A DNA stretch of 50,494 nucleotides from a virus. Its lineage: Duplodnaviria > Caudoviricetes. Shown here in pieces: positions 1 to 50,494 of the stretch. The DNA lies in the IMG/VR virus record IMGVR_UViG_3300031718_000015, positions 1-50,494 of that record; one strand, 5' to 3'. The first letter of the stretch is position 1, and the number at the start of each line of letters is the position of its first letter. Both the position numbers and the translations under genes were made by a program. Below the pieces are notes generated by a model. The model did not search any database. It was not told where the DNA came from and was given only the letters and a program-made list of their open reading frames with translations.

Positions 1-127
1 AACAAGCCGAGCCTCATGTCGTAGCTTGGGACGCCAACGACACCCTTTATATTAATGCCCTAATGACCAATAAGAACGTCCACAAGATAACGGCCTGTAT
101 AGTATTTAAGGCTTGGGACGCTAGTCA
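1..127. repeat. Terminal overlap, copy 1 (identical to 50368-50494)
   Basis: Exact 127-bp match to the window end; the polymerase ORF reads through the junction in frame. Confidence 0.97.
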
Positions 128-746
128 GGGCATCCCGCCCGACTCCCTACTAGATTCCATTCCTAAGCTCTGTGAGCGTTGCGCGGCAGCTGGCGAAGAC
201 GACTGCCCACACTCTCAATACTATCTCTCCAAGCGTTGTAAGAACGGTGTCGACAATGGCATGAAAGCCCCGCGCTTGCAACAATTACTCCGAGCTGACA
301 ACATCTTCATCACCAAAGACCAAGCCGAAACCATCGTCTCTCGAATGCTCACCCAACCCATTCGCGAGTGGCAAGATCGCACTAAAAAGGAGCTTGAGTC
401 ATCTCGTTGGCTCACCAGTATCTATGGCCAGAAAAAAGAATTCTACGGTCTCCTCGACGATAGAATGCTCGATGCAGCCCTTAGTTGGAAAAAACAGGTC
501 GTTGTTGCACATATCACTAGTCATGCCATGCGCTTTATACATGACCGAATCACAACAAGTGGAATTCCTGCAAGTCTTAAAACGCAGACTCATGACTCAT
601 GCACTATCAATCATAGACAGAGAGATCGTGCTGACATCGTGGCTCTTATCAAACAAGCCACCTATCTCCCCGTGATGGTTCATGGGCGGGAGCTGGTGAT
701 ACCGACAGAAATAACACATGGTCCATCTTGGGGAGAGCAACACTAA
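1..746 (+). CDS. Family A DNA polymerase, C-terminal part (continues from 48696 across the circular junction)
   Basis: Same frame as the ORF starting at 48696. Motif B-like SKRCKNGVDNG, motif C THDS, C-terminal GPSWG typical of PolA. Confidence 0.9.
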   Translation, partial: QAEPHVVAWDANDTLYINALMTNKNVHKITACIVFKAWDASQGIPPDSLLDSIPKLCERCAAAGEDDCPHSQYYLSKRCKNGVDNGMKAPRLQQLLRADNIFITKDQAETIVSRMLTQPIREWQDRTKKELESSRWLTSIYGQKKEFYGLLDDRMLDAALSWKKQVVVAHITSHAMRFIHDRITTSGIPASLKTQTHDSCTINHRQRDRADIVALIKQATYLPVMVHGRELVIPTEITHGPSWGEQH

Positions 747-889
747 TGGGTTTTATAACAACATTCGTTCAAATAGCTACGCTTGCTTTTGGTATAAGCA
801 CACTCGCTAAAGCGGCGCTACCTACACCCACGCCCTCTCAAAGTCCGACCTCGACACCTACTCCCGCTATCTATTCCAGCTTGCAATAG
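746..889 (+). CDS. 47-aa putative secreted Pro/Thr/Ser-rich peptide (not in ORF track)
   Basis: ATG overlaps the polymerase stop (TAATG). Translation MGFITTFVQIATLAFGISTLAKA-ALPTPTPSQSPTSTPTPAIYSSLQ has a hydrophobic stretch and an AxA site. Confidence 0.55.
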   Translation: MGFITTFVQIATLAFGISTLAKAALPTPTPSQSPTSTPTPAIYSSLQ

Positions 890-892
890 CTA
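868..892. repeat. 25-bp quasi-palindrome, copy 1
   Basis: TATCTATTCCAGCTTGCAATAGCTA. Confidence 0.92.
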
Positions 893-911
893 ATGCCAAT
901 GGAGTCCCAAT

Positions 912-2141
912 GTGGGTTGGATAGATGACTACTTATCATACACCGCCAAACAAGAATCTCCTGAGATATTTCACTTTTGGAACGCCGTCACCACCATAAA
1001 CGCCGTAATGAACCGGAAGGTTTATCTTCCGAGAGTTAGTGATGGTATAGAACGCTATAGAATCTACCCTGGCCAGACCATGATTATCTTGGTGGCCGGC
1101 GCGGGTAGGTTACGCAAATCCACGTCCGTCAAACTGCCCAAGTCTCTAGTCGAGAGTGTGGGTGTAAAGGTGCTCGATGGCAAAACCAGTCCGGAAAAAC
1201 TCCTCACGATGCTCGGCGGCAGCGGCCAGCACAGTAAAGAAGGCATCATCAGTATTTTCGCCCCAGAACTCAGCGTATTTTTTAGTCGACAACAGTACGC
1301 AGAAAGCCTTATTGATATTATCACTGACCTGTCCGACGCTCCTGACCGAAAAGATTTTCCGACGCAAAAAGGAGGGGACATTTGGGTTCGCAATGCGTGT
1401 ATTACATTTTTCGGAGCGACTACCCCCTCGTCACTCGCAGAGGCCATTCCTCAACGCGCTCATCAACACGGGTTCATGTCGCGCTTTATTTTCGTGTACG
1501 CCAGTTCCACTAATCGAAAAGAATCGCTCAGTGAAACGCACCCCGACCCGCAAAAGATGAAGTGGGCGCTTGACCTAAAGACCAAACTAAGTTATGGTCT
1601 CGAGTGTATTAGTAAACTAAACGGCCCATTTGACTTCACCGATGAAGCGAGGTTATGGTATGACACTTGGTACGATCAATATGCTAACGTGGCGGATAGA
1701 GAAGGAGAAGGCTGGGTTAGTAGAGTCCCCGACCATCTTCTTAGAACTGCGATGGCCTTGCAAGTGTCGAAGGACCTTCGCATGGTCTTTGACAGAGATA
1801 CGCTTATTGAAAGTCTGGCCGCCCTTCGACTTGTTGAGGATTCCATGCCCGAAGCATTCGCACAAATCGGGATTCACTCAGGAGCAAGTGGGATAGATAG
1901 AATTATTGCACTGTTTAAGAAAAATGGTGGGAAAATAACCAACTTTGATCTATTCGACAAGACCCTACGTTATTTCCCTGATGCTGTAGCTCTCAAGCGG
2001 GCCGTGACCGGCTTACAAGCGGCGGGCTGGATCAAGCGGGTGAATTTTGACGCTTCAACGGGGACTGAACTATTTGAGCTTGTTCGTCCTGATCTTCGCA
2101 TGGGACGCACAAATGGTCGGCCTGGGAGTCAAGGCCCTTGA
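912..2141 (+). CDS. DUF3987/YfjI-like P-loop ATPase, putative replicative helicase
   Basis: N-terminal WIDDYLSYT..ESPEIFHFW, Walker A-like GAGRLRKST, FFGATT, GFMSRFIFV, C-terminal winged-helix-like segment; GGAG RBS at 901; lies downstream of the polymerase. Confidence 0.75.
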   Translation: MGWIDDYLSYTAKQESPEIFHFWNAVTTINAVMNRKVYLPRVSDGIERYRIYPGQTMIILVAGAGRLRKSTSVKLPKSLVESVGVKVLDGKTSPEKLLTMLGGSGQHSKEGIISIFAPELSVFFSRQQYAESLIDIITDLSDAPDRKDFPTQKGGDIWVRNACITFFGATTPSSLAEAIPQRAHQHGFMSRFIFVYASSTNRKESLSETHPDPQKMKWALDLKTKLSYGLECISKLNGPFDFTDEARLWYDTWYDQYANVADREGEGWVSRVPDHLLRTAMALQVSKDLRMVFDRDTLIESLAALRLVEDSMPEAFAQIGIHSGASGIDRIIALFKKNGGKITNFDLFDKTLRYFPDAVALKRAVTGLQAAGWIKRVNFDASTGTELFELVRPDLRMGRTNGRPGSQGP

Positions 2142-2199
2142 CCTCATATTGCTTCTTACACCGTTCACAAAAGGCAATTAATATGCCATCACCGTCCAT
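2032..2199 (-). CDS. 55-aa putative zinc-ribbon protein (not in ORF track)
   Basis: GGAGG RBS upstream of ATG 2199. MDGDGILIAFCERCKKQYEVKGLDSQADHLCVPCEDQ... contains two CxxC. Overlaps the ATPase 3' end antisense. Confidence 0.5.
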   Translation of the reverse strand: MDGDGILIAFCERCKKQYEVKGLDSQADHLCVPCEDQDEQAQIVQSPLKRQNSPA

Positions 2200-3556
2200 T
2201 GGTTTTACCTCCTACCACATCTTCGATAGCATCCATCCGTCCGAACGCCCGTTTGGGTGGACCATAGACCCATTCTGTTGCAACGAGGTCATCATATATT
2301 TCCTGAAGCAAGTCGGGCAGGTCCGTCCGATATCTCATCATGGGGACTTTCAAGGATTTATCCGGCTCGCACTTGAGCATCGCCTCTTTGGGTGTCCCAC
2401 CGTCAGCACTCAAGACAAAAGCGCACCCGTTCGGGCCGGATATTTCGGGACAGCCGGAGCTATCAAGTCTAATCTCATCAGGACTAACCGATTTCATGAC
2501 GATCTCTGGATCAAACCCGAACACTGGTACCCCCTCCGCTCGTCCCTTTTCTTCTTCGGGGTATGGTGGTACATGGAGTCTAAGGGCACCAAAGAACCGG
2601 TCAGCCTTGAAGGCTCCTTGCCATCTACGACCCATAGCTATGTCCGCAAATAACCCTGCGAGGTCACTAGTGATACTATGCGCGAGCGCATAAATAGCAT
2701 CATACCCTAAACGTGGTGTGAACTCAAGGAAAATCGGCTCATTCGAGTCTTTCTCAATAATGGCATTCACATCTACCGGCCCATTATACTTCCCCTTAAA
2801 TACAGCTGCAAGCGGAGCCAGTAGCTTTCCATATAGAGGACAACTACTAATATCGTCATAAGCCCAAACCACATTCCCTGCGCAACCCGTTTTCTCCCCC
2901 AAGTCGTGGTTGAAGAACCTATTTCTCTCGACAGTGTTATTAGCCAGTACAAAGTCAGTCCCATTAAACCATGCTTCTGTAGAAACCTCCACTCCCTCAA
3001 CCTTCGACGATAGAATGAAATCGGGGGTTTCACCTTCCTTAGCATAGAGACTTGCAATCCAATCGAGGAGCCTAACCATCTCATCCACGTTGCTTGCGAC
3101 GTAAGTGGCAGCCGTCTCTGAATCGCCATTATGCTTCCATACCCAGCCTTCATCTTCGTCACGCTCCCCTAAAAACTGTTTGGCTTTGTGCCAGGCGTTC
3201 GGGCCGGAAAAGCTCACAAACTCTGGAACCTCGATACCTGCCTTTCTCGCTGTATCAGCTGCAAGTATCCTTTCTTCCTCCAACTTGGCACTGAAATCAC
3301 CACTCCCGAACACTGCTTTACCGGACTTACGCAACCGCTCGGCCTCATTAGGTAACTCAAAATCATTCGAGTCAAACACCACCACATCGGCCCACCCAAC
3401 GCTGCCCGCAAAGTCCTTGGTTTTAGGTATAAGACCTTGCCCAACCGTTTGTGCTGTTGGTTCATAAATACAAAACCTCACTACATTACCTTCAGCTTCG
3501 ACACGTCGGGCGATTGCTAGGCTCTCACCCCAACCACTTCTAAACAAGAACTTCAT
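2189..3556 (-). CDS. PurD-like (phosphoribosylamine-glycine ligase-like) ATP-grasp enzyme
   Basis: WADVVVFD, KLEEER, WVWK, VEGVEVSTEAWFNG, LGEKTGCAG (cf. GPNTGGMG), GPVDVN, LEFTPRLGY. ATG 3556 overlaps the upstream stop. Confidence 0.85.
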   Translation of the reverse strand: MKFLFRSGWGESLAIARRVEAEGNVVRFCIYEPTAQTVGQGLIPKTKDFAGSVGWADVVVFDSNDFELPNEAERLRKSGKAVFGSGDFSAKLEEERILAADTARKAGIEVPEFVSFSGPNAWHKAKQFLGERDEDEGWVWKHNGDSETAATYVASNVDEMVRLLDWIASLYAKEGETPDFILSSKVEGVEVSTEAWFNGTDFVLANNTVERNRFFNHDLGEKTGCAGNVVWAYDDISSCPLYGKLLAPLAAVFKGKYNGPVDVNAIIEKDSNEPIFLEFTPRLGYDAIYALAHSITSDLAGLFADIAMGRRWQGAFKADRFFGALRLHVPPYPEEEKGRAEGVPVFGFDPEIVMKSVSPDEIRLDSSGCPEISGPNGCAFVLSADGGTPKEAMLKCEPDKSLKVPMMRYRTDLPDLLQEIYDDLVATEWVYGPPKRAFGRMDAIEDVVGGKTNGR

Positions 3557-6500
3557 TGGCAAATCCAGTTGCTACCGTTGAATATCGTGAGCTTGTATTT
3601 AGAGCCAGCACAAGCACCAGCACCCACACAAGTACCTGGAGTGCCATTATAGTCACAGACACAACCAAGACTACCCACAGGTGCTCCCACTGGTAAGGCC
3701 GATGTCAGTGGGCACTTCAAAAGCGGGCCGGCTGAGCTAAACGAAGATGACATACCCCAGGCGCTACCAATATTAGTCCAAGTACAACTCGACGAGCCGC
3801 CTTCTGGCACGGGTAAGGCATTCACATAAACTGTCCCACCTGACCCCGCGCCCATGCCACTAGTCGTCACATTGTATTTAATCGCGGTGCCTATGTTATT
3901 TACGGCCGTGACAGGACATGGCACATCAACTGTGCAATTATAGCCACTAGGTGTCACGCCACTTACGACTACTGACTCTCCCACGCTCACTACATGTTTC
4001 ATGCCATCGAGTATGGGCATGGCAGTATTGAGTGTCACCGTCGTCCCACTCTCACTAGCACTAGAAACCGCTTGCGATCCACCTGGTTCGAGTGAATTCC
4101 ACCCAGGAACCTGGCCCGAACCTTGCCCACTGATACATCCACCCCCGCTGGTATTCCTAAACGCATCAATATAAACATTCCCTGTCTGATGTGGTATAAT
4201 AACCTCATCCGGCCCGTAATAGGTCATCGGTGCCCAATCATTACACGGATATAAACTCGGCTGAATATCCAATACTTGTGGACTAGTCACCGCCGCCGCC
4301 GCGATTCGCCAGCCGGTTATTCCAGTTCTAACCCCATCTGCCATCTCATAAATGGGCACTCCAACCTTAGTATATGTATCAATCGACGATCTAACCGCCA
4401 ACTGATTTAACCCCGTAGCGAGTGTTCTATCACTATTATTCCCCATTGTCTCGCCGGTTTCGGCCCCAACACCTTGTGGGCCATATTGCCACTCATTACC
4501 ATCACCCTGTGTAGCAACGGTAGAATTAAGTGTCTCCATCACCCAATTGCCGAGTGTGCTGGTAGCTCCAGTGCCCCAATTACCTATTGATACAACAACG
4601 CCATTCCCCCAATGCTCGATGTTGTTGTACCATGTGTTACCAATCATCGTGAGTAAGGGCACTAATTGACCACCTTGGGTGGCTAGATTGATAGGTGCCA
4701 ATGGTGATATGTAAACCGAATCCTTAACATGATTGCCCTCAGTATGGTTACTAATCAATGTAACCACCTGACCGGCCTCTTGATAGAACCCAATACCCCC
4801 AAACCCTTGCCCACACGCTCCACCATATTGACTATTGGTAATCAAGATGGGCGAGTTGACTGCCGTCATATAGAAACCATAACACTCTCCATTTCCGAGT
4901 GTTACCGTAGCATCTACATAATCTAAAAAGCCTCCATTACCACTAAACAACCCTATTCCATAGGCACTCGCGCCAGGGCTATCGTTGTAAATGTGGTCGT
5001 TCATTATTTGGAGTTCGCTAGTGTCAGTCAGTGGTGACTCATTAGCGATGGTTAGGTTAGTCCCACTAACAATTCCAAATTCGGCATTATAAATCGAGTC
5101 ATTCTCGATTCTTAGCTTATCACTAGAGATTTGCTGGCCCGTGACGCCATCAGCGCCCTGAATTATACCCTGCATTCCACGACTACGTGTGCTCGTGCCA
5201 TTTATGGTCGTGACGTCTAGCACGATATTACGTAGCGACTGCCACATGCCATTCCAAACCTGCACCATCCACATATGGTCCGGCCCGTGCCACACAAGGC
5301 GTGTACCATTGTTATAGCTATTAAGTGGTGGTATTGTCCCTCCTGACGGTGTAAACCCAGGATACTCAACCCCACCCTGACTATCAGCCACAAGCTGCAC
5401 TTCGTGTGGGATGTTGAGTATCTTAGAACAGCCATAGGTGCCATGTGGCACTAGTGTTTGACCCCCTGGCGGACTCATCGCCGTTAGGGCGTTCATCGCG
5501 GCCTGGATAGCACCACAGTTCTCAGGTGTGATAACCACCGTCCCTGTGACCTGAGGTGGATTGCTTAGTGTTACGCTGTTAGAGGTAACGGCCACCACAT
5601 TAGCATACAGCACCCCATTCTTAGCCACCGTAGGCAGGTCTGATTGAGCATTAACGAGCCCCATGTCAGGATAGCCAGGTAGCAACGACTGGGGCAGGCT
5701 GAACGGCGCAGACCTAACCTGACAAGCTGGGCTTGCTGTTGGGCCGGCGCTTGGGGTTACAGTAGGTGTCGCCGTGGCTGTATTAGAGAACACGCCTGTG
5801 GGCGTTACAGTGGCTGTAGCTGTGGCAGTTGCTGTGGCGGTTGCAGTTGCAGTTGCGGTAGCTGTAGCCGTGGCACTCGTAGCTGTCGCGGTAGCTGTTG
5901 GAGTGGGTGCCGGTGTAAATGACGCTGTAGCTGTCGCTGTTGCTGTTGGTGCAAACGTGGGTGTTGACGTCACGGTCGGTGGAAATGACGAGGGTGTGGC
6001 TGTAGGTGTAGCACTCGGTGATCCACTACAAATATACGGCACATAACCCAGTGCACTCGGCACCGGACTGGCCATTGCATTTTCGATGAAATTACCTGAT
6101 AGTTTCCAAGGCTCTGATGGTTGGGTGCTCCAAACTACACTTAAAGCACTCTCGCCCAAGGTATTTGGGTCTATTGTAGTAAAGCCATAAGCATATGCTT
6201 GGTTACCAAAGTTATGTGGTGCATTCAGGCCCGAATCGGGCTTGACGAAGTTGACTGCATAGATTGATGGTGGAGATAACGACGTAGTCGCCGCCGCTTG
6301 TGGTACCGCCACTGGATCGCCCACGAGTATACCGGCAGTGCTATTACAACTAGACAATAGTGGGTTACCACTAATTGCCTGACAGGTATATTCATAGTCA
6401 ATCGGCCTGGCACCAAATGCCAAGATCGAATTAGAGTTTTGTGGTGAGCAGTCCCACGTTCCTGCCCCCACTTGCCCTGGAATCGGGCCGGTCCAGATGC

Positions 6501-6768
6501 AAGCGAGTGGTGGATTATACGTGGTCGAGCTTTGCGCAGGTGACTTAGTGGGAGTGCAATCTCGGCACTTAATCATCGTGCCTGGCCCTGCGCCTGGGCC
6601 GGTCCAGCCTATAACACCGGTGCCTGGAAGTTGAGTGAATCTATAGGTATTCCACCCATAAGAGTCATTATCAGGATTGGTACCCGTGTGCACATCCTGC
6701 GGGGCTGCCCAGACAGGCTGTGTTACTAGCATAGCGGCCAATAGAAAGCGTGCTATTAGTCTCATCAT
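3553..6768 (-). CDS. Tailspike/fibre-like beta-helix protein with signal peptide and (TA)n linker
   Basis: Signal-like MMRLIARFLLAAMLVTQPVWA; ILAFGA and AIQAAMNA...GGQTLVPHGTY pectate-lyase-like starts; Cys-rich termini; follows the tail module. Confidence 0.65.
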   Translation of the reverse strand: MMRLIARFLLAAMLVTQPVWAAPQDVHTGTNPDNDSYGWNTYRFTQLPGTGVIGWTGPGAGPGTMIKCRDCTPTKSPAQSSTTYNPPLACIWTGPIPGQVGAGTWDCSPQNSNSILAFGARPIDYEYTCQAISGNPLLSSCNSTAGILVGDPVAVPQAAATTSLSPPSIYAVNFVKPDSGLNAPHNFGNQAYAYGFTTIDPNTLGESALSVVWSTQPSEPWKLSGNFIENAMASPVPSALGYVPYICSGSPSATPTATPSSFPPTVTSTPTFAPTATATATASFTPAPTPTATATATSATATATATATATATATATATATVTPTGVFSNTATATPTVTPSAGPTASPACQVRSAPFSLPQSLLPGYPDMGLVNAQSDLPTVAKNGVLYANVVAVTSNSVTLSNPPQVTGTVVITPENCGAIQAAMNALTAMSPPGGQTLVPHGTYGCSKILNIPHEVQLVADSQGGVEYPGFTPSGGTIPPLNSYNNGTRLVWHGPDHMWMVQVWNGMWQSLRNIVLDVTTINGTSTRSRGMQGIIQGADGVTGQQISSDKLRIENDSIYNAEFGIVSGTNLTIANESPLTDTSELQIMNDHIYNDSPGASAYGIGLFSGNGGFLDYVDATVTLGNGECYGFYMTAVNSPILITNSQYGGACGQGFGGIGFYQEAGQVVTLISNHTEGNHVKDSVYISPLAPINLATQGGQLVPLLTMIGNTWYNNIEHWGNGVVVSIGNWGTGATSTLGNWVMETLNSTVATQGDGNEWQYGPQGVGAETGETMGNNSDRTLATGLNQLAVRSSIDTYTKVGVPIYEMADGVRTGITGWRIAAAAVTSPQVLDIQPSLYPCNDWAPMTYYGPDEVIIPHQTGNVYIDAFRNTSGGGCISGQGSGQVPGWNSLEPGGSQAVSSASESGTTVTLNTAMPILDGMKHVVSVGESVVVSGVTPSGYNCTVDVPCPVTAVNNIGTAIKYNVTTSGMGAGSGGTVYVNALPVPEGGSSSCTWTNIGSAWGMSSSFSSAGPLLKCPLTSALPVGAPVGSLGCVCDYNGTPGTCVGAGACAGSKYKLTIFNGSNWICQ
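5770..6010. repeat. Degenerate hexamer tandem repeat encoding (Thr-Ala)n / Pro-Thr linker
   Basis: Runs of GCTGTN/GCAGTN/GCGGTN with synonymous variation. Confidence 0.9.
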
Positions 6769-7391
6769 GGTCCATAACTCACTACGCTAGTTGGACGCCA
6801 AAAGCCACTCGACGCGAATACCCACTCAGCTGGAAAGCCCTCGACGGGGGGTACTACAATGTATCGTGTCCCAATTGGTTGTGGCCCATTTGGGGGCGGA
6901 TTCGGGCCGAATAAATACAGTGGGTCTGGTGGAGGGAAACTCGATTGAATCGGCCAGACCTCAGATATAGGCGCGTCTGTAATCTCCGGTAGGAAGCTGA
7001 TCCAGCCCTGTTCGACAGTGTAGATATTGTTGGATGGTGAACATTGGATTTTGATGTCATAGTAGTAAAGTGGCCCCGCATCAAGATTAAGACTCGGTAT
7101 TGCCTGTAGGTTAAAAAGGCAAATCGGCCCGCCAACTGGTGGTGCTGGATTCTCAACAATCTGTCCAAACGCCGTCAGCGCCGTTGTAATCGGCACCTGT
7201 AAGCCACTAACATCTGGCTCGGCCGGACTACCCTTAATCGTCAGCCACGCATTAACCGGACTATCCGTGGGGAATATCCCCGTGATAATTCTCTGCCATT
7301 GTGAGTCGTTCCCACGAACAAACCCCACCTTATAACGATTAAGTGCCGGCTTAGAAGCACTCCGTGTAAACGGCCCATCAATAGCTGGCAT
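6765..7391 (-). CDS. Putative tail fibre attachment protein (BppU-like beta-sandwich)
   Basis: FVRGND...AWLTIK...YYYDIKIQ...YTVEQGWI..PEIT pattern; directly upstream of the fibre-like gene. Confidence 0.5.
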   Translation of the reverse strand: MPAIDGPFTRSASKPALNRYKVGFVRGNDSQWQRIITGIFPTDSPVNAWLTIKGSPAEPDVSGLQVPITTALTAFGQIVENPAPPVGGPICLFNLQAIPSLNLDAGPLYYYDIKIQCSPSNNIYTVEQGWISFLPEITDAPISEVWPIQSSFPPPDPLYLFGPNPPPNGPQPIGTRYIVVPPVEGFPAEWVFASSGFWRPTSVVSYGP

Positions 7392-7394
7392 TTG

Positions 7395-7595
7395 CTACCC
7401 CTGGATTTTCTTCAACATCTGGTCATGCTTCCCACGGCCTTTGTGCTTGTATTTACCGCCGTGTTTATCTTCATTACGCTTCTCACTCATCATGATGGCG
7501 ACGGCTTGTTTGTGACTCTTAACCGTCTTACCCTTCTTCGAGCCACTCTTGAGCTTACCCTTCTTCCATTTGTGCATGACCTCTGAGCTAGGCAT
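7395..7595 (-). CDS. Small basic protein, DUF6496-like
   Basis: VMHKWKKGKLKSGS..VKSHKQAVAIMMSE; GGGAGA RBS. Confidence 0.7.
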   Translation of the reverse strand: MPSSEVMHKWKKGKLKSGSKKGKTVKSHKQAVAIMMSEKRNEDKHGGKYKHKGRGKHDQMLKKIQG

Positions 7596-7611
7596 AACAA
7601 TCCATCTCCCT

Positions 7612-7636
7612 TAGCTATTGCGCTTTGGAATAGATA
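7612..7636. repeat. 25-bp quasi-palindrome, copy 2
   Basis: TAGCTATTGCGCTTTGGAATAGATA, abutting the stop codon at 7637-7639. Confidence 0.9.
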
Positions 7637-10600
7637 TTAGCGCATTTGTTGCATAAATGGTATGTGGGTTTTCTTGACATAGGACTTAGCCGTGGACCTA
7701 ATTTGTTTCATGTCTTTAGGACCGAATATAATCCCCTTCGCACGGGCCTGTTGTTGGAGTTTGAGAGCGGTGTCGGGATGACCATTTTCTAATGCTGTGA
7801 CGATGTCATTCCGATATTGATACCGCATGGTCTTGAGACTTGGTGACATATCCAAGCCGCGAATAATCACTGATGCTGTGGGGCGCTTACCCAACATCTG
7901 TCCAGTCGGACTCTTAACCCCTGCGTTCTTCCACTCCTCATAGGAGTCAATTCCGGCCCGAGCAGCTGGTGATATATCTCCAATTACATCCTTAGTCATT
8001 TTACCCCACTGACCCCAGTCATTGTGGATGTCGCGGCCAGCTTCATAGACTGTAGCTAATGCTGGGCCAGCTACCCACGTACCCACGGTCTCAAGCGATG
8101 GATCACGGGGTAGACCCAATGGGTCTCTCAACGACAACACATCCACATCCACTAAATCTCCCCAACCCATCATATTCGCCACCTGCTGAAAGCCAGTATC
8201 TCGTGGTAGAATGATGCCATGTTTAATTAGTTCGTTTCTAATCAGGTTATACATCATATCGCCACCCAACACCGCGGTAGGACCACCAACGAAACAGAGC
8301 ACCCCAAGTAGATAACTTCTCTGTTTCCATCCCTTAGCCCCTTCGGCACCCTTTAGAATATCTTTATAAAGTGTGCCATAATTGATAATCCAGGGCTTGA
8401 ACTGGGTCATGCTTCGTCTAACCTGTCCGCCCACAAACCCAGTGGGCTTGCCATGTGCCCTGAGATCGAACTGTGTTCTCGTGGTCATCGCATCAGCGTA
8501 GTCTTTAGATGCTTCAATCACACTCCGGCCTGGCACATCTTTAACAAATGTCTTAGCCAGATTCATGTCAGGCTTAAACCCTGGCTCTAGATACTGTAGC
8601 CGGAATGTCTGCCAAGCAAGTGCCTTTCTAAAATGGTCACTTACCTTGGGGAGCCACGACAACGCTTTGATTATGTTTGATTCCCCTCCCGCGGGTGTAA
8701 CCTTATCAAGTGCTGCAACGAACTCAGCGTCTTTTTCAATCAACCCGCGGGCCATGACTTGCTCTATCGAGCCTTTTGGGTCACGATAGAAGGCATTTAG
8801 ACCTCTAACAAATGTGCCCATATCACCTGCGGCAGGTAAAATGGTCATTAGTGGGTGAGTTAATTGAACTGCAGGAAACCTAACCGCCCCCGCTAAGAGC
8901 TTAAACACGGTCTGGAATTGTGTGGAGAACTCTCCGGCCCGCCTCACGTCGTTAATATTCCAGCGTTTTTCGCTCTTGGTGAGTTTAGCTACCTCATTTA
9001 GAAAGTTAGTGAGCTGCTGGTCCTCTTTAAACCCACGAAGCCCACGAAGATTATTAATATAATTAACGTTGTATTCACGCACCGAGCCAGGAAGTGTGGG
9101 GGAGACCTTCCTAAATTCATGCAGCACCTGATCAAAATAACGCTTCGTCACAATCCCATTGACATAACGGCCAACTACTTGGGGCAAGTGCTTATCAACC
9201 ACTACTTCGGCTGCCCCTGGATGGTCTTTGATAACTGCCGGCCCGAAAAAGTGATGTTTGGACACAACATCCGAGCGCGGCCCGCTCTTGATATATTGAC
9301 GAGCAAGTTCTAGCTCTATAGTCTCAAGGCGTTTAATCTTCTTTTGTCTCAACTCTTGTGAAGTCGCGTCAAACACCCCTGACATTCTAGCGAGTTCGTT
9401 AGCCTGTCTAATCTGATTAAGTAGTTCAACCCTCTCATTCTGAATAGGCTGTTGGGTCATATACCCATCAACATATTCCATTCTCAAATCGTTAGATTCA
9501 TCGAAATTCAGCATCCCCTTCATGCGTGTGGCAGCACTAAACTCATCCAACGAAGGGTCTTTGACCTTGCTTCTAAACCCTTCCTGAAGCATTTTAATAC
9601 GCCACCACTGCTTAGGAGTATCGGGTAGTTTTAGCTCTTTTAGTATCACAGGAGCCATCCGGTCAATACCCGTCACATATTCATAGGCAGCGTCAAATAT
9701 ATCATCTCTAAACTTACGTGCGTACTTATTAGTTATCTCATCTACATCTGGTAGAGTCTGAAACAAATGACCATCTGAAGCACGATTAAGTCCCTCCACT
9801 GCTCGCACGACTTTATCGTAGTTAACATCAGGATCACCCTTTGTGGCAGCCAAATAGTTCTTAATGATGGTCCCAGCATTCTCATTAAACAAAGCTTTCT
9901 GCACCTGCATTTCATGTGCGAGTCTAAATACTTGGGCATGAAAATATAAATGGTCAGGATTGTCACTCACATCCCACGAGTTACGCCACTTAGAGAACCA
10001 GCCGCCCCATTTCATGCCGAGTTGTTGGGCTTTGGTTAGAAATGATTTGACCTCAGGGCTAAAGTAGCTATCCGGTGCGACCTCACTATCTAATGGCCCA
10101 CTTCGTGAGATATTGTCAAAAGAGTCCATGTCAATGGGTGTGAAGTCGGGTGTTTTCTTACGGGCCAGGATGGCCATGTAGTTCTTGTTAGTGACTTGGT
10201 TATAACGCCGCATCACAATCGGCTTGAGCTTGACGCGTTCGTCTTGAACATGAGCACGTAAAATAGCCACTTTCACGTGTTCAGGAATAGCATTAACACG
10301 TTCAATTAGCTTCTTATGATTGTTAAAGAACTGTGTTAATGCTACATCACGTTGCTGTGCCTGTTTTTCAGCAAGATCATGTCTAGCTAGGGTGCCAGGT
10401 GTCTCCGGCTCTGTATCTTCAACCATCTGTGGAACACCAAAAGTCTTCCACAAACCACGAGAATCAGCCCAGAACTGCACTGCATGAGTTAGTTCATGCT
10501 CGATAGTAGTAGCAAGCCACTCTTTTTCCTCGCCCTTTTTATAGCCGAATGACTCAAGTGATTCCTGACCCGATTTTGTGTTAGGTAAGTGGGCAGAGTT

Positions 10601-12613
10601 GATGTCAATAACCACTCGACCATCAGTGCCAACGCGCGTTTGAGCTAACCAGTCGTCCTCAGGGGCATCGCGTACAATAAACTTAGATACAATACGTGTC
10701 ATCACACGCGGGAAACGATTAGTGACAGCTTGAATCGCGGCCCGCAAATCACCTAACGTCGTTGGCGGGACCTTGAGAGCTACTTTCAACCCACTTGCAT
10801 ACGTAACCGGTGGTGCTTCCTGTGCCTTAGCAGCATGTTGAAGCATCTCGAACGGGGTGTATTTGGATGCTCTAATATCTGTCGCCAATGCTTTGGCACT
10901 TGGCGAACCATATAACTTAGCAACCAAGTCTAAATGCTCGACTTTATTCAGGTCTAAACCTGTCTCTGGATATTTTATCGGCTCGGTCTTACCAAACACC
11001 GCCTCTTCAACATCTTTCATAGAGCGCGAAAACACCGTCCTCGGTGGCTCTTGGGTTCTCAAATCATACGAGATGCTTTTCATCTCCGTGGTGAACTGAG
11101 AGGGCACACGTTCAGACTTGAACTTAGAAAAGTCAATGATTATATCACGGGATGTATCAGGTGTTTTTAGAATAAACCCATCATACCCACGTTGCTTAGC
11201 GAACCGGCCTAGAAATTCACGGGCAACGCTATCCGGTTTCTCACTCTGGTCATAAACCGAGAGCATTTCTTTATTACTCGGATAGAGCTTAGTGAGAGCA
11301 TCACGATAGGGTGTGTCATGACCGACCATTAGAACAGCAGGATTCTTGAGCGAGACGGGCGTTGGAGTACCCAAATCTACTCCTGGATGGTCTGCATTCA
11401 CAAAAACCCGCCCGCGATCTTCTTGTAACAATACGGTCTTAGTCCCATTAAAGGGCTGGCCGGTTGTGGTGTAAGCTGTACCAACGTGAGCACCAGGCTC
11501 TAAAGGATGCTGAACTGGCTTCTTTGAGCTAGTACTCAATACCTCACGAACACCACCTAGATTCTCTGGTACTGGATTACTCGCACCCGCCTCAGCTAAT
11601 GCTCGATCACTAGTATCGCGTGCTTTGATTTTAGCTCGTTTAGAAATACGGTCCAAATCGGCCCGAATCTTAGCACGCATCTTAGCTTCGGACATTTCTG
11701 GCTTGTTGGGTGCTTTCTTAGGAAAGGCTGGGTTAACCTCACCACTAACACTCGTCGCGGGCTTGGGAATCGGGCCAGGTTCGACTGGAGGCTCAGTAGG
11801 AGTCGACTCCCGCATTGTAAACGCCGGCCCGCCTTCGGACCATTCACCCTTAGCCAGGTTAATAGGCATCGGGGGTTTCTCAGGACCAAATACACTCGAC
11901 GGGGCTGGTAGAGCTTTCTGTGGTTCTGGCACAGGCGCTTGCGTTTCGGGTTTAACTTTAGAGAACTCCGCGTCGATCGACGGTTCTTCCTCACGACCAA
12001 AATACTCACCTACCGCACTACCTACACTCCCTAAAATCTTACTCAACAAAAAGCTAGCCGGTGGTGCGATAGCTCCAATTTCAGCCCCAGTTTTAGCTCC
12101 TTCCCATGTGCGAGTGTCAGCGAAGCCTAACCCAGCGCCGGCCAGGCTCCCACGAATCATCGTAGGTATAGCACCTTTAGCTAACCAAGGGACCGCTTTA
12201 GCTAGTCCTGCCTCAGTTGCCTCCCACGGTGCTCCATAACCGGCCGCGCCACCAGCTAACTCAGCTGTGCCACCCACATACTTAGGTAGCGGCTCCACCT
12301 GAGATTGAATCTGTTTGAGAAACTCCTCACTACGAGGTTCTGGGCTTAAGTCCTTGCCATAACCGAGTGCGCTAATACCGCCACGAATGACGCTCTCTGG
12401 TAGTTCCGCAGCCCCGCGAACAACCTCAGCTGGTATTAACTCAGCAAATGACTTAACTCTTTCCTTCGTGAGTGCCGACCCAATATCACTAATCTTCCCA
12501 ATCTGCGGGTCATTATTATCATACGCCTCTTTCAGTCGCGCAACGGCCTGGCCACGATCAAGACCTTCGAGCTTTTGTATCTGACTAACCGCCGATTCAA
12601 AATCGAGAGGCAT
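7637..12613 (-). CDS. Large internal virion/ejection (polyvalent) protein with zincin metallopeptidase and ART-like segments
   Basis: 1658 aa, last of the ejection-gene cluster; IEHELTH zincin motif; VSLKNPA...GYDGFI resembles ART-PolyVal. Confidence 0.7.
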   Translation of the reverse strand: MPLDFESAVSQIQKLEGLDRGQAVARLKEAYDNNDPQIGKISDIGSALTKERVKSFAELIPAEVVRGAAELPESVIRGGISALGYGKDLSPEPRSEEFLKQIQSQVEPLPKYVGGTAELAGGAAGYGAPWEATEAGLAKAVPWLAKGAIPTMIRGSLAGAGLGFADTRTWEGAKTGAEIGAIAPPASFLLSKILGSVGSAVGEYFGREEEPSIDAEFSKVKPETQAPVPEPQKALPAPSSVFGPEKPPMPINLAKGEWSEGGPAFTMRESTPTEPPVEPGPIPKPATSVSGEVNPAFPKKAPNKPEMSEAKMRAKIRADLDRISKRAKIKARDTSDRALAEAGASNPVPENLGGVREVLSTSSKKPVQHPLEPGAHVGTAYTTTGQPFNGTKTVLLQEDRGRVFVNADHPGVDLGTPTPVSLKNPAVLMVGHDTPYRDALTKLYPSNKEMLSVYDQSEKPDSVAREFLGRFAKQRGYDGFILKTPDTSRDIIIDFSKFKSERVPSQFTTEMKSISYDLRTQEPPRTVFSRSMKDVEEAVFGKTEPIKYPETGLDLNKVEHLDLVAKLYGSPSAKALATDIRASKYTPFEMLQHAAKAQEAPPVTYASGLKVALKVPPTTLGDLRAAIQAVTNRFPRVMTRIVSKFIVRDAPEDDWLAQTRVGTDGRVVIDINSAHLPNTKSGQESLESFGYKKGEEKEWLATTIEHELTHAVQFWADSRGLWKTFGVPQMVEDTEPETPGTLARHDLAEKQAQQRDVALTQFFNNHKKLIERVNAIPEHVKVAILRAHVQDERVKLKPIVMRRYNQVTNKNYMAILARKKTPDFTPIDMDSFDNISRSGPLDSEVAPDSYFSPEVKSFLTKAQQLGMKWGGWFSKWRNSWDVSDNPDHLYFHAQVFRLAHEMQVQKALFNENAGTIIKNYLAATKGDPDVNYDKVVRAVEGLNRASDGHLFQTLPDVDEITNKYARKFRDDIFDAAYEYVTGIDRMAPVILKELKLPDTPKQWWRIKMLQEGFRSKVKDPSLDEFSAATRMKGMLNFDESNDLRMEYVDGYMTQQPIQNERVELLNQIRQANELARMSGVFDATSQELRQKKIKRLETIELELARQYIKSGPRSDVVSKHHFFGPAVIKDHPGAAEVVVDKHLPQVVGRYVNGIVTKRYFDQVLHEFRKVSPTLPGSVREYNVNYINNLRGLRGFKEDQQLTNFLNEVAKLTKSEKRWNINDVRRAGEFSTQFQTVFKLLAGAVRFPAVQLTHPLMTILPAAGDMGTFVRGLNAFYRDPKGSIEQVMARGLIEKDAEFVAALDKVTPAGGESNIIKALSWLPKVSDHFRKALAWQTFRLQYLEPGFKPDMNLAKTFVKDVPGRSVIEASKDYADAMTTRTQFDLRAHGKPTGFVGGQVRRSMTQFKPWIINYGTLYKDILKGAEGAKGWKQRSYLLGVLCFVGGPTAVLGGDMMYNLIRNELIKHGIILPRDTGFQQVANMMGWGDLVDVDVLSLRDPLGLPRDPSLETVGTWVAGPALATVYEAGRDIHNDWGQWGKMTKDVIGDISPAARAGIDSYEEWKNAGVKSPTGQMLGKRPTASVIIRGLDMSPSLKTMRYQYRNDIVTALENGHPDTALKLQQQARAKGIIFGPKDMKQIRSTAKSYVKKTHIPFMQQMR

Positions 12614-13527
12614 TAGTGTTCACTCAAAGCAGGTAAGGGTCTATAACTACTCGAACCAGCCTTAGCTGGAGGTTCTTCTTCGTAATAGTCCTTACCTAAC
12701 TCTTGCGGTGTCTTATATGTGCCTGCCTTCTCCAACATCTTTCGTTGGCGCTTCTCTAATTTATCTCGTTGGTCGAGTAAGCGTTGCTCTTGCACTGAAC
12801 CTTCGGTAGTATTAGCCAACTGTTGGTCTATCGACTGCAAGCGACGATTGAGCGACTCGTTGAGGTCATTGTACATCTTGTCAAGAGGCGCGTTTTTCTG
12901 CTTGGTCTCAGCGTCAGTCATGCGCTCTTTAGTATAACTAGCAAGTTGATTAGCTAAATCCAACCGTCCTTGTGAGACATAATCTCTAATCGCTGAGTTG
13001 GCTTCTTGCATACCGATGCGTTGCGTCTGAATGTCAAGTGAGTTCTGCATTGCCTGAATCTTGTTTATCCGGTCCTGCTCTCGCAACTCACCAATGCCTT
13101 TAACGCCACTAGGTAACTCCGCCCCTATTTCTGGCTCACCAAGGGTTCCAGCCAACTTGCGGGCCGGATCGGTGCCGAATTGGGTACCGAATTGTTGAAT
13201 GGACTGTAACTTATCCATCCTTTGTGAGTCACGTTCATTCTTAGCGACTTGTCCACCCGCCCACATTTGATCGCTTAGACCAGGTGAGACGGGTTTGAAC
13301 TTAGATTCTAAGCCCAATACCTGACCAAGTTTATCAATCGGTCCATAAGCCGGTGCAGGTGTAGCCACTGGGTCCTGCACATTCATCCCACCTTGAACTT
13401 GCGCCCGAATATGCTGTAGAATCGCACCCTCACGTGCCGCGCGGTCAGCTGCAAACGCCGTGGGATCGGGGTCGTAGCTTTCAGTGCCCTGTAATAGCTG
13501 ACTTAGTATATCCCCTGATTGTGGCAT
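12613..13527 (-). CDS. Putative internal virion/ejection protein
   Basis: 304 aa, Gln-rich coiled coil; position in podovirus gene order. Confidence 0.55.
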   Translation of the reverse strand: MPQSGDILSQLLQGTESYDPDPTAFAADRAAREGAILQHIRAQVQGGMNVQDPVATPAPAYGPIDKLGQVLGLESKFKPVSPGLSDQMWAGGQVAKNERDSQRMDKLQSIQQFGTQFGTDPARKLAGTLGEPEIGAELPSGVKGIGELREQDRINKIQAMQNSLDIQTQRIGMQEANSAIRDYVSQGRLDLANQLASYTKERMTDAETKQKNAPLDKMYNDLNESLNRRLQSIDQQLANTTEGSVQEQRLLDQRDKLEKRQRKMLEKAGTYKTPQELGKDYYEEEPPAKAGSSSYRPLPALSEH

Positions 13528-13982
13528 TAAGGTACTCCGCTAATAATCTTTGCCAGCAAGCCACCAGCACCTGTGGCACCTGTTGAAAACTGTGCTGGAA
13601 TACCCAAGCGTGTCATGAGCGGGCCAATTATTGATTGAAGGGTTTCTCGATATTGCTGACCCAAAACATCAGCCTCACTACCCAAGTTCGCGGCCCCGCC
13701 CGCCATGCCTGCGTAACCTATTTTCTCACCTCTTTGGGCCTGATAAAGTGGTAACTCAGCACTCGGCATCTCCTCACGTGTTAACTGACTCGCCACCCCT
13801 TGGTCAACCGTCCCACCACCAGGCAAAACCTGCTCGGGTGGATTACCAAGCGCCCCAAAAGTGCCTTGCATAGCTTTAAGGCCACTAGGCTTACGTTGAT
13901 TGAGCTTATTAGTCGCCACGCTCCCAACCGAATTCATCAGGTTGGTGAGCATATTAAAGCCACTTGGGTCTGAGATAGCCAC
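13527..13982 (-). CDS. Putative ejection/pilot protein
   Basis: Gly/Ala-rich 151 aa, tightly coupled to neighbours. Confidence 0.5.
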   Translation of the reverse strand: MAISDPSGFNMLTNLMNSVGSVATNKLNQRKPSGLKAMQGTFGALGNPPEQVLPGGGTVDQGVASQLTREEMPSAELPLYQAQRGEKIGYAGMAGGAANLGSEADVLGQQYRETLQSIIGPLMTRLGIPAQFSTGATGAGGLLAKIISGVP

Positions 13983-14495
13983 CTAAATTAGCCTCTGTAT
14001 TTGTGAGAGTAAGCTACCCTGACCGCTAAATAGGCCAGCACTCAGTAAGCCTCTACCAGAACCAGGCGCGCCGGTGACATAATTCGGGGCGGTGGGAGTG
14101 CCAAAGAGACCTGACAACACATCACCTGCCCCACTCACGTCCTCGGCTGTGCTACCTATGTTTGCTCTCACAGCGTTAGCTGCATCACCACCAAGTCCTA
14201 GCAGTGAGTTCAGAATCTGAAGTCTTTGCTGTTGGGTTTGCGCCGATCCTTGTGCATTAACTTGGGCCGCACCTTGATTATACTGGGACCGTAGTCCCTG
14301 ATACATCGTGGGAGCTGCTCCCGTGGTAGTAAGTCCTCGACTCGCAATATCCGAGATTCCTTGTTCTTCTGCACCGGCGTAGCCCTCACTTAGTTGGTCA
14401 AAGCCTGCGGTGTTGACACCAGGAATGGGGCTATAGAGTAACTTGTCAAGTGCCCCACTACCGGTATTGAGATATGAACTCGGCGAACCTGGCAT
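13983..14495 (-). CDS. Putative ejection/pilot protein
   Basis: Gly/Ala/Gln-rich 170 aa immediately after the nozzle-like gene. Confidence 0.5.
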   Translation of the reverse strand: MPGSPSSYLNTGSGALDKLLYSPIPGVNTAGFDQLSEGYAGAEEQGISDIASRGLTTTGAAPTMYQGLRSQYNQGAAQVNAQGSAQTQQQRLQILNSLLGLGGDAANAVRANIGSTAEDVSGAGDVLSGLFGTPTAPNYVTGAPGSGRGLLSAGLFSGQGSLLSQIQRLI

Positions 14496-16399
14496 TATTG
14501 TGCTCCCATTTTGAGTTCGCTCTTGATCTTAGCTCGACTCAAGAGAGCTGCCACGCCATTATTGACACTATGAGATAGCTGAATCACAATCTCTTTGCCA
14601 CTCAAACCAATCGGCACTTTCGTGAATAGTGGCACCGGTGTGCTAAACGTCTGGCCACCATCAACAGAAAACGCGATCCGCCAATTCATTAAATCTGTCC
14701 CACTCGGCACATAATGCTGCCAAGTTTTCCACAAATCGACATTGTCCATCGGTAGCTGCTGATGTGTCGCTACCGCCACAAGCGAGCCATTTCCACCAGC
14801 ATTATCATACAAACGATAGACATTCCCATCAGCCCCACTGAACACGATATCAGTAGAACCATCGGCAAATTCAAGTTCTCGAATTGTAATAACCTCAGTG
14901 GGCAGTCCTTTAACAACGCTAAAAGGTGACTCCCGACCAAGGTCTGCAAGAATAATCTGATCGTTGTATTGTTTAGCATTTATGTTGACCGCGAGATATA
15001 GTATACTGCGATCGGTGTCGATGTCACCATTAACACCCGTTTGAAAACTACTCTTTTGAATCGAGTCGGTGAGGGGTTTGATTTGGTCACCGATAAATGG
15101 CGGGCCGGCCTCGGCAAATGACAATCGGGCGAGTGATTGACTAGTAAGGACGTAGACTTTATCCCCGTCTGTAATAGCGGCCCTTCGCCCGACAGCTCCG
15201 CGTCTAGCATCGACTGGTACCTCCACGAAACTTGTGAAATCTGTGCCTGTGATTTGCCTAGCTGTGTTCTTACCATTCACAATCAATCTATCAGACAGAG
15301 CCACTACCGCTGTGATCTGATCTAGTATTGTATTAGGAAACTTAAAGAAGTTATAAATCCCAAACGACTGAAAGTCCCCGATATTAGAGAACCATATAGT
15401 ATTCAGATTCGGGTCTACTAACCAATATCTCGACTGATACACGGCGCCCCAGACGGCACCAACGGGGGGAGGATTATTGGCACCGATAGCTGGGGCACCT
15501 TGTGGAGGGTTGACCAACAAGTTGTCATCGGTCGGCCCGATATTACCAGCGGCGTAGCCATCATAAATGGTGGTTGTTGCACCCTGGATTAAAATCGAAT
15601 CGTTAGAGTCAGATAGATTATTACCTGCTCCGTCATACAACATCGGGGGCAGGAAGAATGTTGCACCACCATCTCGTGTTCTATAGACCCGAATTCGGGT
15701 ATAACCACTCCCAATCGGTGGAGCAGGCGTAGGAATAACTAGCTTGACTTGTGTGATATAGGGAGTAGCTAGGGGTGGAGTATTCACTGTCGTCGTTATA
15801 ATCGACGAGTTCTCCACTGGTGATGGTGACGATTCGTGAAGGGTCTGTGGGTTGAAATAGGTCCATTCGTACTGTATCCCAACCTGCATGAAGTAGGTAT
15901 TGACATTTGATGCCGAAAATGAAGCTGTTAGCGATAACTGAGTCGCGGGTGGGCTAACACCTATTTGTGTAATCACCACTCCATCATATTTAACCGGTGG
16001 AAGTCCTGGCAGCGTGGACAATAGATAGTTAATTGCTTCGTTAGTCGGTAAGCCAGTACCTGGAAATATACACACAAAAGGCTGACCTGGATTCGCACCA
16101 AGATTGGCCAGTGGTAGATTAGCGATAAGGTCATAAATGACACCGTCCTGGCCGATGCCAAGGTCATAGAATGGTGTTGAAGGTTGCTGACGCCACGCGA
16201 TCATCTCGACAATTGGTGCGGCAAACGGGCCGCTGATCTTAAGTGGGCCAACTATCTTACGTATCGACCCAGGCACAAACATATCACAATTCTCTAAACG
16301 CTGCCATGAGTCATACGGACGCATCAGCACATCGGGCTGAATATTTAAGCCTTTAAAGCCCAGAAATTCGAGTGGCGGATTGTCAACCTTAACGCGCAT
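14495..16399 (-). CDS. Tail hub/nozzle protein (P22 gp10 / tail tubular B-like)
   Basis: N-terminal FKGLN...ENCD...GSIRK; beta-propeller-like IWFS, ITAVVAL, RLIV; insert with YEWTY...ESSPSP...IRVYRT. Confidence 0.7.
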   Translation of the reverse strand: MRVKVDNPPLEFLGFKGLNIQPDVLMRPYDSWQRLENCDMFVPGSIRKIVGPLKISGPFAAPIVEMIAWRQQPSTPFYDLGIGQDGVIYDLIANLPLANLGANPGQPFVCIFPGTGLPTNEAINYLLSTLPGLPPVKYDGVVITQIGVSPPATQLSLTASFSASNVNTYFMQVGIQYEWTYFNPQTLHESSPSPVENSSIITTTVNTPPLATPYITQVKLVIPTPAPPIGSGYTRIRVYRTRDGGATFFLPPMLYDGAGNNLSDSNDSILIQGATTTIYDGYAAGNIGPTDDNLLVNPPQGAPAIGANNPPPVGAVWGAVYQSRYWLVDPNLNTIWFSNIGDFQSFGIYNFFKFPNTILDQITAVVALSDRLIVNGKNTARQITGTDFTSFVEVPVDARRGAVGRRAAITDGDKVYVLTSQSLARLSFAEAGPPFIGDQIKPLTDSIQKSSFQTGVNGDIDTDRSILYLAVNINAKQYNDQIILADLGRESPFSVVKGLPTEVITIRELEFADGSTDIVFSGADGNVYRLYDNAGGNGSLVAVATHQQLPMDNVDLWKTWQHYVPSGTDLMNWRIAFSVDGGQTFSTPVPLFTKVPIGLSGKEIVIQLSHSVNNGVAALLSRAKIKSELKMGAQ

Positions 16400-16423
16400 A
16401 TCTATTGCATTTTGAAATAGCTA
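16399..16423. repeat. 25-bp quasi-palindrome, copy 3
   Basis: TATCTATTGCATTTTGAAATAGCTA; spans exactly from the upstream stop to the first base of the downstream ATG. Confidence 0.92.
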
Positions 16424-17200
16424 TCGCCGCCCACTAAACGTGAGATAGTGATATGTTGGTCCAATCAACCGAATCTCGGGTGGTCGATATGAATTACGTG
16501 CTTGAATCTCTAGTTGTTGGTTCCAATAAGCTAACGTCGTCGCCACCCCACTAGCATCAACCATCTCGTCTTGTGTCTTAATACAGTCCATCGTTGCGTC
16601 CCAGGCAACAACCTCTTGCACAATTTGTGCATAGGGCAACGAGATATAGTCATCATCATCGTTTAGGAAGCGTTCCCACCTAATATAGCGAACCCAGATA
16701 CCCTGAATGTTAATGGCAGGACTGAAATCTACTGGGTCTTGATTTAGTACTATTTGAGCACCAACCCGTCTCCATGTAGGTCTACCAACCTGACCGCTAA
16801 ATCCATGCGGCGCTTCGATCTCATCCTGATAACTCATCAGTCGGTAGGAATCTGGTGAAGCTGGAGCAGCTATTCCAGGGTTCTTCCACCACAAGCCTCG
16901 CAACTGACACATATCGGGCGGGAGAGCATATTGCACTTGCCCAGGTGCCGCGTCATAAAACACCTCTTTAGCATAGAGAGTTTCGTTCTCAGCATTTAAC
17001 AACAAGCTCGTCTTCGTGAGTGACGAGTTGATTCTTAGATTCAGGTCTTGGGCTGAGTATTGTGCATTCAGGCCCAGATAGGTGGTACCCGACTCCTGGC
17101 CGGAAATCGGGTCCACCACCTGAGCGCGCAACGACGCGAGGTTTCGCAGGACGTACGCCCGCAACTCGGCCAAGTTGTAGCGGTTGAATTCGTCCGGCAT
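16421..17200 (-). CDS. Head-tail adaptor (tail tubular A / gp4-like)
   Basis: NLAELRAYV...DLNLRIN...QYALPPD...GRPT pattern; precedes the nozzle gene. Confidence 0.65.
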   Translation of the reverse strand: MPDEFNRYNLAELRAYVLRNLASLRAQVVDPISGQESGTTYLGLNAQYSAQDLNLRINSSLTKTSLLLNAENETLYAKEVFYDAAPGQVQYALPPDMCQLRGLWWKNPGIAAPASPDSYRLMSYQDEIEAPHGFSGQVGRPTWRRVGAQIVLNQDPVDFSPAINIQGIWVRYIRWERFLNDDDDYISLPYAQIVQEVVAWDATMDCIKTQDEMVDASGVATTLAYWNQQLEIQARNSYRPPEIRLIGPTYHYLTFSGRR

Positions 17201-17205
17201 TTTAT

Positions 17206-17493
17206 TTACCTACTTGTCGTCACGAACGCACTTGCAGGCCCGGCCTCAGCCGCGTCAGTTATCACCTGCACGTAATCAATCGGTTCATCGACCAATACCT
17301 GACCACCCCCAGGAGCGATGGTCCCGAGATTCAGCCACGGCCCTAATGGTGTGGGCGCTTTCAACACCGACATCGGGGCCGAATTACCGGTGCCATAAAC
17401 TACAAATGGCACCATTCTCGTACCCACGGAGCGGATGTCGAGGGCTTTAGAGGTGACACCCGCTCCAACACCATTGAGTAGTTGCAAGGCCAC
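17206..17493 (-). CDS. Hypothetical small beta-rich virion protein
   Basis: 95-aa ORF coupled within the structural operon. Confidence 0.55.
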   Translation of the reverse strand: MALQLLNGVGAGVTSKALDIRSVGTRMVPFVVYGTGNSAPMSVLKAPTPLGPWLNLGTIAPGGGQVLVDEPIDYVQVITDAAEAGPASAFVTTSR

Positions 17494-18143
17494 TAGAGGT
17501 CAATCTCCATACTCACAGCAATAACCGTTGCCGTGGGCGAGCCAGTGGGGGTAACACTATAAAATAGTATATCCCCTGGCCCGATGTATTGGATGTGAGT
17601 TTGATCCGAACAACTCGTCGCCGTCGCACCGCTGATAGTACAGGTCAACACCGTGGACGATAGTCCTGTTAACGCTGAGATATCGTTGAGTGCAATAGCA
17701 TAACTAGTTGCCGCCCCAGGCGCCGTGAGAGCACCACCAGTTGTCATGGAGTCCGCAAATAGATTTACGGCATCGCCGGCAATTGGTTGGATTTCCCACA
17801 CCTCACCCTCAACCGAGGCTGCCACAAATGTAATAACACCCGAAATCGGCATGAAGCTCGCGACACTGTTAGATACCGCAGTGTTCGACGAAGCATAGAC
17901 CGTCTCGCGATGTTCGCCACTGACATGTGGGATGGCACCAGGAGTGGGCAAGGCCGTGGGGGTTCCGGTCGCCGTTGCCGTAGAGGTGGCCGTAGCAGTA
18001 AAAGCCGCCGCCGGAAACGGACCCAATATGGGCGTATGTTTGGATGACATGGTGAGCAAACTGGTCGCTAAGACCAGATAAGCCACCAACAACACCCCGA
18101 CGTATTTCGCAATACGTCTGTTATTATTTCTATCGTCGTTCAC
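17493..18143 (-). CDS. Membrane-anchored/secreted protein with TATAT linker
   Basis: RRIAK followed by a hydrophobic helix, TATATSTATATGTPT linker, C-terminal beta domain with a Cys pair. Confidence 0.6.
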   Translation of the reverse strand: MNDDRNNNRRIAKYVGVLLVAYLVLATSLLTMSSKHTPILGPFPAAAFTATATSTATATGTPTALPTPGAIPHVSGEHRETVYASSNTAVSNSVASFMPISGVITFVAASVEGEVWEIQPIAGDAVNLFADSMTTGGALTAPGAATSYAIALNDISALTGLSSTVLTCTISGATATSCSDQTHIQYIGPGDILFYSVTPTGSPTATVIAVSMEIDL

Positions 18144-18154
18144 ATTTTACCTCG

Positions 18155-18670
18155 CTAGGCTTGTGCAGAGATGACCTGCACTCCGTACGCGGGCCGCGCA
18201 GCCAAGACCCACGCGATGCGGCCGGTTCCACCGTCGGAGCCAGCACAGTTGATTTGAATAACACCCGCTTGCAAGCCGCCGGTCATATGGATTGGAGTCA
18301 CTTGTGCTATCGCAACTCCATTCGCATTCAACGTGGCAGCATTCGCAAGGGTGCCAGTGATAGAGAATATGGTCCCGACCGTTGCGGCATTAACATCAAC
18401 CGTTGCACATAGATCGACCGCGGCCAGCGCGTCCATGAGACCTTGCAGCTTTATGGCATTTGCGACAGCGCCGATAGCACTAGTCACAATCCCAAAGATG
18501 TCAACGATCTCGATAGCTGCATAGCCACCCGCACCATATGACCCAATTCCCGGCCCGATTGAGTTCTGGAATTGGAATATGGTTTTGGTCGTGGTCTGTG
18601 GTAACGGCAACGGTGCCGTACGGAACATCGTGACCTGGCCCGGAAAGGTATTTGGAGGAAAGTTAGGCAT
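18155..18670 (-). CDS. Hypothetical virion (capsid-associated) protein
   Basis: 171 aa directly after the MCP; GGAGG RBS. Confidence 0.6.
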   Translation of the reverse strand: MPNFPPNTFPGQVTMFRTAPLPLPQTTTKTIFQFQNSIGPGIGSYGAGGYAAIEIVDIFGIVTSAIGAVANAIKLQGLMDALAAVDLCATVDVNAATVGTIFSITGTLANAATLNANGVAIAQVTPIHMTGGLQAGVIQINCAGSDGGTGRIAWVLAARPAYGVQVISAQA

Positions 18671-18685
18671 TTGACATGTCCTCCA

Positions 18686-19600
18686 TTAACCCAGTGGGTT
18701 AGTTCCCATCCAGCCCAGCCAGCCAGACCAGCCCATTGAAAACGCGAACGCCGCTTGTACCCAGTTGGTCTCCGAGTCCTTGTCCTCGTAGTTGCTGATA
18801 GCCAGCGTTCTACGATTGAAGACCTTCACTCGATTGTACTTTTGATCTGGTCCGATGAACCAGTGTACCACATCGGTGAGATAGTCATAGACAAAAGGCT
18901 CGAGCTTGTTGCGGATGACGTTCATAGCACGATTCGCGGTGTCTGAACGGTCTGGGGATTTCAGAATCTCCATTGCGTTCCATTCTTCTTCAGCAGGAAC
19001 CACTAGCATATGTGGATCAACCTGAATCCGACGGACACCCGTCTCGTCGAAATAACGTCGGTACTGGCTCAGGGCCTGTCTCAAGCTCAAGACCGAGAGC
19101 GTTGCCGGCGTTGGCACCAAACCACCCAACAGATTGCTCTGCACACTCGCGGGGTTCTTGGTATTGGGGTGCGCGGCTGAGAACAGCGGTACACCATCAT
19201 AACCATTGGTGGTGAAACCGTTATTCCAGATGTCCGCGATTAGAACCTCCATTGTTTGCCTGGCTGAGAACCCAAGGTCACGCCCACGATCTTGAGCCAG
19301 ATTCACCAACATATCGCGAATGGCCATTTCTGAGAAACCGATTCTCAGTTTGTAGTCATTTACGGTGTAGCGAATGCTCAGACCTGGCGTAAATTGGTCA
19401 TCAGAGGCCGGTATGAACTCTGGAGTCTGGACAAACAACCCCACGCCCGCGGCAGTGAAGTCTTCCTCAAACGCCTTCGACGATGATTCCACCTTTGCCA
19501 TTTTGGTGTACTGCATCATCTTTTCACTAAAGGCGTTCATGATGGCTTTGTCTATTCCTGGGAATAGAAGCCGTTGAAATTGTGCACGAGAATTAGCCAC
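18686..19600 (-). CDS. Major capsid protein (HK97 fold, Mu gpT-like family)
   Basis: MANSRAQF..LFPGI, SSKAFEE, GYDGVPLFSAAHP, LVVP, DYLTD..WF, GW..W.GT signatures. Confidence 0.88.
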   Translation of the reverse strand: MANSRAQFQRLLFPGIDKAIMNAFSEKMMQYTKMAKVESSSKAFEEDFTAAGVGLFVQTPEFIPASDDQFTPGLSIRYTVNDYKLRIGFSEMAIRDMLVNLAQDRGRDLGFSARQTMEVLIADIWNNGFTTNGYDGVPLFSAAHPNTKNPASVQSNLLGGLVPTPATLSVLSLRQALSQYRRYFDETGVRRIQVDPHMLVVPAEEEWNAMEILKSPDRSDTANRAMNVIRNKLEPFVYDYLTDVVHWFIGPDQKYNRVKVFNRRTLAISNYEDKDSETNWVQAAFAFSMGWSGWLGWMGTNPLG

Positions 19601-19612
19601 TTGGTTCTACTC

Positions 19613-20173
19613 CTAGGCCACTGCCTGGCTCAGACGCACGACTACCCGGGCGTAAGAACCATAAGCGTTGTCAGTTGGGCGGTTGACGATGTCGATGGCC
19701 CGGAATTGAACACCAGGTCCACCGGCAACACCCAACGATTGCTTGCTCTGACGGAAGAGAGTGTTAGATAGAGCATCAATCAGATTGAAAAGACCGTTTT
19801 TGTTGCCAGTTGCGAACGTGTCGGCCATGACCTCGAAATAAACGCTAGTGTCCTCGATGCCGATGATGGCACCGCTGTAGGCGGTGAGCATTTGGTCAAC
19901 GCTCACAGGACCCTGACCGTTCATTATCGTGGGGACAGCCTCAAGTTCGAGGGCAAGCACAATGCCGTAGACCACATCATTCGGGCCGGCATGAAGCGCG
20001 TTACCATTGGCGTCCAATGTGTACGCATCGCCGACACTTATGATGGTCTCCGTCGCACTTGCCGTGGCAACACGATTAGCGAGTACCGGCCGCCGTTGGG
20101 TCTTGGCGCTTTTTATAGCGTCACCCTGAATCGGGCGGAACCCGTTTGGAGAATTGGTATTAGCGTAAGACAT
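19613..20173 (-). CDS. Capsid decoration/cement protein
   Basis: MSYANTNSPNGFRP start and DNAYGSYARVVVR end are typical of genes preceding this MCP type. Confidence 0.65.
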   Translation of the reverse strand: MSYANTNSPNGFRPIQGDAIKSAKTQRRPVLANRVATASATETIISVGDAYTLDANGNALHAGPNDVVYGIVLALELEAVPTIMNGQGPVSVDQMLTAYSGAIIGIEDTSVYFEVMADTFATGNKNGLFNLIDALSNTLFRQSKQSLGVAGGPGVQFRAIDIVNRPTDNAYGSYARVVVRLSQAVA

Positions 20174-20178
20174 AAGAT

Positions 20179-20781
20179 TTACTCGTTTTCTGGATACTCC
20201 TTGTAGCCAGGTTGTTTGGTCACGATAGGCTGACCTTTAACCTGCTCAGTCTTGCGTTGAGTAAATTCGACATCAGTCTCATCGACGGCCTTTCCCAGTT
20301 TCCGTCGAGTCTTGATGCCAGCGGTTGCCTCATCAGCACGCATTTTTTCTGCGCGCCGATAACGGGCTTCGATCCTCTTGGGGATCATGACTAAGTGCAT
20401 GTTCCCCACTTGGTGGTGACTGGTTGGCGCGGTGCCAATCGCAGGGGTCGCTAGAGAGCGGGCAGGAAGGCCCACGTCAGCTGGCTCCACCAAGGCGAAG
20501 TCTCTACCCAGATAATCACCTAATTGCTCGTCACGGATGTATTGATAGAAGAAATCGGGTTCGGGGTTAGGGAGCTTGAGTATGTTGCGTAAGCCACCCT
20601 CGTTGATGTCGACGTTGTCGTCGTCAGCGGGGACAGACCACACCCTGCCGGCCCGATTTTTGATCTGGACAATCTTAACCCCGCCGACCTCAAGCACTTC
20701 GGGGTTATGAATGGTATGACCATCAGTTTTGATGCCGTCGATGTCCATGAGCTTTTCTACTTCTTCACCAAGAGTACTCAT
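20179..20781 (-). CDS. Hypothetical head-module protein
   Basis: 200 aa between scaffold and cement genes; LKLP.P.PDFFYQYI, LVMIPK. Confidence 0.65.
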   Translation of the reverse strand: MSTLGEEVEKLMDIDGIKTDGHTIHNPEVLEVGGVKIVQIKNRAGRVWSVPADDDNVDINEGGLRNILKLPNPEPDFFYQYIRDEQLGDYLGRDFALVEPADVGLPARSLATPAIGTAPTSHHQVGNMHLVMIPKRIEARYRRAEKMRADEATAGIKTRRKLGKAVDETDVEFTQRKTEQVKGQPIVTKQPGYKEYPENE

Positions 20782-21650
20782 TGTGCATTCCCCTTAAGCC
20801 AAGAATCAACCCATTCGGCTTCATTTTTGATGTCACCACGAGCTTTGAGACGACTTACAACACCACGTGCCGCAGCCTTCTCACTGTCGCTCATCGGCAG
20901 GTCGTTGATAGACTTGGCCTTTGAATAGTCATGGGTGTCAGCCTCGACAGGATTACGCGGGGCAACTGGCCGAACCTCACGCACACCATTCTTGCCTTTA
21001 GTCTTGGCGGCACGGGCCTTGTCGATTATCACCTTCGCTGAACTCGCTGCCAGGTGAAGTGAGTCAGGGATATAGCGACCGGCCGCTTTGTTGGTGTTTT
21101 GAAATAGCTCGGTCATGACCTTCACGAATTGTGGGTCTTCGAGATAACCGTCTTCGGAGAAGTCATTCAAGACATTCTGACGGTCGGTCTCTTTGAGACT
21201 ATTGATTTGCTGACTGGATGTGAGCAGACGGCCCGTCTCGTCACGCATTCCGGCGACTTTTTTATCCGCGATCTTCTCAGCCAACTCAATAATCTTCTTA
21301 GCTGAGACCTTTGGGTCTTTATCTACTAGAGCAGCAACCACCTCATCAAGATTAATCTCGTCACCCGACGCCTTAGTCGTGTCAGATTTCTCAGCCCGCT
21401 TGGATAACTCACCGCGAAGAAACGTGATTTCAGCATCACGCTCATCGAGCTTGGTTTCTAGCGAGTCCATACGAGCGATGAGCTCGGCAGGGTCGACACC
21501 ATCGTCGGCGGTATCATCGACCTTCTCATCGTCCTTCTTCTCATCGTCAGCTTTGACCTCCTCGTGTTCTTCGGCCCCCTCACGTTCAAGGTCTATTAGC
21601 CCCTGACTCTTTTCTTCTTCTTTCTGTTCAACTTTCTCGTCTTCCATCAC
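20778..21650 (-). CDS. Capsid scaffolding protein
   Basis: Acidic N-terminus, coiled coil, C-terminal MSDSEKAAA helix; lies between portal and MCP. Confidence 0.7.
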   Translation of the reverse strand: MMEDEKVEQKEEEKSQGLIDLEREGAEEHEEVKADDEKKDDEKVDDTADDGVDPAELIARMDSLETKLDERDAEITFLRGELSKRAEKSDTTKASGDEINLDEVVAALVDKDPKVSAKKIIELAEKIADKKVAGMRDETGRLLTSSQQINSLKETDRQNVLNDFSEDGYLEDPQFVKVMTELFQNTNKAAGRYIPDSLHLAASSAKVIIDKARAAKTKGKNGVREVRPVAPRNPVEADTHDYSKAKSINDLPMSDSEKAAARGVVSRLKARGDIKNEAEWVDSWLKGNAQ

Positions 21651-21913
21651 TCACTCTCCTTTGCTTTCTTGAAAAGCACAATATGTTCATCAAATGCAGC
21701 AATCATCTTAACCGCATGAGCTACTCCACTAGCCCACTTAACCTTAGCCATCATAGCACCTGGCCGGTCTTCTTCAGCACTCAGCGCTTCTTCTGCAACA
21801 GTGGCATACATTTCTTGCATATAACGCAAGATGTGTTGCCAAATATGCCCTTGCTTAAACAACTCAATTTCATCTTTGAGCTGAGATAACTCGCTATTTG
21901 TTGGCTCTGCCAT
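21647..21913 (-). CDS. Small helical protein downstream of portal
   Basis: MAEPTNSEL..., ATG at the edge of palindrome copy 4. Confidence 0.6.
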   Translation of the reverse strand: MAEPTNSELSQLKDEIELFKQGHIWQHILRYMQEMYATVAEEALSAEEDRPGAMMAKVKWASGVAHAVKMIAAFDEHIVLFKKAKESE

Positions 21914-21937
21914 ATCTATTCCAAGATGCAATAGCTA
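21913..21937. repeat. 25-bp quasi-palindrome, copy 4
   Basis: TATCTATTCCAAGATGCAATAGCTA; spans stop codon to next start codon. Confidence 0.92.
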
Positions 21938-22363
21938 TTGTAATTGTGGTTTAATTGCTTGCACAGCAACCCGTAAACGATTGCGTTTGATCTCTTTTAG
22001 TTTGTCATGCGCCAACTGTCGTTGTGCCGGTACTATACTAGCGTCTAGTGAACGCAAAGATAAAACGATGTCTGCTTCTTCTCCTTTAACAATCAAGAAT
22101 GGACGGAGTTTGGTTAGTACATATTGAATAGCATTTAAGTCAAATATCGACCAAATAAATAAAGCTGACTTCCGTGCGGTAGCTGCATTTCTTCTTATTG
22201 AACCAACCTCAAATAAAGCCTGGAGTTCTAGTACCATTCTAGGATCAGTATTGGACACCGCCAGAGATGTTCTTAATTGTCCATGGCCACAATCATAAAC
22301 ACCTACTGTTCCTTCACCATCAAATATACCAGCAGCCCAAATATATAACTGTTCTTTATTCAT
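21935..22363 (-). mobile_element. Free-standing single-motif LAGLIDADG homing endonuclease
   Basis: YIWAAGIFDGEGTV, LAVSNTD, LRPFLIVKGEEA; start overlaps the portal stop; looks AT-richer than its neighbours. Confidence 0.85.
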
Positions 22364-24813
22364 GCAGCAATCGAACCTTCGACTCCTTCTTCTTTAGTGC
22401 CACCTTCGGCTTGGTCACCTGGATTTTGACCACCTGCTAGTCCAGGTCTAATACCCATCGCGGCCATTTGTTTGCCCATTGTGGCAGCCATGAGAGACTC
22501 TTGCTGTCTTAGAAAGGCCGCGATTTGTTGCATCTTTTGTGTTTTCTGAATATGGTCCATAAATATGGCATATGTTCGTTGATTCAAAACACGTTTAGCA
22601 TTTGGATCAACCAGCATAGCCATGTGAGCTTTTAGATGCTCGTCGAAGTTCTCATCTATGTGCGGTTCAACAATCTCACCGCGTTGCATCATTTTGTTCT
22701 CGATATTCGGGGCGGGTGATTGCTCGGGTAAGTCAGGCTTATAGAGTGGCACACCCTTATAGTTCATAGCCTTGGCAACGTGGGTAATGGCAGCATATAT
22801 AGTCTGCGGCCGCACAATACCAAGCTGTATTAAAATCTGATTCATCAAGAGCGAGAGCATATTTGTCGCAATGTCGCGTTGCAACTGGGGGTTGATTTGG
22901 TCCAGGTTCCCTGTAAGACGAAGGAGCAATTTTCCTTGAAGCCTATCCGTCTCAAAGTGTTTAACGAGCTTAACACCCTCCTCTCCGCCGACTTGAAAGA
23001 TTCGCGTCGGTGGCGCAAACTGTTGATATAAGCCAAGTATTCGATACAATAAACATCGCAACGCCCGCAGGAAACCATTGACAACATCTTCCGTACGAAG
23101 GTCAACCGCATTCGCGGTTCCGAGATATTCACTAGCAGATTGTCTTTTCGAGACAAAACTGCCTGTAGCCGCATCGTTGAGGCCGCTTTGGGCCATTCCA
23201 TACTTGTAGATGAGTCCTTCATCTTGAAAAGACCACTGAGGGTTAGCGTTGGTTTTGGGGAATGTGACACTAGCTGGATCAGCCGTGGGAAACATCTTGC
23301 CAGGTGCGATGTTATAAATGTCCTTTTGCATTCCCGCTAGTGGTTTATAAAAACCAAAAGGCATAACATTGAGAGTTCCACTATCGAGGCGCAGATTATG
23401 AATGCCATCCAGTTCCGCTTGAGTATGCCTAAGCCACTCAGGAACGCCAATAGGCAAAAACCTATTGTTCCGCTCAATAAAGCTAAACTTAACCATAGAG
23501 CGTTTGCCATCTTTGTTCAGTGCCTCCAAACGCTCGATTTTGATTAGCTCTTTAGCCTTAGGGACTATCCACGCGGCTACCTGTACGGCATCGGTGAGCG
23601 CCACCGCTGGGTCATAAACATCTGATTCCCGTCGCGGATGAATCCAACCTTCCCAGCGGTAGACCTCGATAAAGCGACGCTCATAGTTAACTGCTTGAGT
23701 ATCTCGCGAGTCAGAACCCTCCTCCTGGTCCTGAAGCTTAGTGTAGTCCATTGGGACCACTTCAGGAATCTTATTAGTGGCGGCTATTAAAATGCGTTCG
23801 TTGCGTTCACTACCAAGGTCTAGCCAAGTGCCATTCTTAAGTCCATCACGATATTCTTGAGTATCGACCCACAAGCGAAGACCATTAAAGGGTAGCTTCT
23901 CTATATCGGGATTGGTGTTGATGAAGACCAAATCCTCGCTATTGGGGATAGTGATTCTCACACCATGAAAGGTGGTTTCGCACTTGTCTGATTGAACACA
24001 CAAACGGCCATTGCGGATGCTGAATATTACTTTAGCCTTGTCAGGTTCTCCTTCATCGGGGTCTTTAACCATGACATTGAAAATGCCCTGGCCCGTTTGC
24101 GCCGCGACCTCGAAGTCCTGATTATCAAATAACAGCTCCAGCGCGGCCTGCATTTGACTCAAGATGGGCTTGCTAGTGTCGTACTCGTATTCTTTATACG
24201 TGAGTAGCTGACGTCGGTCTTTCTTCCACACAGGTATCGGGCAGCATAGACCACCAATGAGCGCCTGTTTAACAATGGCTTCCATCGCGGCTTTGAGACC
24301 GACCGCGTCATCGCGATATCTAACAATCTCGTCGAGTTCCCACTGATACCAGAGATTATTCTCCTCAAGTCCAGCGGGATTAACACTCTCGTCAAGTGCC
24401 TCAAAGCGCGCGTATAGCTCACCACCCAATAGGGCTTTAACTATCCTGGCCGCCCACTGCTGTGTCTGTACACTAGTAAATGGAACTCTTACGTTCGCGG
24501 CATCCTCATAAGGAAAGTGTTTAGGGCTGACAATAGATTCCCAATTCTTGACACACTCGACCTGATTAAGATACCACTCTCGCAGAGCAGTAGCACCATC
24601 ATAGAAGTCACGAATAATGCGCTCGACGAACCACGTAGTATCCTCATCACTCAGTGTGATACTCGCCTGCTCACGCTTGCCGCGAGCTAGAAGCGCGGCC
24701 AGTAGGGCATCGTCATTGACAGTCGTCGCTATCGAAGACTCATCCCCAGAATCTGGCCGCGCCTCATCACCGACGGCAGGGGCGCTCGAAACTATGTCAT
24801 TCTCGTCAGGCAC
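22360..24813 (-). CDS. Portal protein (P22-like)
   Basis: 817 aa; PYEDAANVRVPF, IEVYRWEG, IGVPEWLRHTQAELDGIHN..D, C-terminal Gln/Gly-rich tail; position in the head module. Confidence 0.82.
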   Translation of the reverse strand: MPDENDIVSSAPAVGDEARPDSGDESSIATTVNDDALLAALLARGKREQASITLSDEDTTWFVERIIRDFYDGATALREWYLNQVECVKNWESIVSPKHFPYEDAANVRVPFTSVQTQQWAARIVKALLGGELYARFEALDESVNPAGLEENNLWYQWELDEIVRYRDDAVGLKAAMEAIVKQALIGGLCCPIPVWKKDRRQLLTYKEYEYDTSKPILSQMQAALELLFDNQDFEVAAQTGQGIFNVMVKDPDEGEPDKAKVIFSIRNGRLCVQSDKCETTFHGVRITIPNSEDLVFINTNPDIEKLPFNGLRLWVDTQEYRDGLKNGTWLDLGSERNERILIAATNKIPEVVPMDYTKLQDQEEGSDSRDTQAVNYERRFIEVYRWEGWIHPRRESDVYDPAVALTDAVQVAAWIVPKAKELIKIERLEALNKDGKRSMVKFSFIERNNRFLPIGVPEWLRHTQAELDGIHNLRLDSGTLNVMPFGFYKPLAGMQKDIYNIAPGKMFPTADPASVTFPKTNANPQWSFQDEGLIYKYGMAQSGLNDAATGSFVSKRQSASEYLGTANAVDLRTEDVVNGFLRALRCLLYRILGLYQQFAPPTRIFQVGGEEGVKLVKHFETDRLQGKLLLRLTGNLDQINPQLQRDIATNMLSLLMNQILIQLGIVRPQTIYAAITHVAKAMNYKGVPLYKPDLPEQSPAPNIENKMMQRGEIVEPHIDENFDEHLKAHMAMLVDPNAKRVLNQRTYAIFMDHIQKTQKMQQIAAFLRQQESLMAATMGKQMAAMGIRPGLAGGQNPGDQAEGGTKEEGVEGSIAA

Positions 24814-24824
24814 TTAACAACTCG

Positions 24825-25067
24825 TCATCGTGGGTCAAGCGTAATACCACTACTCGTATTGGTGTAACAAGGTGCCTTAGCTTCCATTGGCAAGGGCACC
24901 GACGGGTCGCAGGGGCGATCCACACATGGCCCATGTTTAGGAATCGCGGCGCGAGCAGCGGCCATTTTATTAGTCTGTACATAATCACCCTGTGTTGCCA
25001 GTGCATAGATAATGTACACCGCAGCCGCGAAGGGTGGTACAAAGAGTAAGTGTCGCCAACGACTCAT
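24825..25067 (-). CDS. Small membrane protein with periplasmic Cys (possible spanin component)
   Basis: MSRWRH followed by a TM helix and three Cys; ATG overlaps the upstream stop. Confidence 0.45.
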   Translation of the reverse strand: MSRWRHLLFVPPFAAAVYIIYALATQGDYVQTNKMAAARAAIPKHGPCVDRPCDPSVPLPMEAKAPCYTNTSSGITLDPR

Positions 25068-25423
25068 CGTATTACTGGGGGTCCTTGAGTGGGCATATTT
25101 ACCACACCACCCTGAGCATTGTTGATTGTAGTTGTAGGTGGTTGAATAGCACCACAACCCAGGCCGCCATTATCGGGACCAAAAATCGGCACGTAGCTAT
25201 AGTCTAGCGTTGAGCCTTGAGTGGTAGAGGCCGTAACTGTGTCACCCTGTTTTGCTCCCACGCCGCCCATACCAGCAGCTGCCGCCACACCTAATGCAAC
25301 CAGCTGATTGCCAACTGTGGAACCCGTGATAGCAAAGGTTTGTGGCAGACCGGATGAGCAATCAAGATGAATCTTGGCGCACCCAATCACCGCCACCGCG
25401 AGCAACAGATAAAGGTATCGCAT
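25064..25423 (-). CDS. Lipoprotein (possible o-spanin)
   Basis: Lipobox MRYLYLLLAVAVIG-C; GGAGG RBS; follows the peptidase gene. Confidence 0.6.
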   Translation of the reverse strand: MRYLYLLLAVAVIGCAKIHLDCSSGLPQTFAITGSTVGNQLVALGVAAAAGMGGVGAKQGDTVTASTTQGSTLDYSYVPIFGPDNGGLGCGAIQPPTTTINNAQGGVVNMPTQGPPVIR

Positions 25424-25424
25424 T

Positions 25425-26153
25425 TCAACCTCCTGAGATAGCCGCTGCATCAGCGTTGATGTCGTCTATCGCTAAGCCATTTGGTGCCTGCCCGTTCGCG
25501 AAAAATTGCGGATTGATGCACACGGTTAATTGTGTGGCATTACGTGCGAGGGAGTCCCACGGAATGAACCGGAACGTCCCTTCTCCCCACGTCTCGATGT
25601 AAATACCATTGGCACGGCTAGCCTTCATAACTGGTATCTCATGTCCACCAATATCATCACTCGACTCGATGGCCCATGTTTGAGCGTTCTCCCATTCTTG
25701 AAAGAACTTCATGCCGACCATGAGCGGGCCGCCGATATGCAGTGCGGCCATAACGAGGTCAATGCGGGTGGGTGCGATAGCCAAGGCCGGCCCGAACTTC
25801 TGGCCTTTGATACCTACGGTTTGTAGTAACTTAAACCCCGCCGTAGGCTCTGTGCCTTGGTCACTATTGGGGTCAGTAGGGTCAAACCCGGTGAGCTTAT
25901 ACCCTGCGAGCACATCATCTGTTGTGAACTCAAGCATGTCGCCCGCGTTGGCACTTTGAACCATTAGCACCTTAGCGGCTGCTGCCCAGAAGCAATCACC
26001 ATATGTATCGTTACCAAACATCGTGCCCTTAAGTGGGACACCAGTTGACCAGTCTATCTCGTCGGGAATCGGTGGCAATGCCTGCAAATCGACATAATCG
26101 CCGAAGTGCATCTTGAAATTTAGAGAGGGTTTAAGACCTAATTTATATTTCAT
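25425..26153 (-). CDS. Papain-like cysteine peptidase, possible endolysin
   Basis: GNDTYGDCFWAA (Cys), GGHEIP (His), ETWG; lies between holin-like and lipoprotein genes. Confidence 0.7.
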   Translation of the reverse strand: MKYKLGLKPSLNFKMHFGDYVDLQALPPIPDEIDWSTGVPLKGTMFGNDTYGDCFWAAAAKVLMVQSANAGDMLEFTTDDVLAGYKLTGFDPTDPNSDQGTEPTAGFKLLQTVGIKGQKFGPALAIAPTRIDLVMAALHIGGPLMVGMKFFQEWENAQTWAIESSDDIGGHEIPVMKASRANGIYIETWGEGTFRFIPWDSLARNATQLTVCINPQFFANGQAPNGLAIDDINADAAAISGG

Positions 26154-26389
26154 TGATCACCTACTATCCCAAATCCGACTTTGATAAAGGCCTGACGAGC
26201 TTCGTACCATTTCTCAGGCGTGGTTAATACTTCGATTGCGTCCTGGCCCATTGACGCACTCGCTGACCGCCAAGTCTCGCCGCTCTCGAACTCGACTAAA
26301 ATGCCCGACACAATCAAGTCCACGGCCAGAGCCGCTGCATACTCAATATCACTGGCTTCGCCAGCTATGATTGTCAACACACGAGTCAC
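26150..26389 (-). CDS. Hypothetical protein
   Basis: 79 aa, 4-bp overlaps on both sides. Confidence 0.55.
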   Translation of the reverse strand: MTRVLTIIAGEASDIEYAAALAVDLIVSGILVEFESGETWRSASASMGQDAIEVLTTPEKWYEARQAFIKVGFGIVGDQ

Positions 26390-26721
26390 GGCCGTTTATC
26401 CTTAGCAGTTGAACCACTCGATGAGCCGTAGTAATATTGATAGACCGAGCTCACATTAGTTCCTTGAGACCCCAAGATAGTACCTAGTAACGTGGCCACT
26501 ACGGATGAAATCTTGTCTGAGTGAAATATCAATAACCACACCACTAAGCCAATAAATACTCCATAAACGCTAACCGTCCCGAGTGCGAGCTTACCACGAA
26601 TGCTATCGTCCGCAGCCGCGGGCGGGGGTGGCAATTGTTGTGTTGCCGCCTCACCTGCTTTCGCGGTCTCGGTAGTAACCTTTTCTACTACGGTTGCGGC
26701 TTTCTGGTCAGTATCAGCCAT
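26386..26721 (-). CDS. Holin-like membrane protein
   Basis: Two hydrophobic helices followed by YYYGSSSGS..KD. Confidence 0.65.
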   Translation of the reverse strand: MADTDQKAATVVEKVTTETAKAGEAATQQLPPPPAAADDSIRGKLALGTVSVYGVFIGLVVWLLIFHSDKISSVVATLLGTILGSQGTNVSSVYQYYYGSSSGSTAKDKRP

Positions 26722-26746
26722 TAGCTATTCCAAAGTGAAATAGATA
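26722..26746. repeat. 25-bp quasi-palindrome, copy 5
   Basis: TAGCTATTCCAAAGTGAAATAGATA; fills the whole gap between the stop at 26747 and the ATG at 26721. Confidence 0.92.
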
Positions 26747-26917
26747 TTAGCGAAAGCGTAAGCCGCCGCCCATGACTAGATAAACCAAGACTACAACCAA
26801 CACAATCACCAACAACCCGCTGGGTCCATAGGTGCCATAGTTATATGGCCCATACCAACCACCCCAATAGCCGCCACCACCGAATAAAAGAATCAAAATG
26901 ATAATAAGTAACAACAT
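26747..26917 (-). CDS. 56-aa two-TM Gly/Tyr-rich protein, DUF3309-like (not in ORF track)
   Basis: MLLLIIILILLFGGGGYWGGWYGPYNYGTYGPSGLLVIVLVVVLVYLVMGGGLRFR. Confidence 0.75.
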   Translation of the reverse strand: MLLLIIILILLFGGGGYWGGWYGPYNYGTYGPSGLLVIVLVVVLVYLVMGGGLRFR

Positions 26918-27216
26918 CACTTCTTCTCCTTTTCTTCTTGTCGCTGACGTTCCAAAGCAATACCTTCTCCCCGTCCTGCTTCACGAGTGCTAATAACTAA
27001 CTCGTCTTTCATGGCGTTCATTTCGTGTTTAACGGTACCTACATCTTTATGCACTCGTAAAGTAATTATGAGATTTATTACTGCCATGAGGCTCGGGATA
27101 GCCGTTAGTCCTGCTGTTATAAGCGTATCCCAATGAAAGACCTGTGTTGTAACAACAGGAACCGCGACGGTTGACGAAGCGATTAGAATTAGCTTGACTG
27201 CTAATGGATGTGTCAT
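26917..27216 (-). CDS. Membrane protein (holin/antiholin-like)
   Basis: Hydrophobic N-half and charged coiled C-tail, within the lysis-like cluster. Confidence 0.55.
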   Translation of the reverse strand: MTHPLAVKLILIASSTVAVPVVTTQVFHWDTLITAGLTAIPSLMAVINLIITLRVHKDVGTVKHEMNAMKDELVISTREAGRGEGIALERQRQEEKEKK

Positions 27217-27250
27217 GGAAGTGTTGTCACCACGCCACTTGTTAAATAGT

Positions 27251-30154
27251 TCATAACGCTAAAGCACTCCCTGTGAATCCACCTGTGACCGTTGAACAAG
27301 TACCAGCACTCACCTCCCATGCAAGCCAGTGAGTTGCTGTCATTGCTGAACTATTGATCGTCATTGCGAGTGTGGTATTGGCCGCAGCGAGTTGTCCGGT
27401 CGCGAGCGTCGTCGGAGATGCACAAGTTGTCGGGATAGTCGTACCACAATCTTGTAGTTTTATCGTTGGGAAGGTTGTGCAAGTGAGAGTCGTACCCGCA
27501 AAATTGACCGTCGCATTTTGAATCGTACCTGAGTTAACGACCAATACAGGGTTATATAGCGAGGTCGTTGAAGGCAGGGCAGCTAACTGGCCGGTAGCTA
27601 AATAGAGCGCGCTCGGAAGTGCGATAGGATACTGCACGCCATTCTTGAAACTGTTCGTGCCGTTGTAGGTGCCGGTGCCTTCTGCGCCGCCTGTCGGAGC
27701 GCCGCTGACCACGCCGCCGAGAGGAAACGTAACGGCGTCAGTGGTCACGGCGACGTTTTCTGCCGCGACGCCGCCAACTTCATCAATGATCGAGAATGTC
27801 GCCTGCGCTGCTGCTGCTCCGACGGTTTCGCCAAACCCCCAATGAGTCGCGAGTGTGCCGGAACCGTTATCTGAACCCATCGCGAAAAGGGCGAGGCTCC
27901 CTGCGGGCGCGTTCAACTGCGATATTGCATTGCCGCCTTGCGAGTCCGCCTTCAATCGCGTTACACCTGAACCAAGCAAGGTCAGTGTGCCGGTCGTACC
28001 GGCACTCGCTCCCAACGTCGGTGTTGTGCTGTAGGCTGGCACCGTGCTTGTCCCTGCACTGGTCAGGACCGAGCCCGCCGCCACCGCCGCGAGAGAGCCA
28101 ATAGTATTTGCGCTAGTCGCTTCGAGTAGGTCGCCGGTTGTAGCAGCATTCGGCAGTACGAGCGTCGACCAGAGCGGTGCGGTCGTCACGCCGCCAGAAC
28201 GGAGATAGCTACCCGCCGCAACGTCAGCTAGCCGCGAAAGGGCCGTCGAGCTTGAGGCATACAACAGATCGCCGATTGCTGGTGTCAATGCTGCGCCCGT
28301 ACCACCGAGCGCCGTTGCAACCGGTGTCGTCATTCCACCGTTGCAGGTCCACGCGCCGTTCAGCCGCCACGCCTCAGTGCCGTTACCGCTGCCGGTACAG
28401 GTTGAAGTGCCATAAGTGCCATCGGAGACTAGAACGTGTGAGCCATTCGCGATGGTTGGCAGCGTCGCAACTGTGAACGAAGGGCCATCGAATAGAAGAA
28501 TGTTCGCGTTGAGTGTACTATAGTTCGTCGTGTTGCCAACAAAGGTATTAGGACTAATAGCCCCACTAGCACTAGCATTCGCTGTGATAGCGGTTGTGTT
28601 GTTAACAAAGATATTATTAGATAGTGTTACACTAGTTGTGGCACCACCCCAAGAGAAGCCAGTTGTTGCACTTGCAATATAACTATTGCCCGTAATACTA
28701 ACTTGCGCGATAGTACCTGTGCCAGTTGTTGTCGTCGCTATTCCAGCCGTGCCGCAATCTAGTTCGTTGCCAGTAATATTAATCGCACTCAGCGCCGCAC
28801 CGTTCGCGGTCGCTTCGATCTCAAGGCACGTGGTTGCACCTCCAACATTCTCAATACTATTGCCAGTAAAGAAGAAATCTGAAGTCACACCATTAACGGT
28901 CGCATCGTTTACTAGTGCGCCATAAGTAACCGTGCCGCCAAGAAGAATCTTGTTGCCGTAGAACTTTAGGCCGCCACCAGATAGCCACTCGACGGCTGCG
29001 GTGCCGGTTGAACTAACCCACGAATTACCGAACACCGCACCGTCACCTGCGTCGATATTGGGGTTGTTGATTAATAGGCCAATGTTTACCATGTTGAGAA
29101 ATGAGTTGCTTGAGACTTTCCAAACACTGGTAGCTAATTCACCTAGTTGGTTCCAACCAGAACTGAAGGTCACATCATGCACAACGCTCTGATAGGACTG
29201 ATTTCCACCAGAGGCAGTGATCTGTAAAAGTGTACCAGCCACCGCCGATGCACTACCAGTCAGCGAAAGGTCATGAACGTTTACCGTCCCAAAATTCGCG
29301 GTTGTCAGCGCGAAGATTCCGACAGTCGTACTCGTCGAAGTGATAGTAGTCGAACCTTGTCCCTGTCCTTTTATCGTCAAATTGACGATGCCAGTGGCAC
29401 TGGACAAACTATTCTGAACACAAGTACCAGCAGGGTAAATGAGGGTAGAGTTAGCAACTGCTGCTGCCGCAGTAAGCGCCGCTTGGGCGGCAGCAGAATC
29501 GTCGGTAACGCCGTCGCACTTAGCGCCATAGGCAAGTACGTAGAATACTGACCCATAGGCGTTGTTGAAAAGTGGTGTCGCTGTCGCTGTGGGTGTAGCG
29601 GTAGCAGTGGCGGTAGCTGTACTAGTGGCTGTCGCGGTAGCAGTGCTAGTGGCTGTAGCTGTAGAAGTGGGTGTTGCAGTATTAAAAGCTTGACAGGCTA
29701 CACCACCATTTACTCCATTACCATATTCATAATCACCTGGTGTTGGACAGAACTGCGATGTGGGGCTAGCTGTTGGTGTGGCCGTTGCAGTGGCTGTTGG
29801 AGTAGCTGTGCTAGTGACTGTGGGTGTGAGTGTTATTGTAGGAACGCCAACGCAACCACCGAGCTGCCCGCTATTATTACATAGTGCCTGACCTGAAATC
29901 GGGGCCTGTGCGCTAGTAGGAAGTAAGGCATTACCAAAGATTAGACCATTAGAGAAACCGTTTTGAGGCACGAGCATCCAACCAGATGGTGTACAGTAAA
30001 ACACCTGATGTCGTGTGGCATCGATACACATCTGGTAGATAGTACAGGAATCGTAGGGTACGTTAGAACAAGGGTTACCAAAGGCAATCTGCTGAGCACT
30101 CACAGAGCCATGCAGGAGAGCACACAAAACGAAAGCTAGAACCAGACGTCTCAT
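27251..30154 (-). CDS. Secreted-type pectate-lyase-3-like beta-helix / fibre protein with (TA)n linkers
   Basis: Signal MRRLVLAFVLCALLHGSVSA-Q; VLAYGAKCDGVTDDSAAAQAAL..LIYPAG; fibre repeats GGTG..GDLLYA; many paired Cys. Confidence 0.72.
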   Translation of the reverse strand: MRRLVLAFVLCALLHGSVSAQQIAFGNPCSNVPYDSCTIYQMCIDATRHQVFYCTPSGWMLVPQNGFSNGLIFGNALLPTSAQAPISGQALCNNSGQLGGCVGVPTITLTPTVTSTATPTATATATPTASPTSQFCPTPGDYEYGNGVNGGVACQAFNTATPTSTATATSTATATATSTATATATATPTATATPLFNNAYGSVFYVLAYGAKCDGVTDDSAAAQAALTAAAAVANSTLIYPAGTCVQNSLSSATGIVNLTIKGQGQGSTTITSTSTTVGIFALTTANFGTVNVHDLSLTGSASAVAGTLLQITASGGNQSYQSVVHDVTFSSGWNQLGELATSVWKVSSNSFLNMVNIGLLINNPNIDAGDGAVFGNSWVSSTGTAAVEWLSGGGLKFYGNKILLGGTVTYGALVNDATVNGVTSDFFFTGNSIENVGGATTCLEIEATANGAALSAINITGNELDCGTAGIATTTTGTGTIAQVSITGNSYIASATTGFSWGGATTSVTLSNNIFVNNTTAITANASASGAISPNTFVGNTTNYSTLNANILLFDGPSFTVATLPTIANGSHVLVSDGTYGTSTCTGSGNGTEAWRLNGAWTCNGGMTTPVATALGGTGAALTPAIGDLLYASSSTALSRLADVAAGSYLRSGGVTTAPLWSTLVLPNAATTGDLLEATSANTIGSLAAVAAGSVLTSAGTSTVPAYSTTPTLGASAGTTGTLTLLGSGVTRLKADSQGGNAISQLNAPAGSLALFAMGSDNGSGTLATHWGFGETVGAAAAQATFSIIDEVGGVAAENVAVTTDAVTFPLGGVVSGAPTGGAEGTGTYNGTNSFKNGVQYPIALPSALYLATGQLAALPSTTSLYNPVLVVNSGTIQNATVNFAGTTLTCTTFPTIKLQDCGTTIPTTCASPTTLATGQLAAANTTLAMTINSSAMTATHWLAWEVSAGTCSTVTGGFTGSALAL
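29575..29840. repeat. Two degenerate hexamer repeat tracts encoding Thr-Ala/Pro-Thr linkers
   Basis: TATPTSTATATSTATATATSTATATATATPTATATP and TPTVTSTATPTATATATPTASPT. Confidence 0.85.
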
Positions 30155-30582
30155 GGAATAGTTTCGGTGCTCATGAAGTTAGACGCTGCGTCACAACTCA
30201 TATCCCATTCAGCACAGATTGTTGGGTCACTTGGGTTGATATATTTATCGACCTTATAGGTGTAACTGGTATTGCCTGGGATATAAATACCAATCTTGGT
30301 TGTAGCATTCGGGGCAGGAGAAGCACTAGCACACGGACTAGCCGCCGAAGCGGGAGCGACATAACAATTAGCAGTGCCAATGCAATGAAAGGTTATAGAT
30401 TTGGTTCGACAGGTTGTAGAGGTCTGACAGGCTAAGAGCTTAGCTGCAGTTGACGCCGTGGGGCAGGCCACTGCGGTAGGACTGGCTGCACTACCTGGAG
30501 CCACTCCATTCATCTGGAAGCCAACAATGAAAGGGGTCCAGGCAAGACCAACTATTACCAAAGCCCAAAATTTCTTGTTCAT
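30151..30582 (-). CDS. Secreted-type Cys-rich protein
   Basis: MNKKFWALVIVGLAW signal-like N-terminus; 8 Cys. Confidence 0.6.
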   Translation of the reverse strand: MNKKFWALVIVGLAWTPFIVGFQMNGVAPGSAASPTAVACPTASTAAKLLACQTSTTCRTKSITFHCIGTANCYVAPASAASPCASASPAPNATTKIGIYIPGNTSYTYKVDKYINPSDPTICAEWDMSCDAASNFMSTETIP

Positions 30583-32105
30583 ACCCCTGCCCGAATACCA
30601 AAGCGGTTGTAGGTCTGTTTGAGATCAACGGTCTGAACTATCTTGGGACCATACTTGAGCTGGTCGAAGTCGAGTTCGGCGAGACAGAGATAGCGAATTA
30701 TATCGGGGAAGTCTTTGTTGATTTCAGCTGGGACTTCTTTCTTGTCCTTACCTTGGTTACCTTTATTACGTGCCCAATCAGCCCAGGCATAGCGGCCCAT
30801 TTGGTGAACCGGCCCGCCTTTGCCACGACACTTTTCGGTGAAGCGAAGGCGTGGTTTGGGCTTTGCGAGTAGATAGCTATGCACCATCGTGTGACCAATC
30901 TTGATATTGTCATCAGTGAAGGCCACAGGATAGCCATAGTTATTGTAAGCTTCTTCCCAAGACATCTCGTCGATTTGCTTTGCCTTGCCACGGTTGGGGT
31001 CCATGACACACAACACGGCTGGCATGGTGTGTCGTGAGTCAATGGCCATTAGCTCGGCCTGAATCTGTTCTAGTGAACCCTTGATCAAAGCCCAGTCAAA
31101 TATGATGATATCATTTTGTGGCGTTATCGTGGCCCACAGATGATAAACGGCCTTGCGCTCATGCGGGTCAACCCCCATTACAACCGGCCAGTCATATTGG
31201 AATTCCTGGTCGGGAATGATGAAGGGTGGCGCCTCGATAAATTCTTTATAAACACGTCCGACAAGAGAGACAGGGTTTCCAGTAACTCGCACTTCCCGTT
31301 CTTCTTCTGTAAGCGAATCAATAAAGTCCCGCTTTGCTTGTTCACTAATCCAAGGATTGTCGTCAATGGAGGACTTGAAGATTCGAACAAAGGATTTCTC
31401 CTCACCCTCGTCGAAGAGCCAGGTTTCCTTGAGGAGTGTGGCCGTGATGACGAATAAACCATTGAGGGTTACCAGGCCGCGAAGCACGGCGGTGTAAATA
31501 GTGCGGGGCGGGGGTTCGTCACACCATACAATGTCCCAGTCTTTACCTTCAGCCTTGTCGGCACCCTGATCATAAGTGCGGAAGAATAAGATTGAGCCGT
31601 TGGTATGCTCAATATGAACCACAGCCCCCGTGGGATTACGAACGACGTTCTTGATGAATTTCTTTGGACACCACGAGAGATAAGCGGGGAGGGTAACCTC
31701 TTTGTGAGAGTCAAAGTCCTCGGCGAAGACGCAGCCATAACAAGGGATTTTGAACTTCTTGGTGGGCCGGAAATCATGTCCCCACAAGATAGTGCCGGTC
31801 ATAAACTCGGCCATCTTGATAGCACCGGCAGTGGTCTTACCAGTCTTATTACCAGCAATAAATAGAAGCACCCTAACACTCGCATCATCGAGTGTCATGA
31901 AATCCCACTGCCCACCAGGATTGGGCATGTAGAATCTCACCGGATCAGCCTTGATGAGCTTGGCGTAGTCTTTGGTTTTCTTATCGAGTTCCCAGAGCTG
32001 GTGTGGAGTATAGGACTCGATTTCCTGTTTCGATGGCAAGAGGCGCGAGAGAGTACGCTCGATATATGTAGGCGGGATTTTGTCTACATAGAGTGGCTTG
32101 GCCAC
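30579..32105 (-). CDS. terL: Terminase large subunit
   Basis: AGNKTGKT Walker A, VWCDEPPP Walker B, TAT motif, GVDPH nuclease motif, C-terminal D..D..RY. Confidence 0.93.
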   Translation of the reverse strand: MAKPLYVDKIPPTYIERTLSRLLPSKQEIESYTPHQLWELDKKTKDYAKLIKADPVRFYMPNPGGQWDFMTLDDASVRVLLFIAGNKTGKTTAGAIKMAEFMTGTILWGHDFRPTKKFKIPCYGCVFAEDFDSHKEVTLPAYLSWCPKKFIKNVVRNPTGAVVHIEHTNGSILFFRTYDQGADKAEGKDWDIVWCDEPPPRTIYTAVLRGLVTLNGLFVITATLLKETWLFDEGEEKSFVRIFKSSIDDNPWISEQAKRDFIDSLTEEEREVRVTGNPVSLVGRVYKEFIEAPPFIIPDQEFQYDWPVVMGVDPHERKAVYHLWATITPQNDIIIFDWALIKGSLEQIQAELMAIDSRHTMPAVLCVMDPNRGKAKQIDEMSWEEAYNNYGYPVAFTDDNIKIGHTMVHSYLLAKPKPRLRFTEKCRGKGGPVHQMGRYAWADWARNKGNQGKDKKEVPAEINKDFPDIIRYLCLAELDFDQLKYGPKIVQTVDLKQTYNRFGIRAGV

Positions 32106-32119
32106 AGCTCGAAGACTCG

Positions 32120-32389
32120 CTACGCGTGCTCGTGCTGCTCAGCACCTAAGTCGCGTGATTGAGCAGCCGGACCCGCGTGCTTCGCGTGTGCAGCGTCGTC
32201 GGCAGCCTTGTGAGCGGCACGGGATTTCTTACTGATAGGTCGGGCCGGTGGGACTGCCAACTCCTCATGATAAGCGGCGCGGAAGTGACGATGAATACGT
32301 CCGAGCTTCTTCGACTGATGAGCGTTGAGTGCGAGTAGCTCGTCCATTGCGGCGAGCATGAGACTGGTTTTGGGGTCTTTTTCTGCCAC
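32120..32389 (-). CDS. Hypothetical protein
   Basis: 89-aa ORF between the TerS candidate and TerL. Confidence 0.55.
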   Translation of the reverse strand: MAEKDPKTSLMLAAMDELLALNAHQSKKLGRIHRHFRAAYHEELAVPPARPISKKSRAAHKAADDAAHAKHAGPAAQSRDLGAEQHEHA

Positions 32390-32390
32390 G

Positions 32391-32882
32391 TTAGTTCACC
32401 AATTTTCCGTCGGGGCCAACACCCTGAGAGGGGGTGGCGTCTTTCAGTTTGAGGAGCGCGGCTCTTAGCTGCTCAGGTGTTTGATTCTTGTAGGTCTCGA
32501 GAATCGGGTCTGGGCGCTCGATACTAACACGGTGGACTGGAGTGTGACCAGCAATAGCCAGGAGTTCGGTAGTATTGCGGGTTCGAATCTTCTCATCGTT
32601 TGAGTAAAGAGCGAGCTTGACCTTTTCATTGAACATCTCGACGCTCACAGCTTGAGCTAACGTGATAACCTCAAGCATCGAGTCGAAGGTGTGATCTTCG
32701 AGCTGCTTGAGTATCTCCTGGCCGTGATCGCTGTGAATGACCTTCGCGACGACATCAGCGCCACAGGCAAGTTGTTTGGCGATCTCGGCCTGCTCTAAGC
32801 CTTCCCAGTAGAGACGCACGATTTGGGTGTAGAAGGGCTTCCACCGCTTGGGGTTCCAGACCTTGGGATCGCCAAACAACAC
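32391..32882 (-). CDS. Putative terminase small subunit
   Basis: N-terminal HTH (GLEQAEIAKQLAC..DVVAKVI) with a helical core, upstream of TerL; GGAG RBS. Confidence 0.55.
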   Translation of the reverse strand: MLFGDPKVWNPKRWKPFYTQIVRLYWEGLEQAEIAKQLACGADVVAKVIHSDHGQEILKQLEDHTFDSMLEVITLAQAVSVEMFNEKVKLALYSNDEKIRTRNTTELLAIAGHTPVHRVSIERPDPILETYKNQTPEQLRAALLKLKDATPSQGVGPDGKLVN

Positions 32883-32894
32883 TTGTGTAACTCC

Positions 32895-33197
32895 TTACGG
32901 GGCGCCTGGGACCACAGCCTTGATCTGTGCAATGCCGGCGTTGACTGCCGTCACAGAGGCCTGAATCTGCGCCACCGCCGCTTCGACATCTGCATCAGAA
33001 GTCCCAGGGTTCGAGATAACTGCGAGAGCCGCTGTGATGTCAGCTGTTTCAGCTGTCACTGCGGTAGCCAGTGCCGCAATCGCGGCCTTGAGATCGTCAA
33101 TAGCTGCCATGATTTTCTCCGTCTTGGTTAGTATCTGTTTAAGTAACTGCCTATCATCATCCCAGAAAAATCCAGCTTTCGGTCCGACCTGTCCCAT
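32895..33197 (-). CDS. Ala-rich coiled-coil protein, probably leaderless
   Basis: ATG 33197 lies 7 nt after a TACAAT -10 box; the ORF-track TTG start is the -35 box itself. Confidence 0.6.
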   Translation of the reverse strand: MGQVGPKAGFFWDDDRQLLKQILTKTEKIMAAIDDLKAAIAALATAVTAETADITAALAVISNPGTSDADVEAAVAQIQASVTAVNAGIAQIKAVVPGAP

Positions 33198-33204
33198 GAG
33201 AAGC

Positions 33205-33233
33205 ATTGTAGCAAGCCCACAGGGCGATGTCAA
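33205..33233 (-). promoter_or_regulatory. Sigma70-type promoter of the late arm
   Basis: TTGACA-17 nt-TACAAT with extended TGn. Confidence 0.8.
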
Positions 33234-33284
33234 CTGCCGCTAATGGCAAAAATTGCTCAGGCGGGCAGGCGCTCCACAATCTGA

Positions 33285-33309
33285 TAGCTATTCCAAATTG
33301 CAATAGCTA
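33285..33309. repeat. 25-bp quasi-palindrome, copy 6
   Basis: TAGCTATTCCAAATTGCAATAGCTA, in the divergent intergenic region. Confidence 0.92.
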
Positions 33310-33494
33310 AGCATTCTCCAGTTACTACAACCAGTCACATGATTTTTAGGGCGGAGAGACAGTGTGGGTTCCCTGCAAGGGTGGTGCCAAGGGACTGGGA
33401 CCCCCCACTGACATTAGCTACGCTAATAGGTGAGCCATTAGCTACCCTTATATCAGTTCAACTAATAGTCGCGGTCAGCTGAGCTAATAGACTT

Positions 33495-33552
33495 GAGATT
33501 AGATTTATTCATGCTGGCCGCTATTGACAGCCGCTGCGACTGGCGCTATGCT
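33495..33552 (+). promoter_or_regulatory. Sigma70 promoter with upstream ATTAG-N5-TTCATGCT box
   Basis: TTGACA (33524)-17 nt-TATGCT (33547); box ends at 33515. Confidence 0.75.
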
Positions 33553-33558
33553 CTTGTC

Positions 33559-33920
33559 ATGGCGGAGAGAAATCCAAGCCATAGCTCGAAGCGGGGTCTA
33601 AGCGGTTCCGGCCAGCGCCCTTAGTAGAGTTGTCCAACATATCCTTGCGACGGGGAAGTATAGCACCGTAGGGTTAAAAGTAGCCCCTCGCATCGTGGGT
33701 GAATGGTAGAACCAGAATCCTGAGACAATAGTCGAGTTAGTGAGTTCCAACGTTTTTGCCTAGCCAAGCAATCTGGAGTTTATAAACATGAAAGGTTGGC
33801 GTAACTTCTGGATTGATGTGAGCTATTGCATACTTGAGAAAAGGTTCGGGACGCGGCTAGATTGGTATGGAAAAGCTTGTGTGATAGCTGCTGTTTGCTA
33901 TCCTACCTTTTATCAGGAGC
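33559..33920 (+). ncRNA. Candidate structured non-coding RNA, family unassigned
   Basis: Follows a promoter, has no ORF of 60 aa or more, and contains several complementary segments (see findings). The 3' end is uncertain. Confidence 0.5.
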
Positions 33921-33976
33921 ATTAGATTATTTCATGCTCGACAGCGGGCAGGATAGCTTGCAATAGGGCGTAGAAT
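33918..33976 (+). promoter_or_regulatory. AGCATTAG-N5-TTCATGCT box and possible -10 TAGAAT
   Basis: Box at 33918-33938; TAGAAT at 33971; no good -35. Confidence 0.5.
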
Positions 33977-33992
33977 TTGAGAGGATAAGCGC

Positions 33993-34139
33993 ATGGCAAA
34001 GAAAATCAGGAGTGAGATTGAAACGCTCGAAAGGCGCATAGAAAAAGAGAAACGGCGCGTGAGAGCCAAGAAAGGCAGTTTCACAGTATTGAATCGGCTT
34101 GAGTCAATACTAAAAGGCAAGCAATCGGGCTTGCCTTAA
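33993..34139 (+). CDS. 48-aa basic coiled-coil protein (not in ORF track)
   Basis: GAGAGGA RBS; MAKKIRSEIETLERRIEKEKRRVRAKK... Confidence 0.6.
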   Translation: MAKKIRSEIETLERRIEKEKRRVRAKKGSFTVLNRLESILKGKQSGLP

Positions 34140-34165
34140 TGGTAGGGATATGAGAGGATTTGAGC

Positions 34166-34339
34166 ATGGCAGAAAAGATTAGCAAGTTGGTGGCAATCAA
34201 GAAATTCATCGAAGGTGACTTCGGTGGGTTTGTGGGACGCAAGGTCGAGGCAAAAGAGCTCACGCAGCTCACGCCCGAAGACCGCGTCGAATTGGCGACC
34301 GAGGCCTGTGCGATCATGGGCTGTGAGTTGTTCAACTAA
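34166..34339 (+). CDS. 57-aa hypothetical protein (not in ORF track)
   Basis: GAGAGGA RBS; MAEKISKLVAIKKFIEG...ELTQLTPEDRVELA. Confidence 0.65.
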   Translation: MAEKISKLVAIKKFIEGDFGGFVGRKVEAKELTQLTPEDRVELATEACAIMGCELFN

Positions 34340-34383
34340 ACATCCGATTAACAGCCGTGATAGACGGCAGGAGCTAGATCACG

Positions 34384-34923
34384 ATGGCAGACGGCAAAGC
34401 GTTGGAGTTGAAAGAGGGTGCGAGGATTGATGTGAGCGTTACGGTCTATGAGGATATCAAGACCAAGGACGCGAGCGGGCGGGTGACCGAGGGCAAGACC
34501 TTGCATGACGCGAATGGCCGGAAGGTTCAGACACGCGCCGAAGATGGCCAGCGGTTCGTGAGAAGGGTGCTCATGTACCCATTTCCAGCAGGGTTGATTG
34601 ATGATCCGCTGACGGGCAAGAAAGCGGCTGAGAATATGACCGCGCAGCAGATCGGCCATGCGCTGAATGAGTGGCTCAAGGAAGTCGAGGCGCTCAAGGC
34701 GAATGGTGGGCGGGTGAGCGTCAGCGATGGTAAGGATTCGGTTACGATGGAAGTGCCGATTGATGTCATTCCCACGCCGGCTGAAACCTTGGTCAAGGGT
34801 TTCAAGCTTGAGATTCAGGGACCGGTCAATCAGCAGCTAGTGAAGGACCACGTCACTGTCATCGGCGGCCAGGGCAAGGCAAAGAGCACACGAGGCCCGC
34901 TCAATCTCTCGTCACTCGGATAG
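34384..34923 (+). CDS. Hypothetical early protein with LxxLG C-tail
   Basis: AGGAG RBS; followed by a terminator; ends PLNLSSLG. Confidence 0.8.
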   Translation: MADGKALELKEGARIDVSVTVYEDIKTKDASGRVTEGKTLHDANGRKVQTRAEDGQRFVRRVLMYPFPAGLIDDPLTGKKAAENMTAQQIGHALNEWLKEVEALKANGGRVSVSDGKDSVTMEVPIDVIPTPAETLVKGFKLEIQGPVNQQLVKDHVTVIGGQGKAKSTRGPLNLSSLG

Positions 34924-34937
34924 TCAACTCCAACAAG

Positions 34938-34970
34938 AACCCCGATCAGCAATGGTCGGGGTTTTTTCTT
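34938..34970 (+). terminator. Rho-independent terminator
   Basis: AACCCCGATCA-GCAA-TGGTCGGGGTT followed by a T-tract. Confidence 0.88.
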
Positions 34971-34990
34971 GCCTGCGGCATAGCTCGGTG

Positions 34991-35281
34991 ATCTAAGGCA
35001 GCAACTTTTTCAATGAGTGTCAATATGACGCCCTGAGAGCTGCTTTGAGAGACTCTTAGATGGCATTCTCAAAGGCGTTATTGGAAACTATGGGCGCAAG
35101 CGAGAGTGGAGTAGTGTTTATATATATGTCTATATATATATTAACATATATACTCTAACACATTTGCTCTCACTCCTGCCCGCTGTTTCTATGTCAGTCT
35201 CTCTCAACCGCTCCTTTAGGGATAGTTTCCAATGGCCCCGCTGAGAGGCGATGACTAAGGGTCGCTGAAAGCGCCTTAGAT
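34991..35281. other. Nested inverted repeats around a (TA)n core; candidate replication origin
   Basis: TCTAAGGC/GCCTTAGA, GACTCTTAG/CTAAGGGTC, TTGGAAACTAT/ATAGTTTCCAA, GTGTT/AACAC and TATATATGT/ACATATATA around ~35117-35152. Confidence 0.5.
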
Positions 35282-35321
35282 GGCTATTGCTGCTAATAGC
35301 AAATTTTGCTCATCCAAGCAG

Positions 35322-35350
35322 TTGACAGCCCCATTGCCCAATGCTACTCT
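35322..35350 (+). promoter_or_regulatory. Sigma70 promoter
   Basis: TTGACA-17 nt-TACTCT with TGn; in-frame GTG 7 nt later. Confidence 0.72.
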
Positions 35351-35357
35351 CTTAACC

Positions 35358-35687
35358 GTGGGCACCCGAATAATTCCAGTCTCGCTGCTAGAAAAGAGAT
35401 ATGTTAAAGAGTGCGCGGCCTGCTACGAAATGTGGTTTGGTGAATATTGTCGCGTGAAGCTAGCAGGAATTATTAGTGAGTATACACCAAAGAAACCGCT
35501 TCCAGCACACCAACAAAGTATGCAAGAACCCACCACTTCTCTAACTCTAAAAATAGCACATGAAACTTGGTCATATGTTAGAACAGAAGCGAAACGACAT
35601 AACCTAACACTCTCTCAATATTGTCGTATTATACTACTCGATCTGGAGTTGCCTAATGCCAATCAAAACATCGCCCAAGAAGATTAA
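35358..35687 (+). CDS. Ribbon-helix-helix DNA-binding protein with N-terminal Cys cluster
   Basis: TSLTLKI..ETWSYVRTEAKRHNLTLSQYCRIIL; start re-called to the leaderless GTG. Confidence 0.6.
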   Translation: MGTRIIPVSLLEKRYVKECAACYEMWFGEYCRVKLAGIISEYTPKKPLPAHQQSMQEPTTSLTLKIAHETWSYVRTEAKRHNLTLSQYCRIILLDLELPNANQNIAQED

Positions 35688-35925
35688 ACTCGTGACGTAT
35701 GTTACAAGTATCGAACATGCCCAAGCAATGGAGACTGCAAGGTTGCAACAATTGTCACTAAGCGAGTGGCTCAGAGCACTCATTATTGGTGCATTTGCTA
35801 AAGTGGTTGTTATTCCAGCCCAAGTCAATCAACCTTATGTAAAACTCCCTGATGCAACGCAACTCCGTAATGATTTAATATTCGGTGATGTCAATGAACC
35901 CCACAATGAATCTGGAGACGAGTGA
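35656..35925 (+). CDS. Ribbon-helix-helix-like protein
   Basis: KLVTYVT..EHAQAMETARLQQLSLSEWLRALI; GGAG RBS. Confidence 0.55.
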   Translation: MPIKTSPKKIKLVTYVTSIEHAQAMETARLQQLSLSEWLRALIIGAFAKVVVIPAQVNQPYVKLPDATQLRNDLIFGDVNEPHNESGDE

Positions 35926-35926
35926 C

Positions 35927-36307
35927 ATGTGGCCAGGGCATGAAGCGACGATGTTCATTGACGATATTATGTTACCATGTCAACTAAATGCCCGTTTAGA
36001 TAGAGACCCTCAGAGACAACTATTGGTTGCGGTGTTTATAGACGCACTCTCATGTGTTGTAGACCTACGAACCAACAGTAAGCATCGCCTGGCCGCGCTC
36101 GATTGGTTTGATGATGATACACCCCATGACGACTACTCACTAACCTTTCTCTATATCTGTGAGGTGCTAGGTTATAACCCAGCCCAGTGGCGCCACTTCG
36201 TGCACCAACCACCAATCGCGGGCCGGCAGTTTAGGCGAGCTTCGGTTTCGAGAATCAAACGCGAGCGAACACGTAATCACTCGCTCAATCTCAAACAGCT
36301 CGGCTAA
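35927..36307 (+). CDS. Conserved helical hypothetical protein with LxxLG C-tail
   Basis: PQRQLLVAVFIDA...ALDWF...TFLYICEVLGYNP; GGAG RBS; ends SLNLKQLG; start uncertain. Confidence 0.7.
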   Translation: MWPGHEATMFIDDIMLPCQLNARLDRDPQRQLLVAVFIDALSCVVDLRTNSKHRLAALDWFDDDTPHDDYSLTFLYICEVLGYNPAQWRHFVHQPPIAGRQFRRASVSRIKRERTRNHSLNLKQLG

Positions 36308-36332
36308 TATCTATTGCAATATGGAATAGCTA
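36308..36332. repeat. 25-bp quasi-palindrome, copy 7
   Basis: TATCTATTGCAATATGGAATAGCTA; exactly fills the gap between TAA (36307) and ATG (36333). Confidence 0.92.
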
Positions 36333-36548
36333 ATGCCTGATAAAACAATCGAAATCGAAGACTGCAACTGTCTTGGCGAAAGTGAGAAAGCCTGTCTAAT
36401 CGAGCTTGGCGACGATTGTCGTAAGGCTGGCGAGGCAGTGTGGATACCTAAGTCACAGATACATGACGATAGTGAAGTGTGGAAGAAAGGGCAGGTAGGA
36501 AAGCTCGTGATCACCGAATGGATCGCAGAGCAGAAGGGTTTGATTTAA
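36333..36548 (+). CDS. Small conserved phage beta-barrel protein
   Basis: ESEKACLI...VWIPKSQI...LVITEWIAEQKGL. Confidence 0.75.
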   Translation: MPDKTIEIEDCNCLGESEKACLIELGDDCRKAGEAVWIPKSQIHDDSEVWKKGQVGKLVITEWIAEQKGLI

Positions 36549-36577
36549 TGACACCAGCATTAGCGCCGCTAATGGCG

Positions 36578-36634
36578 ATCATTAGGCGAATTCATGCTAT
36601 GATGCTTGATTGAGCAGCTCGCCTGTGCTATCCT
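36578..36634 (+). promoter_or_regulatory. Promoter with ATTAG-N5-TTCATGCT box
   Basis: Box ends 36598; TTGATT (36606)-17 nt-TATCCT with TGn. Confidence 0.68.
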
Positions 36635-36641
36635 ATTCATC

Positions 36642-36818
36642 ATGGAACGTGAGAATTACACCGAGCGAGAATGGAAAATGCTATTGCGAGGGGCTGTCAT
36701 TCTGGATGAAGCTTATGATACTCGCGCTAAATTCAAGCAGCTAATTTTAGGTAACGCATGGATAGAGTTAGGAAATAAACGGTGGACAGATAGAGAACCT
36801 TACGCAACTGGCCGATAG
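36642..36818 (+). CDS. Hypothetical protein, probably leaderless
   Basis: ATG 7 nt after the -10 box. Confidence 0.55.
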   Translation: MERENYTEREWKMLLRGAVILDEAYDTRAKFKQLILGNAWIELGNKRWTDREPYATGR

Positions 36819-36840
36819 GCCGCCGAAGGAGACCTGGGAA

Positions 36841-37044
36841 ATGTCAACGATGAAAACGGCTACGGGTTGTATCGAGCTGGGTGCGAATCATCCACTCGAA
36901 AGGGCGTTCGAGATTCCGAATGGTGAGCAGGATGGTGGGCCACGTAAATATATGGCTCGTGACCAAGTACGCATAGTACTCACTGGTCATTACGGCCGGC
37001 CCGCGCTATTCAACGTCATCGCATGGTGCGAGGCACAACGATGA
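36841..37044 (+). CDS. Hypothetical protein
   Basis: AAGGAG RBS; coupled to the next gene. Confidence 0.6.
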   Translation: MSTMKTATGCIELGANHPLERAFEIPNGEQDGGPRKYMARDQVRIVLTGHYGRPALFNVIAWCEAQR

Positions 37045-37391
37045 TACAGTGCTCTGCCTGTCAGAAGCCAGTTCTTGAGGTCTTTGAAGACCAATGCGAG
37101 CCATGCTACAAGAAGCTCAAGATCACTCCACTTGTCGATCTACGCAATCAAACTCTCAAAGAACTCTCTCGGATAGATGGGCTTTTAACGGCCAAGCTCG
37201 AAAAGCTCGCACGCTCAAGTCGTCACAATCTCAACATGAGCTTTACCTGTGAGTGTGGTGAGAAGCACAAGAGCGGGCTAGACCTAATCGCCCATCTCCC
37301 CGACTGCGCCGGCCCGAAACCCCAAACCCACCGGAATGGCTTTCACTCAAAGCTGATGAGACAGCCAATTTCGTTGAAGGACTTGGGCTAA
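37041..37391 (+). CDS. Zinc-finger protein with LxxLG C-tail
   Basis: CSAC..CEPC and CEC..H...C; ends QPISLKDLG. Confidence 0.7.
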   Translation: MIQCSACQKPVLEVFEDQCEPCYKKLKITPLVDLRNQTLKELSRIDGLLTAKLEKLARSSRHNLNMSFTCECGEKHKSGLDLIAHLPDCAGPKPQTHRNGFHSKLMRQPISLKDLG

Positions 37392-37392
37392 C

Positions 37393-37605
37393 ATGGGCCG
37401 CATACAAGACCGCCTTCACTCACAACTAATCGCTCACGACCCCAACAAGAACTGGGACCCCCAATGCGTAGGCTGTTCGATTGCCGCTCGCAAACTCGTC
37501 ATGATGTTCAATTGGCAATCGGGCCGAGGCTCCATCATACCGTGGGGTGATAGACCGGTCTGGGGTTACAATCAACAAAACATCAAACACAACGAGAGAG
37601 AATAA
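37393..37605 (+). CDS. Hypothetical protein
   Basis: 70 aa, coupled; H..H..CxxC. Confidence 0.55.
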   Translation: MGRIQDRLHSQLIAHDPNKNWDPQCVGCSIAARKLVMMFNWQSGRGSIIPWGDRPVWGYNQQNIKHNERE

Positions 37606-37889
37606 TGCAACTACAAGACGTTAGATGTTGCGATTTCTGTAACGACCCAAATGCTCCTTATGTTTGGGCATTTCGGGGGCAGACCATACCAGTTGGTACA
37701 CCAATGAAGATACTTCAAGAGCTTATTATCCACCCTGAATGGTTCGCTTGTGCTTACTGTCATCAAATGCTCCAGAACAGAAACGTCACGAGCCTACTCG
37801 ACCACAACAAAGACATCAAAACCCCAGAACAACGCAAGTATTTAGCTCGCTTTTACCAGTCGTTAATCGACAACCTACAAACCAACTAA
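37605..37889 (+). CDS. Putative zinc-binding protein
   Basis: CDFC...WFACAYC. Confidence 0.65.
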   Translation: MQLQDVRCCDFCNDPNAPYVWAFRGQTIPVGTPMKILQELIIHPEWFACAYCHQMLQNRNVTSLLDHNKDIKTPEQRKYLARFYQSLIDNLQTN

Positions 37890-37902
37890 AAGGAGAACGC
37901 CA

Positions 37903-38478
37903 ATGGCAAATGAACTAACCTACAAACAGCGCTACGACCTCACTCATAATATCAAAAAGGGTAAGACCACGCCACACAATGCTGACCTAATACTCGTCGA
38001 CCGCTCCGGCTCGATGGGCCTGACAGCTATCGGTGGCAAGACTCGCATTCAATGTGTACGAGAAGCACTGGCGCCCTTCAAAAATCGCGCGCATGTTCTA
38101 GCCTTCAATGAACGCTGCGACGAGGTTGACTGTGACGCAATTCCAGGCGCTTCAGGTGGCACCAACCTGGCCGGCGCCCTGCAAGTGGCTGAGACACTCG
38201 AACCCATTCATGTGCTCGTGATGTGTGATGGTGAACCAAACTCCAAACCACAAGCTCTCGAATGGGCCGCGAAGATTGCGACACAGTGTCTCATCGACGC
38301 TCTCTACATCGGGCCGGAATCGGACGGTGAGGCTATCGCGTTCATGAAAGAACTCGCAAGCGTCGGCCACGGTCGCTTCTCGATGTTCTCGCTGAATGAG
38401 CAATCGCCCTTGCTCTTGGGCCAGCGAGTTGCGACGCTATTGGCATTGCCCGACCCCTCGATGGTGGTGAAACTCTAA
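37903..38478 (+). CDS. von Willebrand factor A domain protein
   Basis: MIDAS DRSGS, GGTNL, VMCDGEPN; AAGGAG RBS. Confidence 0.88.
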   Translation: MANELTYKQRYDLTHNIKKGKTTPHNADLILVDRSGSMGLTAIGGKTRIQCVREALAPFKNRAHVLAFNERCDEVDCDAIPGASGGTNLAGALQVAETLEPIHVLVMCDGEPNSKPQALEWAAKIATQCLIDALYIGPESDGEAIAFMKELASVGHGRFSMFSLNEQSPLLLGQRVATLLALPDPSMVVKL

Positions 38479-38663
38479 TGTCAGCACCTTCACTTTGGAA
38501 ATTCGTTCTTAAAGTGCAACTCAAGAACGTCGTGAGCTATCATACGTTTCTCGCATCGAGTCGGGAGGCACTTTACGAAATACGTAACCAGTACCCAACC
38601 TGGGCCACAACTGAAGTGGTACAAGAATTAGAGTACTCAAAGGGCTTTCAGTTACTAGCATGA
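38478..38663 (+). CDS. Hypothetical protein
   Basis: 61 aa, overlaps both neighbours by coupling. Confidence 0.55.
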   Translation: MSAPSLWKFVLKVQLKNVVSYHTFLASSREALYEIRNQYPTWATTEVVQELEYSKGFQLLA

Positions 38664-39004
38664 ACGGCAACGGCTTTGTTGGTCATCTAACAGACCCGCC
38701 CTGCAAGATGCGTCTCGCGGAGATGTTCTATGACTCGAATTGTCCCCGCTGCTGTATGATCAAGAAGGTTGTCTTACTCAGACGCAAACGTCAGGAGCTT
38801 GGTTGTAGTGAAGAAGAAGAAACCGCCGCACAAACCATCAGTGACCAGCTTGTTGCGAAGTATGGTCTCACACGAGGCGAAGTATATGACCGCTTGTACA
38901 CGCCCCCACCAACTGTACAAGAGTTCAAAGAGACCGTAGTCTGGGCTGTGAGAAAACAAAAGGCAAAGGGCGGGCCGCGACGCACGCTCTCGGAGTTAGG
39001 TTAA
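38660..39004 (+). CDS. DUF2786-like protein with LxxLG C-tail
   Basis: IKKVVLL...SEEEETAAQ....LVAKYGLT; ends RRTLSELG. Confidence 0.6.
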   Translation: MNGNGFVGHLTDPPCKMRLAEMFYDSNCPRCCMIKKVVLLRRKRQELGCSEEEETAAQTISDQLVAKYGLTRGEVYDRLYTPPPTVQEFKETVVWAVRKQKAKGGPRRTLSELG

Positions 39005-39279
39005 TGTGGCAACAAGCACGTGTTATAAAAGGTCAGCACAAAGACCGTACACTGTGGGTCAAAACTGAACGACCACATAACTGCTCTTATGACAACACAC
39101 TCCACTTTCACTCCAACCTCAGTGACCCACCCCTTGGTGACGTGTGTGTTCGTTGTGACATGGTCGAATTACTGTCCATTTTTGAGGAAGTTATACCAAT
39201 TATCACTTCCTCCACGTGGGGCATCAAACCAGAAGAATGGGAACTAAAACCCACTATCGGACCAAAAGGAGCACCCTAA
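39004..39279 (+). CDS. Hypothetical protein
   Basis: TAATG coupling on both sides. Confidence 0.6.
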   Translation: MWQQARVIKGQHKDRTLWVKTERPHNCSYDNTLHFHSNLSDPPLGDVCVRCDMVELLSIFEEVIPIITSSTWGIKPEEWELKPTIGPKGAP

Positions 39280-39434
39280 TGGCAGATGTAAAACACGGTG
39301 GTTGTGCAAAATGTGGCTCGAAGACCGAACCCGAACTCACGAGTCGCCCCTTCGGTGATCACAGCGAGGCGCTCTGTAAAGAGTGTGCTGAGAAAATCGA
39401 CACCCAACGCGGCGAGATTCAGCAACGTGGGTGA
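39279..39434 (+). CDS. Small zinc-ribbon protein
   Basis: AAGGAG RBS; CAKC...LCKEC. Confidence 0.6.
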   Translation: MADVKHGGCAKCGSKTEPELTSRPFGDHSEALCKECAEKIDTQRGEIQQRG

Positions 39435-39912
39435 GCACCACTGGCTCGCAGGCTCGCAACTTATAGATAAGGTCAAATCGAGCTACCTTATGGAAGAAAC
39501 TGTACGAGAAGCATGGCGCAAGCGAGCACTGCTTGGTATTAGTGATAGAGTGGCTAACGTCAGTGGCCCCTGCATCCACGATGGGTGTGGGGGTCAGGGC
39601 TTTGACCTAACCGACGAGTTGTGTTCAACTCACTTCGTAACCGACGTAATCGCCAACATGGAAGACGTCCTCCATGAAGCCAACATCAACTGGGCCGCGG
39701 CCTGCGTTGCCGAGAGTAACCAGAAAGAAATCTGGCGTTGCACCTGTGGTTTTCTTGGCACCTTTCAAGAACGTGAATTGCACTTTAATGCCCTTCATAG
39801 TGATGCAAGTGTCAGTCATGGTCCACCAGTGCGTAATCAGGTGGTTCGAACAACACAAACGCGTGCGCCGAGCACCCACAAACAAGCTATCAAGCTAGGA
39901 GACCTGGGATAA
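39427..39912 (+). CDS. Cys/His-rich protein with LxxLG C-tail
   Basis: C....C...C..H and CTC...H; ends QAIKLGDLG; start uncertain. Confidence 0.62.
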   Translation: MGEHHWLAGSQLIDKVKSSYLMEETVREAWRKRALLGISDRVANVSGPCIHDGCGGQGFDLTDELCSTHFVTDVIANMEDVLHEANINWAAACVAESNQKEIWRCTCGFLGTFQERELHFNALHSDASVSHGPPVRNQVVRTTQTRAPSTHKQAIKLGDLG

Positions 39913-40100
39913 TGGAACTAACATTCACCAAAGCAAAGGAGACCAAGGGTACATGGCAGTTTCAAGAGACGGGTTTTCCAGTCGGGGCCAGACCCGTTGT
40001 CGGAACGCTCTATCTCACCAAAGACGCGCTTAAAGCTATGGGTTGGCCACAAGAACTCAAGGTCATCATCAATGGCACCAACGGTGGTCAAGTGTCATGA
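39912..40100 (+). CDS. Small conserved phage protein
   Basis: F...KETKGTWQFQE...VGTLYLTK.AL. Confidence 0.7.
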   Translation: MELTFTKAKETKGTWQFQETGFPVGARPVVGTLYLTKDALKAMGWPQELKVIINGTNGGQVS

Positions 40101-40372
40101 GCGCCCCCTCGACCACACCCCGAATCGCCTTGAGCGATAATCTCTCTGCCCGAACCTATCGGGCAGTTGCCCGTATAGCCTATGAGATGGGCATTCAGCC
40201 TGACGACTTGAATGATTGTCGCTATTTATGTTGGCTCACAGAGCTACTCAAGCACGTCAAAGACACCCCCAATAACTTCCCTCGTGGGAAATACTCGACC
40301 ATCAAATTACTCAACGACCTAACCAGCGAGGCGGCCCGCGAAGTGGCGCGAATCTACTATGGCAACGTCTAA
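40097..40372 (+). CDS. Hypothetical protein
   Basis: ATGA overlap with the upstream gene. Confidence 0.55.
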   Translation: MSAPSTTPRIALSDNLSARTYRAVARIAYEMGIQPDDLNDCRYLCWLTELLKHVKDTPNNFPRGKYSTIKLLNDLTSEAAREVARIYYGNV

Positions 40373-40556
40373 TTGGCAACACACAATCTGCGACATTTGT
40401 TGGATAAACAAGTTTCCAGACCGAGAAGCCTTTCGTCTACGTGACGCAAGACAAGAAACCTGTTGCTTCTGTGGTACACATACCAATAGTGGCATATATG
40501 TCCGACAAGACCCAGAAACCGTCGGTTGTGGAGGCGAACATGACACAGACGTTTGA
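40359..40556 (+). CDS. Small zinc-binding protein
   Basis: H.ICDICW...CCFCG..T.SGIYVR.DP. Confidence 0.65.
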   Translation: MATSNWQHTICDICWINKFPDREAFRLRDARQETCCFCGTHTNSGIYVRQDPETVGCGGEHDTDV

Positions 40557-40821
40557 ACCCTACTACACCTCCGATGGTCCTAGCCAACAACGTCTCTGGC
40601 GCTTTCAAAACGGTCTTGGAGCCAGTGTGGTCAAACGCAACGACGCACTAGAAATGGCGGTGATTAAACCCACCGGAGATAAGTCATTTTGGTTGCACTA
40701 TAAGACACCCTTCGGTCCGCCCAAGGCTGGTCTAACCGAAGACCAAGTCCAACAGTTTATATCCGAGATAGCAACTTATCCGAGTGAACTCGCAAAGGCG
40801 GGCCAGGAAGCGAAGTCATGA
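40540..40821 (+). CDS. Conserved phage hypothetical protein
   Basis: GGAGG RBS; FQNGLGASVV...EMAVIK...GLTEDQV. Confidence 0.7.
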   Translation: MTQTFEPYYTSDGPSQQRLWRFQNGLGASVVKRNDALEMAVIKPTGDKSFWLHYKTPFGPPKAGLTEDQVQQFISEIATYPSELAKAGQEAKS

Positions 40822-41144
40822 ACGACTACGAATTACGGAAGTTGGCTGAGACAACACGAGATAATGATGAGAAGTGGCGTCACCATTTCAACTCAAATAT
40901 AACTCCACAGATTGTGCTGCGCCTGCTCGACGAGAATGCGGCGCTACGCAAGGAACTTGATGACCGCTTAAAACTGGATTTAGCTGTCGAGAACGCCGCG
41001 CTCAAGGAACAGATTGCAGCGCTGACAAGCGGCGGTGCGTGTCTCTGCTCATGCGGCGCGCCAATGGCGCATATCTGCGAGAATCAGGCTCATGTGACCG
41101 AAGCTCTCGCCTCAGACGACGCCGCAGCGAAGGAGAAGTCATGA
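40818..41144 (+). CDS. Ead/Ea22-like protein
   Basis: ELRKLAE...TPQIVLRLLDE followed by a coiled coil. Confidence 0.55.
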   Translation: MNDYELRKLAETTRDNDEKWRHHFNSNITPQIVLRLLDENAALRKELDDRLKLDLAVENAALKEQIAALTSGGACLCSCGAPMAHICENQAHVTEALASDDAAAKEKS

Positions 41145-41386
41145 CTGATCAGCAACAAGCAACAGCGCGGCACGATGCGGCAGTTGGGCTACTACAAACG
41201 TATCATGACCTCAATCGTCGTTTCGGCTTCTGTCTAAAAGAACTGCGTCAGCGGGCGCAACTCTCGTTGAGGCAACTTGGCAAGCTCGTAGAGACAGACC
41301 ATGCCTATCTTCACCGCTTAGAACATGGAGTAAAGACAAACCCCTCAGAAGAACTCGTCAAACGGCTGCATAGGTGCTTGCGATGA
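41141..41386 (+). CDS. XRE-family HTH protein
   Basis: FGFCLKELRQRAQLSLRQLG...AYLHRLEHG..NPS. Confidence 0.82.
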   Translation: MTDQQQATARHDAAVGLLQTYHDLNRRFGFCLKELRQRAQLSLRQLGKLVETDHAYLHRLEHGVKTNPSEELVKRLHRCLR

Positions 41387-41715
41387 CCGACCTCGAACAA
41401 TGGCAAGCGGCGTGTGAGCGGGTGGGCTATGAACAACACAGTTGTTGTAGGAACGACCATCCTGACCATATTCATGATTGGAGAGGAAGATGTGCAACTC
41501 GTAACTATCCGCCCCTCGGCGACCCCGCAGCGGTGGTGAAGATGTTGGAGTGGCTAGTTAAAGCGAACGACCCGACCTATCTACGTGCAAGGGAAAAAGC
41601 TAATGCCGTTCGTGATTTATGGATGGAGATTTGGAATGCCACCCGATATCACGGCGAAACGCTACCCCTCGCCCTCGCCGCCGCCGTGAACGCACTTCCA
41701 ACGGAGAAAGCATAA
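41383..41715 (+). CDS. Hypothetical protein
   Basis: Coupled ORF; ends TLPLALAAAV. Confidence 0.6.
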   Translation: MTDLEQWQAACERVGYEQHSCCRNDHPDHIHDWRGRCATRNYPPLGDPAAVVKMLEWLVKANDPTYLRAREKANAVRDLWMEIWNATRYHGETLPLALAAAVNALPTEKA

Positions 41716-41716
41716 A

Positions 41717-42367
41717 ATGGGCGTCGTGATTCAGTTCTGGGGTGATGCTATTCAACCTGGGGATAAACCCGTTTTTATATTTCCACTAATACAGGGTTAT
41801 CTAAAAGGGCAAACACGTGACCCCACTAACACGGCGAACAACTTAGTTAGTTCGTTAAGTGGGATCGTATTGACCGGTTCTGATAGTGCTGGCTCAGTCA
41901 ACCTTGACCAGGTTGGTAATGCCGCCAACACCGAAGCCGGCCTGATAGTCGGGCCGCCACATGAAGACCCTTCGACAGGACAGGTAGCCAACCTTACGGT
42001 TCAAACATCTAAGAATGGCAAGGCACTACAAAACGGTGTGGGCGTCCTCGCCGAGATCGGCGCAAGTGGTATCTATTCTTACACTCTCGATTCCACCGAA
42101 ACTCAAGAACCAGGCTCCCTTCTCGTTGCGGTCGAACCCATTAACCCCAAGGCCATCACCGACGTCTATATCTACCCCGCGTTTCTCAATTGTCGTATCA
42201 TGAAACCTGGTATACCTATCACTAAAGTTACGCGTGAGTCTATTCTCGAAGCCCTAACCGGCCCGAATAGCCCCTTTAGTAATCTCGAAAACTACATCAA
42301 CCAAGCCATTCGTGATCTACTCGGTAACCAAATGACCACCAAACCAACCTTTCGTAGGGATAGTTAA
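41717..42367 (+). CDS. Hypothetical beta-rich protein resembling virion-protein domains
   Basis: SKNG...EIGASGIYSYTLDSTETQEPGSL; GGAG RBS. Confidence 0.65.
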   Translation: MGVVIQFWGDAIQPGDKPVFIFPLIQGYLKGQTRDPTNTANNLVSSLSGIVLTGSDSAGSVNLDQVGNAANTEAGLIVGPPHEDPSTGQVANLTVQTSKNGKALQNGVGVLAEIGASGIYSYTLDSTETQEPGSLLVAVEPINPKAITDVYIYPAFLNCRIMKPGIPITKVTRESILEALTGPNSPFSNLENYINQAIRDLLGNQMTTKPTFRRDS

Positions 42368-42715
42368 ATGGACCCCGACACCTTTGCAGAGATTCTCGGT
42401 CTCGTCGAATCCGATGGTAACCCCAACGCCAAACTAGGTGACGGTGGTCGCGCATTTGGTCGCTGGCAAGTCCACCCCGACTGGGTCTTTGAATGGGCCC
42501 TGCGTCTAAAGGTCACGCCCAAACTCAATGAGCTGTGGGACGACTTCATGCGTCGTCTAATCAAAGCCTTCTACAACTTTCCATTTCACCTGAAGCTTCA
42601 ACCCATAGAGGTCGCGATGACATTCCATATTGGCCACATCACACATGTCGGGCAACCCAATTGGGACGATGATTATGCAACGAGGTTCAAGTTCTACGCC
42701 GCGCAGCAGCATTAG
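42368..42715 (+). CDS. Lysozyme-fold protein (SLT / i-type-like)
   Basis: VESDGNPNA..GDGGRAFGRWQVH. Confidence 0.7.
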   Translation: MDPDTFAEILGLVESDGNPNAKLGDGGRAFGRWQVHPDWVFEWALRLKVTPKLNELWDDFMRRLIKAFYNFPFHLKLQPIEVAMTFHIGHITHVGQPNWDDDYATRFKFYAAQQH

Positions 42716-42764
42716 ATCATTTCATGCTGCTATGCTTGATTGATCATAGGCATTCTGCTATAAT
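42708..42764 (+). promoter_or_regulatory. Promoter with AGCATTAG-N5-TTCATGCT box
   Basis: Box at 42708-42728; TTGATT (42736)-17 nt-TATAAT with TGn. Confidence 0.78.
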
Positions 42765-42790
42765 GCAGTCACAACGGAGGACCAATTTAG

Positions 42791-43006
42791 ATGGCAAGGC
42801 TTTCTAGCACTTCTACAGGAACCGATATCACGGTCGAACCCAAGCTCATCTCCAAACCGGTGAATGAGCTAACGGACGACGAGTTACTCGCGGAGATCGA
42901 ACGCCTACGTGGGGAGCGTGGGACAGCTGTCCAGGCTGCGCGTCGGGGTGGCGGACCGAGTGGACCAAGACCATCACAACCAATCAAATTGGGAGATCTG
43001 GGCTAG
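42791..43006 (+). CDS. 71-aa protein with LxxLG C-tail
   Basis: GGAGG RBS; ELTDDELLAEIERLR helix; ends QPIKLGDLG. Confidence 0.75.
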   Translation: MARLSSTSTGTDITVEPKLISKPVNELTDDELLAEIERLRGERGTAVQAARRGGGPSGPRPSQPIKLGDLG

Positions 43007-43194
43007 TGCGCATAAAAGTCTATGTGCTTAACATTGATGGATCTGTAACACTGCGTGAAGAGTTCGTGCCTGGGGAGGTTAAGAAAATTAGGTGTGAAGG
43101 CGAACAATTTAGTGTTGAGTTCACAGGACCATCCGCCTTAGGTCGAACATCAAGCACTCAAAATATCCAAGCTATTGAGGTCACTGATGACTAA
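43006..43194 (+). CDS. Hypothetical protein
   Basis: GTG coupled to the upstream stop. Confidence 0.55.
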   Translation: MRIKVYVLNIDGSVTLREEFVPGEVKKIRCEGEQFSVEFTGPSALGRTSSTQNIQAIEVTDD

Positions 43195-43510
43195 GGAACA
43201 ACTCGACAAAATCGTCCAACAAAACATCGACGATGGGGCGGCATTCCCATATCTACTAACCCATTGTCCCCGCTCACTAGCTCTCCTCGACGAACTCCTC
43301 AAAAAGGGCCAGGACACCCACGAGCCAATGGACTGGATTGCACTCGGTCTCAATGGCAATCGTGACCATGCCATCGACCACCTTCGTAAAATGATGGGAC
43401 CACGCCTTATCGGCGATCACGACAATCACTGGCTCAACGCGGTGTGTCGCTTGATGTTCTGCCTAGAATTACTCGAGGCCGCGAAAGATGTTCAAACCCC
43501 TGGGACATAG
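43187..43510 (+). CDS. Degenerate DUF5664-like (dATP/dGTP diphosphohydrolase-like) protein
   Basis: KG..TH...DW...DHAIDHL...D.HWLNAVCRLMF pattern. Confidence 0.45.
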   Translation: MTKEQLDKIVQQNIDDGAAFPYLLTHCPRSLALLDELLKKGQDTHEPMDWIALGLNGNRDHAIDHLRKMMGPRLIGDHDNHWLNAVCRLMFCLELLEAAKDVQTPGT

Positions 43511-43778
43511 AATACTCGTGAAACGCTGGCCCGAAGTCGAAGAACGTGAGAGTGGTCTAATCCTGCCAGCGGCGGCCCGTGAGCTACCACAAATCGGCCG
43601 TGTCATCGCGGTGAGCGGCCCCATTGACGTTGAGGTGGGAGATGACGTGATATTCGAGAAGTTTGTCAAAACCGACTATCGAATCTACATCAAAGACAAC
43701 GAGTACTTACTCTTACCTTATGACGCTCTCTACGCTGTGATTGTCGGTGGCGTGAGCGGGATAGCTATTGCAGGATGA
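43488..43778 (+). CDS. groES: Co-chaperonin GroES-like
   Basis: FKPLGHRILVK...ESGLILP...GRVIAV...VEVGDDVIFEKF...EYLLL. Confidence 0.9.
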   Translation: MFKPLGHRILVKRWPEVEERESGLILPAAARELPQIGRVIAVSGPIDVEVGDDVIFEKFVKTDYRIYIKDNEYLLLPYDALYAVIVGGVSGIAIAG

Positions 43779-43786
43779 AATAGATA
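43762..43786. repeat. 25-bp quasi-palindrome, copy 8
   Basis: TAGCTATTGCAGGATGAAATAGATA; its last base is the A of the next ATG. Confidence 0.92.
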
Positions 43787-44805
43787 TGCCTTTATCTGAC
43801 GTAATTCTCGACAAGGAATGGTACGATAACTCGCTGGTCGACCTAATGTTGGCTTGCAAACGCAAAGCCTTCATTGCCAGAATCTACAACGGTGGTCTTG
43901 AAGCCGGTGTGGGTTATGGTGCTCTCTTCGGCACCTGTATGCACGGCTTTAGAGCCACTTACTATAGCTGGTGGGGCAAAGAGAGCGAAGAACGTCGCCG
44001 GCTTCGTGGCATGCGTAAGTTTCTAGAGCTTCACGAAGAACTCTTCAAGGGTCCGATGTTAGATACCCTCGATAGCAAGCACACCAAAGAAGCCGGCCTG
44101 GGTATGATTGATCACTATTGTGATAGTTATCTCCAAGAGGATACGCTCCTAAAGCCCATAGCGGTAGAGCTATCCGGTGCCATCGAGATCAAGCCCCGCG
44201 ACGGCGACCCTTTCGACTTCGTGCCCTTCTGGTACGCCTTTAAGATTGACGGTATTCACCAACGCCTTTCTTATGGTGATTATTGGGTCGCTGAGATGAA
44301 AAACACTGGTGGTGGTGTCGCACGTGAACTCAAGAAGCTCCGCTTATCACGTCAACCGACTGGTTATGTCTATTGCGCTCGTCAGTTTCCTGGCCCGCCC
44401 GTCTCTGGTTGTATGCCCGACGTCAATGGCGTGATGGTCAAGACCCGTGAATGCCAACGCGATTTCTACCCCAAAACTCAACGAGACACCGACCAGTGGC
44501 GCCTGGAAACCATCAACATCGTCGAAGACTGGCGACGAATAGCTGATCTCATAGAGCACCGTAATGAAAGTGACAAAAGACTCACCTTCGAGCAAATCCT
44601 CTCACTCTACTATCAAAATACCGCCGAGTGCACTTCATACGGTCTGTGTGCTTTCTACGACATCTGTCGAGATGGATTCTCTCCCGCGACTCTTGCGGCG
44701 TTTCGGCGTAATAGTTGGAACCCGCTCGAAGATCAAACGCACCTTGAAAGGAAAGAAATCAAAACAGCCGAGGGGCTAATGGAAATTCACGAGGTGACAC
44801 CCTAA
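43786..44805 (+). CDS. PD-(D/E)XK exonuclease (RecB/Cas4-like)
   Basis: DNS...CKRK, FGTCMH, VE..., KIDG...VAEMK, Q..GY, C-terminal C..YG.CAF..IC. Confidence 0.82.
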   Translation: MPLSDVILDKEWYDNSLVDLMLACKRKAFIARIYNGGLEAGVGYGALFGTCMHGFRATYYSWWGKESEERRRLRGMRKFLELHEELFKGPMLDTLDSKHTKEAGLGMIDHYCDSYLQEDTLLKPIAVELSGAIEIKPRDGDPFDFVPFWYAFKIDGIHQRLSYGDYWVAEMKNTGGGVARELKKLRLSRQPTGYVYCARQFPGPPVSGCMPDVNGVMVKTRECQRDFYPKTQRDTDQWRLETINIVEDWRRIADLIEHRNESDKRLTFEQILSLYYQNTAECTSYGLCAFYDICRDGFSPATLAAFRRNSWNPLEDQTHLERKEIKTAEGLMEIHEVTP

Positions 44806-45677
44806 TGCAATTCACGGTTGAGCAAATCGACAATCTACTCTACACCAACTTCCTAATAGTGGGTCCCTACAAAACCGGCAAGACCGAGAGCCTGGCCACG
44901 CTACATAAACTGCTAACTCGCAAGTGGGTCCAAGGCAAGAAGCTCCATGTTCATGACTTCGACGAGGGTATTCAACCCCTCATTCGAGTCGCTCGCCGCG
45001 AAGGTTGGATAAACGAGGTTGTTCCATTTCGTTACCCACGAGTTGGTGGTGAGAAAATCAAAGACGGCACAGGTATATTTCGAACCAAAGAACCCTACCT
45101 TGATTTTCTCATGTATGTCAACCGACTCTATGATCATGTCGATGCCACTGGTTCTCGTTGGAAAGACGACTTTGTTAACGACGCCCCTTATGCTATTGTG
45201 GTTGATAGTCTGACCGCGATTCAGGACGACATTATGGGCTTCACTCTTACCCTTCGTAACAAAGAACTTGGTGACGAACGAGTCGACGGTCGGGCCGAAT
45301 TTGGTCTGCAAATGGGTAAAATCGTCGAGACCATTCGCTCTCTACGTGCCTTACCTTGCTTCACCGTCTGGCTTGCCCACGAACAAACCAAGATGGGTAC
45401 TGTCAAGATGCCGAGTGCCCCAAAGGGTGCTCCACCCATTGCACCACGTGAGACCGGTATCATCAACAAGCTCCCACTAGTCACGGGCCAGCTTGCTGAG
45501 CGTATCGGGGCTGAGTTCGGGGCAGTGCTATTCACAATTGTGGAACCAGTATCATCCACACAATCCAATTACATGTGGATAACCCGCCCCGATGGTGAGA
45601 TTCGTGGCGCCGGCACACGGCTCAAAGAAGGGCTACCCCTTAAGATAGCCCAAGACTTCAACTTGGTAGTAGACTAA
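44805..45677 (+). CDS. AAA_24/Sak4-like recombination ATPase
   Basis: GPYKTGKT, DFDEG, IVVDSLT, LAHE; lies between the exonuclease and SSB-like genes. Confidence 0.78.
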   Translation: MQFTVEQIDNLLYTNFLIVGPYKTGKTESLATLHKLLTRKWVQGKKLHVHDFDEGIQPLIRVARREGWINEVVPFRYPRVGGEKIKDGTGIFRTKEPYLDFLMYVNRLYDHVDATGSRWKDDFVNDAPYAIVVDSLTAIQDDIMGFTLTLRNKELGDERVDGRAEFGLQMGKIVETIRSLRALPCFTVWLAHEQTKMGTVKMPSAPKGAPPIAPRETGIINKLPLVTGQLAERIGAEFGAVLFTIVEPVSSTQSNYMWITRPDGEIRGAGTRLKEGLPLKIAQDFNLVVD

Positions 45678-45952
45678 TGTTCTGTCTCGACTGCGGCTCC
45701 GAATCAACATCCCCAATCTGTCCCATCTGTGAGGCTCGTTCTAAACATGACCATGACCAATACATGCGCACCACGTGGCCCGCCGTCTTTGCAATGGGTC
45801 CGGCTAAACCACTTTTATTCACGCGTAACATAATTCAATCAGGACGCACAAAACATGCTAACGATCTCTCAAATCCTGGCCGAACTACAACGCCGAGTGG
45901 CGGAAATCGATCGAGTGATCTCGGTCCTCAACACGCTCAAGGAGCAAAACTA

Positions 45953-46465
45953 ATGGCCCGCATAACCAGTTCTGCTGAAAACACGGTCATCATGACAGCC
46001 TTCCCTGAATCAAAACTCATCTCGCACTTTAGTGCATATGAAGCCAAGGTGTCTGAGACACAAGAAGACGGCACCGGTGGCAATCCAATGCTCGTGTGTG
46101 AATTTATAGTCGACGAAGCCCCCTATAAAGATCGTCGCGTGGGCTTCTATAATGTCATGATCGGGGGCAAGACCAAGAAGGGACAACCCATGCCCATCCG
46201 GCAACTGCTCGAACTAATTGATGCTCTGGGGGTCGGCTGGACCACCAGTCCAGGCGGGCCACTCGTCGCGCGACCATTCAAAAAGGTCAAGGCTGATGAC
46301 GGATCATTCTTATTTGTTGATCCTGATACCAACCAGCGCATCGCGACCATTGAATACGACCCAGAGGACTTCAAGAACAAACAGTGTCGGGTGCAATACG
46401 GTATCCGCAAACAACAAGGCTCCGATCGGGCCTTCAACGAGGTGCGTTCGGTAGAACCTCTCTAA
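45953..46465 (+). CDS. DUF669-like single-stranded DNA-binding protein
   Basis: AAGGAG RBS before ATG 45953; GNPMLVCEF....PYKDR...DPEDFKNKQCRV...NEV. The in-frame upstream extension from 45677 (CxxC..CxxC) may be separate or spurious. Confidence 0.6.
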   Translation: MARITSSAENTVIMTAFPESKLISHFSAYEAKVSETQEDGTGGNPMLVCEFIVDEAPYKDRRVGFYNVMIGGKTKKGQPMPIRQLLELIDALGVGWTTSPGGPLVARPFKKVKADDGSFLFVDPDTNQRIATIEYDPEDFKNKQCRVQYGIRKQQGSDRAFNEVRSVEPL

Positions 46466-46591
46466 ACATTGTGAGCTGGCCGTTTTAACCCTCCCAGGTC
46501 GGCGGCCACTTGCATAGGGGTGTGGGGAGAGTTTGGCCCCACCAATCGACCCACACCCCGCTTTAATATTAGGATGTTGAGGTGAATAGCG

Positions 46592-46840
46592 GTGAGATGT
46601 CCGAATCCAACATGTCGTAGTGCACGAATCTCGAACCTTAACACATGGCAACCAGATGACGCAGGGATTATAGCTGAACTTCGTGGGCTTAATATCACCC
46701 GTCGCCGCAAGAAATGTGGTGCCTGTAATGAAGTGTTCTTTACCGTCGAATGTGACGAGAAGGACTTTCTTCATCTACGCCGCAAAACGGGCCGGCTTGA
46801 AGTATCTCAACCTTCAGTCCGTCCAGGTATGACTAAATGA
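46592..46840 (+). CDS. NrdR-like zinc-ribbon protein
   Basis: MRCP..C......RRRKKCGAC...FFTVE; GAGGTG RBS; no ATP-cone. Confidence 0.65.
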   Translation: MRCPNPTCRSARISNLNTWQPDDAGIIAELRGLNITRRRKKCGACNEVFFTVECDEKDFLHLRRKTGRLEVSQPSVRPGMTK

Positions 46841-48207
46841 GTGCCAACTATCATGACGTCCCGCTCAAAAACATCATCATCGGCGAACGCTTCCGAATCG
46901 ACTACGGCGATATGGACGGACTTAAACGTTCTATTGAGAAATTTGGCCTTGCGTTTGAGCCAGTCCTCTTGGACCGTGCAAACAACCTCCTCGCTGGCGG
47001 TCGTCGTTTCAGAGCTTACAGCGAGCTTGGTCGTGGCACAATACCTGCTATCTACCTTGACGAAGTCGACGAGATTCTCAAACGTGAAATCGAACTCGAA
47101 GAAAACATCCAGCGCAAAGAACTCGACTGGCAAGAAGCGGTCAAACTAGCTGATGAAATTCACCGTCTCAAGACGGAAAAATACGCGGGTCAGATGGCGC
47201 CGGCCCGCGACGACCTTACCAGCGGTCCAGTCCTTTCTGATGAAGAACGCGAACGCGCGCATCGTTCTGTCCCCGCTTGGACCCAAAACAACACCGCCGA
47301 CCTACTTGACATCTCACCTGCGAACCTCACACGCAAACTTTACCTTGCTCGTGCAATGGAAGTCATGCCCGAACTCGCTAACGAAGACAGCGAAAGCGCG
47401 GCTCTTAAAAAGATTGACCGACGACTTGAAGACCTGGAACGCGAGTATAGTTATCGTAGACTCAAACTCGAAGGGAAACTAAATGAAGAAGGCCAAGTCT
47501 TACTAGGAGATTGTTGTGAGCTACTCGAAAAGCTCGATGACAAATCCATCGACTGTATTATTATCGATCCGCCGTACGGAGTCCTCGAAGCAGGAGGAAT
47601 TGGACGATACGAACAACACTTCGACGATGACCCTGTTACAGCTATGCGAACTCTATCAATCGCAGCCAAAGAGCTTCAAAGAGTAGCTAAGGATGACGCG
47701 CACATCTACATATTTTTCGGCATCAAAATGTGGGAACAAACGCGTGGTATATTTACTAGCCTTGGTTTTGACCCTGATCCTATTCCCCTCGTGTGGGTTA
47801 AGACCACCGGCTCGGTCGTGGATTGGGACTTCCGCTATGCAAACTACTGGGAACCAATTCTGTTCATTAGTAACCACTCTCGACGCCTCGCATTTAAGCG
47901 ACCAAATGTTTTCCAATACGATTCCGTCGCAAACAACCTGCGAGCTAACGTTGCCGAGAAGCCAGTCGAGCTTATCAGTGAATTGCTACGACTGTCTACA
48001 AATGAAGGAGATTTGGTCCTCGACTGCTTTGCAGGGAGCGGGGTTGTCGGAGTAGCGGCCAAGCAACTTAAACGGCGATTCATTCTCATGGAGAAAGACC
48101 AATCACAATGGAACGAGATACAAGTGCGCTTGGCCGCTGTCAGTGCATTAGCGAGCGAAGAATTGACGAGCCAGTCTGCGAACAATTCGTCCCCCAAGGA
48201 ACAATAA
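46837..48207 (+). CDS. ParB-N / HTH / N6-N4 DNA methyltransferase fusion
   Basis: ParB: RFR..GDMDGLKRSI..G..P...LLAGGRRFRA, ELEENIQRKEL. HTH: WTQNNTADLLDISPANLTR. MTase: IIDPPYG, EKPVELI, VLDCFAGSG. Confidence 0.9.
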   Translation: MSANYHDVPLKNIIIGERFRIDYGDMDGLKRSIEKFGLAFEPVLLDRANNLLAGGRRFRAYSELGRGTIPAIYLDEVDEILKREIELEENIQRKELDWQEAVKLADEIHRLKTEKYAGQMAPARDDLTSGPVLSDEERERAHRSVPAWTQNNTADLLDISPANLTRKLYLARAMEVMPELANEDSESAALKKIDRRLEDLEREYSYRRLKLEGKLNEEGQVLLGDCCELLEKLDDKSIDCIIIDPPYGVLEAGGIGRYEQHFDDDPVTAMRTLSIAAKELQRVAKDDAHIYIFFGIKMWEQTRGIFTSLGFDPDPIPLVWVKTTGSVVDWDFRYANYWEPILFISNHSRRLAFKRPNVFQYDSVANNLRANVAEKPVELISELLRLSTNEGDLVLDCFAGSGVVGVAAKQLKRRFILMEKDQSQWNEIQVRLAAVSALASEELTSQSANNSSPKEQ

Positions 48208-48259
48208 GTCTATTCACCTTATTGTGTCTAACCTGCCGGCATTGGATATGGTGTCATAA

Positions 48260-48475
48260 ATGAGTGCCTTCACGATCGATAACATAAAACGTGCCCAAGA
48301 TAACTGGGAACGTCTCCACAAATACAACGACCAAACCTGGTGCACTAATTGGATACGTCAATATCTACGAGTGAATTGTGGATTTGTGGTTATTAGAACA
48401 CCCACAACAGCTGATAATTTAGAGTGGGACCTACGACAAATTTATGAAACGATTTGGAGACTACCATCCCGATGA
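48260..48475 (+). CDS. Hypothetical protein
   Basis: 71-aa ORF coupled to the next gene. Confidence 0.5.
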   Translation: MSAFTIDNIKRAQDNWERLHKYNDQTWCTNWIRQYLRVNCGFVVIRTPTTADNLEWDLRQIYETIWRLPSR

Positions 48476-48699
48476 AAATCTTTCTCTACGCTGACGAAGA
48501 TAACAACATGCGTTTCAATGCTGAAATCGCACGCGAATACATACTCGAAATCATAGGTGATGCCGAACCGCAACGCACACGTGTTATGAACATCAAAAAC
48601 TCCAAAGAACTCGCCAAGCACTTCTTCACGGCAGCTATTTTAGTTGCCCAAGATGAACGCGCAATCGAGATTTTCAAACACGGGAAGTTTTCAACATGA
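48472..48699 (+). CDS. Hypothetical protein
   Basis: GGAG RBS; ATGA overlaps on both sides. Confidence 0.6.
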   Translation: MKIFLYADEDNNMRFNAEIAREYILEIIGDAEPQRTRVMNIKNSKELAKHFFTAAILVAQDERAIEIFKHGKFST

Positions 48700-50494
48700 G
48701 CCAATATTACGTCGGGCCGGAAGGTCCGTTAAATGCTAAGTTAGCCATCGTAGCCGAAAAACCCAGTTACGATGAAATCGCACAGAAGCGTCCACTCATC
48801 GGCCCAACCGGCCAGATGTTAATGCGAATGCTCAATCGTGTAGGGTTAAAACGAGAAGATGTCTACCTCTCTAATGCAGTCAAACGTTTTGATGCTGTTG
48901 GCAATCCAACAACTGAAGATATCGCGCGGGAACAACCCAGTTTATTCAGGGAACTTTCTACGTTACCCAACCTTAATTGTATTGTGGCGTTGGGTAATAG
49001 TGCTCTCGTCAGTCTCAGCAATTTTCATTACAATGACATTGGACACCGTCGCGGGAGTAAGATTCTTGCTTTCAATCGTAAGAAGATGATCCCGACATTT
49101 CATACCAGTTATGTCGTCCAAGGCAACTGGGAAATGGGGCCGGTTGTAGAGTTCGACCTCGCACGAGCCAAGAAAGAAAGTGAGTTTCCTGAGATTCGCC
49201 GGCCCGAACGCTACTACAACGTCCTACCCACATTCCGAGAGGCTTGTGATTGGTTAGAACACCTAGAACAAGATGGTGAGTGGCTCAGCTTTGACATAGA
49301 AACGCGCAAGGCCGGCCCGCACATGAACTGGTATCTCTCGACCATCGCATTCGCTAGTGACCCCCGTGAAGGCTTCTGTATTCCGTTTAGTCTACAAGAT
49401 CGCAAGTCTTACTGGCCCATTGAACAAGAAGCTATCTTATGGAAACGCATTCAACGTCTCTTAGCTCTCTCAGGTAAACGTTATGTCACGCAAAATGGAC
49501 TATTTGACTGTTGGCATCTCTACCGTCATGGTATTACAACTCCTTATATGGCGCGGGGCTTTGATACCATGTACGCTCACAGGTATCTTGCTGCTGATTT
49601 GCCTCACGCCTTGGATTTTCTCGTTTCGATTTATACCGAGGAAGAATACTACAAAGATGAAAGTGGCAAACACGAAAGTGAATTTCGAGTAAGTGACGAG
49701 CAATTCCAAGTCTACAACGCCAAAGACGCCGCGATAACACTTGAGGTAGCATTTGGTGAAATCGAAGATATGAAGGAGTTGGGCTTGTATGATTATTATA
49801 TGACCCATCTCCAAACTCAATTCGACGTCTTACACGCAATGAGGGTAAATGGCTTTCATGTCGACAAGAAAAAGAAAAGTGAACTCATCGATCGATTTGC
49901 AGCCGATATCCGTAATCGAGAGGCGAGCATTCAGCAAACTCTTGGATGGGTACCCAATACTAAGTCACCTATTGACTTGTCCAAAGTGTTTGAGAGATAC
50001 GGGATTACTCCTAAGAGAACGCCATCAACTAAGCAACCAGTCATTGACGAAGAGCACTTGCTTTCGTACGCCCAAAGGTGGCCAGCAGCAAGAGATATTC
50101 TAACCGAGTTTATTAGAATTAATCAACAACGCACCATGCTCTCGATGTATGCGTTGATGACGACTGACCCTAAGGACTTCTACCACGCGAGCTATGACCT
50201 AGCGAAGGCCCGAACGCTACGCCTTGCGAGTGAGGGACCATCCGAGGGCCATCTATTACCCAAGAAAAAGAACGCCGGCCCGCAAATGCAGAACCAACCG
50301 CATTCTATGCGGGCCATGTTTATTCCTGATAACCCTGAACTCGACGAATTAACCCAATTTGATCTCAAACAAGCCGAGCCTCATGTCGTAGCTTGGGACG
50401 CCAACGACACCCTTTATATTAATGCCCTAATGACCAATAAGAACGTCCACAAGATAACGGCCTGTATAGTATTTAAGGCTTGGGACGCTAGTCA
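48696..50494 (+). CDS. UDG-like + 3'-5' exonuclease + family A DNA polymerase (805 aa when joined to the stop at 746; absent from the ORF track)
   Basis: Hand translation. UDG4-like IVAEKPS..E....PLIGPTG..YLSNAVK..VALG..PTFHTS; exonuclease FDIET, QNGLFD, DTM, YNAKD; polymerase LRLAS, QMQNQP, FDLKQAE. Confidence 0.9.
   Translation, partial: MSQYYVGPEGPLNAKLAIVAEKPSYDEIAQKRPLIGPTGQMLMRMLNRVGLKREDVYLSNAVKRFDAVGNPTTEDIAREQPSLFRELSTLPNLNCIVALGNSALVSLSNFHYNDIGHRRGSKILAFNRKKMIPTFHTSYVVQGNWEMGPVVEFDLARAKKESEFPEIRRPERYYNVLPTFREACDWLEHLEQDGEWLSFDIETRKAGPHMNWYLSTIAFASDPREGFCIPFSLQDRKSYWPIEQEAILWKRIQRLLALSGKRYVTQNGLFDCWHLYRHGITTPYMARGFDTMYAHRYLAADLPHALDFLVSIYTEEEYYKDESGKHESEFRVSDEQFQVYNAKDAAITLEVAFGEIEDMKELGLYDYYMTHLQTQFDVLHAMRVNGFHVDKKKKSELIDRFAADIRNREASIQQTLGWVPNTKSPIDLSKVFERYGITPKRTPSTKQPVIDEEHLLSYAQRWPAARDILTEFIRINQQRTMLSMYALMTTDPKDFYHASYDLAKARTLRLASEGPSEGHLLPKKKNAGPQMQNQPHSMRAMFIPDNPELDELTQFDLKQAEPHVVAWDANDTLYINALMTNKNVHKITACIVFKAWDAS
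50368..50494. repeat. Terminal overlap, copy 2 (identical to 1-127)
   Basis: Exact match to the window start. Confidence 0.97.

Follow-up and report, generated by a model that had tools for sequence, protein, structure and literature searches.

Site family and gene junctions

The window, meaning here the whole stretch of 50,494 nucleotides that was analysed, is a soil phage genome with ends overlapping by 127 bp, giving a circle of 50367 bp. Eight quasi-palindromes of 25 bp lie at its gene junctions, and one gene encodes the candidate binder considered below. These features are as follows, with the sites given without strand and with G001 denoting a motif-bearing relative.

868..892, site 1: the TAG of the upstream small ORF lies inside the site, followed by GGAG-N7-GTG(912), where the DUF3987 helicase gene truly starts
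7612..7636, site 2: adjoins the stop of the gene for a 1658-aa internal virion protein (minus strand), followed by AGGGAG and ATG 7595; its syntenic counterpart in G001 is at 5696
16399..16423, site 3: fills the gap, the adaptor gene stop falling within it and its final base belonging also to the ATG of a 634-aa gene; its syntenic counterpart in G001 is at 43576
21913..21937, site 4: HNH gene stop inside the site, its last base shared with the ATG of an 88-aa gene; syntenic with a degenerate G001 site at 37577
26722..26746, site 5: occupies the whole gap from the DUF3309 gene stop to ATG 26721
33285..33309, site 6: in a divergent control region, the -35 of the leftward promoter being 52 bp away; the equivalent divergent region holds a site in G001 (32590) and in a Desulfofustis phage (41281)
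36308..36332, site 7: occupies the whole gap from a TAA stop to ATG 36333 of a 71-aa gene
43762..43786, site 8: TGA of a GroES-like gene inside the site, its last base shared with the ATG of a 339-aa gene
46837..48207, plus strand: candidate binder of 456 aa, with a ParB-CTPase N-domain, a helix-turn-helix (HTH) and a beta-class N6/N4 DNA methyltransferase

The pattern TAKCTATTSCRNNNTGVAATAGMTA matched exactly eight places in the window and none in 100 dinucleotide-preserving shuffles, and the starts re-found in this way were those of the eight copies reported in the earlier note. There were 12 strand-matches from these eight places, because the reverse strand of four copies matches too. Searching with the core CTATT-N9-AATAG recovered the same eight places together with one chance match, having one mismatch, at 23462. 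When a position-weight matrix built from the 16 half-sites was scanned over the window, the eight sites scored 33.2–36.9 bits and the runner-up place 7.0 bits, with no ninth copy and no orphan half-site at full score; the eight copies are a closed family.

All eight gaps on the circle given in the earlier note follow from the site coordinates, and their coefficient of variation (CV) is 0.27. A CV this low was reached in a fraction of 0.00043 of 100000 draws of eight from 81 crude gene junctions, and in a fraction of 0.00054 with uniform placement as the null, so that the sites are spaced more evenly than expected by chance at gene junctions (P ~4e-4). They divide both genome arms into functional modules, being located at the module boundaries just upstream of starts. 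Copies 3, 4, 5 and 7 had been described as filling the entire stop-to-start gap, which proved correct, and copy 8 (43762) fills its gap as well.

With regard to sequence, the arms are invariant, the 16 half-sites being near-identical, and the central three nucleotides (NNN) are free to vary. Positions 9 and 17 are indeed non-complementary in all eight copies and positions 3 and 23 in seven, site 6 (33285) being the sole copy with perfectly complementary 8-bp outer arms. The asymmetric positions read T/C in four copies, G/A in three and G/C in one, with an orientation independent of gene direction, as is likewise found for the sites of phage genome G005. The RNA folds of the seven transcribed copies reached just -1.7 to -4.9 kcal/mol, in six of the seven no better than many shuffles and in two with a best fold differing from the expected hairpin; the copy in the divergent region (site 6) gave -6.7/-9.3 kcal/mol. 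Invariant arms combined with a variable centre and weak RNA hairpins are the signature of a dimer site on double-stranded DNA rather than of an RNA structure.

The ParB-methyltransferase fusion and site arrays in other phages

The N-domain of the 456-aa fusion contains the boxes GGRRFRA and EENIQRKEL, and phmmer matched the protein to the N-domains of Spo0J, Noc and ParB, arginine and ENxQR boxes included (best E-value 2.5e-7). AF2 modelling gave a confident HTH at residues 150-176, with helices at 150-157 and 161-176, and the model of the N-terminal 215 aa had ParB, Noc and KorB chains as its best matches (170-221 columns, E ~3e-6). The C-terminal half matches CcrM-type methyltransferases. 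A homodimer model of the fusion scored 0.70, with 0.00 for the best control; among proteins of solved structure, that mark was attained by 20 of 30 one-chain pairs and 1 of 23 single chains. Beta-class methyltransferase dimers have already been solved, so this pass may reflect likeness to those structures. The homodimer runs had at least 79% of contacts in common, a partner pLDDT of at least 72 and an interface at residues 296-358, and the fusion is thus predicted to dimerise via its methyltransferase domain. The GERR box has Gly in place of its Glu in the window fusion and in most homologues. Loss of this Glu in other ParBs is described as slowing CTP hydrolysis (PMC13229309), so hydrolysis by the fusion should, going by those proteins, be slow, a point against the clamp reading given below. 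ParB-CTPase/N6N4-methyltransferase fusions are described as being among the commonest phage ParB fusions, without known function, and ATP binding is given for some methyltransferase fusions (PMC12704722).

Ten further fusion-bearing phage genomes each carried a dispersed quasi-palindrome of their own, in 5 to about 11 copies, and a whole-genome script scan found such a family in 7/7 other fusion-bearing genomes. There were 7 copies in G001, 8 in the Desulfofustis phage, 10 in G003, at least 6 in G004, 11 in G005, about 9-10 in G006 and 7 in G007, and by pattern search 5 each in G011 and G012, with the sites across these phages spanning 25-29 bp. The earlier note had proposed looking for equivalent palindromes in related phages, and what occurs in the fusion carriers is analogous arrays with different sequences. 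For four of the seven G001 sites the junction corresponds by synteny to that of a window site (7612, 16399, 21913 and 33285), with a differing site sequence, and at the site-8 junction G001 has a Shine-Dalgarno (SD) sequence and overlapping genes in place of a site. No such site family was found in G002 (93% complete) or G008 (100% complete), relatives lacking the fusion. A weaker repeat search (find_repeats) gave no family in six further fusion-bearing genomes, G009 and G013-G017 (the latter examined via L282, L283, L285, L288 and L293); it also missed the family of L278, which a pattern search then found, so that it says little about these six genomes. By blastp (E <= 1e-4) the fusion was the only window protein found in all six motif-bearing comparison genomes (G001, the Desulfofustis phage, G003-G005 and G007) but not in motif-less G002; it is present in G006 too, and the structural genes of the window had matches in G001 and G002 only. 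The fusion itself was the query through which most of the positive genomes came to light, so the association of fusion and arrays rests mainly on the two negative genomes.

In sequence comparison, the recognition helix covaries in part with the site arms. Helix SPANLTR and GCTAY outer arms are common to the window, G003 and G004, although the proteins are just 30% identical overall, and the G001 fusion, 62% identical overall to that of the window, has helix DQSRVSR and different site arms. Counting against covariation, the Desulfofustis phage has GCTAT arms yet a different helix, SKSSISR.

Proposed loading sites for a ParB-methyltransferase clamp

We consider it about an even chance (roughly 0.5) that the quasi-palindromes are parS/OB-like double-stranded DNA loading sites for a dimer of the phage's own ParB-CTPase/HTH/methyltransferase clamp. 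That they are DNA sites for a dimeric protein, placed where genome-wide coverage matters, had been suggested in the earlier note and finds its support in comparative and structural inference: invariant arms, weak hairpins, an orientation unrelated to transcription, even spacing and arrays in the fusion carriers. We infer that each HTH would read one 11-bp half-site, TA(G/T)CTATT(G/C/T)CA, across an uncontacted 3-bp centre, with the methyltransferase domains holding the two subunits together in replacement of the usual ParB C-terminal domain. The N-terminal gate would close on nucleotide binding, whereupon the closed clamp would depart from the site and slide, taking the methyltransferase along the flanking few kilobases, and sites every 3-9 kb in both arms would give coverage of the whole genome. 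If so, the likely benefit would be fast methylation against host restriction, with a KorB-like silencing role as an alternative output. A 25-bp constraint fits poorly in coding sequence, so the sites would be confined to stop-to-start gaps, which are probably all the free DNA that so compact a genome has. Because transcripts carry the sites beside start codons, selection may keep the two tolerant positions, 3/23 and 9/17, imperfect and the mRNA hairpin weak.

Among known systems, KorB-OB of plasmid RK2, which carries 12 OB sites, resembles the window in combining a ParB-fold plus HTH with a short many-copy palindrome on a mobile genome of ~50-60 kb, the binding here being predicted, and the N-terminal model has structural matches to KorB chains, among others. 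KorB is described as loading at OB sites as a CTP clamp and acting at a distance by sliding (PMC11790492). In contrast to KorB, the C-terminal part of the window protein is a DNA methyltransferase instead of a dimerisation domain, ParA/IncC and KorA-like partners were not found among the window ORFs compared with Pfam, the replicon is a phage without sign of lysogeny, and the sites are 25-29 bp long, imperfect and evenly spaced. Their length exceeds the OB core as printed in PMC11790492, which counts against clamp loading. In chromosomal and plasmid ParB-parS and in Noc-NBS, too, an HTH comes after an N-terminal CTPase fold that has the arginine and ENxQR boxes, and the cognate site is palindromic; these systems give the best sequence and fold matches of the fusion. 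The window differs in that no ParA was found, the sites are genome-wide rather than clustered, the GERR Glu is Gly and the protein is fused to an enzyme. The survey of PMC12704722 covers the same domain fusion, frequent in phages and prophages and with a suggested anti-defence role. Its main text lacks the word stem 'palindrom' and its passages on these fusions name no DNA site, nor do they specify fusions keeping the HTH, which the window fusion is predicted to keep.

Other readings of the sites

Any dimeric binder fits the signature of the sites, and they may, although this is unlikely, be operators or roadblocks of another phage DNA-binding protein, for example the ribbon-helix-helix (RHH) protein (35656-35925) acting as a tetramer, with modules silenced or timed as by stoperators or the phiC31 conserved inverted repeats. 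The division of both arms into modules agrees with such a function, and the outer arm TAGCTA is a 6-bp palindrome of the kind that RHH dimers prefer. The RHH protein is conserved in G001 and not in G002, and one G001 site lies directly downstream of its RHH gene, window site 7 being one gene further on. Against this reading, more distant motif-bearing phages gave no BLAST match to the RHH protein; short proteins are easily missed, and fast-evolving small DNA-binding proteins of this type could track the motif unseen by BLAST. Also against it, neither integrase, repressor nor other signs of lysogeny were found in 75 ORFs scanned against Pfam, and site 6 is located upstream of both predicted promoters in its region, overlapping neither. 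Stoperators are indeed described as one short sequence in small intergenic gaps genome-wide, bound by one phage protein (PMC5721134; PMC9283540), reaching 20 copies in cluster CA Rhodococcus phages (PMC5721134). Stoperators, however, have a length of 13 bp, lack symmetry and lie mostly in one orientation (PMC5721134), and the protein that binds them is a temperate phage's monomeric immunity repressor, whereas the window sites are 25 bp and symmetric.

Because the sites mark module boundaries and closely precede gene starts, they could also function in transcription or translation. We regard it as quite unlikely that the sites act in RNA, as boundary hairpins bound or cut to give leaderless or short-leader mRNAs or to control translation of the next gene, comparable with phage RNase III sites, translational operators or the start-associated sequences of cluster K mycobacteriophages. 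Five of the eight copies abut a real ATG without SD, sites in other lineages lie 5-20 nt upstream of SD plus ATG, and the phage appears to use leaderless mRNA at ATG 33197, preceded by TACAAT and 7 nt. The earlier note had stressed that gap-filling copies leave no room for an SD; the filling is real, but the lack of SD is no special feature, as a simple regex found an SD-like word in only 33 of 81 crude ORF calls, with 48 lacking it. The weak hairpins, with the expected one not the best fold in two of seven transcribed copies, also speak against an RNA role, as do invariant stems with an unconstrained loop and no compensatory changes, and the location of site 6 upstream of both promoters. In addition, the mismatch is U/C in four genes and G/A in three, so that the RNA varies between sites while the duplex is constant. 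The start-associated sequences provide a precedent for start-linked repeats, being identical short sequences 3-9 bp upstream of 13-19 start codons, with their role given as unknown (PMC11373665). These sequences, however, are 13 bp long, lack symmetry and run into the ribosome-binding site, whereas the window sites are palindromic, with one away from a gene start.

It is very unlikely that an unrecognised phage RNA polymerase or sigma-like factor uses the sites as promoters or start signals, in the manner of T7-type or N4-type hairpin promoters, with transcription starting at the right edge of the site. Syntenic positions with a lineage-specific consensus, as seen here, are the pattern of phage-polymerase promoters, and the module-boundary placement with ATG 0-1 nt past the site would agree. 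Nevertheless, 75 window ORFs and 42 G003 ORFs yielded neither an RNA polymerase nor a sigma domain, the giant protein looks like a polyvalent internal core protein (with an SLT domain in the G003 version), the sites are near-symmetric with an orientation unrelated to gene direction, and good predicted sigma-70-type promoters are present at 33233, 33524 and 42736.

Hardly probable, finally, is a use in site-specific nicking, priming, recombination or packaging, carried out by the HNH enzyme or by the nuclease-like ParB fold and analogous to the localized single-strand interruptions known from some Pseudomonas phages: a prophage ParB-methyltransferase fusion is reported to nick DNA non-specifically (PMC3592412), nick-associated motifs number ~13 per genome in one phage family (PMC11780129) and the HNH gene adjoins site 4, but nicks cannot show in contigs, the known motifs are described as asymmetric, on one strand and clustered in one genome part (PMC11780129) while the window sites are symmetric and evenly spread, and G001 has a site at the HNH-equivalent junction with HNH absent.

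Two further candidates for binding the sites are disfavoured, namely the XRE protein, which has no homologue in motif-bearing G001, and TerS, which is present in motif-less G002 too. The earlier note had placed parS-like loading first and had the ParB-methyltransferase among its candidate binders.

The genome and its eight quasi-palindromic sites

The window, 50494 bp in length, is the complete record of a virus, and an overlap of 127 bp between its ends gives a circle of 50367 bp. All sampled words of the window were contained in one sequencing run labelled as soil metagenome, and contigs of one other dataset were identical to the window wherever they overlapped it, without any variation; among the datasets listed as containing the window there was no RNA dataset. 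Megablast of 6 kb of the window against cultured phages gave no match, and a search of species genomes revealed no prophage relative. The genes are arranged in two arms, as follows.

From about 33.2 kb to 2.2 kb, − strand: TerS, TerL, tailspike, portal, HNH, Mu gpT-like capsid protein, SU10-like adaptor and a 1658-aa internal-core-like protein
33.3 kb, through the window end, to 2.65 kb, + strand: many small genes, XRE, GroES, Sak4-like ATPase, SSB-like protein, ParB-methyltransferase, UDG-PolA fusion and DUF3987 helicase

The earlier note had described eight 25-bp quasi-palindromes spaced around this circle at gene junctions, and its pattern indeed matched at exactly these eight places and in 0 of 100 shuffles, with the gaps on the circle also agreeing. 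Their start positions and surroundings were the following.

868 (site 1): followed by GGAG-N7-GTG, the helicase start by alignment with the IMG/VR relative G001
7612 (site 2): followed by AGGGAG and ATG
16399, 21913, 26722 and 36308 (sites 3, 4, 5 and 7): each takes up the whole stop-to-start gap, as had been claimed for these four
33285 (site 6): divergent region, upstream of both predicted promoters
43762 (site 8): a fifth copy taking up the entire stop-to-start gap, beyond the four of the earlier note

When a weight matrix made from the 16 half-sites was used to scan for further copies, the eight sites scored 33.2–36.9 bits and everything else at most 7.0 bits, and with no lone full-scoring half-site in the window the site family is thus closed. 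The spacing, compared with random placement at gene junctions, had a coefficient of variation (CV) of 0.27, a value as low being seen in 0.043% of 100000 draws of eight from 81 crude junctions, and equally low in 0.054% of uniform draws. It was also clear that positions 9 and 17 fail to pair in 8/8 copies and positions 3 and 23 in 7/8, as first reported, with each of these having a chance of about 0.03 under independence (a hand estimate from the observed base frequencies).

The gap-filling copies often provide a TAG or TGA stop together with the A of the following ATG. Site 8, furthermore, encodes the last six residues (GIAIAG) and the stop codon of the GroES-like protein (window 43700–43790), while the corresponding GroES junction of G001 (20420–20560) has a different protein tail and a Shine–Dalgarno (SD) sequence inside the gene. 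Sites come and go at junctions, with their number remaining at 7–8. We also noted an HNH endonuclease gene between the portal gene and site 4 (window 21935–22363); since G001 has a site directly after its portal gene, without HNH, the window gene looks like an insertion beside the site. A mobile micro-element with TA duplication as origin of the sites was rejected, since comparison of the GroES junction between the window and G001 revealed no clean insertion. Any replichore-like orientation of the asymmetric position was likewise lacking in the window, and in the IMG/VR genome G005 seven informative sites fell into two orientation blocks, with a probability by chance of about 1 in 5 by our own estimate.

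Duplex DNA or RNA at the sites

We asked whether the sites are better understood as protein sites on DNA or as RNA hairpins. The half-sites are conserved in sequence, without compensatory change, and the central three bases are free; conserved arms around a free centre are the opposite of what is seen in structure-conserved RNA. The seven copies located inside operons, when folded as RNA, gave only −1.7 to −4.9 kcal/mol, and for most of the seven, with z-scores above −1.3, shuffled sequences folded equally well, with the expected hairpin not being the best fold in two of them. A stable, structure-conserved stem of the RNase III-site or terminator type was therefore not found in the seven transcribed copies. 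Site 6, having perfect 8-bp outer arms, folds at −6.7/−9.3. Taken in the direction of the gene that follows, positions 3/23 read T/C in four copies, G/A in three and G/C in one, so that the RNAs would differ from site to site, whereas the duplexes are one object flipped.

The close contact between sites and start codons did not call for an RNA-based explanation either. An SD-like word preceded only 33 of 81 crude ORFs of the window. At window 33197–33233 (− strand) we recognized a strong promoter of the sigma-70 type, TTGACA-17-TACAAT, having a TG upstream. Only 7 nt separate it from ATG 33197, a start codon in the frame of ORF 32895–33233, the first gene of the structural (late) arm; with a promoter this close to its ATG, that gene is probably translated from a leaderless mRNA. 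As missing SD sequences are thus common and a late gene appears leaderless, sites abutting an ATG need no special mechanism, and space economy in a compact genome suffices to explain them. Two further candidates were discarded, i.e. a split SD joined by the hairpin, because the upstream flanks had no consistent SD, and a sigma-70, sigma-54 or late-type promoter within the site, for which spacing and start did not fit as judged by eye.

Taken together, we assign a probability of roughly 0.75 to the sites being protein sites on duplex DNA. From the constant imperfection of the palindromes we infer selection against a stable hairpin, acting at the two positions, the only ones, at which other bases would be tolerated by the binder. 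The imperfect palindromes would in that case illustrate how a DNA site can persist in transcribed and translated junctions without giving a harmful RNA hairpin.

Arrays in other phages and the ParB-methyltransferase fusion

Equivalent dispersed palindromes, which the earlier note had suggested should be looked for in related phages, were found, with lineage-specific sequences and alongside the fusion of a ParB-CTPase domain, a helix-turn-helix (HTH) and an N6/N4-methyltransferase (456 aa, window 46837–48207, + strand). The structural-gene relatives of the window in IMG/VR were G001 (TerL 68% identical) and G002 (47%). The window motif was absent from both, and across IMG/VR it gave only single chance matches among the matches listed. 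G001 was instead found to have its own array, with six perfect TATGCA-NNN-TGCATA copies and one degenerate copy, and four of these seven sites each shared a syntenic junction with a window site (7612, 16399, 21913 and 33285). Positions retained while the sequence has changed in concert point to a co-evolving trans-acting factor. In G002 no dispersed quasi-palindrome family was found, and tblastn located the fusion in G001 (62% identical) and not in G002.

The only cultured-phage record giving a long match was that of Desulfofustis phage LS06-2018-MD01, which has a two-arm layout like that of the window and eight quasi-palindromes of 27–29 bp, in which GCTATG arms surround a TCCCA-NNN-TGGGA core; a copy is found in the divergent region upstream of terS. 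In its record (OP947158.1), the annotated CDS 15457–15930, 23043–23522 and 41234–41371 each cross a quasi-palindrome; their starts or ends, or the reality of the 45-aa ORF, may have been mis-called. An IMG/VR search using the fusion gave 36 further loci, many with dispersed palindromes having a 3-bp centre, and whole-genome scans of five additional genomes gave the copy numbers listed here.

Table. Dispersed palindromes in further fusion-bearing IMG/VR genomes (whole-genome scans)
G003: 10 copies
G004: at least 6 copies
G005: 11 copies
G006: about 9–10 copies of an 11-3-11 element with two half-site types
G007: 7 copies

An array was accordingly present in 8/8 fusion-bearing genomes covered by the scripted whole-genome scans, the window included. 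Of the relatives found through PolA, G011 and G012 carried the fusion and five sites each, about 5–6 kb apart. Another of them, G008, is a complete genome without the fusion; the G011 and G012 patterns had no match there, and inspection of 40 kb of it gave no dispersed family. A repeat search in six more fusion-bearing genomes (G009 and G013–G017) gave no family, using a method that finds the window family but misses that of another fusion locus, L278; in G009, TGCA-N3-TGCA was not enriched (23 versus 17 in the control). Calculated by hand rather than simulated, the gap CVs were about 0.36 for the Desulfofustis phage, 0.47 for G003 and about 0.5 for G005, with about 0.9 expected for random points, and simulation for G001 (CV 0.49) gave P = 0.08. 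None of the sites in G005 was fully symmetric, most having a mismatch at one fixed arm position (TTTG/CATAG or TATG/CAAAG) and the remaining ones elsewhere in the arm, in both orientations relative to genes, like the asymmetry of the window. G006 (loci L265–L267) also has ATCAC-N5-GTGAT palindromes in its early region, at 2110, 4666, 4927, 4969 and 43908, and this cluster looks like ordinary operators separate from the dispersed array. G003 has an SU10-like capsid protein and portal, being of the same broad type as the window.

The foremost rival to the fusion as binder is a small co-evolving regulator, which may bind the sites instead. A ribbon-helix-helix protein (window 35656–35925), a 179-aa protein and a 140-aa protein all follow the fusion in being present in G001 and absent from G002; a homologue of XRE was absent from G001. 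When the window proteins were compared by blastp with eight genomes, only the fusion was found in 6/6 motif-bearing comparison genomes (G001, the Desulfofustis phage, G003–G005 and G007) yet not in G002. The fusion was also present in G006. For the co-occurrence of fusion and arrays as a whole, the positives were mostly gathered with the fusion as bait and the negatives are two genomes. Helicase and PolA were found in G002 as well, and the structural genes of the window were matched only in G001 and G002.

The fusion itself has ParB-like features. Using phmmer, its N-domain could be aligned with Spo0J, Noc and ParB across both GGRRFRA and EENIQRKEL, such that a ParB-CTPase N-fold with its arginine box (GxxRxxA) and its ENxxR box is present; among 15 homologues R56 was nearly invariant and R57, A60, E89 and N90 were invariant. 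AlphaFold2 predicted an HTH right after the N-domain (helices 150–157 and 161–176, pLDDT 86–94), and in Foldseek the best fold matches of the 215-aa N-terminal model were the two-domain proteins ParB, Noc and KorB (170–221 columns, E about 3e-6), the low TM scores of 0.3–0.44 being due to differing domain orientations. The C-terminal half is a beta-class methyltransferase with CcrM as its nearest relative, and the ParB C-terminal domain is absent. A two-copy model of the fusion joined the methyltransferase domains with a score of 0.70, against 0.00 for the best control, a mark attained by 20/30 solved one-chain pairs and 1/23 single chains; the runs shared at least 79% of contacts at a pLDDT of at least 72, and the pass may simply reflect solved methyltransferase dimers. 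In this model the methyltransferase would occupy the place of the ParB C-terminal dimerization domain. A ParA/CbiA-type partner ATPase, as in ParABS partition systems, was not found by Pfam among the 75 window ORFs, and the Sak4-like AAA_24 protein was the sole P-loop match among the scanned window ORFs.

At residues 54–57 of the arginine box, the window and most of the 15 homologues read GGRR rather than GERR; the exceptions were the G009 fusion (L275), reading FCRL, and those of loci L278, L280 and L241, which retain Glu. The Glu of GERR is given as the hydrolysis residue of ParBs in the text of PMC13229309, and Gly in its place may make nucleotide hydrolysis slow and the clamps long-lived.

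Across the 15 aligned proteins the HTH was conserved apart from its variable recognition helix, with W148 and T153 invariant and A154 nearly so. The helix SPANLTR was common to the window, G003 and G004, all having GCTAY outer arms, with the G003 and G004 fusions being just 30% identical overall to that of the window. Locus L223 (TPANLAR) and G006 (SPAALSK) also had GCTAY arms. The G001 fusion, 62% identical to that of the window, has the helix DQSRVSR and different arms; an exception is the Desulfofustis phage, having GCTATG arms with the helix SKSSISR. Covariation of helix and arms, as read from these sequences, thus appears partial.

Possible function and rival readings

The array is real and non-random. 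A genome-covering set of double-stranded DNA sites bound by a dimeric protein, as the earlier note had proposed, was the best-supported reading, the ParB-methyltransferase being the most likely binder. We consider the odds about even that the fusion is the binder of the sites. In the proposed mechanism the fusion would be a nucleotide-gated clamp, loaded at parS-like sites that are spaced evenly over the gene junctions and differ between lineages, and it would then slide while towing the DNA methyltransferase over the whole genome, whereby the phage DNA would be methylated processively (or otherwise marked or silenced), outrunning host restriction. Clamp-borne genome-wide methylation is a tentative proposal for the purpose of the array, and it is with similar reserve that we suggest a widespread class of phages in which a nucleotide-gated clamp tows a methyltransferase from lineage-specific parS-like sites.

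KorB is described as a CTP clamp that loads at OB sites and slides to distant promoters (PMC11790492), a prophage ParB-methyltransferase with non-specific nicking is mentioned in PMC3592412, and a connection with thymine dioxygenases is drawn in PMC13229309 for phage ParB-like proteins that lack a DNA-binding domain. ParB-CTPase/N6N4-methyltransferase fusions are listed in PMC12704722 among the commonest phage ParB-fold fusions, with their role given as not known; its passages on these fusions name no DNA site, and ‘palindrom’ is found 0 times in the main text. Dispersed palindromes tied to the fusion were not described in the literature searched. If the proposal is true, it would provide a function for a ParB-fold fusion that is among the most frequent in phages, as well as a new targeting of a DNA-modifying enzyme, and a new use of the parS/OB principle with an enzyme delivered along DNA. 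It would also account for one class of the intergenic repeats that are conserved in genomes of uncultured phages, and annotation could use the arrays as a genomic marker. If these are loading sites, each phage provides its own protein–site pair, in the form of a 25-bp duplex and a 215-aa fragment.

Other known systems were compared as well. Stoperators are, according to PMC5721134, asymmetric sites of 13–14 bp, mostly in one orientation to transcription and bound by the immunity repressor of temperate phages, whereas the window sites are 25-bp near-palindromes and neither an integrase nor a repressor family was found among the 75 window ORFs (Pfam). The nick-associated motifs of the Pseudomonas phage tf and Rembedalsseter type occur on one strand only and go with strand breaks in virion DNA; the window motif is symmetric and thus differs in its strand distribution. 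Promoters of a T7- or N4-type phage RNA polymerase are an unlikely reading of the sites, although a very divergent enzyme may have escaped the scans, as Pfam and PHROGs scans gave no polymerase family (nor, by Pfam, a sigma factor or ParA family), the 1658-aa and 1071-aa proteins had no PDB sequence match save a chance-level one for the latter (E 0.33), and an SLT domain in the giant protein of G003 argues against a hidden virion RNA polymerase.

Additional repeats were observed in the window. The 8-mer CCGGCCCG occurs in 29 copies (17 on the + strand and 12 on the − strand) against 1.0 expected from shuffles, for example at 2432, 9238, 25787, 37309 and 49199, mostly within genes and about once per 1.7 kb; possible explanations of this second genome-wide word are a Chi-like or uptake-like function in the host, a role as methylation target, and peptide bias. 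A direct repeat of 37 nt, 78% identical, was found at 36580–36616 and 42710–42746, the second copy being overlapped by a predicted promoter (TTGATT-17-TATAAT, 42736–42764), so that a sister promoter is probably located near 36606. Coding repeats that are GC-rich and have a period of 12 nt (GCTGTAGCTGTGGC-like), at 5749–6021 and 29558–29829, were common to the 1071-aa protein and the 967-aa tailspike-like protein, and the tail genes of G008 have long PT-type repeats of equal period. Finally, a TATATA run at 35119–35147, inside the early-arm gap 34923–35280, has a counterpart at a conserved position in G001 (30961–31010) and may be an origin or a promoter cluster.

Follow-up and report, generated by a model that had tools for sequence, protein, structure and literature searches.

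The window analysed here is the whole 50,494-nucleotide stretch and represents the complete 50.5-kb genome of an uncultured soil-metagenome phage, in which six plus-strand open reading frames (ORFs) terminate in [L/I/R]-x-L-x-x-L-G-stop (Table 1). The original prediction had described six such ends on proteins with unrelated bodies, each preceded by a basic flexible linker and encoded by synonymously differing codons, and all of these points are borne out. The six ends are all present in the sequence, and the 15 residues preceding each tail carry a net charge of +3 to +5 and are composed to 67-100% of K, R, P, G, S, T, A, Q and N. No pair among the six bodies is similar at E<1 in an all-against-all BLASTP comparison, and a profile comparison of families 1 and 5 returned an hhalign probability of 0.2%. 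Leu is encoded by CTC, TTG, TTA, CTA or CTG, Gly by GGA, GGC or GGT and the stop is TAA or TAG; because five different codons occur among the six pairs of Leu, recent DNA copying of the tails is unlikely. The proteins are presumed to be early from the position of their genes.

Table 1. Tailed genes and other features of the phage genome discussed in the text.
Feature	Coordinates	Strand	Description	Tail and its coordinates	C-terminal sequence before the stop
Tailed protein 1	34384..34923	+	179 aa, family 1; stop TAG	LNLSSLG, 34900-34920	KAKSTRGPLNLSSLG
Hairpin	~34938-34963		G+C-rich		
Tailed protein 2	35885..36307	+	140-aa ORF; stop TAA	LNLKQLG, 36284-36304	RERTRNHSLNLKQLG
Palindrome	36308-36333		26 nt		
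Tailed protein 3	37023..37391	+	122 aa, Cys/His-rich	ISLKDLG, 37368-37388	KLMRQPISLKDLG
vWA-domain protein	37903..38478	+	191 aa, stand-alone; Pfam VWA_3, VWA_2 below curated cut-off		
Tailed protein 4	38660..39004	+	114 aa, family 4	RTLSELG, 38981-39001	KAKGGPRRTLSELG
Tailed protein 5	39298..39912	+	204-aa ORF, family 5	IKLGDLG, 39889-39909	APSTHKQAIKLGDLG
Tailed protein 6	42791..43006	+	71 aa	IKLGDLG, 42983-43003	GPRPSQPIKLGDLG
PurD-like protein	2189-3562		divergent ATP-grasp		
Major capsid protein (MCP)	18686-19600	-	HK97-like		
Head-module ORFs	19613-22363				
Family-A DNA polymerase	48696-50492, resuming 63-746		UDG, 3'-5' exonuclease and DNA_pol_A domains, across a 127-nt terminal repeat		

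Genes 1 and 2 have no coupled gene downstream: the former is followed by a hairpin and a 356-nt gap, and a palindrome lies directly 3' of the stop of the latter. In gene 3 the AAGGAC encoding K-D is the Shine-Dalgarno sequence for an ATG at 37393, the stop of gene 4 overlaps the next ATG (TAATG), the GGAGAC of gene 5 is the Shine-Dalgarno sequence for an ATG at 39912, and the TAG stop of gene 6 overlaps a GTG at 43006. The database gene calls for proteins 2 and 5 are 126 aa, starting at a later Met, and 140 aa, starting at 39490, respectively. A database search with protein 2 returned itself as the sole match among 7 candidates, protein 3 matched no Pfam, PHROG or NCBIfam family, and protein 6 matched no family in profile scans. 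Protein 5 contains two Cys/His clusters. By eye, a CxCG...H zinc-finger-like element stands ahead of the linker in both proteins 3 and 5.

In a greedily chosen set of 78 ORFs, each at least 50 aa long, six have termini of the form L..LG, whereas composition predicts 0.046 (Poisson 1.3e-11). When all six frames are considered, this ending is found on 8 of 2816 8-mers that precede a stop; six of these lie on stop-to-stop frames of 71-206 codons and two on frames 18 and 25 codons long. Anywhere in the proteins the pattern occurs 16 times among 16,075 positions (9.5 expected), and six of these occurrences are the exact C-terminus. An unbiased scan of every two- and three-position pattern in the final six residues of 80 ORFs also ranked G-1/L-2/L-5 first (P=1.5e-11, or ~2.5e-6 once corrected for 166,000 patterns), and the same kind of scan found neither this enrichment nor any comparable C-terminal pattern in four distantly related control phages.

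Conservation of the tail was established for three of the six proteins (1, 4 and 5), the orthologues of which, at 22-64% identity, retain an aliphatic-x-x-aliphatic-Gly-COOH end. The lowest identities are 22-45%, and proteins 2, 3 and 6 have no known orthologues. Family 1 includes 13 database proteins at E<=1e-3, and of the 11 that extend to the C-terminus nine have this end and two have no tail. Among 11 aligned members of family 5, six have the full motif, two have aliphatic-G only and three have neither. Homologues lacking the tail, for which the original prediction proposed to look, occur in both families and count against a shared docking role. The family 4 orthologue in metagenome contig L005 (60% identity) ends in INPEDVG. 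All 22 tabulated tails have Gly as their final residue. The aliphatic positions differ between lineages as if in dialects, with Leu at -2 in 6/6 tails of this phage versus 1/16 in relatives (Fisher 9.4e-5) and Leu at -5 in 6/6 versus 2/16 (Fisher 3.8e-4), the relatives mostly having Ile or Val instead. Linker sequences have diverged, but 20 of the 21 distinct members tabulated for families 1 and 5 have a linker of net positive charge. A more distant relative, contig L004 (vWA protein 49% identical), has D-x-D-F-COOH on two adjacent genes, namely the family 4 orthologue (45% identity, ending in KDMDF) and the gene after it, a bona fide RuvB (Pfam RuvB_N 2.7e-52) ending in YDRDF; the probability of two of three ORFs ending in D-x-D-F by chance is ~3.5e-8.

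It could be argued that the ends have no protein function and are incidental to translational coupling, through the Shine-Dalgarno sequence and spacer of the next gene, or to a mobile DNA module at gene boundaries. In four of the six genes the codons for -4/-3 make the Shine-Dalgarno sequence of the next gene, as the original prediction had cautioned, and the stop codon either overlaps the start that follows or lies directly against it. Contig L005 shows the same arrangement, and some codons are common to two pairs of tails (CTCAATCTC in tails 1 and 2, and likewise tail 5 versus tail 6). However, Shine-Dalgarno overlap accounts for residues -4/-3 only, which are free in the tail, whereas the constrained positions -5, -2 and -1 fall outside it and the copies on genes 1 and 2 are not explained by it. 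Moreover, among 12 tightly coupled plus-strand genes (gap -4 to +1) the tail is present on four and absent from eight, and two tailed genes are not coupled at all. Nine of the 11 members of family 1, the gene of which is here followed by the hairpin and gap, retain the tail, codons vary between copies, and the four control phages have many coupled genes without such a pattern. An origin of the tails without protein function is thus extremely improbable. The conservation of the tail in three families while linkers diverge instead supports the original proposal that a shared C-terminal tag is under selection in the protein sequence.

The reading favoured here, at roughly an even chance, is that the tail is a lineage-specific short linear docking motif which would bring the six proteins onto one common putative partner. 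The motif would comprise a linker that is basic and disordered and, after it, aliphatic-x-x-aliphatic-Gly ending in a free carboxylate (here [L/I]-x-L-x-x-L-G); the partner would be contacted through both aliphatic side chains and through the carboxylate of the terminal Gly, leaving -4/-3 free. The motif and its enrichment, its retention by orthologues, the dialects and the D-x-D-F replacement are observed, whereas that the tail binds, and what it binds, is inferred. A common docking or addressing tag, as first suggested, is favoured by this architecture and by the orthologue with D-x-D-F, but the clamp-binding and SSB-tail motifs offered as analogues do not fit in their familiar forms. In phage T4, gp43, gp55 and gp33 have highly similar, interchangeable C-termini, each preceded by a linker that is divergent and probably unstructured; these epitopes bind the gp45 clamp and are conserved in relatives (PMC2988020). 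Similarly, a near-identical short C-terminal epitope is here carried by unrelated proteins of one phage behind a divergent linker. However, the T4 tails are hydrophobic and acidic, whereas here a basic linker leads into two Leu and a final Gly, and the carriers are six small proteins without assigned function. Acidic residues do occur, at -3 in 4/6 tails here and at -4/-3 in most tails of family 5. Pfam and PHROG scans of ~60 proteins of this phage revealed no sliding clamp. The bacterial beta-clamp-binding motif is QL[SD]LF or QLxLxL, with Gln first and Leu/Phe at i, i+2, i+3 or i+4; it was rejected as a match, the six tails having no Gln at the matching place and a spacing of i, i+2, i+5.

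A second comparison is offered by phage T7, where DTDF is the gp4 tail peptide bound in a replisome structure, docking on the family-A DNA polymerase (PMC12339929). A family-A polymerase is likewise encoded by the phage described here, together with a DUF3987 primase/helicase, and D-x-D-F tails are present on the two adjacent L004 genes. T7 gp2.5 also docks on the polymerase, by an acidic tail ending in Phe. However, D-x-D-F is found in 0/6 tails here, which are non-acidic and end in Gly, and among the compared tails only L004 fits. In addition, no such tail is present on the helicase-primase or SSB-like proteins here (DUF3987 ends in ...GSQGP and DUF669 in ...SVEPL). More broadly, the PolA, DUF3987, Sak4-like and DUF669 proteins of this phage are without the tail, unlike the T7 helicase and SSB, which counts against docking, and a basic linker with an aliphatic tail is the opposite charge pattern to that of the T4 and T7 tails, a further point against it.

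The tail might alternatively be a degron recognised by a host AAA+ protease or its adaptor, giving early proteins a short, co-ordinated lifetime, which is possible though unlikely. It is confined to the extreme C-terminus, where a small residue with a free carboxylate follows aliphatic residues, and its six carriers are small proteins from the block presumed to be early. ClpX reads C-terminal non-polar tags (ssrA ...LAA) and basic-plus-aliphatic ends (MuA), and the SspB C-terminal peptide for ClpX sits behind a long flexible linker. The tails resemble the ssrA and SspB peptides in being short, C-terminal and aliphatic with a free carboxylate, but they do not end in Ala-Ala. Moreover, the orthologue in the relative instead has D-x-D-F, known as a docking peptide rather than a degron, and the long basic linker, which is conserved in character, is unnecessary for a simple degron. 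A free-carboxylate aliphatic C-terminal signal is in itself equally compatible with a protease degron, a point against docking.

Quite improbable is a capsid-targeting peptide, in which the tail would bind the interior of the HK97-fold capsid, or a scaffold, with the six proteins packaged and co-injected. One short packaging signal, the T4 capsid-targeting sequence, is reportedly common to several unrelated proteins, and the MCP of this phage is HK97-like by PHROG major-head matches. Encapsulin targeting peptides, read by an HK97-fold shell, are also C-terminal, borne on flexible linkers and shared by unrelated proteins (consensus DGSLGIGSLKG, native PLTVGSLRRGG and NTGGDLGIRK; PMC7925596), and their i, i+2, i+5 aliphatic spacing is found in 5/6 tails here. 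However, the encapsulin GSL core is matched exactly in 0/6 (GDL in 2), and no Lys/Arg follows the last Leu, the tails stopping at Gly. The tailed genes also lie in the replication/early block (34.4-43.0 kb, plus strand) and are not neighbours of the MCP gene, which is on the minus strand, none of the head-module ORFs carries the tail, and zinc-finger-like bodies would be odd as cargo. A conjugation handle, with an E1-like or ATP-grasp ligase activating the terminal Gly carboxylate and joining it to an amine on a target, is very improbable. The last residue is invariably Gly, PurD activates a glycine carboxylate, and a PurD-like protein is encoded in this genome (Pfam GARS_A 7.3e-6, just under the cut-off; best PDB sequence matches three phosphoribosylamine-glycine ligases, E 7e-4 to 0.017). 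However, Pfam scans of the phage proteins returned no E1, E2 or Ubl family, the six proteins share no common Ubl fold because their bodies are unrelated, and the virion module ends with the ATP-grasp gene. Furthermore, MW202796.1, the one other phage with an ATP-grasp homologue (same position, 26% identity), has no enriched C-terminal pattern, with Gly ending only 2 of its 68 ORFs.

For the docking motif, a host hub is a tentative candidate receptor, and the phage replisome (UDG-PolA or DUF3987 helicase-primase) a more doubtful one. At best equally doubtful is the vWA/MIDAS protein encoded within the block of tailed genes, the metal of which might ligate the terminal carboxylate. It has 10 homologues at 59-77% identity, and D33, S35, S37, T87 and D109, presumably the MIDAS motif, are invariant in 11 sequences. 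Its gene adjoins the family 4 gene in both L004 and L005. In C3b-factor B and C4b-C2, a C-terminal carboxylate chelates the vWA MIDAS metal (PMC12847986). The likeness lies in the free C-terminal carboxylate, the key ligand in those complexes, and in a vWA domain with invariant D-x-S-x-S, T and D here; however, those complexes are eukaryotic and extracellular, and the link between tail and vWA protein here is one of gene neighbourhood and clade-level co-occurrence only.

The dialects could mirror different hosts, without a phage-encoded receptor. Under the docking reading, a single receptor would be shared by early-region proteins that are otherwise unrelated, each tethered to it by its tail, and this receptor may vary between lineages. 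It is therefore more likely to be encoded by the phage, or specific to the host strain, than to be a host protein conserved universally.

All six C-terminal ends named in the original prediction are present, on the plus-strand ORFs ending at 34923, 36307, 37391, 39004, 39912 and 43006 (tailed proteins 1 to 6). Aligned on the stop codon (PLNLSSLG, SLNLKQLG, PISLKDLG, RRTLSELG, AIKLGDLG, PIKLGDLG), all have Gly in last place (-1) and Leu at both -2 and -5, counting backwards from the C-terminus, and five of the six have an aliphatic residue at -7. Counted against expectation, there are six L-x-x-L-G termini where 0.046 would be expected among 78 ORFs (Poisson 1.3e-11). The pattern L..LG precedes the stop in 8 of 2816 peptides from all six frames, the two non-tail cases lying on frames of 18 and 25 codons, and the looser [ILVMF]..[ILVMF]G ends 8 of the 582 frames of 40 codons or more, the two extras being antisense or non-coding. 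Anywhere in the proteome L..LG occurs 16 times, six of these being exact C-termini. An unbiased scan of all two- and three-position patterns in the last six residues ranked the tail pattern first (P 1.5e-11; corrected for 166,000 patterns, about 2.5e-6), while the identical scan of four other phage genomes, three of the same architecture and one picked for another reason, gave a best P of about 6e-4, which is noise at that number of tests. Two further ends were considered as tails and dropped: that of the major capsid protein (...NPLG), which is missing Leu at -5, and that of the phage GroES (...GIAIAG), in which the spacing differs and the residues are encoded by a 26-nt palindrome.

The bodies carrying this end are unrelated and the codons vary among the tail copies, both as first described: BLASTP among the six proteins gave no match at E<1, and an hhalign comparison, covering the two homologue sets with alignments (families 1 and 5, named after their tailed proteins), found these unrelated. 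The 15 residues preceding each tail form a linker with a net charge of +3 to +5, rich in K/R/P/G/S/T/A/Q/N. Searches of Pfam, PHROG and NCBIfam with the six proteins returned only sub-threshold noise, PDB sequence relatives were found for none of the query alignments A1, A2 and A4 (the last being that of the vWA protein), and nothing of use on protein 1 came from the ESM Atlas. Proteins 3 and 5 have in common a zinc-finger-like element, aromatic-x-C-x-C-G ... H, 30-45 residues before the tail, a likeness seen by eye to which BLAST gives no support. Several other small ORFs of the plus-strand block are Cys-rich.

Whether homologues keep the tail was to be a check on the original prediction; it covers three of the six tailed proteins (1, 4 and 5), and for these the tail is conserved, though not in every member. 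Among 84 candidates, 13 proteins belong to family 1 at E<=1e-3, two of them C-terminal fragments; nine of the remaining 11, the query included, end in aliphatic-x-x-aliphatic-G (VTSIG, VESIG, ITQIG, ISAIG, LSSIG, ISSIG, ITDIG, ITSIG and the query), and the two exceptions lack the tail (IDPNALS and FDPDAAW). For family 5, 13 matches at E<=1e-3 were found in 1.84 billion representatives and 11 were aligned, two others, of 946 aa (E 6e-5) and 524 aa (E 1.7e-4), being set aside as long multi-stretch proteins. The full motif ends six of the 11 (LGDLG, LEEIG, IEEIG three times, VEEFG), two more have the final aliphatic-G but nothing aliphatic at -5, and three are without the motif. Family 4 has two orthologues, both adjoining a vWA gene on metagenome contigs: the one on contig L005 (60% identity) retains the tail as INPEDVG, and the one on contig L004 (45% identity) ends instead in KDMDF. 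In every family the linkers are unalignable, with their basic character kept. Database searches found no homologues of tailed protein 2. Viral contigs searched with protein 1, the 345-aa ORF and alignments A1, A3 and A4 yielded nothing (A2 varies too much to serve as a query), as did metagenome contigs with A1 and genome contigs with A1 and A4; of these searches, only that of metagenome contigs with A4 was productive, yielding two short contigs. Logan contigs of 47,450 and 11,599 bp also encode homologues of the vWA protein, the shorter one probably a family-1 member as well. Proteins 1 and 5 and the vWA protein had no tblastn match in deposited phages, the collection searched with the last including four tail-less control phages.

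The tails also differ between genomes in a regular way. Leu at -2 is found in 6/6 window tails as against 1/16 relatives' tails (Fisher 9.4e-5), the others having Ile (13), Val (1) or Phe (1), and Leu at -5 in 6/6 as against 2/16 (3.8e-4). Because the Leu codons vary among the six copies, this usage looks like a genome-specific form under selection rather than the result of recent copying. A further change is seen on L004, where the vWA protein has just 49% identity to that of the window. Its family-4 orthologue and the adjacent full-length RuvB (Pfam RuvB_N 2.7e-52) both end in D-x-D-F-COOH, and such ends in two of the three L004 ORFs have a chance probability of about 3.5e-8. In the T7 replisome structure, the gp4 peptide modelled on the polymerase is the C-terminal DTDF, as given in PMC12339929; therefore the orthologue of a tailed protein bears, in the corresponding position, a tail of a known docking type.

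By analogy, there is an even chance that the tail is a docking motif for one common, putative receptor, since its anatomy equals that of the clamp-binding tails of T4 and of the T7 tails. Contacts to such a receptor would be made by both aliphatic residues and by the carboxylate of the Gly. In the window as in T4, where clamp-binding tails are described for gp43, gp55 and gp33 (PMC2988020), a globular body is joined through a flexible linker of divergent sequence to a short C-terminal epitope that does not vary, and as in T4 and T7 the epitope occurs on unrelated proteins of one phage and is kept in relatives. However, the clamp family that a T4-like model calls for was not found in Pfam and PHROG scans of about 60 window proteins; a 216-aa ORF considered as a clamp was dropped for want of support. 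Unlike in T7, the window tail is not acidic, and the phage helicase-primase and SSB-like proteins do not carry it. Literature searches, supplements apart, turned up no description of a shared C-terminal motif of this kind on phage early proteins. Shared docking tails are known in principle from T4 and T7; new are the motif and the proteins that carry it, the lineage-specific dialects and the possible receptor.

Part of the tail does answer to the nucleotide sequence. In four tailed genes the -4/-3 codons (AAGGAC, TCGGAG, GGAGAC, GGAGAT) also serve as ribosome-binding site for the overlapping gene that follows, and GAGGAC plays the same part in one relative, which is why these positions are variable and often acidic. 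The earlier argument that this overlap is insufficient stands, as positions -5, -2 and -1 are left unexplained by it. An origin purely at the nucleotide level is barely credible, being contradicted by the two tailed genes that are uncoupled, by the 8 of 12 tightly coupled genes that end differently and by family 1, most members of which keep the tail although what comes after it in the window is a hairpin and a gap of 356 nt.

Among protein-level alternatives to docking, a protease degron is unlikely but deserves mention, as it suits a C-terminal aliphatic signal bearing a free carboxylate. That the tail targets proteins to the capsid is distinctly improbable: it has the i, i+2, i+5 spacing in common with encapsulin targeting peptides (PMC7925596), but the basic residue and GSL core of those peptides are missing, the tailed genes are wrongly placed for this and no head-module protein has a tail. 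Least expected of the three is a conjugation handle, a highly improbable reading suggested by the invariant Gly and by the presence of a PurD-like ATP-grasp gene; the sole other phage with a homologue of that gene, MW202796.1, has no such tails.

If the tail is a docking motif, a candidate receptor is encoded among the tailed genes themselves. The vWA protein is better conserved than the tailed families (59-77% identity, 10 homologues), and its alignment has an invariant D-x-S-x-S, T and D, which we take to be a MIDAS site. In the ESM Atlas small vWA clusters are mostly viral, and a literature search on phage vWA/MIDAS proteins, supplements apart, turned up no function for the small ones. Elsewhere, a MIDAS metal chelates a protein C-terminal carboxylate, in C3b-factor B and C4b-C2 (PMC12847986). 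A doubtful, rather speculative proposal is that the vWA protein reads the tail much as factor B reads the C3b C-terminus, in a tag-and-receptor system private to the phage lineage: its metal site would bind the free Gly carboxylate and the two aliphatic side chains of aliphatic-x-x-aliphatic-G-COOH, the protein would thereby gather six different effector proteins, and tag and receptor would evolve together into dialects, L-x-x-L-G in the window, I/V forms in close relatives and D-x-D-F in a distant one. The vWA gene adjoins family 4 in three genomes, a co-occurrence that is not independent evidence because the relatives were retrieved through the vWA gene. Complex prediction with A4, Mg and tailed protein 6 gave a score of 0.01 and a mark of 0.32, controls not having been folded, a result that speaks neither for nor against binding. 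If true, the proposal would provide the first function for widespread small viral vWA proteins and a viral protein-addressing code of a new kind.

The tailed genes belong to a virus record from soil metagenomes that is complete at 50,494 bp and has direct terminal repeats of 127 nt. The stretch is present in two soil-metagenome DNA runs, one of which may be its source, with identical contigs and no variants, and no RNA sequencing run among those listed holds it. Judged by sequence, the phage lineage is an orphan: the nearest deposited phages have the gene order in common, with a PolA identity of only about 27%. The UDG-exonuclease-PolA gene crosses the terminal repeat and hence appears as two pieces in the linear record. 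The 345-aa ORF may be a nuclease, to go by the look of its sequence and by its synteny with the PD-(D/E)XK nuclease annotated in MW202489.1. GroES (Cpn10, Pfam 5e-16) lies within the replication block, and that of MW202796.1 is encoded in the head module. Best PDB sequence matches of the divergent ATP-grasp protein are phosphoribosylamine-glycine ligases (E 7e-4 to 0.017), and an unannotated homologue, 26% identical, occupies the same position in MW202796.1. No tRNA, tmRNA or Rfam family was found in the window, and promoter and terminator scans gave matches at shuffle level.

Coordinates of genes and sequence elements in the window and, where stated, in relatives
Feature	Position	Strand	Remarks
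Virion genes	about 2.2 to 33.2 kb	-	
PurD-like ATP-grasp	2189-3562	-	last gene of virion module
Major capsid protein (MCP)	18686-19600	-	
SU10-like portal	22360-24813	-	weak match
Large terminase	30579-32105	-	best deposited-phage match 27.6% identity
Block of about 33 ORFs	34.4 to 48.7 kb	+	includes vWA protein, Xre-type HTH protein, GroES, Sak4-like ATPase, DUF669 protein, ParB-methylase fusion
Tailed protein 3	37023-37391	+	
vWA protein, 191 aa	37903-38478	+	candidate receptor, inside block of tailed genes
Tailed protein 5	39490-39912	+	
216-aa ORF	41717-42367		dropped as clamp
GroES	43488-43778	+	
345-aa ORF	43768-44805	+	no family matches
UDG-exonuclease-PolA	48696 to end, on to 746 (continues at 126-746)		spans 127-nt direct terminal repeat
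DUF3987 primase/helicase			downstream of UDG-exonuclease-PolA
26-nt imperfect palindrome	868-893, 7612-7637, 16399-16424, 21913-21938, 26722-26747, 33285-33310, 36308-36333, 43762-43787		eight copies
37-nt direct repeat	36580-36616, 42710-42746		78% identity
12-nt-period runs	5725-5978, 17943-18013, 29564-29835	-	GTNGCN-rich, in virion genes
Family-4 orthologue on contig L004	693-1244		
RuvB on contig L004	1276-2274		
ATP-grasp homologue in MW202796.1 (L009)	42140-43471		

Three kinds of repeated element accompany these genes. The palindrome, about TAKCTATTSCA-N4-TGNAATAGMTAW, is found only at gene boundaries, in both gene blocks, with one copy immediately 3' of the stop of tailed gene 2 and another encoding the last GroES residues; as RNA it forms weak hairpins only. 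The copies may act as operators, or as promoters or terminators specific to the phage. The 37-nt direct repeats, each upstream of a plus-strand gene, may be repeated promoters; the second shares bases with a sigma-70-like site (TTGATT-17-TATAAT with TG) that immediately precedes tailed gene 6. The 12-nt-period runs are translated into Ala/Thr/Val-type protein repeats in virion ORFs of 1071, 216 and 967 aa. The 967-aa protein, which has a pectate-lyase-like segment, is 33% identical to the 1071-aa protein over 243 residues.

For most early genes of uncultured phages, no function is known. A conserved common tag would mark six such early proteins as clients of one putative receptor, turning six separate puzzles into one tractable question, since one pull-down with the peptide could be enough to find the hub. 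The tag also points to a wider use, with other motifs, of the hub-and-tail logic seen in the T4 and T7 replisomes. The dialects, including the T7-like D-x-D-F switch in an orthologue, would offer a natural experiment on the co-evolution of motif and receptor, and short portable tags of this kind may be useful as tools for tethering, targeting and controlled degradation.

Follow-up and report, generated by a model that had tools for sequence, protein, structure and literature searches.

Evenly spaced palindromes in a soil phage genome as candidate sites of a ParB-methyltransferase fusion protein

Partition proteins of the Spo0J/ParB type combine an N-terminal domain bearing Boxes I, II and III with a ParB-type helix-turn-helix (HTH) and a C-terminal dimerisation domain, have a ParA partner, and are paired with palindromic parS sites that cluster near the origin. 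The Noc protein of Bacillus subtilis is a ParB paralogue with many dispersed palindromes (NBS), and it recruits DNA to the membrane. KorB with its OB sites on RK2, BisD of ICEclc and VirB are, as far as the available accounts of them go, orphan-like ParB-fold proteins with palindromes on a mobile element, some of which lie near promoters. The KorB sites have a scattered layout on plasmid RK2, and we know of no even spacing among the sites of KorB, BisD or VirB. The inverted repeats IR1-4 of N15 likewise occupy scattered positions. They are several separate repeats that go with SopB, a phage ParB-type protein, in the available text of PMC7205306. The locus described here resembles ParB-parS in its N-domain, its HTH and its palindromic candidate sites. 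It differs in that ParA is missing, an enzyme replaces the dimerisation domain and at least eight candidate sites tile a 50-kb lytic phage. The candidate site is a 25 bp near-palindrome with heterologous halves, longer and less symmetric than the palindromic 15-19-bp candidate sites of most relatives. Noc, in contrast, lacks a methyltransferase and belongs to the host chromosome; KorB, BisD and VirB have no catalytic domain and act with partner regulators; and N15 is a plasmid-prophage with SopA, whose four sites serve partition and which has no such enzyme.

The fusion protein itself belongs to a phage-enriched architecture, the ParB-CTPase-fold/N6_N4-MTase fusions described in PNAS in 2025 (PMC12704722). 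The available text of that paper, supplements aside, gives no DNA sites, nucleotide or function for these fusions ('perhaps anti-defense'); they were among the 50 proteins selected for testing and are not named there among the NTP binders, and SAM-MTase fusions bound ATP. The pairing of such a fusion with evenly spaced cognate palindromes is mentioned neither in that text nor in the accessible parts of the other literature found, supplements again aside. The protein family is already known; its proposed pairing with sites, at the level of a system, is new. The available text of PMC13229309 describes the activator of phage thymine dioxygenases, a ParB-fold protein that promotes an enzyme which modifies dsDNA after replication. 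That activator is a polypeptide apart from its enzyme and has no evident DNA-binding domain, whereas the present protein combines enzyme and HTH in one chain; mutation of the activator's pocket residues was without effect in that account. A ParB-MTase from a B. cereus prophage has been reported to nick DNA non-specifically. The fusion protein shares its beta-class core with CcrM and M.MboIIA. Neither these enzymes nor the replication-coupled M.EcoGIX and M.BceJIII are directed by a fused ParB-HTH module; they depend on a preference for single strands or on target recognition of their own. M.EcoGIX, in the available text of PMC7736820, is a mobile-element methyltransferase aimed at its own replicating DNA and not at the host chromosome.

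The window analysed here, the whole stretch of 50,494 nucleotides (IMG/VR record IMGVR_UViG_3300031718_000015), is the complete 50.4-kb genome of a soil phage. No integrase was found in it, and a megablast search with 24 kb of the phage against annotated phages returned no matches. The fusion gene (46837..48207, + strand, ATG start, 456 aa in the ORF list) encodes, in order, a ParB N-domain, a ParB-type HTH and a beta-class N6/N4 DNA methyltransferase. A preliminary description had proposed that a ParB N-domain with an arginine patch, an HTH and a complete DPPY/FAGSG methyltransferase occupy one polypeptide; Pfam, PHROGs, PDB alignment and an Atlas model bear this out, and its motifs are all present (LAGGRRFRA at residues 51-59, EENIQRKEL at 88-96, DPPY at 244-247 and FAGSG at 398-402). 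PHROGs matches included DNA methyltransferase phrog_67 (E 3.8e-48) and several ParB-like families, e.g. phrog_12047 (E 3.4e-16). The fusion family comprises 563 cluster representatives at E<=1e-30, mostly of full length.

Alignment to 6sdk and 7ng0 places the ParB N-terminal (NTPase-fold) domain at about residues 1-118 (46837..47190, +). The Pfam ParB_N match (PF02195, residues 21-92, E 1e-5) scores 25.9 bits, 0.4 bits short of the 26.3 cut-off, and the protein also matches TIGR00180 (E 3.2e-10, under its cut-off) and TIGR04285 (E 1.9e-8). The best PDB alignments of this part are to CTP-type ParB/Noc proteins, namely the Spo0J-CDP structure 6sdk (E 2.3e-7) followed by Noc 7ng0 (E 1.7e-5), with motif falling on motif; ParB-CTP structures were aligned as well. 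Moreover, the structural neighbours of the Atlas model (residues 1 to ~215) are 96-100% ParB_N, so that membership of the PF02195 superfamily is supported by the sub-cut-off Pfam match together with PHROGs, PDB and structural neighbours. Alignment and conservation place the residues of the ParB-CTPase switch pocket (a Box I Arg, Box II GxRRxRA and Box III ENxxR) at R18, GGRRFRA 53-59 and EENIQR 88-93. Across 41 fusion proteins G54, R57, E86 and E89 are invariant, and R18, R56, A60, E88, N90 and R93 are at least 90% conserved. Such strict conservation of the pocket fits a switch better than a static binder. Which nucleotide a ParB-like protein takes is not predictable from sequence, according to the available text of PMC12704722.

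A putative ParB-type HTH follows at about residues 143-182 (47263..47385, +; WTQNNTADLLDISPANLTRKLYLARAM, boundaries approximate). Pfam HTH_ParB gave no direct match in the fusion protein and HTH_8 only a weak one (E 0.047); the assignment comes from the Atlas model, which superposes on ParB_N+HTH_ParB partition proteins with TM 0.70-0.72 over ~180 residues, and from an HTH scaffold kept in 16 fusion proteins. In the clusters on which the model superposes, 72-100% of members carry HTH_ParB. The remainder is the N6-adenine/N4-cytosine methyltransferase domain (47482..48207, +), matched by Pfam N6_N4_Mtase (PF01555, residues 238-426, E 7.3e-25, 88.6 bits against a cut-off of 26.7), and its motif IV DPPY stands N-terminal to motif I FAGSG, as in the beta class. 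The nearest solved chains are CcrM 6pbd (E 1.4e-16) and M.MboIIA 1g60, PADLOC classes it as MTase_II / orphan MTase, and the CcrM equivalog NF050803 scores 73.7 bits against a cut-off of 830. A six-frame search for ParA-type ATPases with PF13614 and PF01656 gave no matches, in agreement with what the preliminary description had reported, and positive controls matched in 14 of 14 genomes. Since the C-terminal half is a methyltransferase instead of a dimerisation domain and a ParA-type ATPase was not found, the fusion protein is not a partition ParB. Next to the fusion gene lie a Zn-ribbon ORF, which overlaps its start, two small ORFs and the DNA polymerase gene, and no nuclease family that might be a cognate endonuclease was found among them.

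The 25-mer palindrome pattern matches the window eight times with no mismatches, where 0.04 copies are expected by chance and eight were reached in none of 100 shuffles. All eight matches lie inside or at the edges of intergenic gaps. The first (TATCTATTCCAGCTTGCAATAGCTA, 868..892, an exact match) separates the DNA polymerase and primase genes, and the second (7612..7636) stands just past the stop of a 1658-aa gene. The third (16399..16423) fills the interval from a stop, its TAG within the site, to the ATG of a 634-aa gene, the fourth (21913..21937) also spans stop to ATG, and the fifth (26722..26746) follows a TAA stop and precedes the ATG of a 111-aa gene. The sixth (33285..33309), in a divergent region, is the sole site whose outer arms are both identical; the best sigma70-like promoter match, which is directed towards the structural operon, has its -35 ~50 nt downstream of this site. 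The seventh (36308..36332) takes up exactly the interval from a TAA stop to the ATG of a 71-aa gene. The eighth (43762..43786) overlaps the last codons of a GroES-like gene and takes in the A that begins the ATG of a 339-aa gene. In this ~95%-coding genome six of the eight sites overlap any called ORF by at most 4 bases, the other two being coding only by way of upstream TTG starts, and five touch the ATG of the next gene. The orientation of the sites is mixed and independent of the direction of transcription. The fusion gene lies 3 kb from its nearest site.

A site every ~6 kb, with no base more than ~4.4 kb away, had been claimed for the 25-mer. This stands: the largest gap between the eight exact copies is 8787 nt, and therefore every base is within ~4.4 kb of a site. 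The spacing is moreover more even than that of random gene junctions (P=0.0004). Sigma54-like, CIRCE-like and leaderless-promoter readings of the 25-mer were dropped by eye, as the bases they need are inconsistent across the eight sites. The sites might instead work as RNA hairpins, that is as processing sites, attenuators or translation-initiation elements in polycistronic transcripts. They do occur on transcripts of both operons, and the five that touch a start codon leave no room for a Shine-Dalgarno spacer. However, the predicted folds are weak (-3.4 to -10.1 kcal/mol, with z below -2 in only two of eight), the minimum-energy fold differs from the palindromic hairpin in four of the eight, Rfam gave no matches, orientation relative to transcription is mixed and site 33285 is upstream of promoters. 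The arms are mismatched at positions 3/23 in seven sites and at 9/17 in all eight; therefore it is the sequence that is kept, not the pairing. We regard a role in RNA as very improbable.

Relatives of the phage retain the arrangement of the sites in altered sequence. G003 shares 34 proteins with the phage and has no copy of its 25-mer motif, and instead carries six to eight copies of a palindrome of its own, four of them at positions matching sites in the window. Counterparts of the second, third, fourth and sixth sites lie at 5697, 43577, 37578 and 32591 of G003; the fourth also has one at 988 of locus L017 and the sixth one at 41281 of a Desulfofustis phage, and the region of the fifth is missing from G003. 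The Desulfofustis phage has five BLAST-detectable shared proteins with the window phage, the fusion protein being the best (E 5e-44), and contains eight copies of a 25-mer whose core, CCA-N3-TGG, is that of the window's own. Thus between phages the sequence of the site varies, positions and a common core are retained, and the changes are concerted within each genome. Spacing is again more regular than that of random gene junctions in the Desulfofustis phage (P=0.004) and G003 (P=0.03), as well as in the further relatives L271 (P=0.0008), L065 (P=0.009) and L084 (P=0.023). L271, a complete 45-kb genome, has 12 sites, against none in the reversed control. Scans with TerL and capsid in IMG/VR, and with capsid in metagenomes, recovered only G003 and fragments of 1.6-9 kb, two of which carry a site at the expected place. 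A scan of IMG/VR for the 25-mer pattern found three contigs with one match each, and these were judged to be chance; under relaxed matching two of them gave 2 and 1 copies, and the reversed control gave 1 for each.

Regular spacing is also a point in favour of the sites being DNA marks, whether for nicks, as packaging or replication landmarks or as hot spots of recombination; the ParB-like domain might then be a nuclease that cuts them. A ParB-MTase that nicks DNA has been described, and related podoviruses have motif-associated single-strand nicks in the available text of PMC11780129. The motifs described there are, however, asymmetric, one-strand and clustered, whereas the present sites are palindromic and evenly spread, and the analogy was rejected because the motifs are unlike these sites. 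The N-domain furthermore retains the Box II/III residues of the ParB/Noc type, and 119X-like phages of the same supergroup have no such palindromes. A function of this kind seems to us hardly credible.

If the fusion protein recognises the palindromes, gene and sites should occur together, a comparison that the preliminary description had proposed. All of the fusion genes retrieved are in one podovirus supergroup, in the order ParB-MTase, PolA, primase. Dispersed palindrome families (at least three copies) were present in 12 of 59 fusion-positive loci, in 1 of 51 loci with an unfused MTase, in none of 48 supergroup loci without the fusion and in none of 30 shuffles; combined, this is 12/59 against 1/99 controls (Fisher p=3e-5). 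Alignments of primase and polymerase were too divergent to serve as seeds for scans, and were replaced by the unfused MTase and by 119X + EBPR3 polymerase alignments. After de-replication the family was found in 8 of 44 fusion-positive loci, against 1 of 44 with the unfused MTase (p 0.015) and 0 of 21 fusion-lacking clusters, all from one branch of the supergroup (p 0.035). Relatives that keep the sites without the gene, which would have spoken against the link, are thus not seen among those 48 loci, and the sole fusion-positive locus in the negative scan was L271. A site close to the fusion gene is a weak trend (6/14, p 0.045). The recognition helix covaries with the site motif among fusion proteins, although this is confounded by relatedness.

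This association is open to another reading, in which the palindromes are operators or promoter elements of another phage factor and the ParB-MTase is an ordinary orphan anti-restriction methylase, using its ParB part for non-specific DNA binding or nicking as in the reported nicking ParB-MTase. Gene and sites would then co-occur by shared ancestry. With a single supergroup and controls from one branch, part of the association may indeed be ancestral. Furthermore, 47 of the 59 fusion-positive loci have no site family, and most early genes are without a family assignment and could hide a binder. Candidates in the window include a weak RHH-like protein (35656..35925), which is conserved in G003 beside a site, and the Zn-ribbon ORF that overlaps the fusion-gene start. 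Neither is detectable in the Desulfofustis phage with its eight sites, however, and the other clear HTH protein of the window, of XRE type (41039..41386), is without a homologue in either of two relatives that keep their sites, G003 and the Desulfofustis phage. A 179-aa early protein shows no similarity to the 'transcriptional regulator' of the Desulfofustis phage. Among the other families encoded within +/-10 kb, none follows the sites (best p 0.054 for enrichment at site-positive loci), and sites are absent from the fusion-lacking supergroup loci yet present in the one fusion-positive locus of the same scan. We therefore consider a different binder rather improbable, and conclude from these sequence comparisons that the eight palindromes are probably where the fusion protein binds.

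Binding alone would also be compatible with purely local action, the fusion protein serving as a KorB/BisD-like regulator or methylating the palindrome and its flanks only, with no spreading over kilobases and no genome-wide protection. All of the evidence for binding applies equally to this alternative. ParB-like clamps that regulate transcription at palindromes are known (KorB and BisD, in the available accounts), the sites fill stop-to-start gaps with five touching the next ATG, site 33285 is close upstream of the -35 of a promoter-like match, both G003 and the Desulfofustis phage have a counterpart there, and two sites of the latter have a TATAAT 9 nt away. Placement at gene boundaries is nevertheless non-discriminating, because a ~95%-coding genome leaves a 25-bp palindrome hardly any other place. 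Operators would not be expected to show regular spacing with gaps below ~9 kb in several unrelated genomes, nor an orientation unrelated to transcription, and strict conservation of the nucleotide pocket points to a switch. On balance local action appears unlikely, if still a serious contender.

The reading we prefer is that of a clamp. In this model the fusion protein would be an orphan ParB-like NTP-switch carrying a beta-class methyltransferase in place of the C-terminal dimerisation domain, and the eight evenly spaced near-palindromes would be its cognate parS-like sites, each recognised by the HTH pair of a dimer. A nucleotide, CTP by analogy and possibly another NTP, would close the N-domains into a ring, which on release would slide for a few kilobases. 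Neighbouring sites being at most ~8.8 kb from each other, the tethered enzyme would be enriched over the entire phage genome as it replicates, giving efficient cis modification of phage DNA, probably as protection against host restriction. DNA binding, NTP binding, ring closure, spreading and phage-confined methylation are all steps that we infer. Granted binding, we lean towards nucleotide-dependent spreading, whereas for the full clamp-methylation model we estimate a probability of about 0.4. Of the sliding-clamp methyltransferase put forward in the preliminary description, the architecture stands and the protein-site link gains comparative support. A site family is seen in only five of eight fusion-positive genomes and is absent from three (G004, Mel-JY34, MW202489). 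With families also in only 12 of the 59 loci, the sites are either non-obligatory for the family or missed in part by the detector. Doubtful is a still more specific system, widespread among phages and so far undescribed, in which the nucleotide-gated clamp would be loaded only at phage-specific palindromes a few kilobases apart, apply its protective methylation in cis and ignore the host chromosome. Protein and sites would then co-evolve as a private address code, which would keep the clamp of one phage from serving a relative in the same cell.

Fusion to a methyltransferase is one of the most frequent ways in which phages use the ParB-CTPase fold. The present analysis supplies candidate DNA sites for such fusions in several genomes, together with diverged natural protein-site pairs and a quantitative prediction, namely distance-limited action from sites at most ~9 kb apart. 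A link between protein and site would make a common, unexplained class of phage enzymes testable. If the clamp model is true, the fusion protein would be the first known case of a ParB-type switch that transports an enzyme along DNA, and a new way for a mobile element to limit an epigenetic mark to itself, and it may offer a route to programmable, locus-loaded DNA modification.

Eight zero-mismatch matches to TAKCTATT-N9-AATAGMTA were found in the window (868, 7612, 16399, 21913, 26722, 33285, 36308 and 43762), against 0.04 expected, and the palindrome continues inward as S-CA-NNN-TG-S. The gaps between them are 3.0-8.8 kb (CV 0.27), bearing out the preliminary description of 25-mers dispersed about every 6 kb, and the spacing is more regular than that of eight random positions (P=0.0003) or eight random gene junctions (P=0.0004). 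The sites lie at gene boundaries. In a genome that is ~95% coding, called ORFs cover no more than 4 bases in each of 6/8 sites, and the other two count as coding only because the crude caller chooses upstream TTG starts. A TAA stop directly precedes three sites, and two begin with the upstream gene's TAG stop. At five sites the next ATG is immediately adjacent or shares one base with the site (ORFs of 634, 88, 111, 71 and 339 aa), one site is followed by AGGGAG with an ATG 16 nt later, and site 868 adjoins an 11-codon ORF. Site 43762 overlaps the final codons of a GroES-like co-chaperonin gene (43488-43778; phrog_3188, E 4e-14), and site 33285, in the divergent region, precedes by ~50 nt the -35 element of the best sigma70-like match, which is directed at the structural operon. 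This promoter-like match (TTGACA-17-TACAAT with TG; 33205-33233, minus strand) overlaps with the start called for ORF 32895..33233, which therefore probably begins further downstream. The sites are systematically imperfect palindromes, with a TATC arm opposite a TAGC arm in 7/8 (P ~0.03) and position 9/17 complementary in 0/8 (P ~0.03); the orientation of the asymmetry is unrelated to transcription direction. RNA folds of the sites were weak and inconsistent, and Rfam returned no match for them.

As an IMG/VR virus record the window is complete (50,494 nt, CheckV completeness 100), and its sequence is present in two soil metagenome runs. An exact 127-nt direct terminal repeat (1-127 and 50368-50494) leaves a unique length of 50,367. 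Since the rightward gene for a family A DNA polymerase crosses the record end (48696..50492, continuing in 3..746), the record represents either a circular permutation or the assembly of a terminally redundant genome. A leftward block (~33.2 kb to 2.2 kb) encodes the terminase small subunit, TerL-like and capsid-like proteins and a 1658-aa protein; a rightward block (~34 kb through the record end to 2.1 kb) holds the early genes, a Sak4-like gene, the fusion gene, the polymerase and a primase. Most early proteins had no family match. Six-frame searches of the window detected no tyrosine integrase and, in line with the earlier failure to recognise a ParA, no ParA-type ATPase (PF13614, PF01656); the same searches were positive in 14/14 control genomes. 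Several other repeats were observed. Those with a 12-nt period (GCTGTAGCTGTGGC type; 5749-5909 and 29558-29829) lie within two large minus-strand ORFs (3553..6768 and 27251..30154), which implies that repetitive low-complexity segments occur in their proteins. Two 37-nt copies, 78% alike (36580-36616 and 42710-42746), both sit in gaps separating plus-strand early genes.

The fusion protein (46837..48207, plus strand; 456 aa) belongs to a known family and is unremarkable within it; that family has 563 cluster representatives at E<=1e-30 and 4412 at 1e-10, most of them 400-470 aa long. Its ParB_N match (E 1e-5) is 0.4 bits below the Pfam cut-off. The ParB N-domain and Arg patch of the preliminary description have firmer support from PHROG ParB families, from the Atlas model and from CTP-type ParB and Noc PDB chains, in which AGGRRFRA aligns with AGERRFRA and LEENIQRKEL with LLENLQREDL. 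In the Atlas model, residues 1-204 superpose (TM 0.70-0.72) on bacterial partition proteins with ParB_N and HTH_ParB, which is consistent with the HTH proposed for the same polypeptide. The methyltransferase is complete, as had been claimed (N6_N4_Mtase, E 7.3e-25), and of the beta class, DPPY preceding FAGSG; CcrM and M.MboIIA are closest, with scores far below any equivalog cut-off. Among 41 family members aligned (31-65% identical to the window's protein), the residues of Boxes II and III, the ParB nucleotide-pocket motifs, are invariant or >=90% conserved, so selection acts on the nucleotide pocket.

The sole near-complete close relative in the collections (G003, 46 kb) shares 34 proteins at 35-78% identity, the fusion protein being 62% identical. 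It holds no copy of the window's motif, even with one mismatch allowed, and has its own palindrome, TATGCA-N3-TGCATA, in six exact and two degenerate copies. Four of these match window site positions: after the giant gene, before the homologues of the 634-aa and 88-aa proteins, and upstream of the terminase end of the structural operon. One fragment, whose capsid protein is 86% identical, has a window-type site at the expected place, again adjoining an ATG, and another fragment carries a variant site with the same inner core. A Desulfofustis phage has the same gene order, although BLAST detects only five proteins in common with the window, the strongest match being the fusion (E 5e-44). Its palindrome, GCTAT-GTCCCAA-N-TTGGGAC-ATAGC, occurs in eight copies and is likewise a 25-mer built on a CCA-N3-TGG core; one copy again lies upstream of the terminase end. 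Spacing is regular in this phage (P=0.004) and in three IMG/VR loci of relatives (L271, P=0.0008; L065, P=0.009; L084, P=0.023), and marginally so in G003 (P=0.03). Across lineages the palindromes, 15-25 bp in total, follow one design, with an A/T-rich centre in CAA-W(1-3)-TTG-like arms. The sites thus keep position and design among relatives and change sequence in concert within each genome, which points to a phage-encoded recognition factor diverging alongside them.

Other features of these relatives were also recorded. Sites 249 and 2251 of the Desulfofustis phage share a ~22-nt flank that places TATAAT 9 nt from the palindrome; the two are oppositely oriented, as though a unit of site and promoter had been duplicated and inverted. 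A TATATA-rich block at a syntenic early-region place in the window (35119-35140) and G003 (30961-31003) may be a DNA-unwinding element or origin. The G003 early region also has an 83-nt perfect direct repeat (4775-4857 and 7939-8021, 3.2 kb apart).

The co-occurrence of gene and dispersed palindromes across phages, proposed earlier as a check, was then surveyed in 80 IMG/VR loci seeded with the fusion family (80/80 with the ParB_N-HTH part). Loci of at least 12 kb were counted, and at least three dispersed copies of an exact-arm palindrome scored as positive. Of the fusion loci, 10/58 were positive, against 0/174 shuffles, and most of their palindromes fall between ORFs. Among 80 loci with an unfused methyltransferase of the same class (0/80 with the ParB_N-HTH part), 1/51 was positive (p=0.0075); after de-replication the figures were 8/44 and 1/44 clusters (p=0.015). 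Every fusion locus shares a module of fusion gene, PolA and primase, so this control is confounded by phage type, and a second was therefore drawn from the same podovirus supergroup, seeded with the polymerase of 119X and EBPR3, both lacking the fusion (49 loci of at least 12 kb). The domain was absent from 48/49, and a palindrome family was found in 0/48 (p=0.0016) or, by cluster, 0/21 (p=0.035). The sole locus with the domain, L271, had five palindrome copies; 12 occur in its complete 45-kb genome, where the reversed pattern scores 0. With a more sensitive detector, able to recover 8/8 window sites, the counts were 12/59 for the fusion, 1/51 for the unfused methyltransferase, 0/48 for the supergroup without fusion and 0/30 for shuffles (combined p 3e-5). 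Relatives keeping sites without the gene, which would have spoken against the proposed link, were not seen among these 48 supergroup loci; one unfused-methyltransferase locus was positive. Among whole or nearly whole genomes with the fusion, 5/8 have a family (the window, G003, the Desulfofustis phage, Vibrio phage ABTNL-3 and G005), the status of ABTNL-3 being uncertain because the HTH region of its protein did not align; G004, Mel-JY34 and MW202489 have the fusion and no family. Co-occurrence lends comparative support to the link between protein and sites, with sites in some of the fusion-positive genomes. A family was found in 0/4 genomes without a window-type fusion (MW202554, 119X, Kuura and EBPR3). 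MW202554.1 carries a 426-aa gene annotated parB (573-1853) just upstream of the polymerase, the fusion gene's place in relatives. At E 1e-3, tblastn detects neither half of the window's protein in this gene, which may encode another kind of ParB-fold fusion.

An unrelated protein could bind the palindromes, the fusion being merely co-inherited. Proteins with the same palindrome motif share the same putative recognition helix, a correspondence that is not independent of their relatedness; between the window and G003, divergence is greatest in the HTH (42% vs 64% identity). Of nine candidate proteins compared, the fusion alone occurs in each of the three genomes with sites. The only clear HTH regulator of the window, of XRE type (41039..41386; HTH_31, E 7e-10), lacks an equivalent in both G003 and the Desulfofustis phage, and a weak RHH-like ORF is conserved, among the relatives compared, only in G003. 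Site-positive loci were not enriched for any other protein family within +/-10 kb (best p 0.054, for a family in 5/12), and families common to all of these are equally present in the site-less branch. We consider an unrelated binder unlikely, though it is one of the two main alternatives. Separately, an 82-aa CxxC...CxxC zinc-ribbon ORF (46592-46840) ends at the start of the fusion gene, its stop and that gene's ATG overlapping by 4 nt. Its G003 counterpart is 66% identical and sits just downstream of palindrome 17299. The ORF is not detectable in more distant relatives, and its product could be a partner or regulator.

Taken together, these comparisons of sequence suggest, with a probability of roughly two in three, that the fusion protein binds the palindromic sites. 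The palindromes would then be candidate loading sites, from which nucleotide-gated spreading along DNA might direct methylation to the phage's own DNA; this fuller model is tentative, and we hold it at somewhat below even odds. Action could instead be local, at the sites, the other main alternative, which we regard as unlikely. In PMC13229309, a phage DNA dioxygenase is activated by a ParB-like protein whose pocket mutants keep their function. In the available text of PMC12704722, ParB-CTPase/N6_N4-MTase fusions are phage- and prophage-enriched and of unknown function, nucleotide specificity cannot be predicted, and N6_N4 fusions are not named among nucleotide binders. Of three further papers, one cites a nicking ParB-MTase of a B. 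cereus prophage (PMC3592412), and the others describe replication-coupled, single-strand-specific plasmid methyltransferases (PMC7736820) and nick motifs on one strand (PMC11780129). Our literature search found no paper pairing a ParB-MTase fusion with cognate sites. What is new is the system-level reading, in which the fusion family is accompanied by genome-tiling, lineage-specific palindromes that behave like loading sites.
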